In this document: positions 1 through 64,000 of the stretch, in pieces
Layout: each line of letters opens with the position of its first letter
Position numbering within the stretch: position 1 is the first letter of the stretch
DNA from: Bacteroidia bacterium
Lineage (GTDB): Bacteria; Bacteroidota; Bacteroidia; DATLTG01
Assembly (NCBI GenBank): GCA_039924845.1
Contig: JBDTAC010000068.1
Coordinates: forward strand, 925 to 64,924
Reading direction: 5' to 3'
Length of the DNA stretch: 64,000 nucleotides
Notes under the pieces: generated by a model
What the model was told of the DNA's origin: nothing
The model's input: the letters and a program-made list of their open reading frames with translations, nothing else
Databases searched by the model: none
Translations under genes and position numbers: made by a program

Positions 1-1616
1 TTATTTTCAGATTTAAGTTGTTTGAGTTGGGAAACATATTTCTCCATTTCCGACAAACTCAAGGCATTAAAACAATTTTCTTTCGTAAGCATTCCCTTTC
101 GTGCTGTGCCAATCCCGTAAATCATATCGTGGTATCCGCCTTTGTAATGTGCATCCGGATTAATAGAAATTTTCACTCCTTTTTCGATGCAATACGAAAT
201 CCAGCGCCAATCAATATCCAAGCGATAGGGATGCGAATTTAATTCCATAATGACATTATTTTCGGCACAAGCATCAATCATTTTTTCCATCTGCAAAGGA
301 TAACCTGGGCGCGAGAGCAGCAATCTTCCTGTGGGATGACCGAGTATCGTGGTGTACGGATTTTCAATCGCTTTCAGCAAACGTTGCGTGGCTTTTTCTT
401 CGTCCATTTTTAAATTGGAATGCACGGAAGCCACAATGATATCAAACTGCTCCAATATTTTTTCGTCGTAATCTAAACTTCCGTCATTCAAAATATCGGA
501 TTCAATTCCTTTAAAAATTTTGAACGGAAAAAGTTCTTTGTTTAATTTGTCAATTTCTTGAAACTGTGCTAAAACGCGCTCGTATTGCAATCCGTTTGCA
601 TAAACTGCCGATTTTGAATGGTCGCAAATAGTCAAATATTCATAACCTAATTCTTTCGCATATTCAGCCATTTCGCGTAAAGTATTAGTGCCATCGCTGT
701 AAGTGGTGTGATTGTGAATAATGCCTTTTAGATCTTTTAATTCAATGAGTTTCGGAATTTTATTTTCGCGCGCCAACTGAATTTCATTCGTACCTTCGCG
801 CAATTCTGGCTCAATATATTGCATTTTTAAGGATGCGTAAATTTCTTCTTCTGAAAAATAATTTTTCGAAGGCACATTTAATTCGCTAACGTGTTCAAGA
901 CTTCCAGTAGTTTCGAAGAGTTTGAAAAAATAATTTTCGGGAGCGCAATAAATAATTTTTACGGCATTTGTTTTTGGTATTTCAAAATCACTTAAATCTA
1001 TTTCGGTAAGTGTGCCAACTAAAATTTCGATACTGTCTACCACTTCATTTTTTCTTCTCAATTCACCGGTAACACTAATTAATTCGATATCATTCTTTTT
1101 TTCGATTTCAAAAATTATTTTTTCGGCAATCTCTAAAGCGTAAGAATAATGAAGCTTTCCGGCATTTCCTTCCGAAAATTCGATGGATTTTTTAATTTGA
1201 TCCTGGGTTTTTAATCCGAAACCTTTTAGAGTTACCAAACGATTTTCGTGGCACGCATACAATAATTCTCCGACGGATTCGATTTCTAATTCTTTCCAAA
1301 TGGCAGCAATTTTTTTCGGACCAATGCCTTTTATGCTTAGCATTTCAATAATCCCTTCGGGCGTTTTTTTTCTTAGAGCCTCTAATTCGCTTAATTTTCC
1401 TGTAGTTTGCAATTCGAAAATTTTTCCAGCAAGACTTTTACCAATAAGTGGATTTGCTTCCATTTCCAATAAAGACGGACTATCCAAAGCAACGTGCGCT
1501 TTTCCTAATTTGTAAGTTGCATTCGCAATCGCCGCAGATTTGAACGAGTTTTCATTGTGCAACTCCATGAGCTGTGCCGTTAATTTCAGTTCATTTAAAA
1601 TTTCCCGAGTATCCAT
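1..1616 (-). CDS. polX: DNA polymerase X family protein with C-terminal PHP domain (PolX), C-terminus runs off the window edge
   Basis: Manual translation of the minus strand from ATG at 1616 gives an uninterrupted frame to position 1. N-terminal HhH/pol-beta-like region (MDTREILNELKLTAQLMELHNENSFKSAAIANATYKL...). PHP-domain motifs (HPTGRLLLSRPGYPLQMEKMIDACAENNVIMELNSHPYRLDIDWRW). Not in the ORF track because there is no in-window stop. Confidence 0.85.
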   Translation of the reverse strand, partial: MDTREILNELKLTAQLMELHNENSFKSAAIANATYKLGKAHVALDSPSLLEMEANPLIGKSLAGKIFELQTTGKLSELEALRKKTPEGIIEMLSIKGIGPKKIAAIWKELEIESVGELLYACHENRLVTLKGFGLKTQDQIKKSIEFSEGNAGKLHYSYALEIAEKIIFEIEKKNDIELISVTGELRRKNEVVDSIEILVGTLTEIDLSDFEIPKTNAVKIIYCAPENYFFKLFETTGSLEHVSELNVPSKNYFSEEEIYASLKMQYIEPELREGTNEIQLARENKIPKLIELKDLKGIIHNHTTYSDGTNTLREMAEYAKELGYEYLTICDHSKSAVYANGLQYERVLAQFQEIDKLNKELFPFKIFKGIESDILNDGSLDYDEKILEQFDIIVASVHSNLKMDEEKATQRLLKAIENPYTTILGHPTGRLLLSRPGYPLQMEKMIDACAENNVIMELNSHPYRLDIDWRWISYCIEKGVKISINPDAHYKGGYHDMIYGIGTARKGMLTKENCFNALSLSEMEKYVSQLKQLKSEN

Positions 1617-1728
1617 TTGCGTTTGAGTGTTTGCAAATATCTAAAAAAAAAAGGAGCGATGAAAGCAATAAGGAAATACGGGAAAAATCAAAAAAAAAAA
1701 TTAATTTTGAAGCCATACTTTTACTAAA

Positions 1729-2094
1729 ATGACTGTTGTTTTTATAATATTACTTTGTATTGGCTTGGCGGCAGGGATTTTGAGCGGCTTTGTGGGTATC
1801 GGTGGCGGAATCGTGATTGTTCCCTCCTTAATTTTTTTGATTGGATTGTCGCAGTACGAAGCCCAAGGAACAAGTTTGGCGCTGATGCTCCCTCCTATCG
1901 GAATTTTAGCAGCATACAATTATTATAAAAATGGAAATCTCAATATTCGATATGCCGCCATTATCGCAGTAGCATTCGTATTTGGAGGGTTTATCGGCTC
2001 CAAAACTGCTTTGTCTTTAAATGCGCATGCAGTACGAGAAATTTTCGCTTCCGTCCTCTTACTCCTCTCTCTGAAATATATTTTTTCTAAATAA
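1729..2094 (+). CDS. TauE/SafE (DUF81) family sulfite-exporter-like membrane protein
   Basis: 121 aa, about four hydrophobic helices, Gly-rich GFVGIGGGIVIVP motif typical of TauE/SafE. Confidence 0.7.
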   Translation: MTVVFIILLCIGLAAGILSGFVGIGGGIVIVPSLIFLIGLSQYEAQGTSLALMLPPIGILAAYNYYKNGNLNIRYAAIIAVAFVFGGFIGSKTALSLNAHAVREIFASVLLLLSLKYIFSK

Positions 2095-2124
2095 CAAAGA
2101 GTAAAAACCAAAAACTATTTGAAA

Positions 2125-3144
2125 TTATCGTTCCGAAAAACATTTTTTCAAGCCTTCGTATTCCGAAAAAGTTTCTTGTTTTAATTTTTCAATGATTTCT
2201 TTGCAAGAAGAAATCGTTTCAATTAATTCTACTGATTGTCCTGCGCACCAAAGTGTATCATAGTTTCCAGGTTTTACCGAAGCCTCTAATTCTTTCATTC
2301 CTTTAATCTGCACCAACATTTTAAAATATTTTTTAGTGGTTTTATTTTTAGATAAAAACCGCTCAATCATATTTTGTTTGTACCCAATTTTTTTCGCGAA
2401 AGGTGTATTAATAATAGTACACGGCGTTCCTGAAATCCTTTCGGTAAGCACAATATCTTCCATTTTAGAATCTACAATCGCATTTTTATATTCCATTTTT
2501 ACAGTTGCTTCCGTGCTGGCAATAAATCGCGTACCGATGGAAACGCCTGCTGCACCTAATGCGAGCATGGATAAAATTCCTTTTCCGTTTGCAATTCCTC
2601 CAGCTGCCACAACTGGTTTTTCAGGAAAATGTTGGTGCAAAGATGGAATCAACACCTGCAACGGAAACGGTCCAGCATGTCCACCAGCGCCTTGTCCAAC
2701 GGCAATAAAGCCATCGCAATTTAAGTCGAAACATTTTTTTGCATGCGCGATATTGGTTACATCACAAAAAACTTTTCCGCCATAAGCGTGCGCTTGTTCA
2801 ATCACTTCTTTCGGACTTCCAAGCGAAGTAATGTAAAATGGAACTTTTTTTTCGACACAAATTTTTAAATGCTTTTTGTACAAAGGATTGGTTTGTTGCA
2901 CAATTAAATTAATTCCGTAAGTGCCTATTTTATTCTTTTGGGAAGCATTCAAGGTATCTAAAACAGTTTCGAGTTCGCCTTCTTTTCTATAATTTAACGA
3001 AGGAAAAGCACCTGCAATTCCAGCTTCCATTGCAGCTTCTGTCATTGCTACATTCGACACCAAAAACATTGGAGCCATAATTATCGGAAAAGAAATATTC
3101 AGTATTTCTGTGAGTTGGGTAGAAATAGGTTTCGTTTGCATCAA
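2125..3144 (-). CDS. NAD(P)H-dependent flavin oxidoreductase, nitronate monooxygenase/FabK-like
   Basis: 339 aa. FMN-binding TIM-barrel motifs (IIMAPMFLVSN, VAAGGIANGKG, GQGAGGHAG) characteristic of the NMO/2-nitropropane dioxygenase family. Confidence 0.8.
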   Translation of the reverse strand: MMQTKPISTQLTEILNISFPIIMAPMFLVSNVAMTEAAMEAGIAGAFPSLNYRKEGELETVLDTLNASQKNKIGTYGINLIVQQTNPLYKKHLKICVEKKVPFYITSLGSPKEVIEQAHAYGGKVFCDVTNIAHAKKCFDLNCDGFIAVGQGAGGHAGPFPLQVLIPSLHQHFPEKPVVAAGGIANGKGILSMLALGAAGVSIGTRFIASTEATVKMEYKNAIVDSKMEDIVLTERISGTPCTIINTPFAKKIGYKQNMIERFLSKNKTTKKYFKMLVQIKGMKELEASVKPGNYDTLWCAGQSVELIETISSCKEIIEKLKQETFSEYEGLKKCFSER

Positions 3145-3276
3145 AAAATAATTTTTAAAAACCTTGCAAAATTAATCTATTTACTTCGTGCGAAAAAGAT
3201 TTTTTTTATCTGCGAAAGCGAAATCAGCATACTTTTATTATTTAACTTTGGACAGCAATCAAAAAAATATTTTACA

Positions 3277-5040
3277 ATGTACGACTTCCGAATTTTTGAC
3301 ATTCTTCCGCGTTATGCAGAAAAATTTCCACAGCCGGATGCCTTGGCATCAAAGGTAAATAACGAATGGGTAAAAATTAGCACTGCCGATTTTATTGTCA
3401 ATTCAAACTTCATAAGTTGCGGACTTTTACAAGCTGGAATAAAAGCGGGGGATAAAATTGCGACCATTTCTAACAATCGTTATGAATGGAATTTTTTGGA
3501 CATGGGCATGTTGCAAATTGGAGCCATTCACGTGCCAATTTATCCAACCATCAGCGAAGCCGATTATCGTTTTATTTTAAATGATGCAGAAGTAAAATTG
3601 GTGTTTGTTTCGAGCGAAGAATTATTTTTAAAAATAAAAAATATCGCTAGTGAAATCCCAACGATAAACAATCTTTTTACATTCGATTCGGTAATTGGCG
3701 CGAAAAGTTGGACAGAAATTTTAGAAGCTGGAAAAAAAGTTTTTTCGACCACTAATTTAAATGCTCTAAAGGCTGCGGTAAAACCGGATGATATCGCCAC
3801 ACTTATTTATACTTCCGGAACAACAGGAACACCAAAAGGAGTAATTCTTTCGCATAAAAATATTATGAGTAATGTAATTGCCGTTGAAGACCTGCCGCCC
3901 ATTGATAATCAAGCGAAAGCCCTGAGTTTTTTACCAATTAATCACGTATACGAAAGGATGCTTACTTATTTATATATGTATTTGGGCGTTTCTATTTATT
4001 ATGCGGAAAGTATTGATAAATTAATAGATAATATAAAAGAAGTTAAACCCGAAGTGTTTTCAACCGTTCCGCGTTTACTCGAAAAAATATATGAAAAAAT
4101 TGTTGCTACCGGAAGTGGATTAAAAGGTATCAAAAAAATAATTTTCTTTTGGGCTTTAAATCTTGGTTTGCGTTATGAATTAGATGGCAAAAATGGCTGG
4201 TGGTACGCGTATCAACTGAGCATTGCCAACAAACTCGTTTTTAGTAAATGGCGCGAAGCTTTGGGCGGAAACGTAAGAGCCATTGTTTCGGGAAGTGCGC
4301 CTTTGCAACCACGTTTGGCACGTGTTTTTTGGGCAGCAAAAATTATTGTTTTGGAAGGCTACGGATTAACGGAAACTTCTCCTGTTATTTCTGTAAACAC
4401 TACTGCCAAAGGCGGCGCGAAATTCGGAACAGTAGGCCCAATAATTAAAGATGTGGAAGTAAAAATTGCCGCGGATGGAGAAATATTGGTGAAAGGACCT
4501 AACGTTATGTTAGGCTATTACAAACGTCCGGATTTAACGGTGGAAGTAATTGATAGCGAAGGTTGGTTTCACACAGGCGATATTGGTTTGTTGGAAGATG
4601 GAAAATATTTAAAAATTACCGATCGGAAAAAAGAATTATTGAAAACTTCGGGAGGGAAATACATTGCTCCGCAACCGATTGAAAATAAATTTAAGGAATC
4701 GCATTTTATGGAACAAATTATGGTGGTGGGCGATGGACAAAAATTTGCTGGAGCGCTCGTAATACCTGCATTTCCATATTTAAAAGAATGGTGTAATCGG
4801 AAAAATATTCCGTACACAAGCAATGCCGAAATGATTAAAAATCCTTTGGTAATTGCCCGTTTCAAAAAAGAAATTGGAATAATGAATCCAAACTTCGGAC
4901 ACGTGGAACAAATCAAAGAGTTTGCATTGATTGCCGATGAATGGAGCGTAAATACGGGAGAATTAACGCCTACATTAAAATTAAAGCGCAAATTTATTTT
5001 AGCGAAATACAAAAATTTAATGGATAAAATGTATTCCTAA
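3277..5040 (+). CDS. long-chain fatty acid--CoA ligase (AMP-dependent synthetase/ligase)
   Basis: The track ORF 3115-5040 overlaps the upstream gene; the first plausible ATG is 3277 (MYDFRIFDIL). AMP-binding motif TSGTTGTPKGV, GYGLTETS, and a GEI...GYYK..P...DGWFHTGD core. Confidence 0.85.
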   Translation: MYDFRIFDILPRYAEKFPQPDALASKVNNEWVKISTADFIVNSNFISCGLLQAGIKAGDKIATISNNRYEWNFLDMGMLQIGAIHVPIYPTISEADYRFILNDAEVKLVFVSSEELFLKIKNIASEIPTINNLFTFDSVIGAKSWTEILEAGKKVFSTTNLNALKAAVKPDDIATLIYTSGTTGTPKGVILSHKNIMSNVIAVEDLPPIDNQAKALSFLPINHVYERMLTYLYMYLGVSIYYAESIDKLIDNIKEVKPEVFSTVPRLLEKIYEKIVATGSGLKGIKKIIFFWALNLGLRYELDGKNGWWYAYQLSIANKLVFSKWREALGGNVRAIVSGSAPLQPRLARVFWAAKIIVLEGYGLTETSPVISVNTTAKGGAKFGTVGPIIKDVEVKIAADGEILVKGPNVMLGYYKRPDLTVEVIDSEGWFHTGDIGLLEDGKYLKITDRKKELLKTSGGKYIAPQPIENKFKESHFMEQIMVVGDGQKFAGALVIPAFPYLKEWCNRKNIPYTSNAEMIKNPLVIARFKKEIGIMNPNFGHVEQIKEFALIADEWSVNTGELTPTLKLKRKFILAKYKNLMDKMYS

Positions 5041-5319
5041 ATTAGATTTGAGAATTTGAATATGTGCAGATGTAGCGATGCTAATTGAAAATTTATCGTC
5101 ATTCTGAACTTGATTCAGAATCTACGCGAAGAATTTTTTTTCGGTATCGAATCTCGAATAAAATTTAGACTTTTTGTCTACTCCAACGGAGTTATGAAAT
5201 ATAATCTTTTAAGAAAAAAACATCCTACGCTATGCTTTGAAAAATATTTTTTCAAATATATTTTTCTACATCAAAAAAACGGCTTCAAAAAAATAATTTT
5301 TCAAAAGGAATTTTATTGC

Positions 5320-6588
5320 TTAGCGCAAAATGAGTAAGCGCGAAGCATCTAATTTTATAAAAATAAATAATAGAATAGTAAATGCCCAAAGCGAGGAACC
5401 TCCGTAACTGAAGAATGGCAAGGGAATTCCGATAACAGGAACCAATCCAATCGTCATGCCGATGTTTACCATTACGTGAAAAAAGAAAATGGACGCCACG
5501 CCGTAACCGTATATTCTACTGAATAAAGAGCGCTGTCGTTCTGCCAAAAAAACAATTCGACAGATAAAAAACATAAAAGCGATAACTACAAAAGCACTTC
5601 CCAGAAATCCCCATTCTTCGCCGATGGTACAGAAAATAAAATCAGTAGCTTGTTCCGGAACAAAATTATATTTTGTTTGCGTGCCTTGTAAAAAACCTTT
5701 TCCAGTAAAGCCTCCAGAACCAATTGAAATTTTTGCTTGATTGACATTGTAGCCCGATTTTGTTTTTTCGCTGGCATCGCCTTTTCCTAAAAAAACATCC
5801 AATCTCTTTTTTTGATATCCATGCAAATGATTAAATGCGTAACTCGTGCCAACCACAGCTCCGCAGGAAAGCAGCAAAACACTTAGAATCAAAAAAATAT
5901 TTTTCAATTTCTTTTTCATTAACAAAATAAAAATTACTGCAATACCAGAAAGTGTACCGATTAAAATAATTTTATCGACGACCAAAGAAAGCACAAAAAG
6001 CAACAACACCAAAAAGCCCAACAGAAGCATGTTCCCGGATAATCCTTCGCGATACATCACTAAAATAAATACCAAATAAACCAAGGCGATACCCGTTTCG
6101 TTTTCGAGTAAAATGAGTAATGCGGGAAATAAAATAATGAGAAAGGATTTTATTTTGGTGGATAATTTATTCATGTTCGTATCCATATTGCTGAGGTATT
6201 TTGCCAAAGCCAAATCGACGGCAAACTTGGCAAATTCGGCGGGCTGTATAGCCACTTGACCAATCCGAAACCAAGATCTACTACCAGAAATAGTGGTTCC
6301 CAGGAATAAAACTGCGACCAACATCAACATACTTAATACATAAATGGGCCAAGGAAATGCGGTGTAAAAATCAACATCAATAATGAGAATAATAAGGGCG
6401 AGTAAAAATCCGGTTCCAATCCAAATTAATTGTTTGCCGTATTTCTGCGACATGTCAAAAATACTGCTGTGCGCATCGTTGTATATGGCGGCGTACACGT
6501 TCATCCAGCCGATGCACACAAACATCACATACATGATGATAAGTGTCCAATCAACTCCTTCTACTATTTTAGTGCTACTTCTTTTCAA
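5320..6588 (-). CDS. rodA: rod shape-determining protein RodA (SEDS family peptidoglycan glycosyltransferase)
   Basis: 422 aa polytopic membrane protein; FtsW/RodA motifs (PAEFAKF, SGGSS...); overlaps mrdA by 14 nt in a mreBCD-mrdA-rodA block. Confidence 0.9.
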   Translation of the reverse strand: MKRSSTKIVEGVDWTLIIMYVMFVCIGWMNVYAAIYNDAHSSIFDMSQKYGKQLIWIGTGFLLALIILIIDVDFYTAFPWPIYVLSMLMLVAVLFLGTTISGSRSWFRIGQVAIQPAEFAKFAVDLALAKYLSNMDTNMNKLSTKIKSFLIILFPALLILLENETGIALVYLVFILVMYREGLSGNMLLLGFLVLLLFVLSLVVDKIILIGTLSGIAVIFILLMKKKLKNIFLILSVLLLSCGAVVGTSYAFNHLHGYQKKRLDVFLGKGDASEKTKSGYNVNQAKISIGSGGFTGKGFLQGTQTKYNFVPEQATDFIFCTIGEEWGFLGSAFVVIAFMFFICRIVFLAERQRSLFSRIYGYGVASIFFFHVMVNIGMTIGLVPVIGIPLPFFSYGGSSLWAFTILLFIFIKLDASRLLILR

Positions 6589-8410
6589 CGTATTGAATTA
6601 AATTTTCAGCGATAATCTTTTTTTCTAAATCAGGACGAGTAATCGTATCCGTTAAATATTTTTCTATCATTAAACTCGCAATAGGAGCAGCTACTTCTGC
6701 ACCAAATCCGCCACGTTCCACCACAACAGAAATGGCAATTTTTGGATTGTCTTTCGGCGCAAAAGCGATAAAAAGCGAATTGTTTCTTCCCGTCGGATTT
6801 TGCGCTGTTCCTGTTTTTCCGCACATGTCAATTCCGTTTATTTTTGAAGCAGCGGCTGTTCCTTTTTCCACCACTTCCGCCATCGCATCTACAACAATTC
6901 CAAAATATTTTTGATCCACAATAGTATATTGTTTGGTGGTGTATTTTGGCAATTGCATTTTTTTATCACCAATATATTTGATGATATGCGGGATATAATA
7001 AAAACCTCTGTTTGCGATAATTGCCGCTTCGTTGGCGAGTTGTAGTGGGTTTACGCCCAATGCGCCTTGACCAATGGCGAGCGAAATAACATTAGAAGCT
7101 TTCCAAGCACCTTTTCCAAATAAAGTATTGTAATAATTAACGGAAGGCACGGAACCTCTGAGTGCATTGGGTAAATCAATCGCCAACCGCTGACCAATAC
7201 CGAAACTGAAAATAGCCTTTTTCCAAGCCTCAAAACCTTCTACGGTACTTCTATCGTATTGCGGCGCGTCAATCACACTGCGGAAAACATTGCAAAAATA
7301 AGTATTGCAAGAATGTGCAATCGCATCTTCCAAATCAAGGGAACCGTGCGCCGCATCACATTTAACAGTCCAATTACCCATGTGAAAACCGCCATCACAA
7401 TAATAATGCGTACTTGGAGATAACACGCCGTCTTGTTGTCCGATGAGTGCCATGATTGGCTTAAAGGTAGAGCCCGGAGGATATTGCGCCATCAACGCTC
7501 TGTTAAACAAAGGCACTGTAATAGTGTCCAAAGCCAGTTGCGCGTAATTGTGCGAACGCTCTCGTCCGACCAATAAATTTGGATCATAAGAAGGTGAAGT
7601 AACCATCGCTAAAATTTCACCAGTTGCGGGCTCAATGGCAACAATACTTCCAACTTTATTCTGCAATAATTTTTCACCTAACTGTTCTAAAACCGCATCA
7701 ATAGAGGAGGTGAGATTGGCGCCCGGAACGGCAATGGTATCGTATTTCCCGTTTTGATAACTGCCCATTTCTCGGTTGTGCACATCCACCATGATAATTT
7801 TCAATCCTTTTTTTCCACGCAATTCTTTTTCGTAGGATTTCTCTATGCCGCTGATACCAATGTAATCGCCTTGTTTGTAATACGAACTGGTATCGGCAAT
7901 GTCTTCACTTACTTCGCCTACGTAGCCTAAAACGTGTGCTGCTGTTTTCATCGGATACTTTCGGAGCGAGCGCGTTTCAACATAAAATCCGCGAAAGCGA
8001 TACAATTGTTCTTGCAACAAAGCATACGTTTCCGCCGAAAGTTGAGATGCGAAGACTGAAGGAATACGTGGGGAATTAGGACTTGTCGAAGATTTTTTCA
8101 TTTTTTCAATATAATCTTCTTTCGAAATATTGATGAGATTGCAGAGTGCCATCGTATCAATATTTTTTGCTTCGTGCGGCACCACCATCAAATCATACGC
8201 CGCCGAATTATACACTAAAATTTTTCCGTTGCGATCAAAAATATATCCTCTGTCGGGATATTGCGTTACGTAGCGAAAAGCCTGATTGCGCGCATCTAAT
8301 TTGTAACTATCGTCGATGACTTGAATGTAAAAAAGACGGATAATAAAAGCCAATCCGACCAGCAAAAAAATACCAATAATTACGTATTGCCTTTCCGAAA
8401 AACGATTCAT
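6575..8410 (-). CDS. mrdA: penicillin-binding protein 2 (peptidoglycan D,D-transpeptidase MrdA)
   Basis: 611 aa. N-terminal TM anchor; transpeptidase motifs STFK (PGSTFKP), SxN and KTGT (CGKTGTA); conserved position between mreD and rodA. Confidence 0.9.
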   Translation of the reverse strand: MNRFSERQYVIIGIFLLVGLAFIIRLFYIQVIDDSYKLDARNQAFRYVTQYPDRGYIFDRNGKILVYNSAAYDLMVVPHEAKNIDTMALCNLINISKEDYIEKMKKSSTSPNSPRIPSVFASQLSAETYALLQEQLYRFRGFYVETRSLRKYPMKTAAHVLGYVGEVSEDIADTSSYYKQGDYIGISGIEKSYEKELRGKKGLKIIMVDVHNREMGSYQNGKYDTIAVPGANLTSSIDAVLEQLGEKLLQNKVGSIVAIEPATGEILAMVTSPSYDPNLLVGRERSHNYAQLALDTITVPLFNRALMAQYPPGSTFKPIMALIGQQDGVLSPSTHYYCDGGFHMGNWTVKCDAAHGSLDLEDAIAHSCNTYFCNVFRSVIDAPQYDRSTVEGFEAWKKAIFSFGIGQRLAIDLPNALRGSVPSVNYYNTLFGKGAWKASNVISLAIGQGALGVNPLQLANEAAIIANRGFYYIPHIIKYIGDKKMQLPKYTTKQYTIVDQKYFGIVVDAMAEVVEKGTAAASKINGIDMCGKTGTAQNPTGRNNSLFIAFAPKDNPKIAISVVVERGGFGAEVAAPIASLMIEKYLTDTITRPDLEKKIIAENLIQYVEKK

Positions 8411-8922
8411 TTTTGTTTTTCTTTATAAAATAAAAATTGGCTGATGAACAATAAAATAATGGTGGCAATAGAACTAAAAATAATTTTTAAGAAGGTAGAT
8501 CCGAATTCTGAAAAACGAAAAAATTCGACTGTAAATAAAACGGTGTGATGAATGAGTACCAACACGATCGAATAAGGTAAAAACCATTGTAAACCCATCG
8601 AGCGCAAAGTAGGCTCTGCACCAAATTCATATCCATCGCGTGGAGAAATAATGCGCAACACGCTTGGGCGACAATACGCCATAAACACGCAAGCAAACGC
8701 GTGCATTCCCATCGTGTTGTAAAACATATCCATCGTTAAGCCCGTTACAAATGCGATAATCAGCAATAATCCATTGGGAATGGTAAAAGGAAGCATCATC
8801 AAAAATAAAATATAAATAAACGGATTTACGAATTTTCCGAGTTCGATATTTTTCACGATGAGCACCTGCAAAAGCATTAAAATCAGGAAGCGTGCGGTAT
8901 TTCGGAGAACGTCATTGAGCAT
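8407..8922 (-). CDS. mreD: rod shape-determining protein MreD
   Basis: 171 aa hydrophobic protein immediately downstream of mreC, overlapping both neighbours. Confidence 0.7.
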   Translation of the reverse strand: MLNDVLRNTARFLILMLLQVLIVKNIELGKFVNPFIYILFLMMLPFTIPNGLLLIIAFVTGLTMDMFYNTMGMHAFACVFMAYCRPSVLRIISPRDGYEFGAEPTLRSMGLQWFLPYSIVLVLIHHTVLFTVEFFRFSEFGSTFLKIIFSSIATIILLFISQFLFYKEKQK

Positions 8923-9748
8923 TTTGCGAAACTTTTTCTAAACTATCTTGTTCCTCTTTCATCACATTTTCAACTATAAAAACGTAGCTACTTACGGATT
9001 TAAAATCAGTGGAAAGTTTTATTTTTACTTTGAAAAAATATTCTCCGGGAACGGTCGAAAAACTTTCTACTGTACCTACCATTACGCCCTCCGGAAAAAT
9101 TCCAGTGTAAGCGCTTGTCAAAATAGTGTCTCCTTTTTGAAGTTTAATATTTCCAGGAATATCACTTAACTGTGCATAACGATAATCGCCGCCATCCCAC
9201 GAAAGTGGACCAAATGCGCCATATTTTTTTATCATCACACTGATCTTTGTTTCTTTGTGTAAAACCGACATGACGGAACAAAAATTAGCAGAAACATTTT
9301 TTACAATTCCAATAATTCCGGATCCCGAAATAACGCCCATTTCTGGTTTCACACCTTGCGAACTTCCTGCTTCTAAGGTCAGATAATTGCTGCGTTGATC
9401 GGTTGAATTGTTAACGACTTTAGCGCTGATGTATTGATATTTTTGTTTGTGTATGGAATCGTTAATCCAATATTTTTCTGCCTTGGTCTGGATAAAAGAG
9501 GAAAGCAACAAATTGTGCAAACGCGCATTTTCCGTTGCTAAATTTTGATTCGTATTTTTTAAATTGAGGTATTCGTTGGCTTGCGATGAAAGCGTAAAAA
9601 AAAATCCGGCCACTTTGTTGGATGAATTGATAAATCCGGCGCGCTGAAATTTATTATTCTGAACAATTAAAAAGATGGAGAAGCCCTGCAATAGGGCAAA
9701 CAGAAAGAAAAAATGGTGTTTCCAGATAAAGGTAACAAGGTTTCTCAT
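8912..9748 (-). CDS. mreC: rod shape-determining protein MreC
   Basis: 278 aa; N-terminal TM, coiled-coil then beta domain (ILTSAYTGIFPEGVMVGTV); located between mreB and mreD. Confidence 0.85.
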   Translation of the reverse strand: MRNLVTFIWKHHFFFLFALLQGFSIFLIVQNNKFQRAGFINSSNKVAGFFFTLSSQANEYLNLKNTNQNLATENARLHNLLLSSFIQTKAEKYWINDSIHKQKYQYISAKVVNNSTDQRSNYLTLEAGSSQGVKPEMGVISGSGIIGIVKNVSANFCSVMSVLHKETKISVMIKKYGAFGPLSWDGGDYRYAQLSDIPGNIKLQKGDTILTSAYTGIFPEGVMVGTVESFSTVPGEYFFKVKIKLSTDFKSVSSYVFIVENVMKEEQDSLEKVSQNAQ

Positions 9749-9811
9749 GATTTATCTGCTGTAAAGAGGTTTGAAAAAATATTTTTTCAAACCTCTTTTT
9801 CAAGGTCATTT

Positions 9812-10834
9812 TTATTTGATCAAAAACTGAAATTTATTTACATTTTTCAAAGCAATTCCTGTTCCTCTCGCAACTGCTCTGAGTGGATCTTCCGCAATGT
9901 GAACGGGCAATTTCGTTTTCAAGGAAATACGTTTGTCCAATCCGCGCAACATGGAACCGCCGCCCGCCAAATAAATTCCTTTTTTATAAATATCTGCGGA
10001 AAGCTCTGGTGGCGTCATCTCCAGCGCATTTAAAACAGCTTCTTCCACTTTCGAAATGGATTTATCCAATGCTGCCGCAATTTCTCTATATGAAACATGG
10101 ATTTCTTTCGGAACGCCTGTCATCAAATCTCTTCCGTGTACAGCGTAATCTTCAGGTGGATCTTCAATTTCCTCCATCGCTGCACCTACTTTTATTTTTA
10201 CGATTTCTGCGGAGCGTTCACCAATCAATAAATTGTGTTGTCTGCGCATGTATTCTTCGATATTCGCTGTAAAATCATCTCCTGCAATCCGAATAGATTT
10301 ATCGCAAACAATTCCGCCCAACGCGATAACCGCGATTTCACTGGTTCCTCCGCCAATATCAATAATCATATTTCCCATCGGCTCTTCCACGTCAATTCCA
10401 ATTCCGATAGCCGCAGCCATTGGTTCGTGAATCAAATAAACTTCTTTTCCGCCTGCATGTTCTGCGGAATCTCGAACGGCGCGTTTCTCCACTTCCGTGA
10501 TTCCGGAAGGAATACAAATAACCATTTTTAAAGAAGGATTGAACAAATGTTTTCCTGGATTAATCATTTTTATCATCGCGCGAATCATGTGTTCCGCTGC
10601 ATGGAAATCCGCAATTACGCCATCTTTCAGCGGACGAATGGTTTTAATGTTCTCGTGCGTTTTTCCGTGCATTTGCTGCGCCACTTTTCCTACCGCAATT
10701 ACTTTTCCGGTCAATCGGTCAATGGCAACAATAGACGGTTCATCCACCACTACTTTGTCGTTGTGAATAATCAGCGTATTGGCTGTTCCCAAGTCAATCG
10801 CTATTTCTTGTGTTAAAAAATTAAATAAACCCAT
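9812..10834 (-). CDS. mreB: rod shape-determining protein MreB (actin homologue)
   Basis: Start taken at the internal Met (MGLFNFLTQEIAIDLGTANTLI...). Actin-fold motifs DLGTANT and DIGGGTSEIAVI; C-terminal EDPLRAVARGTG. Confidence 0.95.
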   Translation of the reverse strand: MGLFNFLTQEIAIDLGTANTLIIHNDKVVVDEPSIVAIDRLTGKVIAVGKVAQQMHGKTHENIKTIRPLKDGVIADFHAAEHMIRAMIKMINPGKHLFNPSLKMVICIPSGITEVEKRAVRDSAEHAGGKEVYLIHEPMAAAIGIGIDVEEPMGNMIIDIGGGTSEIAVIALGGIVCDKSIRIAGDDFTANIEEYMRRQHNLLIGERSAEIVKIKVGAAMEEIEDPPEDYAVHGRDLMTGVPKEIHVSYREIAAALDKSISKVEEAVLNALEMTPPELSADIYKKGIYLAGGGSMLRGLDKRISLKTKLPVHIAEDPLRAVARGTGIALKNVNKFQFLIK

Positions 10835-10953
10835 TCTTTTTTTATTCGATTTAGGATTCTGAAATTTAGGATTTAAAATTTCCAATCCAATTGTTAGTAT
10901 TAAATTTTTTTAAGAGAATTAAATCCTAAATGAGAAATCCTCAATCATTTATT

Positions 10954-12480
10954 TTAATGTTTAAAATGCCTTGTTCCCGTCATCACCATCGTCATTTTAT
11001 TCGCATCGCAATAGGTAACAGAGTCTTTGTCTTTAATGGATCCTCCCGGCTGAATAACTGCGTTGATTCCCACTTTGTGTGCAATTTCTACGCAATCCGG
11101 AAATGGGAAAAATGCGTCCGATGCCATCACGGAACCTTCCAATGAAAAACCAAAACTGGTGGCTTTGTGAATGGCTTGTTGCAAGGCATCTACGCGAGAT
11201 GTTTGTCCTACACCGCTTGCTAAAAGTTTTTTATTTTTTACCAAAACGATGGTGTTTGATTTACTTTGTTTCACTACTTTATTTGCAAATTCAAGGTCGG
11301 TTAATTCGGCTTGTGTAGGACTTACAAGCGTTACCGTTCGCATGTCTGCGATGGTTTCTGTTTTTAAATCTTTGTCTTGTTCGATGACGCCGTTTAACAG
11401 TGTTCGAAAATTCTTTTTCGGAAGCGAAACTTTTTTCTGCTCTAAAATTATTCGATTCGGTTTTGTTTTTAAAATCTCGAAAGCCTTTTCTTCGTAGGCT
11501 GGCGCGATGATAACTTCAAAAAATAATTTATTTATTTCTTCGGCAGTAGCAACATCTAATGGTACGTTAGTAATTAAAATTCCACCGAAAGCACTTACTG
11601 GATCGCCTGCCAAAGCAGCTTTCCATGCAGTCAATAAATTTTTATCGGAAGCAATTCCGCAAGCATTGTTGTGTTTTAAAATCGCGAAAGTAGTATCGGT
11701 AAATTCTGCCATTAAATTTACGGCAGCATCTACATCCAATAAATTATTATAGGATAATTCTTTCCCGTTTTTCTGTGTAAAAATTTCGTCTAAGTTTCCG
11801 TAAAAAACACCCAATTGATGAGGATTTTCGCCGTAACGTAGCGTTTTAGAATTTAAAACACTTTGCTTGAAAAAATTATTTTTTTCAGAATTAAAGTAAT
11901 TAAAAATAGCGGTGTCGTAATGCGAAGAAACATTAAAAGCCTTTGTTGCCAATGCTTTTCGGTCATCTAACGAAGATTGCCCTTTTTGTTTTTCTAAAAT
12001 AGTTTCGAGCAAAAAAGAGTAATCATTCTTTGAAGAAGTAATCACTACATCTTTAAAGTTTTTGGCTGCGGCACGAATCAATGAAATACCGCCGATGTCA
12101 ATTTTTTCAATTACGTCGCTTTCCGAAGCGCCTAATTTTACAGTGTCTTCAAAAGGATATAAATCAACAATGACTAAATCAATTTCCGGAATTTGATATT
12201 CTTCCAATTGCATTAAATCGTCTTGTAATTCACGTCTGCCAAGGATTCCGCCAAAAATTTTTGGATGCAATGTTTTCACTCTTCCGCCAAGTATCGAAGG
12301 ATAAGATGTCAATTCCTCAACAGGAACAACGCTTACACCTAATTTTTCAATAAAAGTTTGTGTACCTCCTGTACTAAAAATTTTCACCCCAAGTGCTTGA
12401 AGTTGGCGAACAATTGGTTCTAAACCATCTTTAGAATACACTGAAATTAAGGCATTGTTTATTTTTTTCAAACTGCTCAT
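10954..12480 (-). CDS. purH: bifunctional AICAR formyltransferase / IMP cyclohydrolase PurH
   Basis: MGS-like N-terminus (ALISVYSKDGL) and AICARFT domain; C-terminal MTGTRHFKH. The track ORF starts at a TTG; first ATG chosen at 12480. Confidence 0.9.
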   Translation of the reverse strand: MSSLKKINNALISVYSKDGLEPIVRQLQALGVKIFSTGGTQTFIEKLGVSVVPVEELTSYPSILGGRVKTLHPKIFGGILGRRELQDDLMQLEEYQIPEIDLVIVDLYPFEDTVKLGASESDVIEKIDIGGISLIRAAAKNFKDVVITSSKNDYSFLLETILEKQKGQSSLDDRKALATKAFNVSSHYDTAIFNYFNSEKNNFFKQSVLNSKTLRYGENPHQLGVFYGNLDEIFTQKNGKELSYNNLLDVDAAVNLMAEFTDTTFAILKHNNACGIASDKNLLTAWKAALAGDPVSAFGGILITNVPLDVATAEEINKLFFEVIIAPAYEEKAFEILKTKPNRIILEQKKVSLPKKNFRTLLNGVIEQDKDLKTETIADMRTVTLVSPTQAELTDLEFANKVVKQSKSNTIVLVKNKKLLASGVGQTSRVDALQQAIHKATSFGFSLEGSVMASDAFFPFPDCVEIAHKVGINAVIQPGGSIKDKDSVTYCDANKMTMVMTGTRHFKH

Positions 12481-12636
12481 CCTCATTTTTATTAGCTGCA
12501 AAGGTAAGAAATATATATCCGCTATGTAAGTGATATTACCATTGTTAATAAAGATTTTTTTATTGTTGATAAGGCGGTTTTGGAGAGTGAAAAAAGGATG
12601 TTTGAAAAATTATTTTTTCGAGAGTGAAAAAACGGC

Positions 12637-13266
12637 TTAAAAATCTTCTTCGCAGCGGCAGTTTGGCGAAAAATAAATCAACGTATGCGGCAACATTTTT
12701 TTCAAGCGTTTTTGATTGATGTCGCTCACAATAATAACGCGTAAATCCAGCATTTTCAGTCTGCGCAGCTCTTTCATTTGATCCGGGAAAAAAGACAAAT
12801 TGTTATTCCATAAATCCAATATGCGCAAATTGGTAAGTTTCCCGATTTCTGCCGGCAAAGCGTAAAGTCCATTTTGATTGACGTTGAGCCAAAATAAATT
12901 TTTCAAATCGCCTATTTCTGGCGGCAGTGTATCAATATTATTACGCGCCAGTTGCAGTACTTGCAATTGTTTCAATTCCTTGATATCAGAAGGAATAACG
13001 GTAATTTTATTTTTACTTAAGTCGAGGTATTGTAAATTGTGCATCAAAAAAATTTCTTTCGGAAAGGCCTCCAAATGTTTTCTGCGCAACACCAATTTTC
13101 TAACTTCATCGGGATGTTTCATCGCTTCCGCGATACTGGTGCAGGCGTGCATTGTATCTAAGGAAAGCGAATCCAATAACTGCGCTTTTGCTTGTTTTTG
13201 AAAAGCCAAAAAAAGCAGCATCAAAAAAATAATTTTTTGAAAGGAAAAAATCTTTTTCGAATTCAA
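12637..13266 (-). CDS. secreted leucine-rich repeat (LRR) protein
   Basis: Signal peptide (LLFLAFQKQAKA) followed by about six 23-residue LxxLxLxxNxL repeats (LQYLDLSKNKITVIPSDIKELKQLQVLQLARNNIDTLPPEIGDLKNL...). Confidence 0.75.
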   Translation of the reverse strand: MNSKKIFSFQKIIFLMLLFLAFQKQAKAQLLDSLSLDTMHACTSIAEAMKHPDEVRKLVLRRKHLEAFPKEIFLMHNLQYLDLSKNKITVIPSDIKELKQLQVLQLARNNIDTLPPEIGDLKNLFWLNVNQNGLYALPAEIGKLTNLRILDLWNNNLSFFPDQMKELRRLKMLDLRVIIVSDINQKRLKKMLPHTLIYFSPNCRCEEDF

Positions 13267-13269
13267 AAT

Positions 13270-14199
13270 TTAGGAATTTAGAATTTTTAAACTATGTTCT
13301 TTGTCAAGCCCAATCTGCTTTATAAGCGAATCTAAATCTGAAAATTTTTTTTCGTCTCGCAAAAATTCTTTAAAATAAATCACCAACTCTTCTCCGTAAA
13401 TAGACGAATCAAAGTTAAAAATATTTACTTCAATTGTACGCGAAGTGCCTCCAACAGTTGGATTTTTGCCGATGCTCATCATGCCTTTGTACATCTTTTT
13501 TGCGTGCAATATTTCTACGGCGTAAATGCCGTCGGCAGGAATGAGCTTGTGTTTGTCGCTTATTTCGAGGTTTGCCGTGGGATAACCGAGCGTGCGCCCC
13601 AATTGTTTTCCTTGCACTACTTTACCAGTGATAAAATACGGAAAACCTAAGTATTCATTGGCTTTTCGGATGTCGCCCTTTTGCAAAGCTTTGCGAATTT
13701 TTGTAGAACTCACCTCACTATTTTCGACGTCTTTCGCTGGAATTTCTTCCACATCAAAACCGTACAAAGGACCAAATTCTTTTAAATGCTCAAAACTGCC
13801 TTCGCGGTTTCTGCCGAAATGATGGTTATAACCAATCACCAATTTTTTGGTGTGAATTCCATCCACCAAAATACTGCGCACAAAATCGATGGAAGAAAGT
13901 CGTGAAAACTCTTTGGTAAAAGGCAAGACAATTAAATTATCAATACCTGCTTTTTCGAGTAACTGAATTTTTTCGTCTTGCGTCAGCAATAATTTTAAGT
14001 CGTTATCGTCCGGAAAAAGCACCATCCGCGGATGCGGGAAAAAAGTAAGTAAAACGGTTTCGCCTTTTTCTTTTGTAGCGATTTCTTTTAAACGATTAAT
14101 TATTTTGAGATGTCCCAAATGCACGCCATCAAAGGTCCCGGTGGTTACTACAGGAACGATAATTATAGGAAAATCGGCAATGCTGGTAAAAATCTTCAT
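13270..14199 (-). CDS. ribF: bifunctional riboflavin kinase / FMN adenylyltransferase RibF
   Basis: 309 aa. N-terminal nucleotidyltransferase motif GTFDGVHLGH; C-terminal riboflavin kinase domain (GRTLGYPTANL). Confidence 0.9.
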   Translation of the reverse strand: MKIFTSIADFPIIIVPVVTTGTFDGVHLGHLKIINRLKEIATKEKGETVLLTFFPHPRMVLFPDDNDLKLLLTQDEKIQLLEKAGIDNLIVLPFTKEFSRLSSIDFVRSILVDGIHTKKLVIGYNHHFGRNREGSFEHLKEFGPLYGFDVEEIPAKDVENSEVSSTKIRKALQKGDIRKANEYLGFPYFITGKVVQGKQLGRTLGYPTANLEISDKHKLIPADGIYAVEILHAKKMYKGMMSIGKNPTVGGTSRTIEVNIFNFDSSIYGEELVIYFKEFLRDEKKFSDLDSLIKQIGLDKEHSLKILNS

Positions 14200-14382
14200 T
14201 CAAAAAAATAATTTTTGAAACGTTTAAAAAACGCGACAAAAATAGGAAAATTAAGAGGACTTTTAACCAAAAGAAAAATTGAAAACGGATAATTTTAAAG
14301 CTGAAAAAAGAGGTTCAAAAAAATAATTTTTCGAAGCTCTTTTTTTTGACTTCGCGAAAAACAAATTTTATATCTTTGCGCC

Positions 14383-15472
14383 ATGATAACAGCCGAACAA
14401 CTTAAAGACTTGAAAGAGCGCACCGAAGCGTTGAGGAGGCATCTTTGACCTCGATCATAAGTTAAAACAAATAGCCGAAGAAGAAGAAAAAAGTTTAGCT
14501 CCCGATTTTTGGAATGATCCCAAAAAAGCGGAGGAATTGTTGCGTCAAATAAAATCAAAAAAAATGTGGACCAATGCTTTCGATGATTTACAGCGAAGTA
14601 TGGACGATGCATTGTTGATTTTTGATTTCCAAAAACAAGGCGAAGCCACCGAATTGGAAGTGGACGAAACAGTAAAACTCGCCACGCAAAAACTCGAAGA
14701 ATTAGAATTTAAAAATATGCTCAGCGGCAAGGAAGATGTGCTGAGCGCTGTGGTACAAATCAATTCTGGCGCGGGCGGCACGGAAAGTTGCGATTGGGCA
14801 GCGATGTTGATGCGGATGTATATGATGTGGGCGGATAAAAATGGATTTACTATAAAAGAAACCGATCGTCAAGATGGCGATGTGGCGGGAATTAAATCGG
14901 TTACGTTGCAAATTGAAGGCGATTATGCTTTCGGATATTTGAAAGGCGAAAACGGCGTACACCGCTTGGTGCGCATTTCTCCGTTTGATGCCAATGCCAA
15001 ACGACATACTTCTTTTGCGTCTGTTTACGCGTATCCGCTGATTGATGACACGATTGAAATTGACATCAATCCATCTGAAATTGAATTTGAAACATTTCGT
15101 TCGGGAGGAGCTGGCGGACAAAATGTAAACAAGGTAGAAACAGCAGTACGACTGTATCACAAGCCAACAGGAATTGTAATTAAAAATCAAGAATCGCGTT
15201 CGCAATTGCAAAATAAAGAGAATGCGATTAAGCTTTTAAAATCACAATTATTTGAGATGGAAATGCGTAAAAAGCGCGAAGCCATTAATATTATTGAAGG
15301 TTCGAAGAAAAAGATAGAGTGGGGTTCGCAAATCCGAAATTATGTGTTGCATCCGTATAAATTAATTAAAGATGTGCGTACAGAATACGAAACATCCAAC
15401 GTGCAAGCCGTATTGGATGGAGATTTGAACGAATTTATAAAACGATTTTTAATGGAATTTGGTAATTCGTAA
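14383..15472 (+). CDS. prfB: peptide chain release factor 2, translated via programmed +1 ribosomal frameshift
   Basis: Frame 0 runs ATG 14383 ... GAGGAGG CAT CTT TGA (stop 14446-14448). A +1 shift at CTT-TGA-C (14443-14449) joins the 311-aa ORF 14537-15472, which carries GGQ ([17 protein letters not shown]) and SPF (RISPFD) motifs. This is the canonical RF2 autoregulatory site, with an SD-like stimulator 3 nt upstream. Confidence 0.9.
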
Positions 15473-15522
15473 AAAGTGATTAGGTGATTAAGTGATGAGG
15501 TAATTAAGAAGAGAGGAAAAAA

Positions 15523-15894
15523 ATGATTGAGCGTCCGCATAAAAAATTAATTGTTTGGCAAAATGCAATTGAATTTGTGAAGCGTATTTATGTACTTACA
15601 AATAAATTTCCAGAGGGAGGAAAATTCGGATTGATTTCTCAATTGCGAAGAACCGCAGTTTCTGTTCCAACAAATATTTCGGAAGATGCTGCTCGAAATA
15701 CTAAAAAAGAGTTTATTCAATTCTTGTACATTGCTTCCGGTTCTCTGAGTGAAGTAGATACATTACTTACTATTTCTAATGAAATTAACTATATTAATCT
15801 AACAGAATATAATTCCGTAAATGAAATGATGGGAAAAATAAGTGCATTACTCAACAGATTAATTAAAAAATTAAAAGAAGATTTAAAAACCTAA
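15523..15894 (+). CDS. four-helix-bundle protein (TIGR02436; 23S rRNA intervening-sequence protein family)
   Basis: 123 aa. Family signature WQNAIEFVKRIY...FPEGGKFGLISQLRRTAVSVPTNISEDAAR...EFIQFLYIASGSLSEVDTLL. Flanked by inverted repeats (see findings). Confidence 0.8.
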   Translation: MIERPHKKLIVWQNAIEFVKRIYVLTNKFPEGGKFGLISQLRRTAVSVPTNISEDAARNTKKEFIQFLYIASGSLSEVDTLLTISNEINYINLTEYNSVNEMMGKISALLNRLIKKLKEDLKT

Positions 15895-15958
15895 TCACTT
15901 TATCTCTTAGTTTCTTAATCATTTAATTACCTCATTACATAATCACTAATAAAAAAAG

Positions 15959-16300
15959 ATGATAAAAATATATCACAACAACCGATGTTCTAAAAGCCGC
16001 GAAGCGTGCGGCATTTTAACAGACAAAAAAATAATTTTCGAAACGGTAGACTATTTGAAAAATCCACCATCTGAAAATGAATTGAAAAAATTGGTAAAAT
16101 TGCTCGGCATAAAAGCTGAAAATTTAGTGCGAAAAAATGAAATGTTATTCAAAGAAAAATTTTCGAAAAAAAATTTCTCGGAAGACGAATGGATAAAAAT
16201 ATTGGTGGAGAATCCGATATTGATTGAGCGTCCGATTATAGTAAATGGAAATAAAGCGGTGATTGGTCGTCCGCCTGAAAAGGTGTTAGAAATAATTTAA
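15959..16300 (+). CDS. ArsC/Spx-family protein (YffB-like thioredoxin-fold reductase)
   Basis: 113 aa; N-terminal IKIYHNNRCSKSREA with the catalytic Cys in its typical ArsC-family position. Confidence 0.8.
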   Translation: MIKIYHNNRCSKSREACGILTDKKIIFETVDYLKNPPSENELKKLVKLLGIKAENLVRKNEMLFKEKFSKKNFSEDEWIKILVENPILIERPIIVNGNKAVIGRPPEKVLEII

Positions 16301-16358
16301 CGTTCAAAAAAATAATTTTTCAAACCTAAAAATACACGAATAAAAAAACCTAAAAATC

Positions 16359-17750
16359 ATGAATTTCAGAATCGAAAAAGACACGATGGGCGAGGTAAAA
16401 GTACCTGTCGAAAAATATTGGGGCGCGCAAACACAACGTTCCAAAGACAATTTTAAAATTGGCGGACAACACATGCCGGAAGAAATTATCAAGGCATTTG
16501 CCATTTTGAAAAAAGCGGCAGCCATTGCTAATTGCGAATTAGGCGTGCTTCCGAAAGATAAATCCGACATCATCGGAAAAGTATGCGATGAAATTTTAGA
16601 AGGAAAATTAGACGACCAATTTCCTTTGGTAGTTTGGCAAACAGGTTCTGGAACGCAATCGAATATGAACGTGAACGAAGTGGTTGCCAATCGTGCGCAC
16701 GTGTTAATGGGCGGAAAGTTAATGGACGAAAAAAAATCCATTCATCCGAACGATGACGTGAATAAATCACAATCGTCTAACGATACATTTCCCACTGCCA
16801 TGCATATTGCAGCGTATAAATTAATTATCAAAAATACAATTCCAAATATGGAATTATTAAAAAATACATTCGATAAAAAAGCAAAAGACTTCAAAAGCAT
16901 TGTGAAAATAGGTCGTACGCATTGGATGGATGCAACGCCATTAACGCTTGGGCAAGAATTTTCGGGTTACGTTTCTCAATTAGAACACGGAATAATAGCG
17001 CTGAAAAACACATTGAAACACTTGTCGGAATTGGCTTTGGGCGGTTCTGCGGTTGGTACCGGGTTAAATACTCCGAAAGGTTACGATGTGTTGGTGGCGA
17101 AAAAAATTGCGGAACTTTCTGGACTACCTTTTATTACCGCCGAAAATAAATTTGAATCGCTTGCCGCACACGATGCGATTGTGGAAACTTCGGGTGCGTT
17201 GAAAATGATTGCGGTGAGTTTGATGAAAATTGCGAATGACATTCGTTTGTTGGCTTCTGGTCCACGTTGTGGAATTGGTGAAATTTCAATTCCTGAAAAT
17301 GAACCAGGTTCTTCCATTATGCCAGGAAAAGTAAATCCGACACAATGTGAAGCGATGACAATGGTATGTGCGCAAGTTATTGGGAATGACGTTGCGATTT
17401 CGGTGGGCGGGATGAACGGACAATTTGAATTGAATGTTTTTAAACCCGTTATGATTTTTAATTTGTTGATGTCGGCGCGATTAATTGGCGATGCTTGCAA
17501 CTCTTTTAACGAGCATTGCGCTTTGGGTATTGAACCGAATCACGAAAAGATACAACATAATTTAGAAAACTCCCTGATGTTGGTTACCGCGCTCAATACG
17601 CATATCGGCTATGAAAATGCAGCAAAAATTGCAAAAAAAGCACACAAAGAAGGATTAACGCTTCGCAAAGCAGCAATAGATTTAGGTTTATTAACCGATC
17701 AGCAATTTACCGATTGGGTAAAACCGGAGAAAATGATTGGATCCTTATAA
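16359..17750 (+). CDS. fumC: class II fumarate hydratase
   Basis: 463 aa; fumarase/aspartase signature [20 protein letters not shown]; N-terminal [14 protein letters not shown]. Confidence 0.95.
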
Positions 17751-18205
17751 ATTAAGAATTAAAAATTCAGAATGGAGAATTGATTTGGAAATTTGCTAAT
17801 TTGAAAATGTGAATGTCATTCTGAACGGAGTGAAGAATCTTTCCGAAGACAAAAGTTTTTACCGTTTTGAAAAATTATTTTTTTGAGGGGCAGAATATTT
17901 TCTATCCTTATCTATTTGCAAATTCGTTTAAAATCAATTCATATTCTTCAAAGCGATGTTTACGAATCGGCCTTATTTTTGGCTCGGTAGAAAAATATAA
18001 AAGTAAGCAAGGTTTTATTGATTTATAATTCTCCACGTATTCGTACCTTACTAACTCCTTATTTTTAATTCGTTGCTTTATTTTGTTGTGATAAGGATAC
18101 ATTTTATTTACACGATTTTTTTGATTTTACATTGAGTGTATTAAAGGATTTATCCCGTGCTTATTTTTTCATTTTCGTGCTTTTTCATTTTGAAAAATTA
18201 TTTTT

Positions 18206-18943
18206 TCAAAACGTATTTTTTACTTTCAGAATAATTTTATTATTTGTGAGGCTGTACTCAAAATGCGTATTTTCGAGTGTTTTTGTTGAATCGTCTAAAT
18301 TATATTCTTCCGATTTTTTATCCAACACTAATTTTCCATCTCGATTTAAAATTCCCGACAAAATAAATTGATAGGAATTTGGAGTATCTATCCAAAAAGA
18401 AATTTGTCCCAAACAAAATGTTTCTCCCAACTTATTTTCATTTAATTCTGTAAAATTAATACTCGTTGTATGCCACCAAGGGTCTGCTTCGTAGCTGGAA
18501 TAAGAAATTGCCCAAATCAATAACGACAAATGATGATTCAAATTTATTTTCTGCAAACCGTACGCATTGGCGTTTTTCGTCATTCCAATGTCTAATTTCT
18601 CCGCCCATTTCGAAAAACCATGCGCTGCTTTTACCGAATCTATTTTATAAAAATCGCTCAACCGATCTTCATCGTTCATAACAAGACTGTCGTCCAACCA
18701 TTTTGTGGTTAATAATCTTATTTCATTTGCACCCAAAGAATCTTTCGTACTAAAATTAGTCATATAAGTAGAATCAATCCTTACAGGAAATGAATTTGTA
18801 TTTTTAAAATGAAGCAACAACGACTGGAGATTTGGATTTAAAAGCGTTTTATCTGCATTTTTATTTTGAGGATTTCCGAAATAAAAAGCGATTAGTAATA
18901 CCATTAAAATGAATCCCGATTTAAACAGAAAAGAAATTCGCAT
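18206..18943 (-). CDS. hypothetical secreted protein
   Basis: 245-aa ORF with an N-terminal signal-like hydrophobic segment (MRISFLFKSGFILMVLLIAFYFG); no recognisable family. Confidence 0.45.
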   Translation of the reverse strand: MRISFLFKSGFILMVLLIAFYFGNPQNKNADKTLLNPNLQSLLLHFKNTNSFPVRIDSTYMTNFSTKDSLGANEIRLLTTKWLDDSLVMNDEDRLSDFYKIDSVKAAHGFSKWAEKLDIGMTKNANAYGLQKINLNHHLSLLIWAISYSSYEADPWWHTTSINFTELNENKLGETFCLGQISFWIDTPNSYQFILSGILNRDGKLVLDKKSEEYNLDDSTKTLENTHFEYSLTNNKIILKVKNTF

Positions 18944-19120
18944 CGTTGTTTATATTTTGAAAATTATTTTTTGGAACGCTCCTTTTCAAAAATAGTACTA
19001 AAACCAAAGATGCCATTTTTTTGTCTTCGAAAAATTAATTTTTCGAAATACCATTTTTCGTTATTATTCAAAATTACAATTTCCGAAAAAAGAGTATTTT
19101 TGAGGAAATAAATTTTCTCA

Positions 19121-20350
19121 ATGAAAAACATTTTACTCAGTTCGTTATTTTTAATAAGCGCTCTATCCGTTGAAGCAGGCGGATTCCAGGTAAATCTGCA
19201 AGGACAAAAACAAATCGGAATGGGACATACCGGCACGGGTTTGTTGCTCGATGGCGCCTGCATTTTGTTTAATCCTGGCGCTTTGTGTTTTATGGATACG
19301 AATGCAGTAAATGTTTCTGGAAATTTTATTTTTCCGAGAACCGAATATTTAGCTCCTTCGCCCGATACGTACAACGTAGGAACGACACCAGGAGTGGATA
19401 CTCCGTTTAATTTATACGCTAATTTTAAATTCAAAAAAACAGCCAAATGGAATGTGGGATTGGGCGTTTATACGCCTTTTGGCAGTCGCGTAGAATATCC
19501 AAGCAATTGGAAAGGAGAATTTTTACTTCAAAATATTGATTTGAAAACCATTTTTATCCAACCAACTTTCTCTTACCAACTCACCCCGCAATTGGGAATT
19601 GGTTTGGGTGCGGTAATTGGTATCGGATCTTTTCAATTACAGCGCGCCATTCCTGTTCAAAATACCAACGGGACTTACGGAGAAGCCAATTTGAAAGGTA
19701 GCGCAAATGGTTACGGATTCAACGCAGGCATTTACTATAAGCCCACTGAAAAATTTTCTGTCGGATTGGATTTTCGCTCCGATGTGCCTGTCAATATTAC
19801 CAACGGAACGGCTAATTTTACGGTTCCTGCATCCTTGAGTAGTTATTTTCCAACCACTACTTTTACAAGTAAAATTGTAATGCCTTTTGAAGCCAGTATT
19901 GGTTTTGGCTACGTTGTTAATCCGAAATTAAAATTGGCTTTTGATGTAAATTATGTGGGCTGGAATTCCTACGATACGCTGGCTTTCACTTTTAAAACAA
20001 CTACCGCACAACTTCAAAATATTCATTCGCCGAGAGATTATAAAAATGCTTTTATTTTTCGTGTAGGTGCACAATATCAGTTGAGTGAAAAAATAATTTT
20101 ACGAGCGGGAGTGTATTATGATTTGAGTCCAGTGCCCAACGGCTATTTAACACCGGAAACGCCCGATGCCAATAAAATTGGCTTAAGTGCAGGAATGACT
20201 TGGAAAGCATCTAAAAAAATAAATGTGGATTTGTCTTTTTTGTATGATGATGTGGCTACACGCACAGATACCAACATCGAAACACAATTTAGCGGAACGT
20301 ATAAAACGAAAGCTATTATTCCGGGTATCGGCGTAGAATATGTTTTTTAA
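19121..20350 (+). CDS. outer-membrane transport protein, OMPP1/FadL/TodX family
   Basis: Signal peptide; FadL-family N-terminus (GGFQVNLQGQKQIGMGHTGTG); beta-barrel alternating pattern with a C-terminal aromatic residue (GVEYVF). Confidence 0.85.
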   Translation: MKNILLSSLFLISALSVEAGGFQVNLQGQKQIGMGHTGTGLLLDGACILFNPGALCFMDTNAVNVSGNFIFPRTEYLAPSPDTYNVGTTPGVDTPFNLYANFKFKKTAKWNVGLGVYTPFGSRVEYPSNWKGEFLLQNIDLKTIFIQPTFSYQLTPQLGIGLGAVIGIGSFQLQRAIPVQNTNGTYGEANLKGSANGYGFNAGIYYKPTEKFSVGLDFRSDVPVNITNGTANFTVPASLSSYFPTTTFTSKIVMPFEASIGFGYVVNPKLKLAFDVNYVGWNSYDTLAFTFKTTTAQLQNIHSPRDYKNAFIFRVGAQYQLSEKIILRAGVYYDLSPVPNGYLTPETPDANKIGLSAGMTWKASKKINVDLSFLYDDVATRTDTNIETQFSGTYKTKAIIPGIGVEYVF

Positions 20351-20439
20351 AAAATATAAACTACTTTTACAGAAGTATTAAAAAATACCACTCAAAAAAA
20401 TAATTTTTCAACCCTCAATAAACCTTAAAAAAATTCACT

Positions 20440-21696
20440 ATGAAAAAAAATTTCTACTTAAAGATGTTGGCTTTCTTATTTGTTGGTGCGATGGCACAAA
20501 GTGCATCTGCCACAGGAACCATCCCGATTGACACCACACACGGAAGATATTATACGCAAGTATTTTCTTCTGTAACCATTACTTCTGGCGTTACGTATGG
20601 CTCTAATACGGATTATACTGGTAGTCCGGTAACACTCACGATGGATATTTATCAACCTGTCGGAGATACTGTTTCTCAACGTCCTGTTCTTGTTTTTGCA
20701 CACGGAGGCAGTTTTGTCGGCGGTGCCAGCACCGACCAAGATGTAACTTCGCTCTGTACCACTTTTGCGAAAATGGGTTACGTAACAGCATCTATTAATT
20801 ATCGTTTGGGATTTTATCCCTTCGATTCAATTCATGCGGTACCGGCTGTTATTCGGGCTGTTCAAGATATGAAAGCAGCCGTTCGCTTTTTCAGAAAAGA
20901 TTTTGCAACGACCAATACCTATAAAGTACAACCCAATTATGTGTTCGCCGGCGGAAGTTCTGCGGGTGCATTTATGGCATTGCACTTAGCGTATCTAACT
21001 CAAAACAGCGAAGTTCCATCCTATGTAAACATTGCTTCTTTAGGCGGTTTGGAAGGCACAAGTGGAAATCCAGGTTATTCGGATAACGTGAATGGAGTAG
21101 TGAATTTATGTGGTGCTTTGGGAGATTCTGCTTGGATAAAAACAGGCGCAATTCCGTTTGTGAGTATGCAAGGAGATTCTGATCACACCGTTCCTTATGG
21201 CTCTTCGATTATCGTAGTTGCAGGCAATCCGATTATGCGTGTAGATGGAAGTCATTCGCTGCATTTGCGCGCTACACACGTAGGTGTTCCAAATCCTTTT
21301 TATACTTTTTACAATGCAGATCACGTTCCGTATGCTGGAAGTACAGCTGCAGAAATTGCTTACATGGACACCACTGTTAATTTCGTGAAAATATTTTTAC
21401 GTCCTTTATTAGTGCAACCTTCTGTAACAACAGTTCCGCAATTGGTGCAAAATAACGACCTTACTGTTTATCCAAATCCTTCGCAAGGCGATGTATTTAT
21501 TCAATTCAGTAAAAATAATACCAACCAACATTTGGTTCAACTGTACGATGTTGCTGGAAAACAATTGTTGAGCAGCCAATTTAATGGTTCCTTTTACGCG
21601 ATGCAAAGAGGAACGATTGCTCCTGGAATTTATTTTTTGAAAATTACCGATACAGAAACGGCACATACATCCATCAAAAAAATAATTTTTTATTAG
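20440..21696 (+). CDS. alpha/beta-hydrolase (carboxylesterase/lipase-like) with T9SS C-terminal sorting domain
   Basis: Signal peptide; HGG oxyanion motif (VFAHGGSFVGG); nucleophile elbow GGSSAG; C-terminal ~80 aa match the Por/T9SS type-A CTD (LTVYPNPSQGDVFIQF...GIYFLKITDTE). Confidence 0.85.
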   Translation: MKKNFYLKMLAFLFVGAMAQSASATGTIPIDTTHGRYYTQVFSSVTITSGVTYGSNTDYTGSPVTLTMDIYQPVGDTVSQRPVLVFAHGGSFVGGASTDQDVTSLCTTFAKMGYVTASINYRLGFYPFDSIHAVPAVIRAVQDMKAAVRFFRKDFATTNTYKVQPNYVFAGGSSAGAFMALHLAYLTQNSEVPSYVNIASLGGLEGTSGNPGYSDNVNGVVNLCGALGDSAWIKTGAIPFVSMQGDSDHTVPYGSSIIVVAGNPIMRVDGSHSLHLRATHVGVPNPFYTFYNADHVPYAGSTAAEIAYMDTTVNFVKIFLRPLLVQPSVTTVPQLVQNNDLTVYPNPSQGDVFIQFSKNNTNQHLVQLYDVAGKQLLSSQFNGSFYAMQRGTIAPGIYFLKITDTETAHTSIKKIIFY

Positions 21697-21721
21697 AAAA
21701 AATAGTTTCCGAATTGAAAAA

Positions 21722-21751
21722 ATGCAAGCTCTTGAGCTTGCATTTTTTTTA
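21722..21751 (+). terminator. rho-independent terminator after the esterase gene (A-tract/T-tract flanked, potentially bidirectional)
   Basis: AAAAAATGCAAGCTC-TTGA-GAGCTTGCATTTTTTTT: 8-bp GC-containing stem followed by a T8 run. Confidence 0.8.
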
Positions 21752-21859
21752 TGCCTTTTTTGACAGAATCGAATTTAATAGTGTTTGAAAAAATATTTTT
21801 TCAAACACTATTATTGTACCAAAAAATAAATACATTTGTCGCCGAAGTGGTTTTAGATG

Positions 21860-22020
21860 TTTTTCATTAAACATCAAAATTAAAAGGGAATCCTGTTAAA
21901 ATCAGGAACAGTTCCCGCTGCTGTGAGCTCTTACAAATTTTGTCAATTCCATCGCCACTGTTCAAATAACGAATGGGAAGGCCAGACAAAACGGAGCAAG
22001 TCAGAAGACCTGCCAATTCA
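21860..22020 (+). promoter_or_regulatory. cobalamin (B12) riboswitch in the 5' leader of the TonB-dependent receptor
   Basis: Conserved core GGGAATCCTGTTAAAATCAGGAACAGTTCCCGCTGCTGTGA; GCCACTG...GGGAAGGC segment; B12 box AGTCAGAAGACCTGCC at 21999-22014. Confidence 0.8.
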
Positions 22021-22130
22021 GAATTAATTCAATGCTTTCGGGTAAAGAGCTCAGAATGGAAATCGTTTTTGCGATTACTTTTCCTTTCTCTTTTTACTCC
22101 TTTTGTTTCACTTATTTAAAAAAAATTAAA

Positions 22131-24302
22131 ATGAAAAAGGAGAAAAAAAATTATATGAACCTGTTTGTAATAGGTATTTTACTAATTGCACAACAAAGCG
22201 TTTTTGCCCAGCGAGACACATCGCTAATTGCCAAACAAAAATTAAATGAAGTAGTAGTTAGCGCCACCCGTACCGAAAAAAATGTACTTGATGTGGGGCG
22301 AAGTATTACTGTTATTTCGAGCCAAGAAATTCACAATTCCATTTACAATAGTGTGGCAGAATTACTTTCGCAACAAGAAGGCATTTACATTGTGGGAACA
22401 GGTCAAAATCCAGGTTCCAATCAAAGTATTTTTATGCGAGGAGCCGACAACAATCAAACAACGGTTATGATTGATGGAGTGCGGATAACCGATCCTTCAA
22501 CAGTAGATGACGCGATTGATTTATCTGAGCTTTCTTTGGCAAATGTGGATCACATCGAAATTGTAAGAGGTTCGCAAAGTACCTTGTATGGCTCTTCTGC
22601 CATTGGTGGAGTCATCAACATCATCACAAAAAATAATTTTTCAAAAGACTTTCATGTAGATGCTTCGGAAGACGCAGGAACATTCGGAAATCAAACCTCT
22701 ACATTTCGCGAGAATGCTTTTTTGAATTATACTTTTCAAAATGGCTTTTATGTGGAAAGCGGAATCAATAGATGGGATGTACAAGGTTTAAACTCAACGG
22801 TGGATACCGTTACCCATCCTTTGCCGTATCAACAAAATCCAGACAGAGATAATTATGTTAAAACAGAAATGACAGGAACTGTCGGATTTAAAAATGCAAA
22901 ATGGAATGTTTCTGCATCGTATAAATACCTGATTTCAGGTGCTGGAATTGATGCTGGCGCTTACACGAATGCAAATAAGGATACACTTATTTTTACGCGC
23001 AAATCCTATAATTATAATGCGAGTTATAAATTTTCGGATCATTTTAAAATCCAATTTAATGGTGGCATTTCTAATGTGCAACGCAAAGAAATACAAGACA
23101 CAACAATTGATTTTAAATACGGAACACCTGAATATTCGAATGAAATTTATAAAGGAACTTCTGCAACAAACGAGTTTCAATTGCAATATGATTTAAAAAA
23201 TATTTCGCTGATTGCTGGTGGCGGAATGTACAACGAAACCATGACGTCGAGTGGAATTTATGATTCTGATGGATTTATTTCTACGAATAATATAGATTCG
23301 CTAAATGCGCATCAAAATATTACTTACGAATATGCGCAGGCAGATATCAACGGAAAATGTATCAACGAAAAATTGAAAGATTTTAATTTGATTATCGGTG
23401 GGCGATTCAATAATCAAAATACGTACGGAAATAATCTCTCGTACGAACTAAATCCTTCTTATAAATTAAGTGAACACTCTTTGTTGTATGCAAGTTATTC
23501 CACTGGTTTTAATGCACCATCTTTGTATGAGTTATATTCGCCAATAGATGTAGCTTTAAGTTCTTCAATAAATATGGGAGATAAAAATTTGCAAGCTGAA
23601 ACATCGCAAAGTTTTGAAGTGGGTATAAAACACGATTTCGGAAATCACACTCATTTTACTGCTACATGGTTCAACACAGTAGTACAAAATTCGATTCAAT
23701 ACGTGTATTTATGGAATAGTAAAAAACCAATTGATTCACTTTCTTACTTGGATTTTATCGGCGATACGTATGTGAATGCGGGTACACAAACCAATACAGG
23801 ATTTGAATTCACGATTACTTCCGAACTCAGTAAAAAAATATTTTTTTCAGCCAATATGAGCGTTGTAAACGGAACATTGCAATACGATCCGGCTTCTATT
23901 AGTAAAGAACAAACACAGGATAATTATGTGCAATTGTTTGACGGTGGTGCTTTCCTTACACAAAAAACAAATACTTTTGGATTATTGCGCAGACCAGAAA
24001 ACAACGCTAATATAGCAATGACATACAAACCAATCGAAAAATTAATTTTACGAATGGATATTCATATGGTGGGGTCTCGTACAGATGCTGTTTACGAAGG
24101 CAATCTCGGTCCTTATGGTGCGCTTGGCACAACAGATGTAGCAGCATATACCTTGGTCGATTTTAATGCGAAATACAATTTCTGCAAATATTTTTCGGCA
24201 GGCTTCCGTATGGAAAATATTTTCAACACGCCTTACAGCGAAATCAATGGATACACTACCAGAGGCAGAGGAGAATACGTAAATTTGAGATATAATTTTT
24301 AA
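22131..24302 (+). CDS. TonB-dependent receptor, BtuB-like vitamin B12 transporter
   Basis: Start taken at MKKEKKNYMNLFVIGILLIAQQSVFAQ (signal peptide). Plug domain with TonB-box-like NEVVVSATR; beta-barrel with C-terminal NLRYNF; preceded by a B12 riboswitch. Confidence 0.85.
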   Translation: MKKEKKNYMNLFVIGILLIAQQSVFAQRDTSLIAKQKLNEVVVSATRTEKNVLDVGRSITVISSQEIHNSIYNSVAELLSQQEGIYIVGTGQNPGSNQSIFMRGADNNQTTVMIDGVRITDPSTVDDAIDLSELSLANVDHIEIVRGSQSTLYGSSAIGGVINIITKNNFSKDFHVDASEDAGTFGNQTSTFRENAFLNYTFQNGFYVESGINRWDVQGLNSTVDTVTHPLPYQQNPDRDNYVKTEMTGTVGFKNAKWNVSASYKYLISGAGIDAGAYTNANKDTLIFTRKSYNYNASYKFSDHFKIQFNGGISNVQRKEIQDTTIDFKYGTPEYSNEIYKGTSATNEFQLQYDLKNISLIAGGGMYNETMTSSGIYDSDGFISTNNIDSLNAHQNITYEYAQADINGKCINEKLKDFNLIIGGRFNNQNTYGNNLSYELNPSYKLSEHSLLYASYSTGFNAPSLYELYSPIDVALSSSINMGDKNLQAETSQSFEVGIKHDFGNHTHFTATWFNTVVQNSIQYVYLWNSKKPIDSLSYLDFIGDTYVNAGTQTNTGFEFTITSELSKKIFFSANMSVVNGTLQYDPASISKEQTQDNYVQLFDGGAFLTQKTNTFGLLRRPENNANIAMTYKPIEKLILRMDIHMVGSRTDAVYEGNLGPYGALGTTDVAAYTLVDFNAKYNFCKYFSAGFRMENIFNTPYSEINGYTTRGRGEYVNLRYNF

Positions 24303-25021
24303 TGGAGAAAAAAGAAAAAGTTGTTTTTTGTTGGAGCGGAGGCAAAGACTCCGCTCTGGCATTATACAAAATACAGCAGGAAAACAAATATGAAGTTATC
24401 GCATTTTTAACGACGGTGAATGAAAATTTCAAACGTGTTTCGATGCACGGCGTGCGCGAAGAATTACTGGAAATGCAAGCAGATTCTGTGGGAATTCCTT
24501 TGGAGAAAATCTATGTGAATCAAGGTTCCAATGCAGAATACGAAAATAAGATGGAAGAATTTTTACTTCGTTACAAAAAAAAAGGAGTTGAAAAAATAAT
24601 TTTTGGCGACATCTTTTTGGAAGATTTACGCACGTATCGCGATGCTAATTTGGCGAAAGTAAACATGCAAGGAATTTATCCTTTGTGGAAAAAAAATACG
24701 AAGGAGTTGATTACAGAATTTTTGTCGCTCGGTTTCCAAACTATTATTTGTTGTGCCAACGATGCCTTTTTAAATGAACAACACGTAGGCGAAATCATCA
24801 CACAAAAATTTATAACTGATTTGCCAGATAACGTAGATCCTTGTGGAGAAAACGGAGAGTTTCACACCTTTTGTTTTGCAGGACCAATTTTCAAAAAGAA
24901 AATAAATTTTTCAATAGCAGAGAAAATTTATCGTCCGCTTGAAATTAAAAAATCAGAAGATAACTGTTCCTTGCTCGAATCAAAAACATTGGGTTTTTGG
25001 TTTTGTGATTTGAAAAAATAA
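24302..25021 (+). CDS. Dph6-related ATP pyrophosphatase (DUF71/MJ0570 adenine-nucleotide alpha-hydrolase family)
   Basis: PP-loop-like N-terminus VVFCWSGGKDSALAL; start codon overlaps the receptor stop (TAATGG), indicating an operon. Confidence 0.65.
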   Translation: MEKKEKVVFCWSGGKDSALALYKIQQENKYEVIAFLTTVNENFKRVSMHGVREELLEMQADSVGIPLEKIYVNQGSNAEYENKMEEFLLRYKKKGVEKIIFGDIFLEDLRTYRDANLAKVNMQGIYPLWKKNTKELITEFLSLGFQTIICCANDAFLNEQHVGEIITQKFITDLPDNVDPCGENGEFHTFCFAGPIFKKKINFSIAEKIYRPLEIKKSEDNCSLLESKTLGFWFCDLKK

Positions 25022-25050
25022 TTTTTCAAATCCTTTTTATTCGTGAAATT

Positions 25051-26184
25051 TTAAGCCATTTGCATCAAAGCAACAGGCATTACAAGCATTAAAATAGTCT
25101 CGTTTTTATTATCTTTTTCAAGTGGCGCGGGCGTAATAATTCCAGCTCTGTTCGGCGAAGATAATTCCATACACACTTCGTCGCAATCTAAATTGGAAAG
25201 CATTTCAATTAAAAAATTAGCGTTAAAACCAATTTCCATTTCGTCGCCAGAATATTGACATGTCAAACGTTCGTTCGCTTCGCTGGAATATTCAGCATCT
25301 TCAGTAGAAATATTTAATTCGCTTCCAGCAATTTTCAAACGAATCATTTGCGTTGATTTATTCGAGAAAATAGAAACGCGTTTGATAGAACTCAAAAAAG
25401 CATGTTTATCAATCGTTAATTTATAGGGATTGTCTTTCGGAATAACCGCTTCGTAATTCGGATATTGTCCATCAATTAAACGGCAGGTAATAATGGTCGA
25501 ATCAAACGAAAAAGAAACATTCTTTTTATTGTATTCCATTTTCACTTTTCCTTCCACATTGGCTAAAATATTTTTCAATAATCCGAGTGGTTTTTTCGGT
25601 AAAATAAAGGAAGCCGCTGTATTTGATACCGCATCGGAACGTTTGTAACGCACCAATTTATGAGCATCTGTGGCAACAAAAGTTGTTCCTTCTTTCGATA
25701 ACTGACATAAAACGCCCGTCATCACTGGTCTTAATTTATCGGCAGCCGTTGCAAAAATTGTTTTGTTGATGGCAGCAGCCAAAACTGCTGGCTCCAACTC
25801 AACTGCAGAAGGTGCGTCAATAGAAGGAACTTTCGGAAATTCTTTCGGGTTTTGTCCAATCAATTTATATTTTCCAGAATCAGAACTAATTTCTATTCCG
25901 AATAATTCTTCGTCCACTGTAAAGGTAAGCGGTTGATCTGGCAAGGCTTTTAAAATATCCAATAGTAATTTTGCAGGAATGGCAATACTTCCGGCATCTT
26001 TTGCTTCCGCAGGAATGCTGGTAGTCATAGTACTTTCCAAATCAGAAGCAGAAACCGTTAATTTCTTTTTCTCTATTTCGAATAAAAAATTATCTAAAAT
26101 GCGGAGCGTATTGCTCGAATTTAGAACCCCACTCAAAGTTTGAAGTTGTCTCAATAAAGTGGAACTGGATACAATGAACACCAT
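25051..26184 (-). CDS. dnaN: DNA polymerase III beta subunit (sliding clamp)
   Basis: 377 aa; three-domain clamp pattern; N-terminus MVFIVSSSTLLRQLQTLSGVL; typical length. Confidence 0.9.
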   Translation of the reverse strand: MVFIVSSSTLLRQLQTLSGVLNSSNTLRILDNFLFEIEKKKLTVSASDLESTMTTSIPAEAKDAGSIAIPAKLLLDILKALPDQPLTFTVDEELFGIEISSDSGKYKLIGQNPKEFPKVPSIDAPSAVELEPAVLAAAINKTIFATAADKLRPVMTGVLCQLSKEGTTFVATDAHKLVRYKRSDAVSNTAASFILPKKPLGLLKNILANVEGKVKMEYNKKNVSFSFDSTIITCRLIDGQYPNYEAVIPKDNPYKLTIDKHAFLSSIKRVSIFSNKSTQMIRLKIAGSELNISTEDAEYSSEANERLTCQYSGDEMEIGFNANFLIEMLSNLDCDEVCMELSSPNRAGIITPAPLEKDNKNETILMLVMPVALMQMA

Positions 26185-26274
26185 AGAATTTGTCGTTTAA
26201 AAAATTATTTTTTCGAACTACAAATTTAACGTATCAACGCTGTTATTAAAAGGTAGTACCCGAATAGTTATACA

Positions 26275-27333
26275 CTATTTTTTAACAGCGTTATTTGTAT
26301 TCAAATGATCATAATCCGGATTAAAATAATCTTCTGTTTGTAAAATTTTTCCGGCGCCGTAGTATTGCATCAACACAAAATCTTTTCCGTCAATCAAGCC
26401 AAAAAAGCGATCGCTATCGTAAACTAATGGTTTTCCGAATTGATCCAATTGATCTGGCTGTGCAGATTTCGCATACGTTTTCAATGTTTTTTGATTTCCT
26501 TTTACATCCGTTACCGTGATGATAAATCCAGGTGCAGTATTTAAAATAGAATCGCGTGTGTGTATCGGTAAATTATCTGCAAATCCTTCAAAATTTATAT
26601 TTTGGAAATAAGAAAAGTATTGCTTTACAGCGATGGTATCGCATTTCGGGAAAGGGCTGTTGCTTAATGAAACTAAGGAAAAATGATTGGAATTAATGAA
26701 ATTAAGTTGGAAACTTTTTTCTGGCTGTTGATTGTTTTGAACGCGCACCGATTTTATTTCCGTAGGGATATACCTAAAAACGCTGCGATCTCTCCAGCCA
26801 GATTCCTTCGTAAAATAACGCGTAGTCAGGTATCCGTCAAACCCAGGAATGTACATAATAAAAGGATCTGTGCTGTTTTTCCCTGTTTCTGGATCAGAAA
26901 GCAACATATACGTTCCCAACTGATCTTGAGTTTCGCCGCCCACATAATACCTACGCACTAATTTTCCGTTTTGGTAAATTTCCACTTTCGTTCCGCCAGC
27001 AGCCAAATCTTTCAACACATTTGTACGACCGAGTTTGCCAATAGGGCTTTTTACATCTACGTTTTTTATTGTTGTTAATAAAGTATTCATAGCATCGTTG
27101 CGCACATAAAATTTATCGTCCACTTTCCAAACACCAGCTTGTACACGGGTAAGCGTTACTTCTTGTCTATTTTGATTCACTAAAAATATTTTATCAATCG
27201 AAGCCGTATCGCTTACTGCGAAAGCAGTTTCTGCTTTGTTGATGGTGCTGTCTGTTTGCCGGTTGATAAACACGAAAATGGCAATTACCACCAGAAATGC
27301 GACAATCATCAATGGGATTTTATTTTTTTTCAT
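26275..27333 (-). CDS. DUF4340 domain protein (commonly adjacent to gldG)
   Basis: N-terminal TM anchor plus a 330-aa extracytoplasmic domain; position immediately downstream of gldG. Confidence 0.55.
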   Translation of the reverse strand: MKKNKIPLMIVAFLVVIAIFVFINRQTDSTINKAETAFAVSDTASIDKIFLVNQNRQEVTLTRVQAGVWKVDDKFYVRNDAMNTLLTTIKNVDVKSPIGKLGRTNVLKDLAAGGTKVEIYQNGKLVRRYYVGGETQDQLGTYMLLSDPETGKNSTDPFIMYIPGFDGYLTTRYFTKESGWRDRSVFRYIPTEIKSVRVQNNQQPEKSFQLNFINSNHFSLVSLSNSPFPKCDTIAVKQYFSYFQNINFEGFADNLPIHTRDSILNTAPGFIITVTDVKGNQKTLKTYAKSAQPDQLDQFGKPLVYDSDRFFGLIDGKDFVLMQYYGAGKILQTEDYFNPDYDHLNTNNAVKK

Positions 27334-27383
27334 AATAACAAAAATTATTTTGGTTAGAAAAAGGCGTTCAAAAAATTAATTTT

Positions 27384-29081
27384 TCAAAGAGAATATTTTC
27401 GTTTTCTCACAAAAAATTGAATCATTCCGTAAATAATAATTAACAAAGAAGGAAGTACTGTATTGATTATTTGCCATTGCAAGCGCTCGTTCGCTATTTT
27501 TTTCTTGTCGAGCAAACGCAATTTAATTTCTCTTCCGCGCAGCGGAATTAAACTTTCATCACCAGTTAAATAATTGATACAATTGAGTATAAAATTTTTA
27601 TTTCCGTAAGTGCGATTCGTGTAAAAATCATAGCCTAAAGGAAGCGCTCTTCCTGTTGATTGCTGCACTTCGTTTTTGATAACGTTTCCATCCGCAATCA
27701 CAATCATTTTCGTTTCCGGACTTTGATATTTGTAATCAATTTCTTTGTCGTTCACAATTTTTGGGATATCGCGATTGGTGTACAACGATTTGAATTTACC
27801 TTCCAACAGCACTGCCAATGGCTGGAAAGGCTTATCGAATTGCTGCATTGCCAAAGGATATTCCACAATTCCTAAACTTACGCGCGTAGGTGTTTCTGCC
27901 AAACGGCTGTATTTAGAAGTACGTAGTAAAAAGGTTTTTTTAATTCCTTCTGAACCAATAGTATCAAGGGAACTGGCAAAATTAAATTCTATCAAATCTA
28001 AATTCTTTGTAATGATATTTTGAGGATTATTTCCCACCAAGGGCGTATAAACCCAAGGCACCAATTGCCAATCTGGCGGACTACCTCGAAAAGCTTTGTT
28101 AATAGGGATCATGGAACATTGCATGTCCTGAACAATATCCGTATTGATGCGCGCACCGTAATTAAAAAGCATGTCATTCAAATTCAACTCACGCGGAAGC
28201 CCCATCGTAATGCCTGAATGGTGCAAACTATCCATATTAGTATAAACGGAATTAACGAGCCAAAGAATTTTTCCTCCGTGCATCACAAATTGATCAATGA
28301 TAAATTTATCTTTTTCGTTGATAATGGTATCTGGATTGGCGATTATCAACAGTCCAATGTCTTGCAAACTTTTTAATCTTCCCTCTATTTTTACGCGTTT
28401 TGTTACATAAAAATCATTCAAGGTATTGGTAATATCGGCAACTCGCAAGGAGTCTAATTCTCCGTGCCCGTATAAAAAGCCAACTTCACGACGTACCGGA
28501 TTTTTTAAAATGCGCATCGCACTTGCGAAATCATATTCTAATTTTTGAACAGAATTATTCAGTGCTTCGTCTGGCGGAACACCGGGATCATTTTGAAGCA
28601 ATTGAACGGGCGCACTTTGTCCTTTGTAGCTGATTACTGCCCAAGGAAAAATAACCTGTTCGGACGATCCGCCATTGTCGTCCTTCACTTGTAAATTAGT
28701 GGGCGTTAATCCTTGATTGTACAATTGGCGGTAAAAAGCATCGCGTACTTTTGTATCTGGATTAGCAGACGGATTGATAAATTCATATTGAACGTTCCCG
28801 TGAGAATAAGCACGAAACTCATCCAACATTTCTTTCGTTTCACTTTTTAAACGCTTGAATCCTGAAGGGAAATCACCATCCAAATACACTTTTACGTAAA
28901 CAATATCGTTCACGCTTTCCATCATTTTTTTGGTATCGTCCGATAAAGTATACCGTTTTTCGGATGTTAAATCAAAACGATGAAAAACAAAAGAGCCGAT
29001 AAAATTACACAGCACGACAATGGCAATACTGAGCACCAACCAAATGATATCGCGTTTTTTATTTCCTCTTTTCTGTGTCAA
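27384..29081 (-). CDS. gldG: gliding-motility-associated ABC transporter auxiliary component GldG
   Basis: 565 aa, N- and C-terminal TM segments flanking a large periplasmic domain; adjacent to gldF. Confidence 0.75.
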   Translation of the reverse strand: MTQKRGNKKRDIIWLVLSIAIVVLCNFIGSFVFHRFDLTSEKRYTLSDDTKKMMESVNDIVYVKVYLDGDFPSGFKRLKSETKEMLDEFRAYSHGNVQYEFINPSANPDTKVRDAFYRQLYNQGLTPTNLQVKDDNGGSSEQVIFPWAVISYKGQSAPVQLLQNDPGVPPDEALNNSVQKLEYDFASAMRILKNPVRREVGFLYGHGELDSLRVADITNTLNDFYVTKRVKIEGRLKSLQDIGLLIIANPDTIINEKDKFIIDQFVMHGGKILWLVNSVYTNMDSLHHSGITMGLPRELNLNDMLFNYGARINTDIVQDMQCSMIPINKAFRGSPPDWQLVPWVYTPLVGNNPQNIITKNLDLIEFNFASSLDTIGSEGIKKTFLLRTSKYSRLAETPTRVSLGIVEYPLAMQQFDKPFQPLAVLLEGKFKSLYTNRDIPKIVNDKEIDYKYQSPETKMIVIADGNVIKNEVQQSTGRALPLGYDFYTNRTYGNKNFILNCINYLTGDESLIPLRGREIKLRLLDKKKIANERLQWQIINTVLPSLLIIIYGMIQFFVRKRKYSL

Positions 29082-29110
29082 AATTGTCGGTCAAAAAATT
29101 AATTTTTCAA

Positions 29111-29842
29111 TCACCATTTTCTACTTTCTAAAACTGTTTTTGTCAGCAAAATAAAAATACCAATAAGGCTGAGATAATACAAAACATCGCGTGTATCAAT
29201 CACTCCGCGACTCATGGAGGCGTAATGTGCATTGATGCCCAAAGCTAAAATGAAATTATCTACTTTACCAAAAATGTGTGCGGTACTTATAAATTCGAAA
29301 CCGTAATAAAAAAACAAACAAAGTAAAACTGCCAAAATAAAGGCGATAACTTGGTTTTCGGTAACGGAAGAAGCAAAAATACCGATGGCAACAAAGGCGG
29401 CACCTAAAAAAAGCAAGCCGATGTAAGAGCCCCACATTCCTCCAGTATCAATATTTCTGGGAGGATTTCCCAAACGAGAAACACTGTAATAATAAATCAA
29501 TGTGGGTAATAAGGAAAACACAACCAAAAATAATCCGGCAGCGTATTTTGCTAAAATAATTTGAAGATCGGAAAGTGGTTGCGTGAGTAACAATTCGATG
29601 GTTCTACCTTTTCTTTCGTCAGCAAAAGAGCGCATCGTGATGGCAGGAATCAGAAATAAAAACACCCAAGGAGCTACAATAAACAAAGCATCTAACGAAG
29701 AGAATCCACTTTCTAATACATTGGAATCCATCGGTAAAACCCACATAAACAAACCTACAGCCAATAAAAAAACGAGAATAGTAAGGTATCCTATCCATGA
29801 ATTTAGAAAACTGCTAATCTCTTTTTTTAAGAGTGTGAACAT
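29111..29842 (-). CDS. gldF: gliding-motility-associated ABC transporter permease GldF
   Basis: 243 aa ABC-2-type permease with about six TM segments, upstream of gldG. Confidence 0.75.
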   Translation of the reverse strand: MFTLLKKEISSFLNSWIGYLTILVFLLAVGLFMWVLPMDSNVLESGFSSLDALFIVAPWVFLFLIPAITMRSFADERKGRTIELLLTQPLSDLQIILAKYAAGLFLVVFSLLPTLIYYYSVSRLGNPPRNIDTGGMWGSYIGLLFLGAAFVAIGIFASSVTENQVIAFILAVLLCLFFYYGFEFISTAHIFGKVDNFILALGINAHYASMSRGVIDTRDVLYYLSLIGIFILLTKTVLESRKW

Positions 29843-30087
29843 TGGATTGTTTTTGAATTTTCTTTATTTATGAGCAGCGCAAAAATACTTTTTTTCGGCA
29901 ATAAACACGCCTGCACTTTTTTTTATTTAACATTTTTTAAGAACAAGTTTTCTTGGAGATGATAACGGGGGGATTATTTTCCAAAATCAATAAAGCATTT
30001 CGACCGACACGAAATTACACTTTTTATATCAACTTATACTAATTATTATTGATACTTTTGAGTCTCGAAAAAATAATTTTTCAAAGA

Positions 30088-30465
30088 ATGAAAAAAATCA
30101 TTCAAACAACCAAAGCGCCCGCACCGATAGGACCTTATAGTCAGGCTGTTTTTGCAAATAACATGTTATTTGTTTCAGGTCAAATCGCACTCAATCCAAC
30201 TACTGGAAATCTGATAGTGAACGATATAAAATCCGAAACAAAACAAGTAATGGAGAATATAAAAGCCATTTTAGCGGAAGCGAATTTGGATTTTAATTCG
30301 ATTGTAAAAACAAGTATTTTTTTATCAGACATGACTAATTTTTCGGAAGTGAACGAAGTGTACGGTTCTTATTTTACAAGTGATTTTCCTGCGCGTGAAA
30401 CCATTCAGGTAGCACGTTTGCCAAAAGATGTGAATGTGGAGATATCCGTGATTGCGGTGAAATAA
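30088..30465 (+). CDS. ridA: RidA family (YjgF/TdcF) reactive-intermediate deaminase
   Basis: Start at MKKIIQTTKAPAPIGPYSQAV; YjgF signature PARETIQVARLPKDVNVEI. Confidence 0.9.
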   Translation: MKKIIQTTKAPAPIGPYSQAVFANNMLFVSGQIALNPTTGNLIVNDIKSETKQVMENIKAILAEANLDFNSIVKTSIFLSDMTNFSEVNEVYGSYFTSDFPARETIQVARLPKDVNVEISVIAVK

Positions 30466-30522
30466 AGCGATTGCGTTCTGTTAATTTTAGTGTTTGAAAA
30501 ATTAATTTTTCAAACACCTTTT

Positions 30523-32964
30523 TTAGAACGGATAACCAATTCCGAAATTCAGATTTATTTTCGACAAAGCCAAAGGATGATTTCCAAATTGCCAACGTTG
30601 GTTGATCGGATAAGAAGGATCTTTCAGCGGAACAGCAGCATCCAAGCGAATAATAAAAAAACTAAAATCAACACGTAAACCTAACCCTGCGCCAATGGCT
30701 ATTTGTCCGGCAAAGGTATTAACGTTAAATTCTCCTCCGGGTCTATTTGGATCGGGTTTGCGCAACCAAATGTTACCGGCATCCATAAATGCGGCAGCAT
30801 TCAGCATTCTAAAAATATTAAAACGATATTCCATATTTCCTTCCATTAAAATATCGCCTACTTGGTCAAACGTTTCTCCGGTGGCAGAATAGGCTCCAGG
30901 ACCCAATGTTCGCGCTCTCCACGCACGAATATCGTTCGAACCTCCTGCATAAAAAGCCTTTTCAAAAGGAAGCGCATCCAAATTAGAAAGCGCATAACCC
31001 ATTCCTCCTACCGTACGAAAAACAAGTTTGCTATGCGGCGTTAAGATGCGATAATAGCGAAAATCTACATCGGCACGCAAGTATTGCGAGTAAGGTAAAT
31101 TTAAAATTTGATAACTGCCTTCGCTGTTTTTTACGGCGTTTGTGAAATCATCAAAAGCTCGGAGGATATTGCCGGACGATTCTAAATTACCTATAAAAAA
31201 AACAAAATTGTGGCTTTTCCGATTAATGTCTTGATCATTGTATTGGAAAGTATAGCGCGAATCGGTAACCATGTGATTGGTGTAGCTGTTGATGAGCAGT
31301 AAATCCTTTGTTTGCAACAAAGATGATTCAAAAGCGGGTTGCAATCCTACTTTCACAAAACTTATTTCGAGTGGGTTAAGTGTATGTGTTTTACGAATGG
31401 ATTCTTTCCAAGTATAACCGAAAGTAAGATTTGCAATGTAGCGCGTATAATCCGGTCTGCGCTGATAATTCAGTGCGCTGGTAAAGACCGTTTGCGGATC
31501 GGCATTTTTGTAAGCATTTACTTTTATCGGAGTTAAAAAACGCGGAACTGTCAGAGTGGCTTGCGGTCCGAATTCAAGAGTGTTGAATGGCAAAAAATTT
31601 TGCACGGTTGTTTGCGGTCCGGTAGTCGTTACTAATTTTTGCGCTTCAATTCCTCCTTTGAAAGAAATTTGTAAAACTTCCGCGCCCTTAAAAAGGTTTT
31701 TATTCTGATAAATAACACTTCCGGAAACACCTAAATCTCCCGAGGTGTTAGTCCCTTCTGTTTCGATGGTAAATGCTTGTTTTACCACAGGAGCCACTTC
31801 TATATAACAATCCAATAAATTGCCGGGTTGTTTCACAAATCGGATATTGATAAACTTAAACGCCTTTATTTCCGACAATCTCCGATACGTATCGGTGGCA
31901 TTTCTCAATTGATACAAATCGCCTTTTTTTATGAAAATAGCATTTAGAAATAAATTGGGGCGGTAATTTAGTTTGCCAGAATATATAATGAAACAATCGT
32001 TTATATTCAAGGTGTCTTCCGTTATTTTGTCCGCTTTTTGCGGATCATAATCCGTTCTAACAAACACATTGTTGATTCGGTAACGCGGATGCGGAATTTC
32101 AATGGCAGAATCCGAACGCCCCGAAACTTGTTGTTGATACTTACTAAAATCAATAGTAACATCCAACATTCTGTTGCCAATAGTGGTATCAACAGAATAA
32201 TAAATATAATTTTTAGTGAAGTCGAAATAGCCATCGTTATTCAGTAAGGTCGTCAAGCGATCTCTTTCTTTTTCTAAGATATCCAAATCGTAAATCGCAC
32301 CTTGGTTCACCAAACAATTTCCAGAATCGGCATAAATAATAGGCTGCAATTGCGGATCTTTAAATTCATAATTGACATGGCGGATGTAATACGGCTTTTT
32401 AGTTTGCAACAAATAGTACGTAGTTACTTGTTTTCCTTTATATACAGCAGAATCGCGAACGGTATTATCAAAATATCCTTTGTTGTTCAGAAATAAATGA
32501 ATCTGTTGTGCCGATTTTTGCATTAAAGTAGAATCGAATATAACTGGCGGCTCGCCAATTTTGAGTAGCCATTCGTCAAAAGTCAGATGGTCTTTGCTCT
32601 TTAGCTTTTTGCCTTCTGCTGCACGTTTCAGGTTAATCGCATCTATTTTTTTGTCGTGCGCAATTTTTTTCTGATTGGCTTTGTCTTCGTTTACTAAATT
32701 GTAAATACCTAAGTGAAAGCGCACAATTCCGAGAATTTTACGATTGGGTTTTTGCTTGATATAGCTTTCTATTTGGGCGCGTTCTATTTTGGTATGTTTG
32801 TCAACGATGATGTTTTTATTGAGCAGAAATTCACCATCATGCAGTCTGCGGGTAGGATTACAGGCGTATTCAAAAAAAAGCGTGCTGAAAACAAGGCAGG
32901 TATATATGCTGTATTTTTTCAAAGAAAATCGTTCGGAAATTTGTAATTTTGACATTCTGTTCAA
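30523..32964 (-). CDS. BamA/TamA (Omp85) family outer-membrane protein, TamL-like
   Basis: 813 aa; N-terminal lipoprotein-like signal (LFFEYAC); POTRA-like repeats followed by a 16-strand barrel ending GIGYPF. Confidence 0.75.
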   Translation of the reverse strand: MNRMSKLQISERFSLKKYSIYTCLVFSTLFFEYACNPTRRLHDGEFLLNKNIIVDKHTKIERAQIESYIKQKPNRKILGIVRFHLGIYNLVNEDKANQKKIAHDKKIDAINLKRAAEGKKLKSKDHLTFDEWLLKIGEPPVIFDSTLMQKSAQQIHLFLNNKGYFDNTVRDSAVYKGKQVTTYYLLQTKKPYYIRHVNYEFKDPQLQPIIYADSGNCLVNQGAIYDLDILEKERDRLTTLLNNDGYFDFTKNYIYYSVDTTIGNRMLDVTIDFSKYQQQVSGRSDSAIEIPHPRYRINNVFVRTDYDPQKADKITEDTLNINDCFIIYSGKLNYRPNLFLNAIFIKKGDLYQLRNATDTYRRLSEIKAFKFINIRFVKQPGNLLDCYIEVAPVVKQAFTIETEGTNTSGDLGVSGSVIYQNKNLFKGAEVLQISFKGGIEAQKLVTTTGPQTTVQNFLPFNTLEFGPQATLTVPRFLTPIKVNAYKNADPQTVFTSALNYQRRPDYTRYIANLTFGYTWKESIRKTHTLNPLEISFVKVGLQPAFESSLLQTKDLLLINSYTNHMVTDSRYTFQYNDQDINRKSHNFVFFIGNLESSGNILRAFDDFTNAVKNSEGSYQILNLPYSQYLRADVDFRYYRILTPHSKLVFRTVGGMGYALSNLDALPFEKAFYAGGSNDIRAWRARTLGPGAYSATGETFDQVGDILMEGNMEYRFNIFRMLNAAAFMDAGNIWLRKPDPNRPGGEFNVNTFAGQIAIGAGLGLRVDFSFFIIRLDAAVPLKDPSYPINQRWQFGNHPLALSKINLNFGIGYPF

Positions 32965-33031
32965 TGCGCCTTAATTGGCAAAATTAATATTATTTATCAG
33001 TTTTTTAGACGATAATTTAGGCTTAAAATAA

Positions 33032-33805
33032 ATGCTTTCAAAAAATCAAATTAAACAGGTTACCGGATTACAGTTCAAAAAAAACAGAGCATTGGAGCAT
33101 TGTTTCGTGGCGGAAGGAGCTAAAATCGTGCCTGAATTACTGCGTTCTAAAATAATAGTACGCGCCTTATTCGGAACTGCTGACTTCTTCGAAAAAATAT
33201 TTTTGGAGACGATTCCCGAAAGCATTGAAAAAATAATAGTGTCAGAACTTGAATTGAAAAAAATCTCTTCGCTCAGTACGCCCAATGAAGTATTGGCTGT
33301 TTGCGAAATCCCAGTTCATTCCTTGATAAATTCAGAATTAAAAAATCAACTGAGTATTGTGTTGGACGATGTGCGGGATCCTGGAAATCTGGGCACCATT
33401 GTTCGCATTGCTGATTGGTTCGGAATTGCGAACATTATTTGTTCGCCCGAAACAGTGGATGTGTACAATCCCAAAGTGATTCAAGCTACGATGGGCTCCA
33501 TTGCTCGCGTAAATGTGTGTTATATGGATTTGAAACATTTATTTTCCAATACGACTTTCGAGCATGATTTTTCAATTTACGGAGCTGTATTAAACGGAGA
33601 AAATGTTTTCGAAAAGCGATTAAATCAAACTGGTTTTATCGTGATTGGAAATGAATCCAAAGGAATTTCCGAAAAATTACTTCCTCATATTAATGAAAAG
33701 ATATCCATTCCTTCCTTTTCATTAAACCAAATGGATGCTGCGGATTCTCTCAACGCTGCTATTGCTACCGCTGTTTTGTGTGCAGAATTTAGAAGAAGAA
33801 AATAG
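33032..33805 (+). CDS. TrmH/SpoU-family RNA 2'-O-methyltransferase
   Basis: SPOUT motifs (LDDVRDPGNLGTIVRIADWFG, IGNESKGIS, LNAAIATAVL). Confidence 0.85.
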   Translation: MLSKNQIKQVTGLQFKKNRALEHCFVAEGAKIVPELLRSKIIVRALFGTADFFEKIFLETIPESIEKIIVSELELKKISSLSTPNEVLAVCEIPVHSLINSELKNQLSIVLDDVRDPGNLGTIVRIADWFGIANIICSPETVDVYNPKVIQATMGSIARVNVCYMDLKHLFSNTTFEHDFSIYGAVLNGENVFEKRLNQTGFIVIGNESKGISEKLLPHINEKISIPSFSLNQMDAADSLNAAIATAVLCAEFRRRK

Positions 33806-33902
33806 AATAATGGAGAATTGACAATGGTTAATTGATAATTAAAAGGGAGTCTCTTTCTGAAATGATTCAGCATTTGATGTTGGGTGTTTAGAACTAACAG
33901 CC

Positions 33903-34090
33903 GCATAAATGCTCGATGCGATTGCATAAATGCTCAATCGGATTGCTATATCGTTCAGTCAGATTGAGTAAATGCTCAATCAGATTGCATTATCGCTCAG
34001 TCAGATTGGTTAAATGTTCACCGAAATTGCATTATCGCTCAGTCAGATTGAGTAAATGTTCAGCGAGATTGCATAATGTCCAGCGGGGGA
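33903..34090 (+). repeat. tandem array, ~8.5 copies of a 21-bp unit (42-bp super-period)
   Basis: Units: CATAAATGCTCAATCGGATTG / CATTATCGCTCAGTCAGATTG / AGTAAATGCTCAATCAGATTG ... each ending GATTG. Confidence 0.9.
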
Positions 34091-34287
34091 CAAAAAAGCA
34101 AATCCAATTTATCTCTGCTGGAGAGGGCAGGGGGAGAAAAATAGTTTGCTTATCATTTTCGATTGAATTACATTTACCAAGCTAAATTCATGCTCGTGAA
34201 GAAAATAATTTTTCAAGCCTCATTAATTACCTTCCTTTTTCCGAGCCTTAATTTCCTTCAAGCGCAAACCAAAATAGGTTCTAAAAA

Positions 34288-35190
34288 ATGAAAAATACTT
34301 TATCCATTTCAGATAGTTTTGTTAAAACCTATACAGCAGGATTTAGGTTCGGCTTCAACGGAAAAGAAAAAGACAACGAGCTTTACGGTATTGGAAATGA
34401 CTACGATTACGGCATGAGGATGTATTATGCGAGATTAGGAAGATGGTTCAGCATAGACAACCTTTTTGCAAAGTATCCTTATCAAAGTCCATATTCTTTC
34501 GTTGGAAATTCTCCAATTTTAAAACAAGAATTTGATGGTATGGATTATGGAGTTTATACTAATCACGATACGAAAACCATTATTATAAAAGCAACTTACT
34601 ACACACAAAAAGGAGATAAAGATTCATATAACTCAGCGGTACAGGCAACCCAATATTGGAATAACCAAAGCGGAAAATTTCAATATGAGGTGGGAAGTGG
34701 CAATGATAAGGTTCGTTATAATATAAAATTTGAACTTACTGTGAAACAATCAGCTAATCCAGAATATGATGCAATAATAGAAGGAAAAGATTCTAAAGGT
34801 AATTATTTAGGTGAGAGTAATATTTATAGTGTTAAAAAAGATGATAATCCTGTTTTTGTTGATCCGAAAGTAAAAGATGAGGGAGGAGCAGGTGTAACTT
34901 ATCAAAATGGAACCCATATTGCTGTTCAAAAATCTTACGAATCAACTGATGGTGTAGGTGCCCATGAGGTCGGTCATACATTGGGAATAGATCACAAGGA
35001 GAATGGCTTAATGACCGTGAGTGTTAATGACCAAAATCATTCAAACTCGGTTGATAGATTTACGATTAAAGATATTTTTGCTAATGTAACTAAGCACGAT
35101 CCGACAAAAGGTGATGGTAATGCGACAGTACATGAAACAGGTAACAAACCCGCAAATTTTGATCAAGGCAAAGTAATTTTAAAACCATAA
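34288..35190 (+). CDS. orphan RHS C-terminal cassette: RHS core-end (DPxGL region) fused to a metzincin-like zinc-protease toxin domain
   Basis: N-terminus FRFGFNGKEKDNELYGIGNDYDYGMRMYYARLGRWFSIDNLFAKYPYQSPYSFVGNSPILKQEFDGM is an RHS repeat-associated core end. HEVGHTLGIDH matches HExxHxxGxxH. No upstream RHS repeats. Confidence 0.7.
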   Translation: MKNTLSISDSFVKTYTAGFRFGFNGKEKDNELYGIGNDYDYGMRMYYARLGRWFSIDNLFAKYPYQSPYSFVGNSPILKQEFDGMDYGVYTNHDTKTIIIKATYYTQKGDKDSYNSAVQATQYWNNQSGKFQYEVGSGNDKVRYNIKFELTVKQSANPEYDAIIEGKDSKGNYLGESNIYSVKKDDNPVFVDPKVKDEGGAGVTYQNGTHIAVQKSYESTDGVGAHEVGHTLGIDHKENGLMTVSVNDQNHSNSVDRFTIKDIFANVTKHDPTKGDGNATVHETGNKPANFDQGKVILKP

Positions 35191-35195
35191 ATGTT

Positions 35196-35621
35196 ATGAA
35201 AAATAAATTACTATTTGGAATATTTTTTTTAACATTATTGTTCTGTGGATTTGTCCAATCCAAAAAGATTGACAATGGCTATTATATTCCAGGTCGTTAT
35301 AAAATGACGAAAACAAAAAGTAAAGATAAAAATTCGGATAGCGTGTTGGTAAGTGGAAAAATTTTCACCGAAAAAGGAGAATCCGCGTTTCAGGAACCTA
35401 TAAAATTTGAAGGTAAAACATCTTGGGATAATGAGAATTTATTTTCAGATGGCTGGAATTATGCAGATAGTACAGGATTTTTTAGCGTAAAAATAAAAAA
35501 AGGAACTTTCAAAATTCGATGTACATCTACTTGGGGTAAAATAACAACAAAAAAAATAAAATTTAATCCAAAATTTGCATATTACTTCATTATTTATTTA
35601 GGAGATTCTAAGGTGTATTAA
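35196..35621 (+). CDS. putative cognate immunity protein (secreted, carboxypeptidase-regulatory-like beta-sandwich)
   Basis: 141 aa; signal peptide (LLFGIFFLTLLFCG); immediately follows toxin cassette 1. Confidence 0.45.
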   Translation: MKNKLLFGIFFLTLLFCGFVQSKKIDNGYYIPGRYKMTKTKSKDKNSDSVLVSGKIFTEKGESAFQEPIKFEGKTSWDNENLFSDGWNYADSTGFFSVKIKKGTFKIRCTSTWGKITTKKIKFNPKFAYYFIIYLGDSKVY

Positions 35622-35677
35622 GGTAGTGTTCAGAATGTCACCTGCGTTTTTCTGTTCAAAAAAATAATTTTTCAGTA

Positions 35678-37234
35678 ATGGAAAAACAAGTAAAAGCGTT
35701 TTTGGTAAAACACAATGTGTCATACGTTCATGTAAACGTGCCATACGTTCATGTAAACGTGTCATACGTTCAGATAAACGTGCCATACGTTCAGGTAAAC
35801 GTGTCATGCGTTCATGTAAACGTGCCATACGTTCATGTAAACGTGCCTAAGGTTCAGCTAAACATGCCTTATGTTCAGCTAAACATGTCGTACGTTACGG
35901 TTTATGGAAAGATAAAGGAAGTAGTCAGGACAGCAAGCAGTGCCTTACCTGATTTAGCGTTTAACTACGACCCAAGTGGAAACCGCATCAGCAAAGTAGT
36001 GAAACCACACGGCAGCAGCAAGGAAAACGGAGGTACAGACGAGCCTTTGCGTTGGACTTATACTTATTACGTTCGTGATGCACAAGGCAATGAATTGGTG
36101 GTGTATCAGCAGAAGTTAGATACCGTTGGCACCAACATTAGTTTAAGTTATAAGGAAACCGAACGCAACATTTACGGAAGTTCGCGCTTGGGTACAGAAG
36201 TGGGCGCAACCGAAATGATTGGTGCATTGCCACTCACAAATATTGATACCATTAACCATTATTTGGGAAACATACATTACGAAGCTGCTAATCATTTAGG
36301 TAATGTGTTGAGCGTTTTCACGGATAAAAAGATACCGATACAAAGCCTTACCAATCCTATGCTAATTGCCTCTTACGAGCCGGATATACTTAGCAGCACC
36401 GATTATTATCCTTTTGGCGCGCCCCTATATAGCAGGAATTTTAACAATACTGCGTTTAGGTTCGGCTTCAACGGAATGGAGAAAGATAATGACATATACG
36501 GCACCGGAAATGCTTATACAACAGAGTTTAGAATGCTTGACACACGCTTGGGTGGCAGGTGGTGGAGTTTAGACCCTGATATAAAACCTTGGGAAAGTCC
36601 TTATGCAGGATTTAGTGATAACCCTATTGTTTATAGCGATCCTTTTGGAAAGGATATCACGAATCCTGGAAAATACGTTTTAAGCAACAAAGCATTAATT
36701 CAAAAACTAAAGGCATTTGATATTGCTTTATCAGCAATTTCAGGACGTGATATACATTCATACAAAATTCCTATTACTGGAGGAGATAGATACAGAGATA
36801 AAGACGGAAAAATACGTTCTAGGTCAAATGGAGGTATTATTGGAAAATCAGCATCTCAATCTAGGCATCTTCAAGAAAATGGTGCATTAGCAGTAGATTT
36901 AGCGACAGGAGGTTGGGATTTAAAAACATTAGAAAAGGCGGCTAAAAAAGCGGGTTTAAGGATTAACCCTGATGGAGAGCCTTATACTGATGGGCATTTT
37001 CATCTTGACATGGGATTAGGAAAAAACGCAGATGAGGCAAAAAAAGTATATGATGCCTCAAATCCAGATAAAACACAAAGACCAACAGATAAGGATTTAC
37101 GCGTTAATGATAAAGAGGCAAAGTCAACAAGTTTAAATAATGATACTGGAGGCTATAAGCCCGATTCTGTCGCTCCTGCTACTCAAGATAAATTAAAATC
37201 TCCACCGCCTGCTAACGAACAAATAAAACAATAA
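35678..37234 (+). CDS. RHS-repeat protein 3' fragment: terminal YD repeats, core end, and M15/LAS-family zinc peptidase (peptidoglycan-hydrolase-like) toxin domain
   Basis: YD repeats (AFNYDPSGNRISKVV; RWTYTYYVRDAQGNELVVYQ). Core end FRFGFNGMEKDNDIYGTGNAYTTEFRMLDTRLGGRWWSLDP...DPFGKD. LAS peptidase motifs SRHLQENGALAVD (SxHxxGxAxD) and DGHFHLD (HxH). The first ~75 codons are the translated 21-bp repeat array, so the true start is probably later. Confidence 0.65.
   Translation: MEKQVKAFLVKHNVSYVHVNVPYVHVNVSYVQINVPYVQVNVSCVHVNVPYVHVNVPKVQLNMPYVQLNMSYVTVYGKIKEVVRTASSALPDLAFNYDPSGNRISKVVKPHGSSKENGGTDEPLRWTYTYYVRDAQGNELVVYQQKLDTVGTNISLSYKETERNIYGSSRLGTEVGATEMIGALPLTNIDTINHYLGNIHYEAANHLGNVLSVFTDKKIPIQSLTNPMLIASYEPDILSSTDYYPFGAPLYSRNFNNTAFRFGFNGMEKDNDIYGTGNAYTTEFRMLDTRLGGRWWSLDPDIKPWESPYAGFSDNPIVYSDPFGKDITNPGKYVLSNKALIQKLKAFDIALSAISGRDIHSYKIPITGGDRYRDKDGKIRSRSNGGIIGKSASQSRHLQENGALAVDLATGGWDLKTLEKAAKKAGLRINPDGEPYTDGHFHLDMGLGKNADEAKKVYDASNPDKTQRPTDKDLRVNDKEAKSTSLNNDTGGYKPDSVAPATQDKLKSPPPANEQIKQ
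35716..35905 (+). repeat. tandem array, ~9 copies of a 21-bp unit (42-bp super-period), related to the 33903-34090 array
   Basis: Units GTGTCATACGTTCATGTAAAC / GTGCCATACGTTCATGTAAAC alternate. The shared skeleton with array A is gYtcaNNNaaaNNtgcNNtaYc. Lies in-frame inside the 5' end of ORF 35678-37234. Confidence 0.9.
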
Positions 37235-37318
37235 ACATGAAAAAATTAAGGGATAAACTAAAAAAATAGGACATTAGAAAAAAATGATTAGTACAAAAAG
37301 TGATTATTATAAATTTCA

Positions 37319-37810
37319 ATGTTTACGTCTAAATTTTTAAATCAAATGAAAATGCGAATATGCGTAATTCTGTTTTCAATATATTTTATTGGGTGCAAAA
37401 CCAATAATTCGAAAACAAATAATCTTAATTGTCCAGAATTTTATCCCGAAATTGAGCATGTTTATTGGGCAGAACAAGGATTTACAATACCATCTGATAC
37501 CTTACACGATTATTGGTATAGATTGATTACTTTTTCAGAGGAAGAAGGATTTTGTACCATTATAGAAGAACTGCGACAGGGAAAAGTTGAAGGAGCTGGT
37601 AAAATGCAAGTTGTTAAGCAAATAAATATTACACATGTAAAAGGAATAGAGAATGAAAATGGCATATCGTTAGATTATGATGTGAAAAAATGGATAAGCC
37701 CCAAAGAAGTTGTATTAATATTAGAGGAACAACCTAAAACGACAAATAATTATTCTTGCAAAATTGTAAATTTAGATAACTTATCCGTAAAAGATACGAC
37801 TCTAAAATAA
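37319..37810 (+). CDS. putative lipoprotein immunity protein for the M15-peptidase toxin
   Basis: 163 aa; lipobox-like ILFSIYFIGC; periplasmic localisation would match a cell-wall-targeting toxin. Confidence 0.45.
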   Translation: MFTSKFLNQMKMRICVILFSIYFIGCKTNNSKTNNLNCPEFYPEIEHVYWAEQGFTIPSDTLHDYWYRLITFSEEEGFCTIIEELRQGKVEGAGKMQVVKQINITHVKGIENENGISLDYDVKKWISPKEVVLILEEQPKTTNNYSCKIVNLDNLSVKDTTLK

Positions 37811-37875
37811 TGTTAGTGAGTAGTGCGATAGGTAGTGTTCCAATTTGCACCTGTCCTTTTTAAAAAATCAAAAAC

Positions 37876-38146
37876 GTATTTCAAAAAATAATTTTTCAAA
37901 CCAAAAAAGCATTTCAAAAAATAATTTTTCGGAGAAGAAAAATAAAAACTTGATTGAAAAAACGTATTTGAAAAAATAATTTTTCAAATCAAAAAACGGT
38001 TTCAAAAAATAATTTTTCAAACGAAAAACACATTTCAAAAAATAATTTTTCGGAGCAGCAAAATAAAAAATTGGAATAAAAAACCAGTTTCATAAAATAA
38101 TTTTTCAAACTAAAAAAAAGTTTTCAAAAAAATAATTTTCTGAACG
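37876..38146 (+). repeat. tandem array of about eight copies of the palindromic TTTCAAAAAATAATTTTTC motif with 10-35-bp A-rich spacers
   Basis: For example GTATTTCAAAAAATAATTTTTCAAACCAAAAAAGCATTTCAAAAAATAATTTTTCGGAG... repeated. A partial duplicate lies at 46311-46395. Confidence 0.9.
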
Positions 38147-38292
38147 AGAAAAAAAATGGTTTGCAAAAAAAAGTTTTTAAAAACCATTTCAGCCGTATCA
38201 GGGATGGTGTAGCTACAAGAAGGAGCAGCAGCAATTGACAATGGAGAATTAGTAATTAATAATTGATAATTACTAATTGCAGATTATTTGCA

Positions 38293-38402
38293 AGTCGCTT
38301 TTTCCTGATAGAAATTTAAACACAAAAACAATTTGGCAAAGTGTTATTGCCAACTGGCTCAACGAGAAAAAATACCGCTCGAACAAGTTCAATTATTGGC
38401 AG
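38293..38402 (+). pseudogene. decayed copy of the 3' end of the tyrosine recombinase gene 42554-43411
   Basis: About 110 bp (CGCTTTTTCCTGATAGAAATTTAAACACAAAAACAATTTGGCAAAGTGTTATTGCCAACTGGCTCAACGAGAAAAAA...CAATTATTGGCAGG) is about 90% identical to 43212-43320 but frameshifted. Fused to the following ORF. Confidence 0.65.
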
Positions 38403-39525
38403 GACGCTTTCCAATAAACGAGAAGCGTTTACAAAAGAATATGCCAAGCGATTAGAGCAGGTACAAATAGAATGCAAGGATGCGCTAAAAGTAATTGAGC
38501 AATACGATGGCAAGGATACTTTTTTTTATCTCGACCCACCCTATTTTAATTCCGACTGCGGACATTACAAAGGCTATACAGAACAAGACTACGAAAAGCT
38601 ATTACAAGCACTTGAAAAGATACAAGGTAAATTTCTACTGAGTAGTTATCCGTCCGAACTGCTCAATACCTACGTAACAAAAAACAACTGGCGCAAACAA
38701 GAAAAAGAACAAACGATACTTCTCAGTCATCAAACAAAAAAAAAGAAAACAGAAGTGATGGTTTATAGCTACGATGCGCTGCAACAAAAAATTCATACTC
38801 GCAAGCAAAAACAAGGGCTTCGGATAAAATATAGTGCTATAAAATGCTTGCACAAACAAAAAAAAGTGTCGTGGTTCGCAAGCATGAAAAACATCTATGA
38901 TGCGCGAGGGCAAGCCTTTCAGCCGACACCCTCAGATAAAGCGGTATTTAAAAAGCTCCATGCCTCTATGAACAATGGGATACGAAGTGCCAAATCTACC
39001 ACAGCAAAAAAGTGGTTGCAAAACAAATCTTTGAGTATAGAAAAGAGCGGAGCGGTATTTAATTCAGGACAAATCCATCATCGGAAAACCAAAGAATTTA
39101 TTGAAGAACTAAAAAGCATCGGATTTTTAATAGCATCCACCGCAGCTACCAATACAGGAGAAACAGGCTATTGTTGTTTTGGAAAAAACGCGATTCTTTT
39201 TCCACTACGTAACAAAGAAAACGAAGTGCTAAACTTTTATGCTATCGGCATTACAAAAGACAAACAGGAATATTTAAACAGCTTAGGACTTTATCCGAAC
39301 TACCCACATCCACAATGCAAACGCTTGTACCTAACAGAAACTATTTTGGATGCAGCTACACTTTTAGAATCCAATGTGATGGATAACAAAGAAGCTGTTC
39401 TCGCTTTGCACAACGGAGAAATGAGTAAAGAACATATCGAAGCGATAGAAGGATTAAATGACTTGGAAGAAATTATTTTAATTGAGAAATGTGGCTCTGC
39501 CACTGATTTACAAATTAAGAATTAA
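38341..39525 (+). CDS. chimeric/hypothetical ORF: C-terminal half of a D12-class N6-adenine DNA methyltransferase (DPPY motif) lacking its AdoMet-binding N-terminus, followed by an uncharacterised (possibly toprim-like) domain
   Basis: KDALKVIEQYDGKDTFFYLDPPYFNSDCGHYKGYTEQDYEKLLQALEKIQGKFLLSSY matches Dam-family motif IV and downstream region. Motif I (FxGxG) is absent; the recombinase fragment lies directly upstream. Confidence 0.45.
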   Translation: MLLPTGSTRKNTARTSSIIGRTLSNKREAFTKEYAKRLEQVQIECKDALKVIEQYDGKDTFFYLDPPYFNSDCGHYKGYTEQDYEKLLQALEKIQGKFLLSSYPSELLNTYVTKNNWRKQEKEQTILLSHQTKKKKTEVMVYSYDALQQKIHTRKQKQGLRIKYSAIKCLHKQKKVSWFASMKNIYDARGQAFQPTPSDKAVFKKLHASMNNGIRSAKSTTAKKWLQNKSLSIEKSGAVFNSGQIHHRKTKEFIEELKSIGFLIASTAATNTGETGYCCFGKNAILFPLRNKENEVLNFYAIGITKDKQEYLNSLGLYPNYPHPQCKRLYLTETILDAATLLESNVMDNKEAVLALHNGEMSKEHIEAIEGLNDLEEIILIEKCGSATDLQIKN

Positions 39526-39569
39526 GAATGCAGGATTAAGAATTACGAATTACAAAATGAAAATATAAA

Positions 39570-41414
39570 ATGGAAAACGAACAAATAATAAAGCAGCCTA
39601 TGGCTGTGGAAAACGAACAAACAATAGAACAGCCTGCGGCTGTGGAGGAGCAGATACGAGAGATAGGTGTAAGAGCCAAAGTTCAAAGAGTAGCAATTCC
39701 TGAAAAGGAAAACTTGAATGAATTTTATCAAAAATATGCCAGCGATGGAATTGCTAAACTCATTGCCTTGCCGCCACAGTTAAGAGTAGTGAATGAATAT
39801 AAATTGGTTTTAAGCAGGACGGAAAACGATTACAATGTATTGGGCGCGTTAGGTCAAGACTTGGGCAGTATGCAAATAACCTTGATGGTAGAAGAAAAAA
39901 AACACGGCAGAAAAGAAAGAGTAAAAATAGATTTATACGAGCGGCAACACCTCCTGCAATTTGCAGCACAAATCGCAGAACTGTTTCATCAAAACACTGC
40001 AGGCATAGAAAACGATTTAATCCTGCTGACGGATTTACTCGAAACTTTTCGAGAAAAACAAACAGAACAGGCACAGCCTGTTTTTAATAATAAAAGAAAT
40101 TACGCAGCCCTATTACCCGAAACAAAAAAAAATTGCGTAGCATTTTTGTCAAACAAAAATTTGATGCAAAACATAGACAAGCTGATTGAACAATCAGGCG
40201 TGGTAGGAGAAGAAAATAGTCGCAGACTTTTATTTGTTGTTGCTTCTACTTACAAGATGAAAGAAACACTTCATGTATTGGTTCAAGGAAACAGCGGAAG
40301 CGGAAAAAGTCATTTGATAAATACGATAGGACAATGCCTGCCGCAAGAAGATGTACTCAGTATGACACGAGTAACAAGTAAATCCTTTTACCATTACAAC
40401 AAAGAAGAACTGATGGATAAAGTTATCCTACTTCAAGATTATGATTCATTAGAAGAAGAAGCTGGATATGCTTTCAGAGAATTACAAAGCGCAGGAACGA
40501 TTCATTGTTCCACCACACAAAAGGATCGCACAGGAGCGATAGTATCAACGATGAAAACAGTCAAGAGCCATTTTGCTTCTTTGATAGCTACCACCCAAGC
40601 AGAAATGCACTACGATACCATGAACCGTTCTGTTATGATAGGCATAGACGAAAGCCAAGAACAAACAAAAAAAATAATGGAGTATCAACACAAAAAATTA
40701 GCAGGACACATAGACAGCAAAGAAGAAGAAAAAGCGAAATTTTTTTTACAAAATTGTATCAGAGCATTACAGCCGATGGAAGTTGTGAATCCGTATTCAG
40801 ATAAAATACAAATTCCGCTACAAGCTAAAACTATGCGAAGGCTACATACTCAGTACCAAGTTTTCATAAAACAAATCACGCTGTTGCATCAATACCAACG
40901 CAAGAAAGACGAACAAGGTAGATTAATCACTGAGGAACAAGACATAGAAATCGCGAGCCGAATTTTCTTTGATGCTATAATGATGAAAATAGATGACTTG
41001 GATTCTTCTCTCAGACATTTTTTTGATGAACTGAAAAACTATGTTACAACTATCAATAAAGAGAAACAGGCACAGGCACAGCCTGTTCTTTTATCCGAAC
41101 CAACAAAAAGCGAAAACGCGAATCAAACCGATAAAATAAATAGTCAGCCGCACAGCGGCATAGTCTTTACGCAAAGAGAAATTAGGCTTGCATTAAACCT
41201 AAGTAAAACACAATGCTTTCGGCAAATGGAAGAACTGGAAAAATTGGAATACGTGCAGAGAATAGGCGGTTATGCCAACAGAGGTTTTCAATACAAAATA
41301 ACCTATTGGGACGATATGAAAACCGAGAAAGAAAGAATTAAAAGCGCATTCTGCGCTTTTGGTGGTTCTTGGCGTTCCAAAGAGCTTGGAACGCCACCTC
41401 TTATGCAGCACTGA
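39570..41414 (+). CDS. P-loop NTPase, putative replication/mobilisation protein of the integrative element (primase-associated helicase-like / VirE-like)
   Basis: Walker A VQGNSGSGKSHL; Walker B-like VILLQDYDSLEE; C-terminal winged-helix-like region; N-terminal direct peptide repeat ENEQ(I/T)IEQP. Confidence 0.55.
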   Translation: MENEQIIKQPMAVENEQTIEQPAAVEEQIREIGVRAKVQRVAIPEKENLNEFYQKYASDGIAKLIALPPQLRVVNEYKLVLSRTENDYNVLGALGQDLGSMQITLMVEEKKHGRKERVKIDLYERQHLLQFAAQIAELFHQNTAGIENDLILLTDLLETFREKQTEQAQPVFNNKRNYAALLPETKKNCVAFLSNKNLMQNIDKLIEQSGVVGEENSRRLLFVVASTYKMKETLHVLVQGNSGSGKSHLINTIGQCLPQEDVLSMTRVTSKSFYHYNKEELMDKVILLQDYDSLEEEAGYAFRELQSAGTIHCSTTQKDRTGAIVSTMKTVKSHFASLIATTQAEMHYDTMNRSVMIGIDESQEQTKKIMEYQHKKLAGHIDSKEEEKAKFFLQNCIRALQPMEVVNPYSDKIQIPLQAKTMRRLHTQYQVFIKQITLLHQYQRKKDEQGRLITEEQDIEIASRIFFDAIMMKIDDLDSSLRHFFDELKNYVTTINKEKQAQAQPVLLSEPTKSENANQTDKINSQPHSGIVFTQREIRLALNLSKTQCFRQMEELEKLEYVQRIGGYANRGFQYKITYWDDMKTEKERIKSAFCAFGGSWRSKELGTPPLMQH

Positions 41415-41577
41415 GAAAAGCTCTTGGCGTTCCATAATTCCAAGAGTACATAGTTTACAGCAAGAATTAAAAATTAATTGAAAATGGATAATGGAGAATT
41501 GAAAATGAAAAAACACGAAACAAAAACACCGAACAAAAATTCTGCATTCTTAATTCTGAATCCTTAATTTAATAAAA

Positions 41578-42501
41578 ATGAAAAGCCTACCACTCTACAA
41601 CAAACAATACGAACAGTATTATCAAGATTTTGCAAAAGCATTGCAAACAAAAGGCTATGCTAAATCAGAAATGTATGCAGTAAGCGCACGTGAATTTTTA
41701 TTCTTTTTGGAAAGCAAAACTATTACAGACGTAAAACAGGTTAAAGCAAGCGATGTGATAGCATATTATGAATACTTAGGAGAAAGACCAAATAAACGCA
41801 GATTAGGCGGCTTGAGCAATTCAATGATAAGAGGACAGCTTTTTGCCCTACGCCTCTTTTTTGATTATTTGACGGATGTGGGTATCATAGAAGGTTCTCC
41901 TGCACGTTTACCAAAATTCAGTATCGGTAAAAATGGAGAAAGAGAAATGCTGAGTGTAGAAGAAACAAAAGAATTGTATCAGGCAACAAAAACAAAAAGA
42001 GAAAAAGCGATTCTATCGCTGGCTTATGGATGTGGATTGCGAAGAACAGAAATACAAAATTTGAATACGTCCGATGTACAATTGAGCAAAGGACTTTTAT
42101 TAGTTAGAGATGGAAAGAATCACAGAAGCAGAACTGTTCCACTTTCGGATAGTGTACTACAATCACTTCGAGAATATTTGATTTACGAAAGAGAACAATA
42201 CATCAACAGAAGACAAAAACACATCGAATCCTCTTTTATTTTAAACAATTCAGGATTAAGAATGCAAGGAGACAACTTGTACAAAGATTTGAAAGAAATT
42301 CTAAAAAGAACAACAATAAAAAAAGAAATCTGTTTGCACTCTCTACGTCATAGCATCGCTACTCACTTGCTTGACAAAGGAGCAGATATTGAATTTGTAA
42401 AGAATTTTTTGGGGCATCAAAGTATTGATACTTCACACATTTATTCCAAGCGCAGAAAGCAACAACTAAATTTTAAAATAGCGATTCACAGAAACAGCTA
42501 A
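41578..42501 (+). CDS. tyrosine site-specific recombinase (phage integrase/XerCD family)
   Basis: N-terminal SAM-like core-binding domain; catalytic residues R (GLRRTE), HxxR (HSLRHSIATHLL) and Y (SHIYSKR). Confidence 0.85.
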   Translation: MKSLPLYNKQYEQYYQDFAKALQTKGYAKSEMYAVSAREFLFFLESKTITDVKQVKASDVIAYYEYLGERPNKRRLGGLSNSMIRGQLFALRLFFDYLTDVGIIEGSPARLPKFSIGKNGEREMLSVEETKELYQATKTKREKAILSLAYGCGLRRTEIQNLNTSDVQLSKGLLLVRDGKNHRSRTVPLSDSVLQSLREYLIYEREQYINRRQKHIESSFILNNSGLRMQGDNLYKDLKEILKRTTIKKEICLHSLRHSIATHLLDKGADIEFVKNFLGHQSIDTSHIYSKRRKQQLNFKIAIHRNS

Positions 42502-42553
42502 TTGAAAATGGAGAATTGATAATTGAAAATTACAAATTGAAAAAGCGAAACAA

Positions 42554-43411
42554 ATGAAAACACTTGAAAATTATTTACACGAACAGCACCACACGGCACA
42601 AACGATTAAGAGTTATCTCTATACGGTTTCCGTCTTCCTCAGCTCACATCCGAAAGCCGATGAATACAAACATCAAGACATACTTAACTACATGAGCGAT
42701 GTTAGAAAATTCTATCCCGATACATATACTTCCAATACAGTACTTGCAGGTATAAAAAAGTATTATGATTATTTAATTGAAATCGGAAAAAGAAATTTTC
42801 ATCCGTGTAAAACGCTGTATTTAAAAAGCAAAAGAACAAGAGATATAATTCATCAAGATTTATTTTCAAGCAAAGAATTAGAAATACTGATGGAAAGAGA
42901 AGAGCGTTATGCTGACAACAAACTCAGAAATCAAACAATTGTATCCTTGCTGATTTATCAAGGACTAAGTGTTTCAGAAATTATACACTTAAAAACAGAA
43001 CACATCAATTTAGAAAATGGAATAATTTTTATCAAAGAAAGTAAGCAGCATTCTCAAAGGCATTTAGAGATTCATCCGAAACAATTTAATTTGCTTTACC
43101 GATTAATACACGAAGTAAAAAGAGAAGCACAGGTACAAACAGTACTCACAGGAAGCACAGGAAAACCGCTAAACAACGAACATTTCAATTATTTAATCTT
43201 TACCTATAAACCGCTTTTTCCTGATAGAAATTTAAACACAAAAACGATTCGTCAAAGTGTTATTGCTAACTGGCTCAACGAGAAAAAAATACCACTCGAA
43301 CAAGTTCAATTATTGGCAGGGCATCGCTGGACTTCTTCTACCGAACGATACAAACAAAATAATCTCAACGAACAAAGAACGCTTATCAATAAATGGTTTC
43401 CGTTAAATTAA
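42554..43411 (+). CDS. tyrosine site-specific recombinase (second, divergent paralogue)
   Basis: Integrase catalytic-domain pattern (LSVSEI ... R, HxxR-like GHRWTSSTERY). Its 3' 110-180 bp is repeated at 38293 and 46541. Confidence 0.8.
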   Translation: MKTLENYLHEQHHTAQTIKSYLYTVSVFLSSHPKADEYKHQDILNYMSDVRKFYPDTYTSNTVLAGIKKYYDYLIEIGKRNFHPCKTLYLKSKRTRDIIHQDLFSSKELEILMEREERYADNKLRNQTIVSLLIYQGLSVSEIIHLKTEHINLENGIIFIKESKQHSQRHLEIHPKQFNLLYRLIHEVKREAQVQTVLTGSTGKPLNNEHFNYLIFTYKPLFPDRNLNTKTIRQSVIANWLNEKKIPLEQVQLLAGHRWTSSTERYKQNNLNEQRTLINKWFPLN

Positions 43412-43420
43412 ATTTTACTT

Positions 43421-44347
43421 TTGTACTATGAATTAATTTTATTTCAAATGAAGGAGACACATTATTTAGCAGTTGAAACATCTAATATTACTGAGGATTG
43501 GGCTGATTTTTTAAATCAAAACAGGCTTACTAAATTAAATAAACACCCACAAACGATAGAGTTTGATATGCTTAATGTAAGATTTATTAAACCACATCAC
43601 GTTGTGTCATTAGCTTGTTTGATTGAAGAATATCATTTAAAAAAAATTGAAATTAGTTTCAAAAACACAAGTTCTAAAGGAGCGAAGTATTTGGAAAAAC
43701 TTAATTTTTTTCAATATTGGGAAGAAGGATTTAACAGAAAAGACTATAGACAAACACAAATAGGAACTGCATTTTGCCTTTGGAAATTACATCCTGAAAT
43801 GATAAGCCCTTATACTTCTATGTCGACAAATTATTATCGGAATCATTTTTTTAGCGGTAAAGATTTACAGCCGTTGGATACGGCTTTGGTAGAAATATTT
43901 AACAACATTATTGACCACGCACAATCAGAAGTGAGCGGATATGTTTTCACACAATATTATCCGAACAAAAACGAAATAGTATTGTCGATGTGTGATTTTG
44001 GTAAAGGAATTCCAAACACAATCAACACGTTTTTAAAACAAGAAGGGAAAGAACCTTTGACAGATGACGAAGCTTTGGAGAAAGCCTTCGAAAAAGGATT
44101 TTCCACAAAATCTACTCCACAGAACAGAGGTTTCGGGCTTAACAATGTTATCTCAGCTGTTAAAACGCTAAAAAGTGGTTTGACAATTACTTCAAATCAC
44201 GGATTTGTGGAACAAAATAGTACTTACTTTCGTAAAAGAGCCATCGCTAATAATTTTCCAGGTACTCAGATTGTAATTAAACTGAAAACAGAGAATCTAA
44301 GACCTCTTGAAACAGAAGAGATTTCCGAACAAGAATTTTATTTGTAA
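43421..44347 (+). CDS. GHKL-superfamily (histidine-kinase-like) ATPase with uncharacterised N-terminal domain
   Basis: N box NNIIDHA; G1 box DFGKGI; G2 box GFGLNN; no HisKA/DHp domain. Confidence 0.65.
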   Translation: MYYELILFQMKETHYLAVETSNITEDWADFLNQNRLTKLNKHPQTIEFDMLNVRFIKPHHVVSLACLIEEYHLKKIEISFKNTSSKGAKYLEKLNFFQYWEEGFNRKDYRQTQIGTAFCLWKLHPEMISPYTSMSTNYYRNHFFSGKDLQPLDTALVEIFNNIIDHAQSEVSGYVFTQYYPNKNEIVLSMCDFGKGIPNTINTFLKQEGKEPLTDDEALEKAFEKGFSTKSTPQNRGFGLNNVISAVKTLKSGLTITSNHGFVEQNSTYFRKRAIANNFPGTQIVIKLKTENLRPLETEEISEQEFYL

Positions 44348-44369
44348 CTTTGCAAAATATATATGCCCC

Positions 44370-44672
44370 ATGAACACTAAGACTGTAGTAATAAACCTGA
44401 TGGATACTGTTGCTGGTACAGCTACCACAACGGAGGGACTTGCTTTATACTTAGCGATGAGTAAAGCGATGGACACAGGCAAAAATGTAAAATTATCGCT
44501 AAAAGATTGCACTCCGTTATCGTCATCATTTCTTAATTCGACTTTCGGAGAATTGTATGACAGATACGGCTATGACAAGATTAAAGAACGTGTAGTCCTT
44601 ATAAATTATTTCCCATCTCACGCGATGGCAATTAAAAAATACCTGCAAGATTTGAATAATCTTGTTAGCTGA
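44370..44672 (+). CDS. STAS-like (DUF4325-type) small protein, partner of the upstream GHKL ATPase
   Basis: About 100 aa (MNTKTVVINLMDTVAGTATTTEGLALYLAMSKAMDTGKNVKLSLKDCTPLSSSFLNSTFGELY...). ATG 23 nt after the upstream stop; the track ORF uses an upstream TTG. Confidence 0.6.
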   Translation: MNTKTVVINLMDTVAGTATTTEGLALYLAMSKAMDTGKNVKLSLKDCTPLSSSFLNSTFGELYDRYGYDKIKERVVLINYFPSHAMAIKKYLQDLNNLVS

Positions 44673-44692
44673 TTTCTTGATTAAAATTGTTT

Positions 44693-44730
44693 AAAATCCA
44701 TTCTCAAAAGGAATGGATTTTTTATTTTTC
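44693..44730 (+). terminator. rho-independent terminator-like hairpin within the duplicated cassette leader
   Basis: AAAATCCATTC-TCAAAAG-GAATGGATTTT followed by TTATTTTTC; an identical element lies at 47430-47467. Confidence 0.7.
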
Positions 44731-44766
44731 ATGCAATTTATTTTGTATTTTTATCGAAAGAAAAAA

Positions 44767-45738
44767 ATGAAAAATACTTTTTCCATTTCAGTTAGTTTTT
44801 TTGAAACCTATACAGGAAGATTTAGTTTCGGCTTCAACGGAAAAGAAAAAGATAACGAGCTATACGGAACTGGAAACGCCTACGATTACGGCATGAGGAT
44901 GTACGATGCGAGATTGGGTAGGTTTATGAGTGTTGACCCTTTGACGGCAAAATATCCGATGCTAACACCTTTCCAATTTTCAAGTAATACGCCTATTGCA
45001 GGGATTGATAGAGATGGGCTAGAGTTTTATTATAAACCAAATGGACAATTTATAAAACGAATCGGTAAAAGTCAGCAAGTTTTTACAGCGGACGATGTAG
45101 AAGTTCAAAAGACTAAAACAGCTACAGTTTTCGTTCCAATAAATCCACGATCATTAAATATCAATCACTCTGAATTTATCAAATTTGCAGGTACTGCATA
45201 TGGAGAAAGTTCTGTCGGTGATAAAGTTTATAACAAAAAAGAAGTATGGGGAATAGCAAGTGCGATGTTGAATTATAAAAAAATTAGCGGGAAATCTGTT
45301 ATTGCTTACGCTTCAAGTAATCCAAACGCTCAGTTTAAAATATTTAGCAATACTTCAGACAAAGCAAGAAATGGAACATTTCAGCAAACTGCTATTGCTG
45401 GTGCAATTAATGCTTTGACAGATGGTGTAGATTACTCAAATGGTGGAACAAACTGGGCAGGAAATGACATTGCTAGCCCTAAAGAAAAATGGGCTGAAGG
45501 GTTACGTTTTTCCTCTCAAGCAGATAATTTATTTGGTTTAAAAAACAATGCTAAACCTGGCGTGGGATATTTTTTTAATAAAGCGGGAAAAGAAACTGGC
45601 ATACGAGGCACCTATGATTATAAATGGGAAACTACTGCTGCGTATGGAGGAATAGGAATAGGAGGTAAAACTTACGGAACTACATTTATGAAAGTTACAG
45701 ATGAATATAAAAAAGCAACAGGAGCGAAAGGGAATTAG
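44767..45738 (+). CDS. orphan RHS C-terminal cassette with uncharacterised toxin domain
   Basis: MKNTFSISVSFFETYTGRFSFGFNGKEKDNELYGTGNAYDYGMRMYDARLGRFMSVDPL...IAGIDRDGLE is the RHS core end with a DPxGL-type boundary. The following 240 aa are novel. The track ORF start at 44713 adds a leader-encoded artefact. Confidence 0.65.
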   Translation: MKNTFSISVSFFETYTGRFSFGFNGKEKDNELYGTGNAYDYGMRMYDARLGRFMSVDPLTAKYPMLTPFQFSSNTPIAGIDRDGLEFYYKPNGQFIKRIGKSQQVFTADDVEVQKTKTATVFVPINPRSLNINHSEFIKFAGTAYGESSVGDKVYNKKEVWGIASAMLNYKKISGKSVIAYASSNPNAQFKIFSNTSDKARNGTFQQTAIAGAINALTDGVDYSNGGTNWAGNDIASPKEKWAEGLRFSSQADNLFGLKNNAKPGVGYFFNKAGKETGIRGTYDYKWETTAAYGGIGIGGKTYGTTFMKVTDEYKKATGAKGN

Positions 45739-46264
45739 TACTTCATTTTGTTTTTTACTAATTGCCTTGCTTTTAAATTTGCCTTGTTTAGGACAAAAAA
45801 TTAGTATAAAAGATATTTCGAGCGAATTTCTTATGGGCTCCTCGATTGAGGATTCCTCATTGGATGTGTTTACTCGCCCCGACTCAATCCAATTTAGTTT
45901 ATCGTATAATCATATTTATAATACGAGTAAAGGGAAAACAGATTATTTTATCGTTAATCAGGATTCGTTATTTATCAACGTTGGACTTATTTACGACAAA
46001 GGATTAATGTTTGTTTATCAAGGAATATATAACAGCGACACAGTACGAAACAGTAACGTTAATTTTGTTTTATTCAAATCCCAATTAGAAGGATGCAATA
46101 GTGGTTTATGTGAGTTTAATTATTATTATTTAATAGAATTAGATGATGAACAAAAAGTTTCAAATTCGATTGAATACCTTTCAAAAGATGATAATATAAA
46201 AGACATTGTGGTAATTATGGATAATATCATCTTTACAAAAGGAATTTGTAACTGGGACAAGTAG
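45701..46264 (+). CDS. putative immunity protein (secreted)
   Basis: 187 aa with signal-like FCFLLIALLLNLPCLG; follows cassette 3. Start uncertain: it overlaps the toxin end by 38 nt. Confidence 0.4.
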   Translation: MNIKKQQERKGISTSFCFLLIALLLNLPCLGQKISIKDISSEFLMGSSIEDSSLDVFTRPDSIQFSLSYNHIYNTSKGKTDYFIVNQDSLFINVGLIYDKGLMFVYQGIYNSDTVRNSNVNFVLFKSQLEGCNSGLCEFNYYYLIELDDEQKVSNSIEYLSKDDNIKDIVVIMDNIIFTKGICNWDK

Positions 46265-46540
46265 GTAGTGTTGGTAGTGTTCCAATTTGCACCTGAGCTT
46301 TTTAATTCATAAAATAATTTTTCAAACGAAAAAAAAGTTTTCAAAAAATAATTTTCTGAACGAAAAAAAAGAGTTTGCAAAAAAAAGTTTTTGAAAACCA
46401 TTTCAGCCGTATCAGGGATAGCGTAGCCAAGAGGGGAAGCAGAGCAATGGACCATTCAGCCCCACCTAAATCCTCCCCAAAGGAGAGGACTTAAAAGAAA
46501 AAAAAATTGGAAATGATTTTGCCGATTGGAATTTCAAATT

Positions 46541-46719
46541 GCTAACCGAAAACAATTCCACAAAGTGTTATTGCTAATTGGCTGAACGAGAAAAAAATAT
46601 TCTTAGAACAGGTTCAATTATTAGCAGGTCATCGCTGGACTTCTTCTACCGAACGCTACAAACAAAATAATTTAAACGAACAAAGAACGCTTATCAATAA
46701 ATGGTTTCCGTTAAATTAA
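46541..46719 (+). pseudogene. second decayed copy of the tyrosine recombinase 3' end, retaining the stop codon
   Basis: About 180 bp is about 90% identical to 43235-43411 (…SVIANWLNEKKIFLEQVQLLAGHRWTSSTERYKQNNLNEQRTLINKWFPLN*) with no upstream gene body. Confidence 0.7.
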
Positions 46720-46786
46720 AAAAATGAAAAATTGTAAAATGGAATGAAATTTTCGATATTTTTGTAATAGTTAAAAGACAGTAAGT

Positions 46787-47233
46787 ATGCGTGTATATAT
46801 TGACACATCGGTTATAGGAGGATATTTTGATGAAGAATTTGAAGAATGGACAATCAAGTTATTTAAGGAGTTTGAAAAGCGAACGAAAATTCCTGTGGTT
46901 TCTGATTTAACTATTCAAGAACTCGAAAATGCACCAAAGCATATTATGACATTTTTTGAATCAATAAAAACGGAACGAATTTTGTTAGATACTGAGAGCA
47001 TACAATTAGCGAGGAATTATATTAAGGAGAAAGCAATAACAGCTAAATCCTTTAACGATGCATTACATATTGCAACAGCAACAGTTAATCGTTTGGATGT
47101 TCTTGTTAGCTGGAATTTTAAGCATATTGTAAACTTGGATAGAATTAGGCTGTATAACGCTGTAAATTTAAAAAATGGTTATCCATTAATGGAGATAAGA
47201 ACTCCAAGAGAAATTTTAACTAAAAATGAATAA
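46787..47233 (+). CDS. PIN-domain protein (VapC-like ribonuclease toxin)
   Basis: MRVYIDTSVIGG with acidic residues at the conserved PIN positions (D6; E/D in the ELE region; DALHIATA). Confidence 0.75.
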   Translation: MRVYIDTSVIGGYFDEEFEEWTIKLFKEFEKRTKIPVVSDLTIQELENAPKHIMTFFESIKTERILLDTESIQLARNYIKEKAITAKSFNDALHIATATVNRLDVLVSWNFKHIVNLDRIRLYNAVNLKNGYPLMEIRTPREILTKNE

Positions 47234-47398
47234 GAAAATGAAAACGGGAAAGAAAAAATTTGATGCTGTGCAAATGACACGGGACATCAGAAACAAAATG
47301 GGTGAAAAGTACTATCAAAGCATAGACCTTTTATTGAAGGATATGGAGAAGGTGCGAAAAAAATATAAAATTACGTCTAAGACACAAAAAGCTGCTTA
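47228..47398 (+). CDS. small basic ORF (56 aa) overlapping the PIN gene stop; possible partner/antitoxin
   Basis: ATGA overlap with the PIN stop codon; MNKKMKTGKKKFDAVQMTRDIRNKMGEKYYQSIDLLLKDMEKVRKKYKITSKTQKAA. Below the ORF-track length cut-off. Confidence 0.35.
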
Positions 47399-47429
47399 GT
47401 ACTATATTTATTCTTGATTAAAATTGTTT

Positions 47430-47467
47430 AAAATCCATTCTCAAAAGGAATGGATTTTTTATTTTTA
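47430..47467 (+). terminator. rho-independent terminator-like hairpin (duplicate of 44693-44730)
   Basis: AAAATCCATTC-TCAAAAG-GAATGGATTTTTTATTTTT. Confidence 0.7.
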
Positions 47468-47503
47468 ATACAACTTTTTTTGTATTTTTATCAAAAGAAA
47501 AAA

Positions 47504-48376
47504 ATGAAAAATAATTTTTCTATTTCAGTTAGTTTTGTTGAAACCTATACAGGAAGATTTAGGTTCGGATTAAGTGGAATGGAGAAAGACGATGAGATTT
47601 ATGGCACTGGAAACGCCTACACCACCGAGTTTAGAGAACTGGACACCCGTTTAGGTGGCAGGTGTTGGAGCTTAGACACGAAAACAAAAGCAGGGGAATC
47701 TCCTTATGTTGGTTTTGGTGATAATCCGATTGTTTACTGCGATCCTTTTGGTAAGGATACATTGCCTTCAAGTAGTAGCGGCTTACCTTTAAAAAATTTG
47801 AAACCAGTATCAATAGTGGCAGATAGACCAAAACCGCCTCCTACTGAAAGTGAAGTTCCTCAGTCTGCACAAAATGCTATTTTAGGAGATACGGTAAGTT
47901 TTGCTAAGAATAATGGAGAATCTTTGGATTTAATTGGTGATTTAGGTTCTGGTTTAAAAGAAACAGCCAAAATAGTAAAAAATAGCCATGTTGCAGCAGT
48001 AGTAGGATATGCAGGAGATGGATTGAATTTTATAGGCTACGGAGGCGACATTCTTAATTTTGAGGCTAATAGAGAAGATTACGTAAGTGGAGAAATAAGT
48101 GGCAAAAGATTTGCCTACAAAACAACAGGAACTGTTCTTTCGGTTGGAACGGACTTAGCAGTTTCTTATGGATTATTAGAGTCAATAGGGATTGGGGCAG
48201 GAATCGGTTCAACAGGATTTGACCCTGCTGGTGCTTTATTAGGAGGAGCTGTAGGAGGACTTTTCTGGTTAGGAGAAAAAGCGTACGATCATCTTCCAAA
48301 AAAATCTTCAAAAGAATATTCAAAAGAATCTCAAGAATTTGAAAAGATTATTACAAGTAATCATTTTATACTATAA
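47504..48376 (+). CDS. orphan RHS C-terminal cassette with glycine-zipper (putative membrane-disrupting) toxin domain
   Basis: MKNNFSISVSFVETYTGRFRFGLSGMEKDDEIYGTGNAYTTEFRELDTRLGGRCWSLD...DPFGKD, then a Gly-rich GxxxG segment (GIGAGIGSTGFDPAGALLGGAVGGLFWLG). Confidence 0.65.
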   Translation: MKNNFSISVSFVETYTGRFRFGLSGMEKDDEIYGTGNAYTTEFRELDTRLGGRCWSLDTKTKAGESPYVGFGDNPIVYCDPFGKDTLPSSSSGLPLKNLKPVSIVADRPKPPPTESEVPQSAQNAILGDTVSFAKNNGESLDLIGDLGSGLKETAKIVKNSHVAAVVGYAGDGLNFIGYGGDILNFEANREDYVSGEISGKRFAYKTTGTVLSVGTDLAVSYGLLESIGIGAGIGSTGFDPAGALLGGAVGGLFWLGEKAYDHLPKKSSKEYSKESQEFEKIITSNHFIL

Positions 48377-48385
48377 ACAGAGGCT

Positions 48386-48907
48386 GTGGACTCCTCGTTA
48401 AAACATAAAAACATTATGACCTTAAAAATTACCCTTAAAAACCAATTCGATGCCTTTAACTATCAAATTTTTGGGATTGTTATAATGGGTATTTATTTAT
48501 ATTTTTTTCCAGGTTTAGGATACTTAATAGCACTTACTTGTGGATGGTTATTTTCTGCTCTTCCTGCCATTTATTTACATATAGAATATTACTTAAGAAA
48601 CAAAGGAGAAGAAATTACCATAAATTTTGACGAACTAATTGTGAAAAAAAATGGTGTTGAAAAAAAATACAAAAACCAAGATTTTGAAAAAATAGTTGTG
48701 TACATGGCAGTATCGTACAATTTCGCCATTATAGGAATGCAGTATTATTTTTACACTCGCCTTATCACAACAAAAGGAGAAGAAATTATCATCACTTGTT
48801 TAATGACTCGAAAGATGGAAGAAGTATTAAAAACATTGGGTGCTCCTTATAAAATTAGTAGACTGCCCCTTTTTTACAGCTTGCGTTTTGGTCGGTTAAA
48901 AAAATAA
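48386..48907 (+). CDS. putative membrane immunity protein
   Basis: 173 aa with at least two TM helices (IFGIVIMGIYLYFFPGLGYLIALTCGWLFSALPAIYL); immediately downstream of cassette 4. Confidence 0.45.
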   Translation: MDSSLKHKNIMTLKITLKNQFDAFNYQIFGIVIMGIYLYFFPGLGYLIALTCGWLFSALPAIYLHIEYYLRNKGEEITINFDELIVKKNGVEKKYKNQDFEKIVVYMAVSYNFAIIGMQYYFYTRLITTKGEEIIITCLMTRKMEEVLKTLGAPYKISRLPLFYSLRFGRLKK

Positions 48908-50166
48908 TTTTTCAACCACCAATTATTGGAGAAAAAACAAGTTTCAAAAAATAATTTTTTCGAAAGCACTTTCTCAACAGATGCAATGACAGCATTTGCA
49001 ACGGTTTTGACTTGGTCATCTGTTAAATCATAAAAAACAGGCAAGGATATTTCACGCGAATAATTATCGAATGTAACAGGATAGTTTTTTACATCATATC
49101 CAAGCGATTTGTAAAAACTCATCATCGGAACGGGAATAAAATGCACGTTCACGGAAACATCTAAATCAAAAATAGATTGAATGATTTCGTCGCGTTGTGG
49201 TTCCGTAATTCCTTTTATCCGCAAAGGATATAAATGGAAGGAAGAAGTTTTCTCATTTGTATTTTGTTCTGGAATTTCTGCCCATTTGTGTTTGGAAAGG
49301 TATTGATTGTAAACAGAAATAATGTGTTTCCGTTTTACTAAGGTGTCGTTTTTATAACGCGCTAATTCTACTCTGCCAATGGATGCTGCGATGTCCGTCA
49401 TGTTGCATTTATAGCCGGGTTCTACAATATCGTAGCGCCAATTTCCTTTTTGTGATTTTGCCAGCGCATCTTTATTTTGTCCGTGCAAAGATTTTATGCA
49501 AAGCGATTGATACAAACTATCGTTATCAAAAGGAGCGGGAAAATTCAGTGCAATGGCGCCACCTTCGGCAGTAGTTAAATTTTTTACGGCATGAAAAGAA
49601 AAGACCGAAACATCTGTTAAACTGCCCGATGTACGGTTTTTATAAATCGCGCCAAACGAATGTGCTGCATCTGCGAGAATTAAAATACGACCTAATTTTT
49701 TTTGTTCTAAAGTATCTCCCGAAAATTTATTTTTCAAACGAATGACTAATTCATTTAATTCATCGTAATCACATGGAAATCCACCAAAATCCACTGGCAT
49801 AATTACTTTTGTTTTGGATGTAATTGCTTTTTCAATCGCAGAAATGGAAATATTAAAATCATTTTTATTCACATCCACAAAAACAGGAGTAGCGCCGCAG
49901 TGCATAATTACATTGGCAGTAGCGGCATACGTATAAGCTGGAAGAATAACTTCGTCGCCGGCTTTTACACCAAACCAACGCAACATTAATTCCATGCCTG
50001 CCGTAGCCGAATTTAAACACAGCGTGCTTTTGTTGCCGCAATAGTGTGTTATTTCTTTCTCGAAAAATTTTGTTTTCGGACCGGTGGTAATCCAGCCAGA
50101 TTGCAAGGCGAGCGTTACTTCGTCGATTATTTTTTGGTCGATGTGCGGAGGCGAAAATGGGATCAT
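48874..50166 (-). CDS. DegT/DnrJ/EryC1/StrS-family PLP-dependent sugar aminotransferase (ArnB-like)
   Basis: Start at MIPFSPPHIDQKIIDEV; PLP-lysine region (SFHAVKNLTTAEGGAI). The last ~25 codons are encoded by two copies of the palindromic motif (…KKLFFETCFFSNNWWLKNYFFNRPKRKL). Confidence 0.85.
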   Translation of the reverse strand: MIPFSPPHIDQKIIDEVTLALQSGWITTGPKTKFFEKEITHYCGNKSTLCLNSATAGMELMLRWFGVKAGDEVILPAYTYAATANVIMHCGATPVFVDVNKNDFNISISAIEKAITSKTKVIMPVDFGGFPCDYDELNELVIRLKNKFSGDTLEQKKLGRILILADAAHSFGAIYKNRTSGSLTDVSVFSFHAVKNLTTAEGGAIALNFPAPFDNDSLYQSLCIKSLHGQNKDALAKSQKGNWRYDIVEPGYKCNMTDIAASIGRVELARYKNDTLVKRKHIISVYNQYLSKHKWAEIPEQNTNEKTSSFHLYPLRIKGITEPQRDEIIQSIFDLDVSVNVHFIPVPMMSFYKSLGYDVKNYPVTFDNYSREISLPVFYDLTDDQVKTVANAVIASVEKVLSKKLFFETCFFSNNWWLKNYFFNRPKRKL

Positions 50167-50269
50167 AAAAAAAGTTTGAAAAGCAAAGGTATAAAACGAT
50201 TGAAAATGAAGAAACACTTTCGCTATAATCGGTCTTTTGTATAACTTTGTCTGCCAGAAAAATATTTTT

Positions 50270-52270
50270 ATGATTACAGCTCAAACAGAAATTCGGTTTA
50301 ACCGAAAAAAATACAAAGATTCTACCCTTCTTGCGCTCTACAATGGCTTACTGAAGCCGCGCATGATAGAAGAAAAAATGCTTTTATTACTTCGTCAAGG
50401 AAAAATTTCCAAATGGTTTTCGGGTATCGGACAAGAAGCTTCATCTGTGGGAGTGGCGATGGCATTGGAAAAAGAAGAATATATTTTGCCGATGCACCGC
50501 AATCTGGGTGTTTTTACTTCGCGTGAAATTCCTTTGAATCGTCTTTTTGCTCAATTTCAAGGGAAAGAAAGCGGCTTTACAAAAGGTAGAGATCGCTCGT
50601 TTCATTTCGGAACGCAGGAATATAAAATTATCGGAATGATTTCGCATCTCGGTCCGCAATTGGGGATTGCCGACGGAATTGCATTGGGGAATCTTTTGAA
50701 AAAAAACAATCAAGTAACAGCAGTTTATTCGGGTGATGGCGGCGCGAGCGAAGGTGATTTTCATGAATCGCTGAACGTGGCTGCTGTGTGGGATTTGCCA
50801 GTTATTTTTGTTGTGGAAAATAACGGTTATGGTTTGTCTACGCCTTCGAACGAGCAATTTCGTTGTAAACAATTTATTGATAAAGCCATTGGTTATGGGA
50901 TGGAAGGCGTGCAGGTAGACGGAAATAATGTGTTGGAAGTGTACGACACGGTTTTGAAAATTGCAGAATCCATTCGTAAACGTCCGCATCCGATATTGTT
51001 GGAATGTATGACGTTTCGTATGCGCGGACACGAAGAAGCGTCGGGTACCAAATATGTTCCGAAAGAATTGATGGAAGAATGGGGAAAAAAAGATCCTCTG
51101 AATAATTATGAAAAATATTTGTTGGAAGAAAGTGTGTTGACCGAAACGATTATTCAAGAATACCGCAGCGAAATAAAACAGGAAATTGATAAAGGCTTGG
51201 AAATTGCATACGCTGAAAACATCGTAAAGCCAGATGCGCAAAGAGAATTAGGTGATATGTACGCACCTTTTGCAAATGTTTCCGTTGCTCCGAAATCTGA
51301 AAAAAAATCAAGTAAACGTTTGATTGACGCTATTTCTGATGGTTTACGTCAGGCGATGAGAAAACATTCTGAATTGGTTTTAATGGGACAAGATATTGCG
51401 GAGTACGGTGGAGTTTTTAAAATCACGGAAGGCTTTTTGGCGGAGTTTGGAAAAGAGCGTGTGCGCAATACGCCTTTGTGCGAATCGGCGATTATCGGTT
51501 CTGGATTCGGCTTGTCTATCAACGGTTTTAAGGCAATGGTGGAAATGCAGTTTGCGGATTTCGTAACCTGTGGATTCAATCAAATTATCAATAATTTAGC
51601 GAAATCGCATTACCGTTGGGGACAAAATGCCGATGTGGTAATTCGTATGCCGACAGGTGCAGGCGTAGGAGCTGGACCGTTTCATTCTCAATCTAACGAA
51701 GCTTGGTTTTTTCATACACCCGGATTAAAAATTGTGTATCCTGCTTTTCCATCTGATGCAAAAGGTTTGTTGTTAGCAGCTTTTGACGATACAAACCCAG
51801 TTTTGTTTTTCGAACACAAAGCACTTTACAGAAGTATTTCGGAAGATATTTCGGATGATTATTATACGATTGAAATTGGAAAAGCAAAATTGTTGAAAAC
51901 AGGAACTCAACTTTCTGTTATTACCTACGGAATGGGCGTGCATTGGGCTTTAGAGATTTTGAATTTGCATCCTGAAATTTCTGCCGACTTGATTGATTTG
52001 CGAACTTTATTGCCTTACGACAAACAAGCTATTATTGATTCCGTGAAAAAAACTGGAAAAGCTTTGGTGTTGCACGAAGATACTTTTACAGGCGGAATTG
52101 GCGGCGAAATTGCCTCCATGATTTCTGAAAATTGTTTTGAAAGTCTGGATGCGCCAGTGGTGCGGAGCGCGAGTTTGGATACTCCCGTTCCGATGTCGGC
52201 AGAATTAGAAGCTGATTTTTTACCGAAAGAGAGATTTGAAAAACAATTAATAGCGCTTTTTAACTATTGA
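50270..52270 (+). CDS. fused 2-oxoacid dehydrogenase E1 component alpha/beta subunits (TPP-dependent)
   Basis: Alpha-subunit TPP motif (GDGGASEGDFHESLNVAAVWDLPVIFVVENNGYGLST) followed by the beta/transketolase-like domain in a single 667-aa ORF. Confidence 0.85.
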   Translation: MITAQTEIRFNRKKYKDSTLLALYNGLLKPRMIEEKMLLLLRQGKISKWFSGIGQEASSVGVAMALEKEEYILPMHRNLGVFTSREIPLNRLFAQFQGKESGFTKGRDRSFHFGTQEYKIIGMISHLGPQLGIADGIALGNLLKKNNQVTAVYSGDGGASEGDFHESLNVAAVWDLPVIFVVENNGYGLSTPSNEQFRCKQFIDKAIGYGMEGVQVDGNNVLEVYDTVLKIAESIRKRPHPILLECMTFRMRGHEEASGTKYVPKELMEEWGKKDPLNNYEKYLLEESVLTETIIQEYRSEIKQEIDKGLEIAYAENIVKPDAQRELGDMYAPFANVSVAPKSEKKSSKRLIDAISDGLRQAMRKHSELVLMGQDIAEYGGVFKITEGFLAEFGKERVRNTPLCESAIIGSGFGLSINGFKAMVEMQFADFVTCGFNQIINNLAKSHYRWGQNADVVIRMPTGAGVGAGPFHSQSNEAWFFHTPGLKIVYPAFPSDAKGLLLAAFDDTNPVLFFEHKALYRSISEDISDDYYTIEIGKAKLLKTGTQLSVITYGMGVHWALEILNLHPEISADLIDLRTLLPYDKQAIIDSVKKTGKALVLHEDTFTGGIGGEIASMISENCFESLDAPVVRSASLDTPVPMSAELEADFLPKERFEKQLIALFNY

Positions 52271-52364
52271 AAAAAATAATTTTCGGAAGCCTTTTTTTAA
52301 GAGTTGAATTTTAGATGAATCTTTTCCAAGAATACGCTAAATTTGAGGAAATTATTTTTCAGGA

Positions 52365-54959
52365 ATGGGCAAGCGCAGATTGCGATCAAAACTAATCGAA
52401 ACCTTCAGCAAAAAATCCGTTTGGCAAGTATTGCTGGCTTTGCTGATGCTTTCTTTGTGTTTGTTTTTCGTGAAAAATCAGCACTTGGAATTGGTCGCCA
52501 TTCAAGACAAATTAGAAAATGCCAATTTATTTTACGTAGGCATCGGATTTCTTTTTACCATTTTTTACATTCTGCTGCAAGGCTTGATGTATCAATACAG
52601 TTTTAAATCCATTTACCAAAAAGTGGGTTTAAAAACAGCTTGCATTTTATTTTTAAAACGAAATGTAGTGAGTGTTTTCTTGCCTGCCGGAGGTTTTTCT
52701 TCGCTCGCTTTTTTCACAAAACCCATCGAACAAAAAAATATTACGAAAACACAAATTCATTTTGCATCCTACATTTACGGGCTTTGCGGAATTGTTTCGG
52801 TCGCGGTTGTTGCCATCCCAACTTTGCTGTACATGCTTCTCAAAAACAGCATTACGTCCAACGAAATGTTCGCTTTTGGGGGATTGATTTTACTGATTTT
52901 TATTTTAGTTTTCGCTGCTTATTCTTTGATGAAAGAAGGAGTCGTGTATCGCTTTGTCATTCGCTACGTACCTGATTTAGCAATGATTTTAGATGAACTT
53001 CGAAATCAAAAAGTAAGTAAGAAAAATTTTATTTTAGTAAATATTCTTTCCTTTTTTATCGAAGTAGTCGGTATTGCGCACGTGTATATCGCCATGTTGG
53101 CACTCGGTATTTCACCTTCATTCGAAGCCGCCATAATTGCCTATGTGGTGATGGTGATGTTACTCATTGTTTCTCCATTTTTGCGCGGCATGGGAGCCAT
53201 CGAAGTAACCATGACGTACACTTTGGTTCAATACGGATTTACTACTATTGGCGCAGCTTCTGTAACATTATTATTTCGGTTTTTCGAATTTTGGTTGCCG
53301 CTTTTAACAGGCGCTGTTACGTTTATTTTAAAGAAAGATAATTTACTATTGCGCATTTTGCCTTCCATCATTATTTTAATTCTCGGCATCATTAATATTA
53401 TTTCTGCCATCACTCCATCTATACCAGCACGATTGCATTTGCTGGAAAGTATTTTGCCTTTGGATGTCATCAATATTTCTAATTTTTTAGTAATTGTTTT
53501 TGGATTTATGTTGATTATTTTATCCATGTATTTGTTACGAGGTGTAAAAACTGCGTGGTGGTTGGCGGTTGTGATTACTGCCTTATCCGTTTTGGGACAC
53601 ATCGCAAAAGCCTTTGATTACGAAGAAGCCACGCTTGCGCTGATATCTTGCGCAGCACTTATTTACACGAAAAAACAATATTCTGTGAAACCTGATCCAC
53701 GTTTGGCACGACTCAGTATTACTACTTTTTTAATCACTTTTGCCTGTGTTTTTTTATACGGAATTCTCGGATTTTATTTTTTAGACAAACGACATTTCCA
53801 AATAGATTTTTCGTGGACGGCATCTATAAAAACATTTTTGAAAATATTCTTTTTATTTGATGCCGGAGAACTCCATCCACACACAAAATTTGCGCGAAAT
53901 TTTTTATTTTCTATTTATTTCTTTGGCTTTGCAGCCATTTCGTTTGTGCTGTTCAGTATTTTGCGACCTTTTGTGAAAGACCAACAATCGGAAGAAAGTG
54001 AGGTAGATGAAGCGGAAAAATTAGTACAGAAATATGGAAAATCATCGCTCGATTATTTCAAAACTTATTTGGATAAATATTTCTTTTTTACTGCCGATCG
54101 CGAAGCATTTATTTCTTATAAAGTCGGCGGAAATTATGCCATTGTATTGGAAGATCCAGTTTGTGCCGATGTAAACAAAATGACAGAAGCCATTGTCGAA
54201 TTTGAAAAATATTGTCGTGACAATGGACTGAAAGCGCTTTATTATCGAGTTCCAGAAGCCAGTTTGCCGATTTATACTTCATTGAAAAAAAAGCATTTAA
54301 TTATTGGTCAAGAAGCCGTTTTGGATCTTTCTACATTTAGTTTGCAAGGTGGAAAAATGAAATCCATTCGCAATGCGATTAAGAAAGTAGAAACTTCGGG
54401 TTATCATTTAAAAATACACGAAGCGCCTGTAAAGGATGGCGTTTTGCAAAAATTAAAATCTGTTTCAGACGAATGGTTGAAGGATAATAATAGAGATGAA
54501 TTGTATTTATCGCAAGGTATTTTTGATTTCGAAACTTTGAAAATAACGCCTATTTTGACTGTTGAAAATGCGGAAGAACAAGTAGTGGCTTTTGTAAATA
54601 TAATGCCAGATTATTTTCCAGAAAGTGGCACGTACGATTTAATTCGAAAAACAAATGCGGCGCCCAACGGCTCACTCGATTTTTTAATGGTGAGTATGTT
54701 TGAGTATTTTAAAACAAAAAATATTCGCTACGTAAATTTAGGTTTGGCAACACTTTCAGGAATTGAAAAAGGCGAAAACTTTACGGAAAAAACAATGAAA
54801 TTCGCTTACGAAAATATTCGCTCCTTTTCACATTACAAAGGCTTGAGAGATTACAAAGAAAAATTTGGACCCGACTGGAAAAATAAATTTTTGATTTATG
54901 ATAACAGTTACGATTTATTGCAAATACCCAGCGCCATTTCGAAAGTTACAAAAGAATAA
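52365..54959 (+). CDS. MprF-like bifunctional aminoacyl-phosphatidylglycerol synthase/flippase (LPG_synthase_TM + DUF2156)
   Basis: About 14 N-terminal TM helices plus a 330-aa C-terminal soluble domain of the phosphatidylglycerol lysyltransferase type. Confidence 0.7.
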   Translation: MGKRRLRSKLIETFSKKSVWQVLLALLMLSLCLFFVKNQHLELVAIQDKLENANLFYVGIGFLFTIFYILLQGLMYQYSFKSIYQKVGLKTACILFLKRNVVSVFLPAGGFSSLAFFTKPIEQKNITKTQIHFASYIYGLCGIVSVAVVAIPTLLYMLLKNSITSNEMFAFGGLILLIFILVFAAYSLMKEGVVYRFVIRYVPDLAMILDELRNQKVSKKNFILVNILSFFIEVVGIAHVYIAMLALGISPSFEAAIIAYVVMVMLLIVSPFLRGMGAIEVTMTYTLVQYGFTTIGAASVTLLFRFFEFWLPLLTGAVTFILKKDNLLLRILPSIIILILGIINIISAITPSIPARLHLLESILPLDVINISNFLVIVFGFMLIILSMYLLRGVKTAWWLAVVITALSVLGHIAKAFDYEEATLALISCAALIYTKKQYSVKPDPRLARLSITTFLITFACVFLYGILGFYFLDKRHFQIDFSWTASIKTFLKIFFLFDAGELHPHTKFARNFLFSIYFFGFAAISFVLFSILRPFVKDQQSEESEVDEAEKLVQKYGKSSLDYFKTYLDKYFFFTADREAFISYKVGGNYAIVLEDPVCADVNKMTEAIVEFEKYCRDNGLKALYYRVPEASLPIYTSLKKKHLIIGQEAVLDLSTFSLQGGKMKSIRNAIKKVETSGYHLKIHEAPVKDGVLQKLKSVSDEWLKDNNRDELYLSQGIFDFETLKITPILTVENAEEQVVAFVNIMPDYFPESGTYDLIRKTNAAPNGSLDFLMVSMFEYFKTKNIRYVNLGLATLSGIEKGENFTEKTMKFAYENIRSFSHYKGLRDYKEKFGPDWKNKFLIYDNSYDLLQIPSAISKVTKE

Positions 54960-55047
54960 GTTTTTTCTTTTCGAAAAAATGATTTAAAAAAATAATTTTT
55001 CAATTCGAAATTTTGACTTCAAAAAGAGGCTTCAAAAAAATAATTTT

Positions 55048-57027
55048 TCAAAAGCGAATATCTTCTTCGTGATGGATTATTTTTTGAGCGGAAAGTTTTT
55101 GATACTTCTTATATTTTTCGATGTTTCCTTTTTTCAAAAAATAATTTTCTAAAAAACGACAATCTACATTATTTATAGAATCTGTACGAACAGCGATTTC
55201 GTAGTAATCTGCCGTTTTCAGAGAATCGTTTTTCCATAAATAAATGGTTCCTAAATTGGAGTAAATGGCTGCCGATTTTATTCCTTTATCTAAAGCTCCA
55301 TAATTGAGCGCAAAAGCAGCATCGTAAAATTCGTGATGTAAATATAAATTGGTCAAACTGACGTAAGCGGGCATAAAATGAGGGTTTAATGCAATGGATT
55401 TTAAAAAATATTTTTCTGAAAGACTGTCGTTGCCAAGTAAATGTTCGCAAGTGGCAAGGTTAAAAAACGCGACGACATAATTCGTATCCACTTCCACGGC
55501 TTTCTGCAAAAGCGGCAGTGCGGCAGAATCGTTTTTTTCAAAAATCATCTCTGCTTTTCCAAGGTCATTTAGCGAAGTCCTATCGTCGGGATAAATTCCC
55601 AAAATAGTTTTGTAGGAAGCAATTGCAGCATTTTTTAATTGCTCTTTGGTTTGTCCTGTCGTGTTATCGTCAGCGTAATAATATTCCAAGCATTTAGTAG
55701 CATATAGTTGTTGTAAATGGACGGATTTTTCGGCAACAACAATATCGTGAGAATATAAGGTATAATGATTTTTCCAATCAAAATTTCGTGCAATGGTCCG
55801 TACTGAAAATAAAACTAATACGATAGAAATAGTAAATAAAAAAGGACGATTCAGTTTCAAAAGTCTTACTTGATGTGATGTATAAGAGATTTTAAAAATC
55901 TCCAATAATCCGATTGCCAATAAAATACAAAGACCCAATGAAGGAATGTATGCGAAACGTTCAGCGACAATCCCAACAGCAGGAACCAAAATATTAAGGA
56001 ACATAGAAATCGAAATAAAAAAATAAAGAATACCAAATGCAAAAACCTTTTTTTTCTTTAATCCAATAAATGCCAAGATGAGAAAAGAGACGACGATTAT
56101 AAGCGACATTATAAGAATCATTTTATTCGGATACAAAATATCCACTTGGTTGTAGCCGTAATAACAAATTAATTTTTTCGGGAAAACGAATAGTTGAATA
56201 TACCAAAAAAAAGTAGCCAATGCGGCAATTCCCCGTGTGGCATATCCACGTATAAAATACAAAGGGTTTTCGATGTACCCCAAAACCCGATGTTTTGGAA
56301 TTCCGAATAATAATTTTTTTTGTATCAATATAAAAACGATTACCGAAAGTAGTAAACATCCAAAACAAATAACTAATTGCTTCCAATTACATTTGCCGAA
56401 AAAGTAGAGGAATAAGGGAATAATTACGATAAACGTCATGGCATCAATTTTAGAGGCCATCGCTACAATGAATGTAATTCCTCCCAAAAAAATATTTTTA
56501 ACACGATTGGTTTCTGCATATTTTATAAAAAAATATGCAGACAAAATAGAGCTAAAAAAACTAAATAATGCGTCTCTGTTTTTTAAACTATCTACTACTT
56601 CAGCATGGATAGGATGCACCAAAAACAGTGTAGTAACGAGCAGTGGCAAGAGAATGGAATAATTTTTAAATAATTTTTGCAGGAATAAAAAAAGAAAAAT
56701 ACACGTAAATGCATAAATCAGAATATTTATAAAATGACTGATGTGTGGATTTTCGCCAAACAGCGAATATTCCATTGCAAAACTGACTTTGACGATGGGG
56801 CGATATCCATAATCTTCATTTTCTGCGTGCGAATAACGCGTGGTAAATATCTCAGGAATTGCTTTTATCCCTTGATGAATTTGAGCATTTTGGTAAATAA
56901 CAAGCTCATCGTCCAGTGCATATCCATTACGAATGCTGTTTCCATAAACCAGAAAGCAAAGAACTCCCAGAAAAATGCAAATTTTCAGTTTCTCACTTTT
57001 TAAACAATGGATTAGTTGATTTTTCAT
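55048..57027 (-). CDS. TMTC/DUF1736-type polytopic membrane protein with C-terminal TPR repeats (GT-C, PMT/ArnT-like glycosyltransferase candidate)
   Basis: N-terminal YGNSIRNGYALDDELV...GYRPIVKVSFAMEYSLFGENPHISHFINILIYAFTC (DUF1736/PMT_2-like); about 11 TMs; TPR repeats in the last 250 aa. Confidence 0.6.
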   Translation of the reverse strand: MKNQLIHCLKSEKLKICIFLGVLCFLVYGNSIRNGYALDDELVIYQNAQIHQGIKAIPEIFTTRYSHAENEDYGYRPIVKVSFAMEYSLFGENPHISHFINILIYAFTCIFLFLFLQKLFKNYSILLPLLVTTLFLVHPIHAEVVDSLKNRDALFSFFSSILSAYFFIKYAETNRVKNIFLGGITFIVAMASKIDAMTFIVIIPLFLYFFGKCNWKQLVICFGCLLLSVIVFILIQKKLLFGIPKHRVLGYIENPLYFIRGYATRGIAALATFFWYIQLFVFPKKLICYYGYNQVDILYPNKMILIMSLIIVVSFLILAFIGLKKKKVFAFGILYFFISISMFLNILVPAVGIVAERFAYIPSLGLCILLAIGLLEIFKISYTSHQVRLLKLNRPFLFTISIVLVLFSVRTIARNFDWKNHYTLYSHDIVVAEKSVHLQQLYATKCLEYYYADDNTTGQTKEQLKNAAIASYKTILGIYPDDRTSLNDLGKAEMIFEKNDSAALPLLQKAVEVDTNYVVAFFNLATCEHLLGNDSLSEKYFLKSIALNPHFMPAYVSLTNLYLHHEFYDAAFALNYGALDKGIKSAAIYSNLGTIYLWKNDSLKTADYYEIAVRTDSINNVDCRFLENYFLKKGNIEKYKKYQKLSAQKIIHHEEDIRF

Positions 57028-57039
57028 TTGCTCAAAAAC

Positions 57040-59055
57040 TTATTCTGAAATGGGAGATGGCGGAATTATTTTCTCATCTTGTTGCAACAAATTTTCATAT
57101 TCATTGTATTTAATTACATCATTTTTACGAAGGTAATACTGCGCTAAAAAACCACAAAGCGCTTCGTTTCCTGGATTTATACGCATCGCTTCATCGTATT
57201 CAGTCATTGCCTTTGTTGTATCCTTTTCGTAAATATATACATTCCCAATATCAATATACGGAACTTCCGACTTAACGCCTCTGCTGATAGCGGTATCGTT
57301 TATGGCGAGCGCTTTTTCATATTGTTTTCGGCTGCAATAAATCATACTTAAATTACTGTACGGATTCACAAATTCGGGTCTTAACGCAATAGATTTTAAA
57401 TAATATTTTTCAGCTTCTCCGTATTTTTTTTCAATCTGATAAATAGATCCGATGTTGAAATAAGCCTCTACGTAAGTGGAATCACACGCAATCGTTTGCT
57501 TCATCAAATCAATCGCTTTGGCGTAATCTCCAGAATACATCACGTAAGCAAGCCCTAAATTATGCAATGCCGATGCGTATTTCGGATAAATAGAAATCGC
57601 TTTTTCGTAATGCAAAATTCCGGATTCTATCCAATTTTTTTTAAGATCATTATCAGATGTTTTTTTTGCTTGTTCCATACATATTGCTGCATATAGCGCA
57701 TTTAATTTCGCCGAATTGTCAGCAATTTTCACATCGTGTGTGTATAAAGAGAAATGGTTTTCCCAATCTGGATTACGTGCAATAACACGTATGGAAGAGA
57801 AAAATACAAGTAAAAAAACGAGGCTTAAAAAGCTTTTCTTCCAAAAATTTATTTTGCTTTCGCGAAGCGTAAAAGGAATTTGAAATATACGAAATAACAA
57901 TACACTTATTACGATGCAAAAACCGAGTGAAGCAATGTATGAAAAACGCTCTGCCACAATCCCTACCGCAGGAATAAGGATATTTAAAAACATGGAAATG
58001 GAGATAAAAAAATAGAAAATTCCGAATGCTAAAATATCCTTTTTTCGAAAATTTATAAAAGCATAAGCGATTGCTGTTATTGATACAAGTACGCTAATCA
58101 ATACCATAAAAAAATTTGGATGTAAAACTTCAATTTGATTGTATCCGTAATAGGAAATTAAGGTTTTAGGGAAGCACAACAATTTTATATAAAAGAAAAA
58201 TGAAACGCATCCGGCGCCCAATCGGGTTAAAAGAGTATGATTGAAATAAAGTGGGTTTTCAAAATACAAAAAATGACGAACACCATGTTCTGTGTGAAAC
58301 AAAATGTGCTGCCAGAGTGATGAAATAATAAGTGCAAATAGTATTCCTACGACTATAAAAATTATTTTTTTGCCACCAGTTTCTGTAAAAAAATAAACCG
58401 TTAAAGGAATAATTATTAAAAAAGGAAGCACATCAATTTTAGAAAGTAGCGCAAATAAGAAAAAAAATATTCCGCCACTAAAAGCTCTTATTTTTCCGAA
58501 TTCTGCGTAGCGTATAAAAAAATAAAGTGCTACAAGAACGCTAAAAAAACTAAACAAGACATCTCTGTTTTTTAAACTGTCCACCACTTCTGTGTGTGCC
58601 GGATGCACGAGAAAAAAAGTACTGATTAAAAAAGGTAGAGCAATGTGGTAGTTAAAAAGTATTTTTTTCAATAGGAAAAAAAGAAAAATGCACGTAAAGG
58701 CATAAAGCAAAATATTAATCAGATGGCTGATGTGAGGGTTTTCGCCAAACAATGAATTTTCTATCGCAAAGCTCGCCTTTACGATGGGGCGATAACCAAA
58801 TTGTTCGCCATTATTATAGTGCGTAATGTAATGTGAGGTAAAAATTGCAGGAATATCATTAATGCCTTGAGCAGGCTGCCCATTAAAATGAGTAACCAAT
58901 TCATCGTCTAGCGAATACTTATTGGAAATGCTGTTCCCATATAGAATAAAAGCAAATGCGATGAAATAGATAAAAGTTTTTAGCCGAAAAAATCGAGTAT
59001 TAGGTACGGTGTTAACTAAAACTTTTTCAGGCTTCTTTTTTTTACTCTTATCCAT
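57040..59055 (-). CDS. second TMTC/DUF1736-type TPR membrane protein (tandem paralogue)
   Basis: Same architecture; about 45% identical to 55048-57027 (YGNSISNKYSLDDELV...GYRPIVKASFAIENSLFGENPHISHLINILLYAFTC). Confidence 0.6.
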   Translation of the reverse strand: MDKSKKKKPEKVLVNTVPNTRFFRLKTFIYFIAFAFILYGNSISNKYSLDDELVTHFNGQPAQGINDIPAIFTSHYITHYNNGEQFGYRPIVKASFAIENSLFGENPHISHLINILLYAFTCIFLFFLLKKILFNYHIALPFLISTFFLVHPAHTEVVDSLKNRDVLFSFFSVLVALYFFIRYAEFGKIRAFSGGIFFFLFALLSKIDVLPFLIIIPLTVYFFTETGGKKIIFIVVGILFALIISSLWQHILFHTEHGVRHFLYFENPLYFNHTLLTRLGAGCVSFFFYIKLLCFPKTLISYYGYNQIEVLHPNFFMVLISVLVSITAIAYAFINFRKKDILAFGIFYFFISISMFLNILIPAVGIVAERFSYIASLGFCIVISVLLFRIFQIPFTLRESKINFWKKSFLSLVFLLVFFSSIRVIARNPDWENHFSLYTHDVKIADNSAKLNALYAAICMEQAKKTSDNDLKKNWIESGILHYEKAISIYPKYASALHNLGLAYVMYSGDYAKAIDLMKQTIACDSTYVEAYFNIGSIYQIEKKYGEAEKYYLKSIALRPEFVNPYSNLSMIYCSRKQYEKALAINDTAISRGVKSEVPYIDIGNVYIYEKDTTKAMTEYDEAMRINPGNEALCGFLAQYYLRKNDVIKYNEYENLLQQDEKIIPPSPISE

Positions 59056-59168
59056 CCATCTATTTTTTTGAAGAGAAACAAATTTCGTTAATAATTGCTA
59101 ACCTCCAAATTTTATATTGCTTCTATCAAAAAAAATGTATTTTTGTTTATACTGAATTTTTTTAAATT

Positions 59169-60176
59169 GTGAACGCCTACATCAAAGCCATCAGTTATTA
59201 TTTACCTGAAAAAATATTTTCGAATGAAGAGTTTTTTTCAATTTTCACAACTATTTCCAATAAAGAAAATTTAGAAAAAATTGGTGTTCGAGAAAGGCGA
59301 ATAGTGGAAAATTCTGTTACTTCCTCTGATATTGCCATCGAAGCAGCAAACATTTTCTTTAATGAGCATTCCATCGATAAAAGTGAAATTGATTTTTTGC
59401 TTTTTTGTTCGCTGGAATTAGATTATTACACGCCATCTACAGCTTGTATTATTCAAGAAAAATTAGGCTTGTCGCAGCATTGTGGAGCGCTTGATTTTAA
59501 TCTTGGCTGTAGCGGATATGTATATGGATTGAGCATTGCAAAAGGGTTAGTCGAAACAGGCGCGGCGAAAAATATATTGTTATTGACGGCATCTACACTC
59601 ACAAAAAAAATTCATCCGAAAGACAAAGGTTCTCGTTTTGTTTTTGGCGATGGAGCCGCCGCAACGCTTATTTCAGGAAGAGAAAAAAAAGGAATCGAAA
59701 AATTTATTTTTGGAACGGACGGAAAAAGGTTCGAAAAAATAATCGTGAAAGATGGAGGTGTTCGCAATCCGATTTCCGAAAAATCTTTTATAGATACTAC
59801 AGATGAATACGGAAATACTAGTAACTCCGCCAGTTTTTACATGGATGGCACGAGCGTTTTTATTTTTGGTTTAAAGAAAGTTCCAGAAATGGTAAAAAAT
59901 TTATTGGAAAAATCGAATAAACAAATCGAGGATATAGATTTGTTTATTTTTCATCAAGCCAATTTATATTTGATAGAAAAAATCAGAGAAAAATTAAAAA
60001 TTCCGGAAAAAAAAATTTTTAATTATATGGAAAATTGTGGAAATACAGTTTCGTCTACCATTCCAATCGCTTTGTATGAAGCCATAAAAGCAGGAAAAGC
60101 AAGCCCTGGAAAAAATATTTTTTTGGCAGGCTTCGGTGTAGGATTATCCTGGGCGGCTACAATTATTCAACTCTAA
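59169..60176 (+). CDS. 3-oxoacyl-ACP synthase III (KAS III, FabH-like)
   Basis: Active-site Cys in LGCSGYVYG; His/Asn in HQANLYLIEK and CGNTVSSTIPIAL. Confidence 0.85.
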   Translation: MNAYIKAISYYLPEKIFSNEEFFSIFTTISNKENLEKIGVRERRIVENSVTSSDIAIEAANIFFNEHSIDKSEIDFLLFCSLELDYYTPSTACIIQEKLGLSQHCGALDFNLGCSGYVYGLSIAKGLVETGAAKNILLLTASTLTKKIHPKDKGSRFVFGDGAAATLISGREKKGIEKFIFGTDGKRFEKIIVKDGGVRNPISEKSFIDTTDEYGNTSNSASFYMDGTSVFIFGLKKVPEMVKNLLEKSNKQIEDIDLFIFHQANLYLIEKIREKLKIPEKKIFNYMENCGNTVSSTIPIALYEAIKAGKASPGKNIFLAGFGVGLSWAATIIQL

Positions 60177-60208
60177 TTTAATTTGTATTTTTACAAAAAA
60201 CAGAACTT

Positions 60209-60439
60209 ATGAATATCAACGATTTTATCACACAAATAGAGAACGAAATCGAGGAAATTACGCCTGGAAGTTTGAAGTCAGAAACAGTATTTAGAAATCT
60301 TCCAGAATGGAGTTCGATGCATGCGCTGATTATTATTGCCTTGATTGATATCGAATACGATGTAACCATTACTGGCGAAGATTTACGAAAAAGCACTACC
60401 ATTTCAGACCTCTTTCAAATTGTGAAAAGCAAAAAATAA
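60209..60439 (+). CDS. acyl carrier protein-like
   Basis: 76 aa, acidic, helical; candidate phosphopantetheine site in ...NLPEWSSMHALIII; located between two KAS III genes. Confidence 0.65.
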   Translation: MNINDFITQIENEIEEITPGSLKSETVFRNLPEWSSMHALIIIALIDIEYDVTITGEDLRKSTTISDLFQIVKSKK

Positions 60440-60440
60440 A

Positions 60441-61496
60441 ATGGCTTTTTTATCTGTTAAAAATATAAAGATAGCCGGCATTGCAGCTTGCGTTCCAAAA
60501 AACGAAGAGTCGAATTTGGATTACGATTGGATTTCTTTGGCGGAACGAGAATTGCTTATTAAGACAACCGGAATTGCAAAGCGCAGAGTGGCACTTGATG
60601 GATTGTGTACTTCAGATATGTGCTATGCTTCGGCAAATACTTTGTTTCAAGAATTGAATATTGATAGAAGCGAAATAGACATTGTGATTTTTGTTTCGCA
60701 ATCCCCTGATTATTTTTTACCTGCTACCAGTATTATTTTGCAAGATCGATTGCAATTACCCAAAACTACAATGGCTTTTGATATGCAATTGGGTTGTTCT
60801 GGATATGTTTATGGTTTATCGGTTATCAGCAATTTGATGAACGCGAATAAGTTTCGAAAAGGATTATTAATGGTGGGTGATAAATCCAGTTTCTCTCAAT
60901 CGAAAAAAGATAAAAGTACCTATCCTATTTTTGGAGATGCGGGAACTGCTACGCTTTTAGAATACAATGAAAAAGCGGATCAAATGGATTTCAATTTACA
61001 AAGTGACGGCTCAGGATATAAAGCGATTATTATTCCTGACGGTGGCACTCGCAGCCCTTACAACAAAGATTCTGAAACAATGGTTGAGATTGAAAAGGGT
61101 ATTATACGTAGCCGTAAAAATTTAGTATTGGATGGCTTGGAAGTATTTAATTTTTCCTTACGGGAAGCAACCCCCAATATAAATAATTTACTAAAACACA
61201 TTGGCAAAACAACAGCCGATTTCGATTATTTTCTATTTCATCAAGCCAACAAATTGATGAACGAAAGCATTCGAAAAAAATTAAAAATAGCTCCTGAAAA
61301 AGTGCCATACTCTCTAACAAATTACGGCAATACAAGTTCAGCATCTATCCCATTAACAATTGTTACAGAATTAACTGAAAAAATAAAAAATAAAAAAATA
61401 TCTTTGTTATTATCAGCATTTGGTGTAGGTTTATCTTGGGGTTCGGCTACCTTGAAAACAGAAAATTTAATTTGTCCAAAATTAATAGAGCTATAA
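60441..61496 (+). CDS. second KAS III-like 3-oxoacyl-ACP synthase
   Basis: LGCSGYVYG, HQANKLMNE, YGNTSSASIPL motifs. Confidence 0.8.
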   Translation: MAFLSVKNIKIAGIAACVPKNEESNLDYDWISLAERELLIKTTGIAKRRVALDGLCTSDMCYASANTLFQELNIDRSEIDIVIFVSQSPDYFLPATSIILQDRLQLPKTTMAFDMQLGCSGYVYGLSVISNLMNANKFRKGLLMVGDKSSFSQSKKDKSTYPIFGDAGTATLLEYNEKADQMDFNLQSDGSGYKAIIIPDGGTRSPYNKDSETMVEIEKGIIRSRKNLVLDGLEVFNFSLREATPNINNLLKHIGKTTADFDYFLFHQANKLMNESIRKKLKIAPEKVPYSLTNYGNTSSASIPLTIVTELTEKIKNKKISLLLSAFGVGLSWGSATLKTENLICPKLIEL

Positions 61497-61497
61497 A

Positions 61498-62244
61498 ATG
61501 ACACCTTTTCATCTCTTCAAAAAAAAAATTTTTGTAACGGGCGCTTCTTCTGGAATCGGCCGGCAAATTGCCATTAGCATTACGGAAATGGGGGGAAGCG
61601 TTATTATAAGTGGAAGAAATTTAGAACGATTGGAAGAAACAAAAAAGATGTTAAAAGGGAATGATAATGTAATTATCTCTGCGGACTTATTAAGAGAAAA
61701 CGATATCGAAAATTTAACAGAAAAGATAGCACCTGTTGATGGTATAGTCAATTGCGCGGGTGTTGTAAAACCCTTTCCGATAAAATTTATTACTCAAGAG
61801 AAAATAGACGAAACTTTTCAACTCAATTATAAATCACAAGTATTATTGATTTCGCAATTGATGCGTAAGAAAAAAATAAATAAAAATGCGGCGATTGTTT
61901 TTTTATCATCGGTTTCAGCAGAACATCCACACAGAGGAGGCTCACTTTATGCAGGATCAAAGGCAGCCATTGAAGCATTCAGTAAAGTCTGTGCATTGGA
62001 GTTCTATTCGCAAGGCATACGTTCAAATTGTTTGGTGCCAGCAATGGTAAAAACGCCCATGTATGATTCTGCCGAAAAAGATGCATCTAAAGAAACGATG
62101 GATGAACATATCAATAAATATCCACTTGGAGTGGGTGATCCAAAAGACGTTGCCAATGCAGCTGTTTTTTTACTCTCCGAAGCATCGCGTTGGATGACTG
62201 GAACAACTATTATTTTAGATGGAGGCTTTTTACTCGGAAAATAA
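61498..62244 (+). CDS. SDR-family oxidoreductase (FabG-like 3-oxoacyl-ACP reductase)
   Basis: TGASSGIGRQIA Rossmann motif; catalytic YAGSK; NAG-like NCAGVV. Confidence 0.85.
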   Translation: MTPFHLFKKKIFVTGASSGIGRQIAISITEMGGSVIISGRNLERLEETKKMLKGNDNVIISADLLRENDIENLTEKIAPVDGIVNCAGVVKPFPIKFITQEKIDETFQLNYKSQVLLISQLMRKKKINKNAAIVFLSSVSAEHPHRGGSLYAGSKAAIEAFSKVCALEFYSQGIRSNCLVPAMVKTPMYDSAEKDASKETMDEHINKYPLGVGDPKDVANAAVFLLSEASRWMTGTTIILDGGFLLGK

Positions 62245-63172
62245 CATGGAAAAATCTTACATCTCTGTCATAATACCCGTTTTCAATAGTGAGCGCAATT
62301 TGCAAGAACTTTTTCAACGCATTGATGCCGCTTTTTCAAAATTAGAAAACTCGTATCAATTAATTTTGATAGACGATGGTAGCTCCGATAAAAGTTGGCT
62401 GGAAATTGACAAATTAAAACGAGAAAATCCATCGAAAATAATTGGTATTAAATTGGCTAAAAATTTCGGGCAGCACAATGCTATTTTGTGCGGCTTCCAT
62501 TTTTGCAAAGGCGATTTGGTACTTACCATGGACGATGATTTACAACATCCTCCAGAAGAGATTGAAAAATTAATTTTTCGACAAGAACAAACAAATGCCG
62601 ACGTAATTTATGGTATCCCGATAAATAAAAAACATGCTGCTTGGCGCAATGTAGGAAGTAATCTGATGAAAAAAACTTCCGAATATTCTACCAAAAAAAT
62701 TTCAGGTGGTTCTGCCTTTCGCCTTATCAATCGTACTATTACCGATGAAATAAAAAACAATCAACATACTAATTTTTTATTTTTAGATACCATTATCAAC
62801 TGGTACACAAGTCATATCGAATTGGTGGATGTAGATCATCATCATCGTAAAGCTGGAAAATCAGGATATACCTTTTTCAAATTAATACAGATGTACCTAA
62901 ATATTACCATTAATTATACGGCAACGCCTTTAAAATTAATGACCTATGGAGGCTTGTTTTTTTCTATTATTACATTTATTTTTGGTGTACATTTTATCGC
63001 AAAAAAAATATTGCATCACGCCCCTTTGGGTTATACTTCTATTATTGTAAGTGTTTTATTTGGCACGAGTCTTATTTTATTTTGTCTTGGAATCATTGGT
63101 CAGTATTTGTATAAATTATACCAATTACAAAATAAAAAGCCTCCTTATGCTATTCAAAAAGTTTTAAAGTGA
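62219..63172 (+). CDS. family-2 glycosyltransferase (polyprenol-phosphate sugar transferase, ArnC/GtrB-like) with C-terminal TM anchor
   Basis: SVIIPVFNSERNL; DDGSSD; DDDLQHP (DxD); two C-terminal TM helices. Confidence 0.85.
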   Translation: MEAFYSENNMEKSYISVIIPVFNSERNLQELFQRIDAAFSKLENSYQLILIDDGSSDKSWLEIDKLKRENPSKIIGIKLAKNFGQHNAILCGFHFCKGDLVLTMDDDLQHPPEEIEKLIFRQEQTNADVIYGIPINKKHAAWRNVGSNLMKKTSEYSTKKISGGSAFRLINRTITDEIKNNQHTNFLFLDTIINWYTSHIELVDVDHHHRKAGKSGYTFFKLIQMYLNITINYTATPLKLMTYGGLFFSIITFIFGVHFIAKKILHHAPLGYTSIIVSVLFGTSLILFCLGIIGQYLYKLYQLQNKKPPYAIQKVLK

Positions 63173-63852
63173 GAATTCATAAATACGGAATTACATTAAC
63201 TCGCTTAAAGGCGGATGATCTTGAATTGGTGAGGATAAAGCGCAACTCACAAGATATTAGCAGCGTGATGCAATACCAGGAAATAATTACGCCGGGAATG
63301 CAACAAAAATGGTTCGAATCCATTAATACCATATACCATAACTATTTTATCATTCATTATCAAGGTGAGAAAATTGGCTTGATAAACGGCAAAAACAGCG
63401 ATTACGAAAAACGAACTTCCGAAGGCGGAATGTTTGTTTGGGATAAACAATACTGGGGAACCATCATTCCTGCGATGTGTTCTGTTATCATGTCTGACCA
63501 CGCTTTTTTGATTTGCGGGTACAAAAAAAATTACATTAAAATTTTAAATTCCAACCAAAAAGCAATTGTGTATAACAAGCAAATTGGATACGTTCCTACA
63601 AAAGATTATGCGTCTGATAAAGATGTTCAATGGTTTGAATTGACCAAAGAAAAATATGAAAAACACGTCGTGAAAATTAGGAAGGCAATCGGTATTATTA
63701 CGAATGATTTTTCACCGCTTACGATTGAAAATATTGATTTTAAAGATGATTCAGATGAGGAAATTAAAGTGTTATACAAACCTCTCCCCTCATTTATTCG
63801 AGAAAACATTGCGAATATTATTTTAAAGCGAGAAGGCAGAAATATTCTTTGA
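63169..63852 (+). CDS. hypothetical protein (possibly an acyltransferase-like fold); last gene of the KASIII-ACP-SDR-GT2 operon
   Basis: 227-aa ORF whose start overlaps the GT2 stop; no confident motif. Confidence 0.35.
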   Translation: MRIHKYGITLTRLKADDLELVRIKRNSQDISSVMQYQEIITPGMQQKWFESINTIYHNYFIIHYQGEKIGLINGKNSDYEKRTSEGGMFVWDKQYWGTIIPAMCSVIMSDHAFLICGYKKNYIKILNSNQKAIVYNKQIGYVPTKDYASDKDVQWFELTKEKYEKHVVKIRKAIGIITNDFSPLTIENIDFKDDSDEEIKVLYKPLPSFIRENIANIILKREGRNIL

Positions 63853-63868
63853 TTTAGTTCTTAAAAAA

Positions 63869-64000
63869 TCAAAATTTATTTTTTTGAGCTTTTTTCATTT
63901 TGTCAATTTGTTTCGAATAATAATTGATGTATCCGAACCATTCGTACATTTTTTTGCTGGACAAATGAAAAAAATCTCGTATAAAAAAAGGCAGCTTGTA
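63869..64000 (-). CDS. 3' end of a minus-strand CDS running off the window edge (unknown function)
   Basis: Open frame from 64000 down to TGA (reverse complement of 63869-63871): ...YEWFGYINYYSKQIDKMKKAQKNKF*. Confidence 0.3.
   Translation of the reverse strand, partial: YKLPFFIRDFFHLSSKKMYEWFGYINYYSKQIDKMKKAQKNKF

Follow-up and report, generated by a model that had tools for sequence, protein, structure and literature searches.

The REP and BIME elements known from Enterobacteria, Pseudomonas and Stenotrophomonas are 20-40 bp long, imperfectly palindromic, present in high copy number and almost exclusively extragenic. They lie at gene 3' ends and between cistrons, singly or in clusters of alternating orientation, their sequence is species-specific, and they are missing from recently acquired DNA. 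Some copies work as RNA stem-loops. One end of a REP has a conserved tetranucleotide, GTAG or else CGTC (PMC3733652). Three other described systems come close to parts of this picture. A/T operators (Lrp/AsnC-FFRP, Fis) and UP elements carry a TTGAAA...TTTCAA-type dyad around an A/T core, with similar A-tract geometry and sites at about three helical turns. Rho-independent terminators, some of them bidirectional, follow stop codons and occupy convergent gaps, and 20-50% of CDS across bacteria have predicted trailing terminators (PMC13613805). Uptake words (DUS/USS) of Neisseria and Haemophilus occur at about one per kb and recur in terminator-like inverted repeats; inverted pairs of uptake sequences form terminators in Neisseria and Pasteurellaceae (PMC1852404).

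Here, we describe a motif from the MAG of an uncultured Bacteroidia bacterium that resembles REP/BIME elements in its size and imperfect palindromy, its high copy number, its almost exclusively extragenic placement at 3' ends and between cistrons, its single or clustered occurrence, its species-specific sequence, its absence from recently acquired DNA and the RNA stem-loops that some copies form. We propose, with a probability of roughly 0.4, that it represents a new clade-specific REP-like family of short dispersed gene-boundary palindromes.

Results

The analysis covered a 64 kb window (the whole stretch of DNA under study) and about 12 kb of a sister species. In its basic form the motif reads TT[C/G]-A5-7-(TA/TAA/TTAA)-T5-7-[C/G]AA and occurs about 45-50 times in the window, which bears out the count of at least 45 given in an earlier note on this DNA. 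The fuller consensus is TTT-S-A5-7-(TA/TAA/TTAA)-T5-7-S-AAA (S, C or G), often with an A-run and a G/C-rich block of 3-5 nt upstream. The S-to-S distance ranges from 13 to 16 nt, and the ratio of TTG to TTC half-sites is about 2:1. When up to three mismatches were allowed, the 21-mer TTCAAAAAATAATTTTTCAAA gave 39 matches, against 0.25 expected and a maximum of 2 in dinucleotide shuffles. The core 14-mers (AAAAAATAATTTTT with its reverse complement, AAAAAATATTTTTT and AAAAATTAATTTTT) were found 29 times in the 64 kb, where the 3rd-order Markov background suggested in the earlier note predicts 0.28 and a 5th-order model 0.78; in intergenic DNA there were 26, against 0.38 expected from a model built from intergenic DNA (27% GC). 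A relaxed pattern identified 50 sites, 31 intergenic or at gene boundaries and 19 in CDS, corresponding to densities of 5.75 and 0.32 per kb and thus to an 18-fold difference. The motif is genuine, far above chance and nearly all intergenic. Its frequency is above expectation and its placement is biased relative to gene boundaries, so neither of the two results that the earlier note named as refuting was obtained. The A-run precedes the T-run 27 times and follows it twice, and the reversed order would give an equally good hairpin; the order of A-run then T-run is obligatory in the motif.

The copies outside arrays are as follows (strand in brackets, with a dot where none is assigned).

3139..3160 (+): CATCAAAAAATAATTTTTAAAA copy, divergent gap between fabK-like and fadD-like genes
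5236..5256 (.): TTTGAAAAATATTTTTTCAAA copy, G..C form, convergent gap fadD/rodA; folds at -5 kcal/mol
5283..5305 (+): CTTCAAAAAAATAATTTTTCAAA copy, C..C form, 18 nt past rodA stop; 48 bp from the preceding copy (5236..5256)
9765..9796 (.): AGAGGTTTGAAAAAATATTTTTTCAAACCTCT, perfect 32-bp palindrome in the mreB/mreC spacer; -19.2 kcal/mol, z -7.3
12601..12622 (-): copy 18 nt past LRR gene stop, with flanking 13-nt direct repeat TTTTTTCACTCTC
13219..13242 (+): copy, C..G form, abutting LRR gene start (13221, gap 0 nt), 31 nt past ribF stop
13244-13258: degenerate partner of the 13219..13242 copy
14198..14220 (+): copy, C..G form, divergent gap, 1 nt upstream of ribF start (14199)
14306..14347 (+): AAAAAAGAGGTTCAAAAAAATAATTTTTCGAAGCTCTTTTTTTT extended copy of terminator-like shape, ribF/prfB divergent gap
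16302..16324 (+): copy, C..C form, with the arsC-like stop 4 nt before it and fumC 37 nt after it; -0.6 kcal/mol, z -0.3
17866..17888 (-): copy, reading G..G on the + strand, gap after fumC
18189..18210 (-): copy, G..C form, that includes the TGA stop of gene 18206-18943; -9.4 kcal/mol, z -4.6
18956..18976 (-): weaker copy, divergent gap, 15 nt ahead of where gene 18206-18943 starts
19026..19047 (.): TTCGAAAAATTAATTTTTCGAA copy, divergent gap
20390..20412 (+): copy, C..C form, gap between fadL-like and esterase genes; 0 kcal/mol
21777..21812 (.): perfect 36-bp palindrome upstream of a cobalamin riboswitch; -18.3 kcal/mol, z -7.7
25009..25030 (+): copy, G..C form, central TAA being the stop of gene 24302-25021, convergent with dnaN; -8.9 kcal/mol
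26195..26217 (-): copy 13 nt upstream of dnaN start
27336..27388 (+): two copies 32 bp apart, 27336-27355 weak and 27366-27388 of C..C form, the latter containing the gldG TGA stop
29089..29111 (+): copy, C..C form with TTAA centre, between gldF stop and gldG start
30064..30085 (+): copy, divergent gap, 5 nt upstream of the ridA ATG (30088)
30490..30517 (.): perfect 28-bp palindrome, convergent gap of ridA and an Omp85-family gene, followed by T6 on the + strand; -11.9 kcal/mol, z -5.5
34198..34217 (+): GAAGAAAATAATTTTTCAAG weaker copy, 16 nt past a stop codon
35654..35676 (+): copy, C..C form, 4 nt ahead of an ATG (35678)
48894..48916 (+): copy, central TAA being the stop of gene 48386-48907
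48942..48964 (+): copy, C..C form, 48 bp from the 48894 copy, in the last 71 nt of a - strand DegT-family ORF
52266..52287 (+): copy that includes the TGA stop of an E1 dehydrogenase gene, with GGAAGCC and T7 after it
54982..55004 (+): copy 26 nt beyond the MprF-like stop
55030..55052 (+): copy, C..C form, that includes the TGA stop of - strand gene 55048-57027; 48 bp from the 54982 copy
63867..63889 (.): AATCAAAATTTATTTTTTTGAGC divergent copy, 18 nt past the window's last stop codon

The positions listed previously were right to within a few bases in nearly every case; 14325 corresponds to 14313-14335. All three long palindromes described before exist and are perfect, with coordinates that needed shifting by 1-4 nt to those given above. 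Copies that had been placed 1-3 nt upstream of start codons are roughly there, the real gaps being 5 nt (ridA), 4 nt (35678), 1 nt (ribF) and 0 nt (LRR gene). The 36-bp palindrome sits downstream of a GC-stem terminator (21716-21749). The 13-nt direct repeat is isolated, being seen at 12604 only.

When sites are defined strictly, the motif is present in 18 of the 35 gaps that measure 30 nt or more, among them four of five convergent gaps, five of six co-directional gaps on the - strand and three of six divergent ones; the divergent count becomes 3-4 of 6-8 depending on site definition and gap-length cut-off. When flanks are read loosely, each of the seven convergent gaps shows a copy, or something close to one, at its edge. 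A copy lies within 50 nt of 22 of about 55 stop codons (40% of CDS), 6-7 stop codons are inside a copy, and copies are also found inside operons. In the window and related contigs, about 10 copies end 0-8 nt ahead of a start codon, and the distance to the next start spreads from 0 to more than 120 nt. Pairs of copies exactly 48 bp apart occur in three gaps.

Two arrays flank a recombinase island.

37865..38181 (+): array of seven copies and one degenerate copy, left edge of the island
46307..46395 (+): second array, two copies and one degenerate copy, right edge of the island

The first, whose seven good copies and one degenerate copy span 37879-38181, had been reported as about eight copies at 37876-38146. 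Its centres are 33 or 55 bp apart within a 121-bp higher-order repeat, the 33-bp unit consisting of the motif and an A-rich linker of 11-13 nt, and the spacing of 33-34 bp amounts to about three helical turns. The second array is homologous to the right end of the first, and both are head-to-tail (direct repeats) and not of alternating orientation. In the 7-8-copy arrays, the foldable strand is antisense to all neighbouring genes. A CRISPR array was rejected, as there are no unique spacers and the 33-bp units of motif and linker themselves repeat within the 121-bp unit. The island between the arrays (38.2-46.3 kb) is horizontally acquired, and the motif is absent from it.

Of about 40 copies, about 12 have a folding energy of -5 kcal/mol or better. 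G..C and extended copies reach -9 to -19 kcal/mol (z -4.6 to -7.7), while C..C forms, about 40% of copies, range from 0 to -2.5 kcal/mol with z about 0 as + strand RNA. The core stem has one G:C pair at most, and in 4-5 copies the stem is extended, with A and T runs on either side. There was no covariation across copies between the two S positions or in the variable flanks. Because the C..C copies are unfolded and neither S positions nor flanks covary, structure cannot explain the uniformity of sequence. At the mreB-mreC palindrome, three compensatory double substitutions separate the arms from those of a species with 82% nucleotide identity (TTTG/CAAA versus ATCT/AGAT). Three more distant relatives have unrelated hairpins in this spacer, and the position of the hairpin is conserved across five genomes. 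The comparison of mreB-mreC sequences shows that a subset of copies are true hairpins maintained by compensatory change. In the window, the only Rfam family at gathering threshold was the cobalamin riboswitch, with no match at the motif. The family is heterogeneous, and no one RNA-level mechanism covers all copies.

A search of related genomes, as proposed in the earlier note, recovered the motif in part. The 82%-identical species keeps the core A6-TA-T5/6 in four orthologous gaps; its TTTS/SAAA arms are not conserved. A group of metagenome contigs, all from one series of samples, also has the motif, which was not found at 80 Bacteroidota fumC loci or in three relatives at about 58-60% MreC identity. 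It is restricted to a narrow clade. The copy at the gldG stop (27366-27388) is found in the window genome only, being absent from the related species, and is built on pre-existing TTTAAAAA. Relative to the related species, the 14313 copy was completed by an 18-nt gain (its right half), and the ribF-LRR gap has two copies here and one there. The motif is old enough to occupy orthologous gaps at 82% identity, yet is still being gained, completed and locally duplicated.

Discussion

The idea of a REP-like element, raised before among several, describes the motif best: a clade-specific intergenic palindrome that forms tandem clusters, is absent from the island and is gained and lost between species. 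The likeness is incomplete. Aligned flanks contain no GTAG or CGTC tag, the ends being TTT-S and S-AAA, and no RAYT/IS200 (Y1 transposase) gene was found among the about 50 window ORFs scanned. In contrast to REP/BIME elements, the stem consists of A and T alone apart from one C/G position in each arm, clusters are direct repeats of 33-bp period, many copies cannot form a stem on one strand, and some copies abut start codons or occupy divergent gaps. In many copies the similarity extends further into the left flank (A5-7 followed by C/G-R-G-S and TTC), pointing to copying and not independent origin. As to target-site duplication, flanking direct repeats averaged 5.0 nt versus 4.8 nt in shuffled-flank controls; a MITE was rejected, since these repeats are not longer than in the controls.

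We infer that copies of this REP-like family may originate in A-rich sequence at gene boundaries, through template switching (inverted copying) and local duplication in tandem, and not through a cut-and-paste transposon. They would be retained because an A-tract/T-tract palindrome is useful at a gene boundary. Where the arms pair, the RNA stem-loop could act as an attenuator, terminator or 3' end protector; the DNA could also provide a bendable or cruciform-prone site readable by a host protein.

The main rival to the REP-like reading is a DNA-level site for an abundant sequence- or shape-reading boundary or nucleoid-associated protein, for instance an Lrp/AsnC-like or Fis-like dimer reading two TT-S-AAAAA half-sites over a narrow A/T minor groove. 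We regard this as possible but on balance doubtful. It would account for sequence being conserved even where structure is not, for the two S positions varying independently, as degenerate half-sites would, and for copies in convergent, divergent and co-directional gaps alike. A-n-T-n tracts are curved and T-n-A-n tracts are not, so the strict run order (27 versus 2) matters for DNA curvature and not for hairpin stability. The helical spacing of the arrays and the 48-bp pairs point the same way, and the motif may resemble archaeal FFRP sites (TGAAAWWWTTTCA) and G-N13-C Fis cores. However, an S-to-S distance that varies over 13-16 nt is unusual for a rigid dimer, the sister species conserves the core and not the arms, and pairing explains the compensatory arm changes at mreB-mreC more simply. 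No candidate protein was identified. Unlike A/T operators, which number tens or hundreds, the motif would number thousands per genome, with variable half-site spacing and no known cognate protein. A more specific version, in which an abundant, lineage-specific DNA-binding protein demarcates transcription units and uses the 20-mer as its operator across the genome, is quite improbable in our view. Such a sequence-specified "gene-boundary" or insulator system would possibly involve protein-assisted, hairpin-independent termination or a roadblock, and the arms of the A-tract/T-tract dyad would co-evolve with the protein (TTTG/CAAA here, different in the sister species).

It was also suggested that the copies are bidirectional AU-hairpin terminators. 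They would then be the intrinsic, often bidirectional, terminators or attenuators of this lineage, with A:U stems and an internal U-run. This is unlikely for the family as a whole, and holds best for the minority that fold. The share of CDS with a copy near the stop (40%) is inside the bacterial range, convergent gaps are mostly or all occupied (4/5 strict, 7/7 loose), and the extended copies have the textbook shape of A-tract, stem and T-tract. The A-run then T-run order provides a 3'-side U-run on both strands, the mreB-mreC spacer hairpin keeps its position in five genomes, and the intergenic DNA of the 64 kb contains one clear GC-stem terminator (21716-21749). Relatives without the motif are likewise poor in GC-stem terminators, and therefore it cannot be claimed that the motif has replaced terminators. 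Against this reading, the C..C copies are unfolded as + strand RNA, covariation is lacking, the foldable strand of the arrays is antisense, and copies lie in divergent gaps and directly against start codons. A downstream T5+ run showed no association with a gene ending in that direction (2x2 test, odds ratio 0.92, p = 1). Compared with rho-independent terminators, the motif lacks a G/C-rich stem, with no more than one G:C pair in its core, conserves sequence rather than structure, and has T-runs without a directional link to gene ends.

The promoter and DNA-uptake readings are poorly supported. As a 5' element, the motif would be part of a promoter (a -33 TTTG with an A/T spacer, or an UP-like tract) or an A/U-rich leader that would help Shine-Dalgarno-less translation initiation, and we consider this very unlikely. 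It draws on the copies ending just before start codons and on the cobalamin riboswitch, where TTTG (21784-87) lies 21 nt upstream of TATTATTG (21809-16), a geometry that fits the -33/-7 promoter of Bacteroidota, whose -7 box is at -12 to -5 (PMC9723704). The TA-centre form, matched by eye, also agrees with the E. coli UP-element consensus AAAWWTWTTTTNNNAAA as used in PMC2425493. However, distances from the motif to TAnnTTTG show no peak and no fixed 19-21 nt spacing, and by inspection a -7 box with at least 7/8 matches stands at the right spacing in just 3 of about 14 TTTG-bearing copies. Copies also occupy convergent gaps, where promoters are not expected, and next-start distances are widely spread. 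The orientation preference of the motif follows from the general excess of A over T on the sense strand in gaps (AT skew 0.17, motifs removed). An uptake signal for natural transformation is highly improbable, having in its favour only its frequency, about one per 1.4 kb as for DUS/USS. Genes often contain uptake sequences, whereas this motif is 18 times rarer in coding than in intergenic DNA; it is also A/T sequence of low complexity, its arms are not conserved even in the sister species, and no competence genes were seen in the window.

If the protein-operator reading is true, the motif points to an unknown global chromatin or transcription-boundary factor. If the REP-like reading is true, one stereotyped A/T palindrome has come to fill the short gaps between genes across a whole genus-level lineage of uncultured Bacteroidia, a REP-like solution that would have evolved independently in a phylum for which descriptions of such families are scarce. 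The motif would provide a compact signature for binning and tracking the lineage in metagenomes and, because the recombinase island is without it, a mark of native versus acquired DNA. A subset of copies could become weak terminator or attenuator parts for Bacteroidota engineering. The family may also serve as a natural system for the origin of dispersed palindromes without a dedicated transposase, in which pre-existing A-runs would be completed into palindromes.

Abundance and placement of the motif

The A-run/T-run near-palindrome of about 20 bp, described as pervasive in the earlier note, is indeed strongly over-represented. A 21-mer with up to three mismatches gave 39 matches against 0.25 expected from dinucleotide shuffles. 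The Markov check proposed in that note found 29 core 14-mers against 0.28 (third-order) and 0.78 (fifth-order model) expected. Intergenic DNA alone (27% GC) held 26 core 14-mers, and a model trained on the same DNA predicted 0.38. Chance and base composition are thus ruled out by both whole-window models and by the intergenic one. The positions first reported were correct to within a few bases, and the three long palindromes are perfect, at 9765-9796, 21777-21812 and 30490-30517.

A relaxed pattern matches 50 sites in the window. Intergenic DNA totals 5.4 kb and accounts for 31 of them, edge positions included (5.75 per kb); the remaining 19 fall within 58.6 kb of coding sequence (0.32 per kb). 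The genes are a housekeeping Bacteroidota set (rodA-mrdA-mreDCB, purH, ribF, prfB, fumC, dnaN and gldFG), accompanied by T9SS cargo genes, an Omp85 family member and a TonB receptor preceded by a cobalamin riboswitch. Of the 35 gaps that reach 30 nt or more, 18 contain a copy under a strict site definition: 4/5 convergent, 3/6 divergent and, among co-directional gaps, 5/6 on the - strand and 6/18 on the + strand. Many of the + strand gaps without a copy are inside the recombinase island at 38.2-46.3 kb. When flanks are read more loosely, a copy or near-copy stands at the edge of 7/7 convergent gaps. A copy is found within 50 nt of 22 of the approximately 55 stop codons, the stop codon being the motif's own TGA or TAA in six to seven cases; four copies have a start codon 0-5 nt beyond their end. 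In three convergent gaps, paired copies have their centres exactly 48 bp apart (5246/5294, 48905/48953 and 54993/55041); the second copies have in common a longer left flank, an A-run followed by GGC and TTC.

Motif architecture

Copies conform to the consensus TT(T)-S-A5-7-centre-T5-7-S-AA(A), where S stands for C or G; TA, TAA/TTA or TTAA forms the centre, and the S-to-S distance is 13-16 nt. Each S position varies independently of the other. About 13 intergenic copies are G..C and therefore true palindromes; about 15 are C..C, about three G..G and about three C..G. On the + strand C..C outnumbers G..G (11 versus 2 loci). Many copies have a common extended left flank made of A5-7, a G/C-rich block of 3-5 nt and TTC.

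Permutation tests ruled out a general extension of the hairpin with covariation. The two S positions are paired at a fraction of 0.43, versus 0.39 with permuted partners, the variable flanks pair no better than permuted flanks, and just 3-6 copies are extended beyond the conserved core. The order of the arms, A-run then T-run, is obligatory: it was found 27 times, versus 2 for the reverse order, which would fold equally well and occurs at chance level, so the idea that any A/T hairpin suffices was rejected. Copies of the asymmetric form A7-TAA-T5 follow the direction of transcription in 12/13 co-directional gaps, and in 7/9 cases in related contigs. This bias needs no functional cause, because gap DNA lacking the motif has an identical A>T skew of the sense strand (0.17), and we rejected it as a sign of functional directionality.

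Stem-loops, and possible roles in DNA recognition and termination

The motif family as a whole is not a hairpin, but a subset of its copies are bona fide stem-loops. Folding energies of G..C and extended copies range from -9 to -19 kcal/mol (z -4.6 to -7.7); as + strand RNA, the C..C copies, which make up about 40% of the total, lack structure (0 to -2.5 kcal/mol, z about 0). Between the window genome and its sister species, the core-adjacent arms in the mreB-mreC spacer differ on each side at three of the four positions (TTTG/CAAA versus ATCT/AGAT) and pairing is retained, and three more distant relatives carry unrelated hairpins in this spacer. These observations are good evidence that a stem-loop in the spacer is under selection.

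RNA structure does not, however, account for the uniformity of the sequence. For this reason, recognition of the motif at the DNA level by a host protein is a serious rival reading.

Evidence for the AU-hairpin terminator proposed in the earlier note is mixed. Its placement downstream of stop codons and within convergent gaps was confirmed and some copies do fold; in addition, GC-stem terminators are nearly absent from the window. The single clear case in the intergenic DNA of the 64 kb, followed by a motif copy, is:

21716-21749, GC-stem bidirectional intrinsic terminator GAAAAAATGCAAGCTCTTGAGCTTGCATTTTTTT

Against this function, C..C copies do not fold as + strand RNA, divergent gaps also contain copies, and the foldable strand of the tandem arrays is antisense to all neighbouring genes. 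The test for a directional terminator was null, as the downstream T-run showed no link to a gene that ends in the same direction (odds ratio 0.92). GC-stem terminators are just as scarce in relatives lacking the motif, which weakens the proposal that the motif replaces canonical terminators. The Chryseobacterium and Flavobacterium loci examined differ from the window and its close relatives in this respect.

Candidate promoters, riboswitch and prfB

The motif has no preferred spacing to TAnnTTTG boxes. One plausible promoter was found, in which the motif's TTTG (21784-87) would act as the -33 element and TATTATTG (21809-16), 21 nt downstream and before the riboswitch, as the -7 box, a match to published sigma-A box geometry (PMC9723704). 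The features concerned, and the prfB start, are:

21831-22031, + strand, cobalamin riboswitch (Rfam RF00174, 107.6 bits), directly upstream of the TonB-dependent receptor at 22032-24302
14384, + strand, prfB start ATG, in the interval 14372-14449

In prfB the classical +1 frameshift site CTT TGA C follows GAGGAGG and occupies 14443-14449. Because a -7 box TATCTTTG at 14372-14379 would make transcription begin at the ATG itself, the prfB mRNA is possibly leaderless.

Distribution and origin of copies

The window belongs to a 68-kb contig of a MAG whose MreC protein is MEO6883092.1 / MEO7088585.1, and an identical 12-kb Logan contig exists. Samples containing the organism include SRR24716215 and the ERZ272568xx series. 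The sister species (GCA_035533735.1), with 82% DNA identity over 10 kb, keeps the core AAAAAATATTTTT(T) with different arms in four orthologous gaps. They are the gap before ribF, the one between ribF and the LRR gene, the one that follows the LRR gene, and the mreB-mreC gap. At the gldG stop, the window genome alone has a copy, the relative having just the left arm TTTAAAAA; the 14313 copy was completed in the window genome through an 18-nt gain; and two copies occupy the ribF-LRR gap, versus one in the relative. Searching with GldG and DnaN added one 1.7-kb contig of the sister species.

The motif is absent from three relatives at 58-60% MreC identity (L086, L087 and L168) and from 80 fumC loci across Bacteroidota; loci from the FumC scan of the genome collection were too distant to be useful (best protein identity 81%). 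A metagenome scan with the 21-mer returned mostly chance matches in very low-GC contigs, and multi-copy short contigs came from one sample series, Ga0307372-4. The literature searched contained no description of the motif.

The common extended flank, the 33-bp arrays, a 13-nt direct repeat enclosing the 12604 copy and the gains seen in comparison with the sister species show that copying and local duplication are ongoing. In two cases a pre-existing left arm was completed into a palindrome, which suggests that copies may arise by inverted copying (template switching). Target-site duplications are generally absent around copies, and the window ORFs scanned include no transposase.

The recombinase island and other repeats

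The 8-kb island at 38.2-46.3 kb, which codes for a pair of tyrosine recombinases and a methyltransferase in truncated form, contains several gaps but zero motif copies, and tandem motif arrays flank it at both edges (37865-38181 and 46307-46395). The wider region, 33000-49000, resembles a recombinase-associated toxin/immunity cassette island. It also contains a PIN gene, and small ORFs of unknown function followed by a common GGTAGTGTTC...CACCTG box. Its features are:

41578-42501 and 42554-43411, tyrosine recombinases
38296-38372 and 46520-46596, remnants of recombinase 3' ends
38341-39525, truncated D12 methyltransferase
34195/44674/47411 and 36455/47558, repeated modules
35717-35896, 21-bp tandem repeats (about 8 copies) inside ORF 35678-37234, encoding 7-residue protein repeats
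33903-34076, 21-bp tandem repeats (about 8 copies) inside ORF 33916-34185, encoding 7-residue protein repeats

Short tandem repeats with units of 7-8 nt (GTGATTAG, AATTAAG, AATTGAA and AATTAAT) form a second type of filler between genes, at 15474-15508, 39513-39552, 42500-42543, 38247-38278, 10849-10881 and 17745-17773. These occupy gaps without the A/T palindrome, all island gaps included. Gaps of L086 and L087 are filled by similar heptamer repeats and by palindromes made from them.

Classification of the motif

Our leading but tentative reading, to which we assign a probability of about 0.4, is that the motif represents a REP-like family, restricted to one clade, of A-tract/T-tract palindromes located at gene boundaries. 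Of the options in the earlier note, the REP-like element describes it best; the tag and the alternating clusters expected of REP are lacking, and no RAYT was found among the window ORFs scanned. The motif also fails the defining tests of canonical intrinsic terminators, promoters and MITEs. The uptake signal that had been suggested fails those of uptake sequences (0.32 copies per kb of coding against 5.75 of intergenic DNA), and phage association was dismissed when viral contigs gave single chance matches only. Since the tests that define each of these classes failed, we place the REP-like family among the dispersed intergenic palindromic repeats, as a form of its own.

Follow-up and report, generated by a model that had tools for sequence, protein, structure and literature searches.

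How do four different toxin domains, each preceded by the same short piece of an Rhs protein, come to lie on one strand of a Bacteroidota genome with no Rhs protein nearby to carry them? Within the window (the whole 64-kb stretch of DNA that was analysed) no full-length rhs gene was found, nor any secretion genes, those of a T6SS included, and none of the four cassettes has an N-terminal delivery domain. Since none of the tips is joined to a whole Rhs shell, the toxins are not deliverable as encoded.

The four plus-strand open reading frames, beginning at 34288, 35678, 44767 and 47504, are present as first described, and the segment of ~70 amino acids common to them aligns, giving way to complete divergence beyond it. 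Its proposed identity as an Rhs core end is borne out. Against a TIGR03696 (Rhs_assc_core) cutoff of 32.5 bits, the ORFs at 44767, 34288 and 35678 score 46.1, 33.3 and 23.6 bits, and a profile including the island core ends picks out the plug at the C-terminus of the solved Rhs/Tc shells SGS1, TccC3 and YenC2 (residues 631-691). The TIGR03696 search gave no match for the 47504 ORF, the core end of which shares 75-78% DNA identity with that of the 35678 ORF. The island contains the core-end motif [FYWL][RKSG][FY][GKAS][FYML][NSQ]G[KMQ]E four times, and a six-frame search places it nowhere else in the 64 kb. NCBI already lists the genes (MEO7088616.1 and others) under the name RHS repeat-associated core domain-containing protein.

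Behind this common segment the toxin domains are polymorphic, as the preliminary description had it, and Tox2 and Tox3 also occur on other delivery scaffolds. Cassette 1 (34288..35190, plus strand, like all cassettes and immunity genes here) comprises a leader (residues 1-18), a core end (34342-34545) and Tox1, in which the reported metzincin motif is present as HEVGHTLGIDH; metzincin Pfam matches are sub-threshold, the zinc motif of MMP-13 is matched at E 0.65, relatives retain HExxH, and by motif Tox1 is a putative zincin or metzincin. Cassette 2 (35897..37234) consists of an Rhs shell fragment of ~186 aa starting VYGKIKEV and homologous to RHS-repeat proteins, a core end (36455-36655) and a LAS/M15-like Tox2 (36656-37234). 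The M15/LAS motifs ascribed to Tox2 survive in part: HFH is there, but SxHxxGxAxD is not literal, the actual sequence being SRHLQENGALAVD (H-x9-D). Among 60 Tox2 relatives, H71 and D81 are invariant and H114 and H116 nearly so, and three of the 60 match Peptidase_M15_2 or M15_3. Cassette 3 (44767..45738) joins a leader and core end (44821-45024) to Tox3, whose fold is that of a SleB-like lytic transglycosylase with a beta domain added, and which is also found fused to Hcp/TssD and directly behind VgrG. Cassette 4 (47504..48376) is a mosaic of leader, core end (47563-47765) and Tox4, which has the glycine-rich stretch described for it and matched no family in profile and homology searches.

Each toxin is indeed followed by a small gene with a signal peptide, lipobox or transmembrane segments: the Imm1 candidate (35196..35621; N-terminal hydrophobic, signal-like segment at residues 2-23), the lipoprotein-type Imm2 (37349..37810; lipobox FIGC, likely start M11 of the 37319 ORF), the signal-peptide protein Imm3 (45701..46264; hydrophobic segment at residues 11-36) and the Imm4 candidate, an integral-membrane protein (48386..48907; membrane-spanning segments at ~27-66). 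In related loci, an Imm2 homologue lies directly behind a Tox2 homologue (L040; 54% identity, E 1e-57), and the family of Imm3 directly behind Tox3 homologues (L039 and L038). The claim that two of the toxins and every immunity protein lack an obvious family goes too far, given the fold of Tox3 and the homologues of Imm2 and Imm3; profile and domain searches assigned no family to Imm1.

The 5' ends of the cassettes differ from the earlier account. Cassettes 1, 3 and 4 do not begin directly at the core end; a conserved non-Rhs leader of 17-18 aa, MKNTxSISxSFxxTYTG, stands N-terminal to it. The 35678 ORF, thought to retain YD repeats, does hold the shell fragment, but only from ~35897: its first ~70 aa, the spurious N-terminus of a 518-aa ORF, are the translation of a 21-nt tandem array of 8.6 copies (35717..35896, plus strand) where cassette 2 is truncated at its 5' end. 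An ATG and a conserved 18-aa leader could mark cassettes 1, 3 and 4 as stand-alone genes of ~300 aa, acting inside the producer with an immunity partner in the manner of a toxin-antitoxin (TA) pair, as reported for a Salmonella orphan Rhs (PMC7043789). Some 46 nt upstream of cassettes 3 and 4, moreover, their plus-strand 5' blocks (44674..44766 and 47411..47503) contain a perfect 12-bp hairpin and T-run (44693-44721 and, likewise, 47430-47458) that would shield them from transcription arriving from upstream. However, Flavobacterium relatives have no start codon and a stop ~6 codons before the motif, so translation from the leader is not conserved, and Tox2 and Tox3, peptidoglycan-directed to judge by fold or motif, have no signal peptides whereas their partners are exported, which makes a cytoplasmic TA pair a poor fit. 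We regard such autonomy as highly improbable.

The FRFGFNG codons are the exact point of contact between leader and core end in cassettes 1, 3 and 4, and across related loci leaders are lineage-specific, co-vary with the recombinase gene recB and always abut the motif. Cassette 4 changes its affinities at the same place: as far as the motif it shares 94-95% identity with cassette 3, and thereafter 75-78% with cassette 2. Synonymous codon choice agrees within the motif in 7/7 and 6/6 cases, against 4/10 and 4/12 just downstream, these counts being small. Recombination has occurred at the core end, cassette 4 being recombinant there.

The surroundings of the cassettes are themselves structured. 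The island holds one near-complete copy of a four-gene module at 38.3-43.4 kb, then two shorter units, all on the plus strand. The module begins with a chimeric ORF (38341..39525) in which, by domain matches, the C-terminal half of a methyltransferase of the Dam type runs into the primase-like gene of the module, relatives aligning only over residues ~200-383, and continues with a P-loop NTPase (39570..41414; homologues with PF27228, a plasmid-type domain) and two Xer-like genes: the tyrosine recombinase recA (41578..42501), with a complete catalytic set, and its partner recB (42554..43411), without Arg-I and His-II. As far as their residues tell, recA is probably active, and recB, with two catalytic residues missing, is degenerate. 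The 3' end of recB (43212-43412, copy b) recurs as copy a (38296..38403; 94.5% identical to 43212-43320) and copy c (46520..46720; 90.7% identical to 43241-43412, reaching the stop codon), delimiting units of 4916 and 3308 nt; elsewhere such copies bound TA-type cassettes (L037) and a TA-plus-tip unit (L034). Each shorter unit runs from a recB 3' fragment through a TA or defence-like pair to leader, tip and immunity gene, the pairs being, by domain matches, a GHKL/HATPase protein with a DUF4325 STAS-like protein (43421..44672) and a PIN-domain protein with a 57-aa ORF, a TA-like pair (46787..47399).

Repeats also lie behind the immunity genes, again on the plus strand. Repeat comparison places a conserved 3' element, reading GGTAGTGTTC..CACCTG, and an AT-rich motif behind Imm1 (35621..35674). 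Imm2 is followed (37830..38295) by a 3' element at 37830-37860, by AT-rich repeats of 33/55 nt at 37865-38194 and by a spacer that is conserved, a stretch homologous to the same succession behind Imm3 (46272..46519). The left border (33802..34194, plus strand) carries an AT-rich motif of the module type (33802-33840) and a 21-nt tandem array of 8.3 copies (33903-34076) directly 3' of a TrmH-family gene, in which TrmH/SpoU domains were found; at the right border AT-rich repeat copies, also recognised by repeat comparison (48894..48959, plus strand), overlap the extended 3' end of a minus-strand DegT gene. The module copy is visibly decayed, its first gene chimeric and its recB copies truncated, and we lean towards reading 33.8-48.96 kb as a composite, partly decayed mobile-element island set between housekeeping genes.

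Are the recombinases mere neighbours of the tips? Related loci retrieved by recombinase similarity alone, 37 via recB and 3 more via recA, say not. The module (primase-like, P-loop, recA, recB) is conserved in these 40 Bacteroidota loci, at 40-59% identity in the 37 fetched by recB, and adjoins Rhs core-end ORFs in 36 of them (34/37 recB-fetched, 2/3 recA-fetched); in 23 recB-fetched loci recB has a core-end ORF downstream of it in the same orientation. One module locus has CBASS-like cargo and no tip, so tips are a frequent, not an obligatory, cargo. In seven of the 40 a long Rhs ORF lies upstream of the module and a displaced tip behind the second recombinase (L016, L019, L035, L042; edge-cut in L008, L009, L023); in L016 the complete Rhs beside the module combines DUF6443, RHS repeats and Ntox44, and one tip with its immunity gene is Rhs-attached in L008 and sits behind recB in L019.

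These loci bear directly on the displaced orphan rhs-CT/rhsI modules of the preliminary description, which were said to enter a main rhs gene by recombination. Orphan modules and a C-terminal displacement model have been described (Jackson 2009, PMC2935791; Poole 2011, PMC3150448; Koskiniemi 2014, PMC3967940), the model being established in Enterobacteriaceae (PMC2935791), and the resemblance is real: detached core-end/toxin/immunity modules in tandem on one strand, tips exchangeable between loci, a core-end mosaic and a postulated circular intermediate. Cassette 2 keeps its shell upstream of the core end as classical orphans do, and the Bacteroidota abound in short Rhs fragments that bear DYYPFG remnants, such fragments lying behind a tip in L039. 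RecA-mediated displacement from a main rhs, since lost or on another contig, could then have built the array, an unrelated integrative element having landed among the tips. Modules lacking a full rhs in the window, and recombination at the core end, both stand; that the cassettes are classical orphans does not hold for three of the four, in which a non-Rhs leader replaces the core remnant and no core piece lies upstream. The co-variation of leader type with recB, the conserved recombinase and replication-type module beside core-end ORFs in loci picked without reference to Rhs, the recB 3'-end copies bounding units and the missing main rhs also argue against an orphan array, which we consider quite unlikely.

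An unlikely account, if a little less so, makes the island defensive, its immunity genes selected against neighbours' toxins, its cassettes captured by the Xer-like recombinases and its toxin ORFs mere passengers. Precedents are the Bacteroidales islands for acquired interbacterial defence that are recombinase-associated, rAID-1 (Ross 2019, 10.1101/471110; 10.1101/2025.05.03.651265), and the polyimmunity loci adjoining XerC/D (Zhang et al. 2012, PMC3482391). As in rAID-1, a XerD-like tyrosine recombinase precedes co-oriented short genes with repetitive intergenic sequence and immunity genes against contact-dependent toxins in Bacteroidota; all four immunity ORFs are intact, with export or membrane signals, the toxins have no delivery domain, and TA and defence cargo shares their units. 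Compared by description, however, rAID-1 has a single recombinase, orphan immunity arrays and no primase or P-loop genes, whereas the island has two recombinases with both genes, and its cassettes keep Rhs core ends and complete toxin domains, full length and with putative catalytic residues intact, beside TA/defence pairs. Polyimmunity loci share the Xer-type recombinases next to polymorphic-toxin-related arrays but are described as always free of interrupting toxin genes or cassettes, where the island alternates toxin and immunity genes; and in relatives the module follows immediately on complete rhs genes.

Integrons and chromosomal super-integrons likewise set a tyrosine recombinase beside a one-directional, repeat-separated array of small cassettes, TA cassettes included. 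An integron identity was rejected: integron-integrase models give recA 96.9 bits and recB 27.5 bits, far below the cutoff of 265, and what recurs is, instead of an attC hairpin, the 3' end of the recombinase gene itself, in an array downstream of that gene. Links to Bacteroidota T6SS effectors (VgrG-linked, Hcp-fused, DUF6443-Rhs) run through the scaffolds of Tox3 and the DUF6443 of the L016 Rhs, but T6SS genes are missing from the window and the cassettes have no N-terminal delivery domain.

What remains, and what we hold to be slightly better than an even bet, is that a family of recombinase-bearing elements, spread across the Bacteroidota, carries the tips as cargo. In each module a core end would be followed by a toxin aimed at the cell envelope and by a cognate immunity protein, exported or membrane-bound; the FRFGFNGKE codons are the exact point at which a module joins its upstream partner, be it an Rhs shell or the leader of the element. 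Relatives have the element within a complete rhs gene, with one tip fused to the shell and another behind recB. Anatomy, homologies, mosaic, conserved association and units bounded by repeats are observed; circularisation, the enzyme of the crossover and expression are features that we infer for the element, which as a circular carrier would recombine through the core-end edge. Against this, the crossover could be RecA-dependent, since sharp motif boundaries are expected wherever homology begins. No circular form or excision junction was observed, an empty-site search found nothing, and the module was absent from the viral collection searched, which is neutral as to an episomal form. The limitation of the long-Rhs-upstream architecture to 7/40 loci tells against a carrier, as do the two residues missing from recB and the decay of the island's copy. 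A defensive role like that of rAID-1 is compatible with the carrier explanation as a second function, and the immunity genes are predicted still to be able to protect the host cell. By fitting a resident rhs with the tip and immunity gene that it carries, and displacing the old tip, such an element would be a possible vehicle for toxin-tip exchange across the Bacteroidota.

Rhs and other polymorphic toxins diversify through swaps of their C-terminal tips, and to our knowledge the route by which tips and their immunity genes pass from one genome to another has so far been a matter of conjecture. The island lies between the stop codon of a SpoU/TrmH gene (33805) and the 3' end of a DegT gene (~48960), has all of its genes on the + strand, and sets four such tips beside a pair of recombinase genes. 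The + strand ORFs starting at 34288, 35678, 44767 and 47504 (cassettes 1 to 4, with toxin domains Tox1 to Tox4 and immunity candidates Imm1 to Imm4) are alignable over ~70 residues (FRFGFNGKEKDNE…R.YD.RLGR…DP…D..G..) and unrelated thereafter. The preliminary description had read this shared segment as the end of an RHS core, and both the alignment and the scores against TIGR03696, the NCBIfam model of the Rhs repeat-associated core domain (cutoff 32.5 bits), bear it out: three of the four ORFs match, two of them above the cutoff (46.1 bits for 44767 and 33.3 for 34288) and one below it (23.6 for 35678), and the 47504 ORF, which has no match to this model, still has core-end DNA 75-78% identical to that of 35678. 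These four ORFs are already annotated in the NCBI record as RHS repeat-associated core domain proteins, and a profile that includes their core ends matches the C-terminal plug of the solved Rhs/Tc shells SGS1, TccC3 and YenC2 (residues 631-691). As read from the alignment, the putative autoproteolysis site (DPxGL) reads DRDGLE in cassette 3, as DPFGKD in cassettes 2 and 4, and as EFDGMD in cassette 1, where Glu replaces the first Asp.

None of the four ORFs is a complete Rhs effector with a YD-repeat shell and a PAAR, DUF6443 or similar N-terminal delivery domain. The earlier statement that a full-length rhs gene is missing holds within the 64-kb window (64 of the 68.3 kb of the contig), which contains no full-length rhs and no RHS_repeat Pfam match; the rest of its large ORFs encode housekeeping functions and include no rhs, T6SS or T9SS gene. 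Shell sequence is restricted to a fragment of ~186 aa in the 35678 ORF (best non-self match 60% identical), and in this 518-aa ORF the first ~70 aa come from translation of a 21-nt tandem array. Two such arrays of 8-9 copies each are present, one 5' of cassette 1 (33903-34076) and one, annotated as coding, exactly at the 5' truncation point of the shell fragment (35717-35896); they look like iterons, but related loci do not have such arrays as a shared feature. The remaining three ORFs had been said to start directly at the core end and in fact begin with an 18-aa non-Rhs leader, which precedes the FRFGFNG(KE)-type codons that open the core end (the motif); when the window is scanned in all frames this junction motif is found in four copies, all in the island. 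The toxins of the island are undeliverable in this window.

The toxin domains differ in how far they can be classified. Tox3 has a fold match to the catalytic domain of SleB and keeps the conserved catalytic Glu of SleB-type lytic transglycosylases, and it sits on two types of core end, in an Hcp/TssD fusion and next to VgrG; a peptidoglycan-cleaving fold is now assigned to a formerly unclassified T6SS-linked toxin domain. Tox2, for which a literal SxHxxGxAxD had been claimed, instead carries the LAS-type motif SRHLQENGALAVD; it has 118 relatives in a library of 1.84 billion proteins, and an alignment of 60 of these shows no variation at H71 and D81 and hardly any at S69, H114 and H116. Because of these conserved H/D residues and of three relatives out of the 60 that match Peptidase_M15_2 or M15_3 at ~1e-4, Tox2 is plausibly a LAS/M15 peptidase. 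Tox2 itself has no Pfam match (MepK model E 0.16), its AlphaFold model (pLDDT 53) is too low for a fold search, and a sequence search of the PDB gave a spurious match only. Besides another type of core end, Tox2 is also carried by RHS/YD shells and by DUF637 proteins; both Tox2 and Tox3 are thus a single C-terminal domain borne by several N-terminal scaffolds, as is characteristic of polymorphic toxins (Zhang 2012). Tox1 carries HEVGHTLGIDH, of which HExxH is kept by relatives in the Bacteroidota genome loci fetched for comparison (numbered with L) and the full HExxHxxGxxH by two of five aligned sequences (those of the window and of L013); Pfam scores are below cutoff (Metallopep 20.9 bits vs 27, Peptidase_M10 18.8 vs 24), a PDB match to MMP-13 spans the motif only, and the assignment of Tox1 as a putative metzincin is weak. 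Its relatives, among those found in the fetched loci, are on core ends only. Glycine-rich Tox4 has no relatives in Pfam, NCBIfam or PDB.

All four immunity candidates have an N-terminal hydrophobic segment, lipobox or membrane helices, and none matches Pfam, NCBIfam or PADLOC. Imm2 is 54% identical (E 1e-57) to the ORF that follows a Tox2 homologue in L040, which opens with a clean lipoprotein signal, and for Imm3 the match is an ORF of another locus (L039_158, E 5e-5) that comes after a Tox3 homologue and in turn matches the ORF after the VgrG-linked Tox3 homologue (L038_159, E 3e-29). For Tox2 and Tox3 there is, then, a cognate downstream gene that co-varies with the toxin (Zhang 2012); both are putative immunity partners whose pairing with Tox2 and Tox3 is conserved, and two toxin-immunity families are defined (Tox2/Imm2 and Tox3/Imm3). 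Exported immunity proteins would suit the peptidoglycan-directed folds of Tox2 and Tox3. The preliminary description had found no obvious family for two of the toxin domains and all of the immunity proteins: this goes too far, given the SleB-like fold of Tox3 and the homologues of Imm2 and Imm3 beside homologous toxins. In a Flavobacterium locus (L038 2187-5411, CP100437.1) a 313-aa protein with the Tox3 domain comes after a VgrG gene and before a gene of the Imm3 family; the two look like a T6SS effector with a SleB-like fold and its immunity partner, neither of them annotated as such.

Between the second and third cassettes lies a module of four + strand genes (38341-43411): a chimeric methyltransferase/primase-like ORF, a P-loop protein, and the recombinase genes recA (41578-42501) and recB (42554-43411), named here without reference to the host homologous-recombination protein RecA. 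Both products are Xer-like yet below the cutoffs of XerC/D models. The recA product is a tyrosine recombinase in which all of the catalytic residues R-K-HxxR-H-Y are present, and Arg-I (GL[ST]xxE) and His-II (TIRQS) are missing from recB in 37 of 37 family members (window 42554-43411 and homologues in L001-L037), which suggests that an active subunit is obligately paired with a degenerate one. An integron was considered and rejected because scores against the IntI models are far under cutoff (TIGR02249, 96.9 bits for recA and 27.5 for recB vs 265; NF011946, 60.1 for recA vs 435). With recB alone as query, one genome per GTDB species and up to 10 kb on each side of the match, 37 loci were recovered, in Flavobacterium species, in Marinilabiliales and in many MAGs of Bacteroidota, across which the four-gene module is 40-59% identical. 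Cultured strains among the Flavobacterium carriers are F. aerium 19SA41 (L010), F. circumlabens P5626 (L012), F. olei JCM 31673 (L017) and F. chilense LMG 26360 (L021). At least one Rhs core-end ORF is present in 34 of these 37 loci, and in 23 such an ORF is co-oriented with recB and lies 3' of it, at a distance of 29 nt to 5.6 kb. In pairwise comparison of the Flavobacterium loci, DNA homology covers ~4.2 kb from the start of the primase-like gene to the recB stop and ends sharply there. recA has more than 5,800 relatives, and among three further loci picked on recA similarity only, two have a cassette and the third a CBASS-like operon. The central genes of the island are not incidental to the tips.

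PF27228, a domain that takes its name from a plasmid gene, is present in homologues of the P-loop gene. The P-loop gene has no relatives in viral contigs, and an origin from a phage or satellite was therefore rejected. After the module of L041 (11891-17100) comes a CBASS-like operon (SMODS, ThiF, Prok-JAB, NARF) in place of an Rhs tip, with an RteC gene upstream, so that conflict systems of different kinds travel with this element family. Three Flavobacterium elements (L016 at 5732-6307, L008 and L023) have both a third, distinct integrase-family ORF of 191-201 aa and a conserved 211-aa ORF between the immunity gene and the primase-like gene.

The join between tip and flanking DNA is the same in every lineage. 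Leaders extracted by BLAST-anchored alignment show that short cassettes carry a lineage-specific non-Rhs sequence whose junction with the core end is always the first codon of Y/F-R/K-F/Y-G-F-N-G-K-E; abutting sequences are, for example, MKNTFSISVSFVETYTG in the window, YVETY in L005, FSEYATG in L006, SLFCRRTEQ in a third group and KRFAEPYKYKYNGKE in Flavobacterium. The Flavobacterium block has a stop codon six codons upstream and no start codon, and its DNA is conserved between species; it is non-coding junction sequence, not a translated leader. Three cassette copies in L005 become identical exactly at the motif and have three unrelated 5' flanks, one of which is the recB stop plus 26 nt. 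In the window, cassette 4 is 94-95% identical to cassette 3 over the 5' block and leader and only 66%, then 48%, past the FRFGFNG codons, from which point on it is 75-78% identical to cassette 2: cassette 4 is a recombinant at the FRFGFNG codons. Between the two core-end subtypes, synonymous codons are identical in 7/7 and 6/6 cases at the seven motif codons and in 4/10 and 4/12 over the next 20, small counts that are no more than suggestive.

Some loci also hold long or complete rhs genes. L016 has a complete Rhs of 1203 aa (DUF6443, RHS repeats, core, Ntox44), with tip and small downstream ORF, directly 5' of the module, and a startless cassette 3' of recB; this order recurs in L019 (1175 aa), L035 (a 1281-aa stop-to-stop ORF cut by the start of the locus) and L042 (at least 2,816 aa), and in L008, L009 and L023 the edge of the locus interrupts the Rhs ORF that lies 5' of the module. 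Seven loci in all show Rhs, tip, module and tip in this order. One tip and immunity module is shared between the Rhs shell of L008 (1284-2765) and the position behind recB in L019 (11230-12706) at 81% identity, with homology that begins at the motif in both.

Units of the island are also bounded by copies of the end of recB itself. The last ~200 bp of recB (43212-43412, + strand) recur at 38296-38403 (94.5% identical) and 46520-46720 (90.7%), and the core of this end, GTGTTATTGCYAAYTGGCTNAAYGA (core sequence GTGTTATTGCYAAYTGGCT), has exactly three occurrences in the window where none is expected by chance. The copies delimit units of 4916 nt and 3308 nt, and the two remnants are truncated at the same 5' point, with homologous DNA on their upstream side as well (38089-38403 vs 46306-46628). 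Both units after recB read in identical order: recB 3' end, small gene pair (HATPase + DUF4325 in one, PIN + a 57-aa ORF in the other), hairpin and leader, tip, immunity gene and AT repeats. The first pair (43421-44672, between recB and cassette 3) comprises a GHKL/HATPase protein with a weak DrmA-like PADLOC match (3e-11) and a DUF4325 STAS-like protein, and may be a defence or TA-like module. The pattern recurs in independent genomes: L034 holds a recB 3' fragment, an ORF of 295 aa, a split HipA pair, leader and tip, and a small downstream ORF; in L037 (200-5300) Fic, split-HipA and ParE cassettes are bounded by three recB 3' copies that keep the DNA core with a broken frame, and the stretch examined has no intact recombinase.

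Shorter repeats accompany these units. The 5' block of cassettes 3 and 4 (44674-44883 and 47411-47620, + strand, 89% identical), which is homologous in cassette 1 only from the start codon on, holds a perfect 12-bp hairpin and T-run; the 3' element GGTAGTGTTCC..CACCTG lies directly 3' of Imm1, Imm2 and Imm3; and AT-rich TTTCAAAAAATAATTTTTCAAAC repeats follow every cassette and mark the right border of the island. The DegT aminotransferase ORF has a C-terminal extension of ~35 aa (48874-48985, minus strand) in which this border repeat is read, and insertion of the island appears to have altered the 3' end of the DegT gene. Heptamers of the AATTGAA/AATTAAG type occur in every intergenic gap of the module (38233-38285, 39513-39552, 41475-41570, 42495-42543), and again at the left edge of the island (33802-33840), straight after the TrmH stop codon. 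In the annotated 394-aa ORF at 38341-39525 the primase-like gene of the module is fused to remnant DNA of the recB 3' end and to the C-terminal half of a Dam-type methyltransferase; this chimera marks a deletion junction, and the copy of the element in the window is decayed. A tRNA integration site was rejected, there being no tRNA genes in the window; a search for an empty site with the flanking TrmH gene against metagenome contigs returned no relatives, and a sigma-70 promoter scan of the window stayed at the level of shuffled sequence (60 found, 55 expected).

Orphan tip arrays and C-terminal displacement are established phenomena (PMC2935791, PMC3150448, PMC3967940); such an array would be expected downstream of a full-length rhs with the same core, and this 64-kb window has none. 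Jackson et al. (2009) proposed a circular intermediate and remarked that Rhs had no integrase known to go with it (PMC2935791). XerD-like recombinases have been tied to arrays of immunity genes, in rAID-1 (10.1101/471110) and in polyimmunity loci (PMC3482391), and how rAID arrays arise in gut Bacteroidales is, according to 10.1101/2025.05.03.651265, still unresolved. The island resembles rAID-1 in having at least two co-oriented genes after the recombinase with repetitive intergenic motifs (34288-48907, all +), but rAID-1 arrays consist of orphan immunity genes, and in the island a complete toxin domain precedes every immunity ORF. Among the open-access papers and preprints searched we found no described link of Rhs tips with Xer-type recombinases and no description of this module or of tips with a leader; the cassettes are therefore regarded as new members of the Rhs polymorphic toxins with a new, recombinase-linked architecture.

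How the parts might work together can be sketched. The module would be an element that forms circles and may replicate itself, with a cassette of its own in the order leader, core end-tip-immunity. Through one crossover with a resident rhs, at the edge of the core end, the element's tip would become fused to the shell and the resident tip would be left behind recB and the leader, and shortened derivatives and extra cassettes would build up at a site in the recB 3' end. Either recA/recB or RecA could carry out the crossover, and both are candidates. The identity peak at the motif is ~22 nt, a rather short stretch for homologous recombination, and a site-specific reaction is therefore weakly favoured. 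Taken to its full extent, this sketch becomes a tentative and rather doubtful proposal: that small, plasmid-like, recombinase-bearing episomes of Bacteroidota are a dedicated shuttle for Rhs tips, in which recA/recB perform site-specific exchange at the FGFNGKE-coding edge, cassettes are captured at the recB 3' end, new tip/immunity pairs are installed on the resident rhs, and old ones are archived in integron-like arrays with TA/defence cassettes.

At present, the value of the island likely lies in immunity together with a store of tips. Were the proposal true, the tip-displacement model would gain the integrase-driven circular intermediate missing from it since 2009, and the assembly of rAID-type arrays could be explained. 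The module, its flanking tips, the fixed junction and the repeat-bounded cassettes together make a concrete candidate vehicle, and one that is present in cultured Flavobacterium strains.

What the first reader, a model, noticed from the sequence alone, without database searches (positions are those of the whole stretch)
33903..35905. Two related 21-bp tandem-repeat arrays bracket cassette 1; the second is fused in-frame to the RHS fragment
Array A (33903-34090, ~8.5 units) and array B (35716-35905, ~9 units) both have a 21-bp period with an alternating two-unit (42-bp) super-period. They share the skeleton gYtcaNNNaaaNNtgcNNtaYc, so they are diverged copies of one repeat family in direct orientation, 1.6 kb apart, enclosing toxin cassette 1 plus its immunity gene. 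Array B replaces the upstream part of the rhs fragment and is read through as a VHVNVPY heptad-repeat N-terminus. Their position suggests recombination or protein-binding sites involved in cassette exchange, or a replication-slippage hotspot. A 7-codon period also keeps any gene fusion in-frame.
Basis: seen in the sequence. Interest (0 to 1): 0.65.

Follow-up and report, generated by a model that had tools for sequence, protein, structure and literature searches.

The report
Two unrelated private 21-bp minisatellites
Two real 21-bp tandem-repeat arrays sit in front of two orphan Rhs toxin cassettes in an uncultured Bacteroidia genome, but they are unrelated in sequence, occur nowhere else in public data and show no sign of selection, so they are most likely ordinary slippage-generated minisatellites rather than recombination sites.

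Summary
Both arrays exist. Array A is 33903-34076, 21 bp x 8.3, with a true 42-bp higher-order period. Array B is 35717-35896, 21 bp x 8.6, with no 42-bp period. They flank rhs-CT cassette 1 and its putative immunity gene. B lies inside an ORF (35678-37234) whose RHS homology starts within two codons of the array's end.

The claim that A and B are diverged copies of one family fails: their similarity is no better than column-shuffled controls (p 0.52 ungapped, 0.31 gapped).

Neither unit occurs as an array in 185,579 species genomes, the JGI metagenome contigs or IMG/VR. Homologous recombinase/orphan-rhs islands in other Bacteroidota have no such arrays. None of 119 RHS homologues has a heptad N-terminus. 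Differences between units are neutral in every reading frame. Self-complementarity is not exceptional. The unit motifs do not recur at other island junctions.

Best reading: two independent, lineage-private minisatellites produced by slippage or unequal crossover in dispensable junction DNA of a mosaic, rAID-like toxin/immunity island. B's in-frame reading is most likely a by-product of a period divisible by three.

A protein-binding or translated-linker role is not excluded. Three arrays within 4.3 kb is unusual. No strain-level comparison is possible. Interest is low.

The parts
33903..34076 (+). Array A: 21-bp tandem repeat, 8.3 copies, organised as about 4 copies of a 42-bp dimer (GCATTATCGCTCAGTCAGATT + GAGTAAATGCTCAATCAGATT). 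A degenerate partial unit runs to about 34090.
   Evidence: TRF; units in register; lag identities. Open in only one of six frames (ORF 33916-34185). GC 38.5% against 28% mean intergenic.
35717..35896 (+). Array B: 21-bp tandem repeat, 8.6 copies, consensus GTAAACGTGCCATACGTTCAG. The 3' units are more diverged. There is no 42-bp super-period.
   Evidence: TRF. Four of six frames are open by inspection of the unit. GC 42%.
34288..35190 (+). Cassette 1: short rhs C-terminal fragment (end of the Rhs core) plus an HExxH metallopeptidase-like toxin domain.
   Evidence: TIGR03696 33.3 bits against cut-off 32.5; weak Metallopep and M10 hits below Pfam's cut-offs. Its 5' end is shared with cassettes at 44713 and 47450.
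35196..35621 (+). Putative immunity gene of cassette 1 (141 aa, signal-peptide-like N-terminus, no family hit).
   Evidence: Function is inferred from position only.
35678..37234 (+). Cassette 2 ORF: ATG, 13 codons, array B (heptads), about 250 aa of RHS shell/core, then a C-terminal toxin domain of unknown family.
   Evidence: 2100 RHS homologues, which cover residues 74 to about 330 only. Profile alignment starts at residue 72. TIGR03696 23.6 bits, below cut-off.
37319..37810 (+). Putative immunity gene of cassette 2.
   Evidence: Function is inferred from position.
35622..35644 (+). Conserved post-cassette motif GGTAGTGTTC-N4-T-N2-CACCTG, also at 37831 and 46273. This is the real shared junction element of the island, and it is not part of either array.
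   Evidence: (family D11) and 66: 3 matches, 0 expected.
33032..33805 (+). SpoU/TrmH RNA methyltransferase, the last core gene. The island starts just after it, so array A lies about 100 bp inside the island's left edge.
   Evidence: Relatives keep Omp85-SpoU followed by RsmE and PEPCK genes, with no island.

Best explanation
A and B are two independent, lineage-private minisatellites, not copies of one element.

Proposed mechanism: each arose by duplication of a 21-bp segment and was then expanded and partly homogenised by replication slippage or unequal crossing-over. This happened in dispensable junction DNA of a mosaic island of orphan rhs toxin/immunity cassettes. A passed through a stage in which a diverged 42-bp dimer was amplified.

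B sits at the 5' truncation point of an orphan rhs fragment. Because its period is divisible by three and its unit lacks stops in that frame, the gene caller reads it through as a VHVNVPY heptad N-terminus. This is most likely a by-product, not a selected protein domain.

Neither array is needed for cassette exchange. By analogy with characterised orphan rhs loci, exchange would use the roughly 750 bp of RHS-core homology downstream of B.

Shown: existence, boundaries, lack of A-B relatedness, absence elsewhere, and neutral substitution pattern. Inferred: the slippage or unequal-crossover origin and the lack of function.
For: - A-B similarity equals that of column-shuffled arrays.
- The unit patterns are not found as arrays in genome contigs (19 single-copy hits; my estimate of chance expectation is about 34), metagenome contigs (0 for A; 42 single-copy hits for B) or viral contigs.
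- Related islands with the same two-recombinase module and orphan rhs cassettes have no array of at least 4 copies with period at least 12.
- None of 119 RHS homologues has a periodic N-terminus, and their homology stops at the array edge.
- Unit-to-unit substitutions are 20% synonymous against 24% expected in B's ORF frame, and similar in all frames of A and B.
- Folding energy is within the range of column-shuffled arrays; 12-30% of them fold as well.
- Matches to the two inverted-repeat-containing sub-patterns of the units outside the arrays are at chance level, and none lies at an island junction or near the recombinase genes.
- The higher-order 42-bp structure in A and the more diverged edge units in B are typical of satellite evolution.
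Against: - Three tandem arrays (A, B and the 33-bp AT-rich array at 37865-38156) lie within 4.3 kb. By contrast, 564 kb of other fetched loci hold only two arrays of comparable size, one of them the same species' 33-bp array. Something local favours arrays.
- A and B share the same 21-bp period (two helical turns, seven codons) and nearly the same length (about 175-180 bp). This is a coincidence under this model.
- Both are GC-richer (38-42%) than this genome's intergenic DNA (28%).
- Both units contain short inverted repeats: AACGT-N5-ACGTT in B and CAATC-N-GATTG in A.
- An ATG at 35678 lies 5 nt after a copy of a genome-wide over-represented motif and opens the frame through B.
- Copy-number polymorphism, the hallmark of slippage, could not be tested.
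Confidence: 0.55

Rival explanations
1. The arrays are phased protein-binding platforms. The sites repeat every two helical turns, as in iterons, arm-type sites or centromere-like arrays. They would be bound by one of the island's proteins (tyrosine recombinases 41578-43411, the primase-like and P-loop proteins 38341-41414) or by a host factor, and would mark cassette boundaries.
For: - The 21-bp period equals 2 x 10.5 bp.
- There are 8-9 copies, as in plasmid iteron arrays (my knowledge of R6K and F).
- Each unit holds a short dyad (read from the sequence).
- Each array lies directly upstream of a cassette, and A lies at the left edge of the island.
- Arrays are locally clustered.
Against: - A and B share no motif above chance, so two different binders would be needed.
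- The dyad content is not exceptional for random 21-bp arrays.
- The motifs are absent from other junctions and from the 108-bp repeats flanking the recombinase module.
- Homologous elements carry no arrays.
- No replication initiator or ParB-like gene was detected in this island.
Confidence: 0.12
2. Array B is a translated, functional N-terminal heptad-repeat extension. It would give the orphan rhs fragment its own start codon and a beta-strand-rich linker, so that cassette 2 is expressed as a stand-alone mini-Rhs toxin. The 7-codon period would allow length variation without frameshift.
For: - A continuous ORF runs from ATG 35678 through B into the RHS part.
- The ATG is preceded by a copy of the motif AAAATAATTTTT, which also lies 5-40 nt before several other gene starts.
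- Real proteins with almost the same heptad exist: VHVNVPA in BlaR1/M56-family proteins P0482 and P0480.
Against: - No RHS homologue has such an N-terminus.
- There is no excess of synonymous changes between units.
- Four of six frames of the unit are open, so read-through is expected by chance.
- The motif is not significantly associated with starts: 9 of 44 occurrences against 6.5 for random positions.
- phmmer hits are heterogeneous low-complexity ORFs, including eukaryotic ones.
- A 518-aa fragment lacks any recognisable delivery domain.
- This reading says nothing about array A.
Confidence: 0.12
3. The arrays act as RNA. They would be repeat RNAs transcribed upstream of toxin genes, comparable to type III antitoxin arrays such as ToxI.
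For: - The tandem repeats lie directly upstream of, and on the same strand as, toxin ORFs.
- A's effective unit of 42 nt x 4 is within the size range of type III antitoxin repeats (my knowledge).
- B folds better than dinucleotide shuffles (z -2.6 and -3.7).
Against: - There is no Rfam match, even at E <= 1, apart from a meaningless miRNA hit.
- The toxins are Rhs-CT domains with putative immunity genes adjacent (assigned by position only), not ToxN-like RNases.
- Folding is not better than for column-shuffled arrays.
Confidence: 0.03
4. The arrays, or their copy numbers, are assembly artefacts of the metagenome-assembled genome.
For: - The window comes from a MAG contig.
- k-mer unitigs from two runs break inside both arrays.
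- The two arrays have suspiciously similar lengths of about 175-180 bp.
Against: - The unitigs reproduce the first 2.5 units of A, and the first 2 and last 4 units of B, at 100% identity.
- Units are diverged enough (A 64-79%, B about 85%) to be assembled uniquely with long k-mers or read pairs (my inference).
Confidence: 0.05

Closest known systems
Bacterial minisatellites / VNTR loci (tandem repeats of 10-100 bp generated by slipped-strand mispairing and unequal recombination)
   Same: Head-to-tail copies. Period of 21 bp. Higher-order (42-bp) structure in A. Degenerate edge units in B. Location in non-essential DNA. Private to one lineage.
   Different: Copy-number polymorphism, the defining behaviour, could not be observed here. 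Two arrays with the same period and length lying 1.6 kb apart is unusual.
Orphan rhs-CT/rhsI cassettes downstream of rhs genes (Poole 2011, PMC3150448; Koskiniemi 2014, PMC3967940)
   Same: 5'-truncated rhs fragments keep part of the conserved core, followed by a variable toxin domain and a small putative immunity gene. In those systems exchange is by homologous recombination within the shared core.
   Different: No tandem arrays are described at the 5' ends of orphans there ('tandem repeat' has 0 occurrences in both papers). No main rhs gene lies in this window. The cassettes lie in a recombinase-associated island.
Recombinase-associated acquired interbacterial defence clusters, rAID-1 (Ross et al., bioRxiv 10.1101/471110)
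   Same: [quoted passage not shown] This island has a conserved post-cassette motif at three junctions.
   Different: The rAID repeats are dispersed conserved intergenic motifs, not tandem arrays. Here there are two recombinases plus a PF27228-type protein. Cassettes 1-2 and both arrays lie upstream of the recombinase module. Recombinase identity to the B. fragilis reference was not tested.
Plasmid iterons (e.g. R6K gamma origin, seven 22-bp repeats; my knowledge)
   Same: Direct repeats of about 21-22 bp. Between 7 and 9 contiguous copies. Spacing in phase with the helix.
   Different: No adjacent initiator gene, no AT-rich/DnaA-box context, two unrelated unit sequences, and no counterpart in homologous elements.

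Membership tests
Minisatellite / VNTR | Head-to-tail direct copies of a 10-100 bp unit, statistically above chance | tested here: met
   TRF scores are 129 (period 21) and 187 (period 42) for A, and 220 for B. The consensus matches only inside the arrays; shuffles give 0.
Minisatellite / VNTR | Copy number varies between strains or within populations | not testable with these tools
   Only 100%-identical unitigs that break inside the arrays are available. The nearest SpoU-methylase homologue found is 59% identical.
One repeat family (A and B homologous) | Unit consensus similarity above shuffled controls | tested here: not met
   p = 0.52 ungapped over all rotations and both strands. p = 0.31 gapped local.
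Integron attC-like / rAID intergenic recombination sites | The same site recurs at each cassette boundary | tested here: not met
   Array motifs are confined to the arrays. A different motif, GGTAGTGTTC..CACCTG, is what recurs at three boundaries.
Integron attC-like / rAID intergenic recombination sites | Conserved in related recombinase-associated islands | tested here: not met
   No comparable arrays in L005-L011 or L076-L079.
Integron attC-like / rAID intergenic recombination sites | Exceptional single-strand hairpin potential | tested here: not met
   Minimum free energy is within the distribution of column-shuffled arrays; 12-30% of them fold as well.
Plasmid/element iterons | Array adjacent to its initiator (rep) gene and origin features | tested here: not met
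   The neighbours are the SpoU gene and rhs cassettes. The primase-like ORF starts 4.3 kb from A and 2.4 kb from B.
Plasmid/element iterons | Specific binding by an initiator protein | not testable with these tools
   Needs EMSA or footprinting.
Type III toxin-antitoxin RNA repeats (ToxI-like) | Repeat array upstream of a ToxN/AbiQ-type endoribonuclease, and a match to known antitoxin RNA families | tested here: not met
   No Rfam hit. The downstream ORFs are Rhs-CT proteins.
Coding heptad-repeat domain | Repeat conserved in homologous proteins | tested here: not met
   0 of 119 RHS homologues have a periodic N-terminus. phmmer hits are heterogeneous low-complexity ORFs. No Pfam hit.
Coding heptad-repeat domain | Purifying selection (excess of synonymous differences between units) | tested here: not met
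   4 synonymous against 16 non-synonymous changes in the ORF frame. The expected synonymous fraction is 0.24 and the observed is 0.20. Counts are small.
Orphan rhs-CT cassette (context of the arrays) | Rhs-associated core (TIGR03696) followed by a variable C-terminus, 5'-truncated relative to full-length Rhs | tested here: met
   Cassette 1 scores 33.3 bits (cut-off 32.5). Cassette 2 scores 23.6 bits, below the cut-off, but has 2100 RHS homologues with E-values down to 4e-65 covering residues 74 to about 330.
rAID-1 cluster | 5' XerD-like recombinase at least 44% identical to BF9343_RS08045, with at least 2 co-directional downstream genes of low GC | not tested
   Criteria were read. The recombinases are XerD-like by profile. 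Cassettes 3-4 lie downstream of them; cassettes 1-2 and the arrays lie upstream.

The most novel reading that the evidence does not exclude
The arrays are functional boundary elements of a new kind. They would be helically phased 21-bp arrays placed in front of orphan toxin cassettes. They would either recruit a DNA-binding protein that controls cassette expression or exchange, or, for B, act as a slippage-prone in-frame adaptor that lets a truncated Rhs toxin fragment be translated on its own with a variable-length heptad linker. The shared period and length of two unrelated sequences would then reflect a structural constraint rather than coincidence.
Probability: 0.1. Interest if true: 0.55.

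Novelty: new member of a known kind. Interest (0 to 1): 0.2.

Why it matters
As found, it matters little. It removes a tempting but unsupported idea, namely that paired repeat arrays bracket an exchangeable toxin cassette.

It also shows that annotated N-terminal 'heptad repeats' on an Rhs fragment can simply be a read-through minisatellite. That is a caution for annotating MAGs.

The arrays also break short-read assemblies exactly at cassette boundaries. This can hide the organisation of such islands.

If the arrays proved to be bound or translated, they would be a new accessory feature of polymorphic-toxin islands in Bacteroidota.

Tried and rejected
1. A-B homology. I tested all rotations and both strands on position-frequency matrices, and gapped local alignment against column-shuffled arrays. 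Both were non-significant.

2. Array A followed by a degenerate rhs fragment. I thought I saw 'TKKQIQF..GRGRKIV' resembling 'SKKNLKFEYDALGRRIVK'. A profile of 109 homologues gives E > 1 in a six-sequence search, so I rejected this.

3. Unit of B derived from the rhs codons that normally precede TVYGK (consensus q-e-e-i-a-s-i-e-w). Per-heptad profile scores are negative and no better than permuted peptides, p 0.19-0.41. This is unsupported but not excluded.

4. Hairpin, cruciform or attC-like structure. The z-scores against dinucleotide shuffles looked good for B, but they vanish against the proper null of column-shuffled arrays.

5. Exact-pattern scans of genomes, metagenomes and viral contigs gave only single chance hits.

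6. Strain comparison through exact-protein look-ups returned only identical unitigs that break in the arrays.

7. Relatives via the SpoU gene. The nearest homologue found is 59% identical, so it is useless for non-coding comparison. It did show that the island is an insertion.

8. phmmer of the array-B peptide against 1.84 billion proteins returned low-complexity and heptad ORFs from unrelated organisms, including eukaryotes.

9. AAAATAATTTTT as a gene-start signal supporting ATG 35678. The association with starts is not significant.

10. Rfam search, at gathering thresholds and at E <= 1, found nothing relevant.
Full report
**Observation**

Tandem Repeats Finder reports two strong arrays with a 21-bp period.
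- Array A is at 33903-34076: 8.3 copies, 67% matches. It is also scored as 3.7 copies of a 42-bp unit at 84%.
- Array B is at 35717-35896: 8.6 copies, 86% matches.

Written in register, the units are plain to see. The consensus 21-mers match nowhere else in the 64-kb window with up to 3 mismatches, and shuffles give essentially no matches.

Lag analysis shows that A has a true higher-order period: identity is 0.64 at lag 21 and 0.79 at lag 42. B does not: 0.85 at lag 21 and 0.82 at lag 42.

**Are A and B related?**

I compared position-frequency matrices over all 21 rotations and both strands. The best score was 8.6, against 8.7 +/- 0.7 for column-permuted versions of B, giving p = 0.52. A gapped local alignment of the arrays scored 18, against 16.6 +/- 3.6 for column-shuffled arrays, giving p = 0.31. 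The arrays share a period and a length, but not a sequence.

**Context**

The window is a contig of an uncultured 'Bacteroidia bacterium' MAG.
- *Left of the arrays.* An Omp85 gene and a SpoU/TrmH methyltransferase gene end at 33805. In the nearest homologues found (57-58% protein identity for the two loci examined; best hit 59%), SpoU is followed by RsmE and PEPCK genes. The 15 kb from 33.8 to 48.9 kb is therefore an inserted island, and array A lies about 100 bp inside its left edge.
- *Four rhs C-terminal cassettes.* They start at 34288, 35678, 44713 and 47450. Three match the Rhs-associated core, TIGR03696: 34288 and 44713 above the curated cut-off, 35678 below it. The cassette at 47450 has no family hit and is assigned from the 5' region it shares with the others. 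Cassettes 1-3 are each followed by a small ORF, at 35196, 37319 and 45701, which I take to be immunity genes from position only.
- *A 4.9-kb module.* It has a methyltransferase-fragment/primase-like ORF, a P-loop ORF and two XerD-like tyrosine recombinases (38341-43411). Direct repeats of 108 bp at 95-97% identity flank it.
- *The same module elsewhere.* A PF27228-type protein, two recombinases and variable cargo that includes orphan rhs fragments occur in other Bacteroidota.
- *Resemblance to rAID-1.* The whole arrangement resembles the recombinase-associated AID clusters, rAID-1, described with 'repetitive intergenic sequences reminiscent of integrons' (bioRxiv 10.1101/471110).
- *The recurring junction element.* What recurs at cassette junctions here is GGTAGTGTTC-N4-T-N2-CACCTG, at 35622, 37831 and 46273. 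It is not either array.

**Array B and the rhs fragment**

ORF 35678-37234 starts with an ATG, reads 13 codons, passes through B as (V/Y)(H/Q)VNV(P/S)Y heptads and continues into RHS sequence.

Homologues cover only residues 74 to about 330.

Orphan fragments from unrelated Bacteroidota begin within about 0-25 codons of the same W-TVxGK position. This is a common breakpoint region. None of those loci has an array there.

**Is the heptad peptide a protein feature?**
- None of 119 homologues shows any internal periodicity.
- Pfam finds nothing in it.
- An exhaustive phmmer search returns heterogeneous heptad or low-complexity ORFs, including a haptophyte and a sea-anemone sequence. It also returns two BlaR1/M56-family proteins that happen to carry VHVNVPA heptads. 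I regard that as a curiosity, not as homology.
- Among the eight full units, differences from the consensus are 4 synonymous and 16 non-synonymous in the ORF frame. The expected synonymous fraction is 0.24 and the observed is 0.20. No frame of A or B shows the synonymous excess expected of a constrained coding repeat.
- By inspection, four of the six frames of the B unit lack stops, so read-through is not surprising. A is open in one frame only.

**Is either array a structured or bound site?**
- Both units contain short dyads: AACGT-N5-ACGTT in B and CAATC-N-GATTG in A.
- B folds better than dinucleotide shuffles, with z of -2.6 and -3.7. Against the appropriate null of tandem arrays of column-shuffled units, 12-30% of controls fold as well.
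- Outside the arrays, the dyad motifs occur at chance frequency. They are absent from the other junctions and from the repeats flanking the recombinase module.
- Rfam gives nothing.

**Distribution**
- Exact degenerate patterns for the units give only single, chance-level matches in one genome per 185,579 species and in the metagenome contigs. IMG/VR gives none.
- The only other data for this organism are k-mer unitigs from two sequencing runs. They are 100% identical to the window and stop inside the arrays. They confirm the array edges but give no independent copy number and no strain variation.
- In 564 kb of other fetched loci, only two arrays of at least 4 copies with period at least 12 were found. 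One of them is this same species' AT-rich repeat.
- A, B and the 33-bp array at 37865-38156, all within 4.3 kb, are therefore a genuine local cluster.

**Interpretation**

The evidence fits two independent, lineage-private minisatellites. They would have formed and expanded by slippage or unequal crossover in dispensable, recombination-scarred junction DNA of a toxin/immunity island.
- A's 42-bp higher-order structure and B's diverged edge units are the usual marks of such evolution.
- Cassette exchange in characterised orphan rhs loci goes through homology inside the rhs core: 522 bp at 95% identity in Salmonella (PMC3967940). That corresponds here to the RHS segment downstream of B, so neither array is required.

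Several points remain unexplained:
- the identical period and near-identical length of two unrelated arrays;
- their coding-like GC content (38-42% against 28% intergenic);
- the local clustering.

These leave modest room for a binding-platform role or a translated-linker role. I rate each at about 0.1.

**Verdict**

The 'slippage hotspot' option is the best supported. This is a new instance of a known kind of sequence, and its interest is low.

Noticed in passing
window, whole (e.g. 30070, 34202, 35661, 37885-38140, 46311-46356, 48901, 55037): The 12-mer AAAATAATTTTY occurs 44 times against 1.4 expected. 35 of the 44 are on the + strand. Most are intergenic, in the core genome as well as the island. 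It is not significantly tied to start codons, so it may be a genome-wide regulatory or REP-like motif.
   Followed up: partly
window 35622-35644, 37831-37853, 46273-46295: The conserved motif GGTAGTGTTC-N4-T-N2-CACCTG lies directly after three putative immunity genes (0 expected by chance). It is a better candidate than the arrays for a cassette-boundary or recombination site.
   Followed up: partly
window 37865-38156 and 46306-46395, then 38148-38228 / 46362-46442: AT-rich 33/34-bp tandem repeats (19% GC) carry the AAAATAATTTTT motif and follow cassettes 2 and 3. Each is followed by an 80-bp block conserved at 86%. This is a shared inter-cassette spacer module.
   Followed up: partly
window 38296-38403, 43212-43320, 46520-46628: 108-bp direct repeats (95-97% identical; a third copy at 70-81%) correspond to the 3' end of the second recombinase gene. 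The first two flank a 4.9-kb module of methyltransferase-fragment/primase-like ORF, P-loop ORF and two tyrosine recombinases. This looks like att-type duplication or tandem accretion of a small mobile module.
   Followed up: partly
L005-L007 (about 1-2800), L076 (807-2571), L077 and L078 (about 7400-11800), L079 (about 1-3200): A conserved module occurs in diverse Bacteroidota: a PF27228-type protein of 593-646 aa (called as a truncated or unscanned ORF in L076 and L079) plus two adjacent tyrosine recombinases, followed by variable cargo (orphan rhs cassettes, IS1, GmrSD, methyltransferases). It is an rAID-like platform with two recombinases.
   Followed up: partly
window 17750-17781, 33802-33840, 38233-38279, 39513-39552, 41476-41569, 42500-42543: Runs of 4-6 AATTNNN heptamers (AATTAAG, AATGGAA, AATTCTG, AATTGAA) lie in intergenic spacers, especially before each gene of the recombinase module. 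One lies just upstream of array A.
   Followed up: no
window 34288, 44713, 47450 and upstream: Cassettes 1, 3 and 4 share an ATG and the N-terminus MKNTxSISxSFVxTYTG, fused to the last ~70 aa of the Rhs core. Cassettes 3 and 4 are preceded by a hairpin plus T-run (TCCATTC..GAATGGA TTTTTT).
   Followed up: partly
window 34196-34291: There is a remnant of a Bacteroidota-type signal peptide (VKKIIFQASLITFLFPSLNFLQAQ) between array A and cassette 1. It suggests a truncated secreted-protein gene start.
   Followed up: no
L005 5960-6010; L010 1500-1580; proteins P0007, P0030, P0033, P0050, P0052: Orphan rhs fragments from unrelated Bacteroidota start within about 0-25 codons upstream of the same conserved W-TVxGK(I/V) position. 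This points to a recurrent 5' breakpoint about 250 aa before the end of the core.
   Followed up: partly
window 43421-44672 and 46787-47233: The island's cargo includes a GHKL/HATPase_c protein with a weak DrmA-like hit, followed by a DUF4325 (STAS-like) protein. It also includes a PIN-domain protein. These are possibly defence or toxin-antitoxin genes.
   Followed up: no
window 21831-22031: A cobalamin riboswitch (107.6 bits) lies directly upstream of ORF 22032-24302.
   Followed up: no
proteins P0482, P0480: Two BlaR1/M56-peptidase-family proteins carry long runs of VHVNVPA/QHIDVPA heptads, nearly the same peptide as the read-through of array B. I take this as convergence, not homology.
   Followed up: partly
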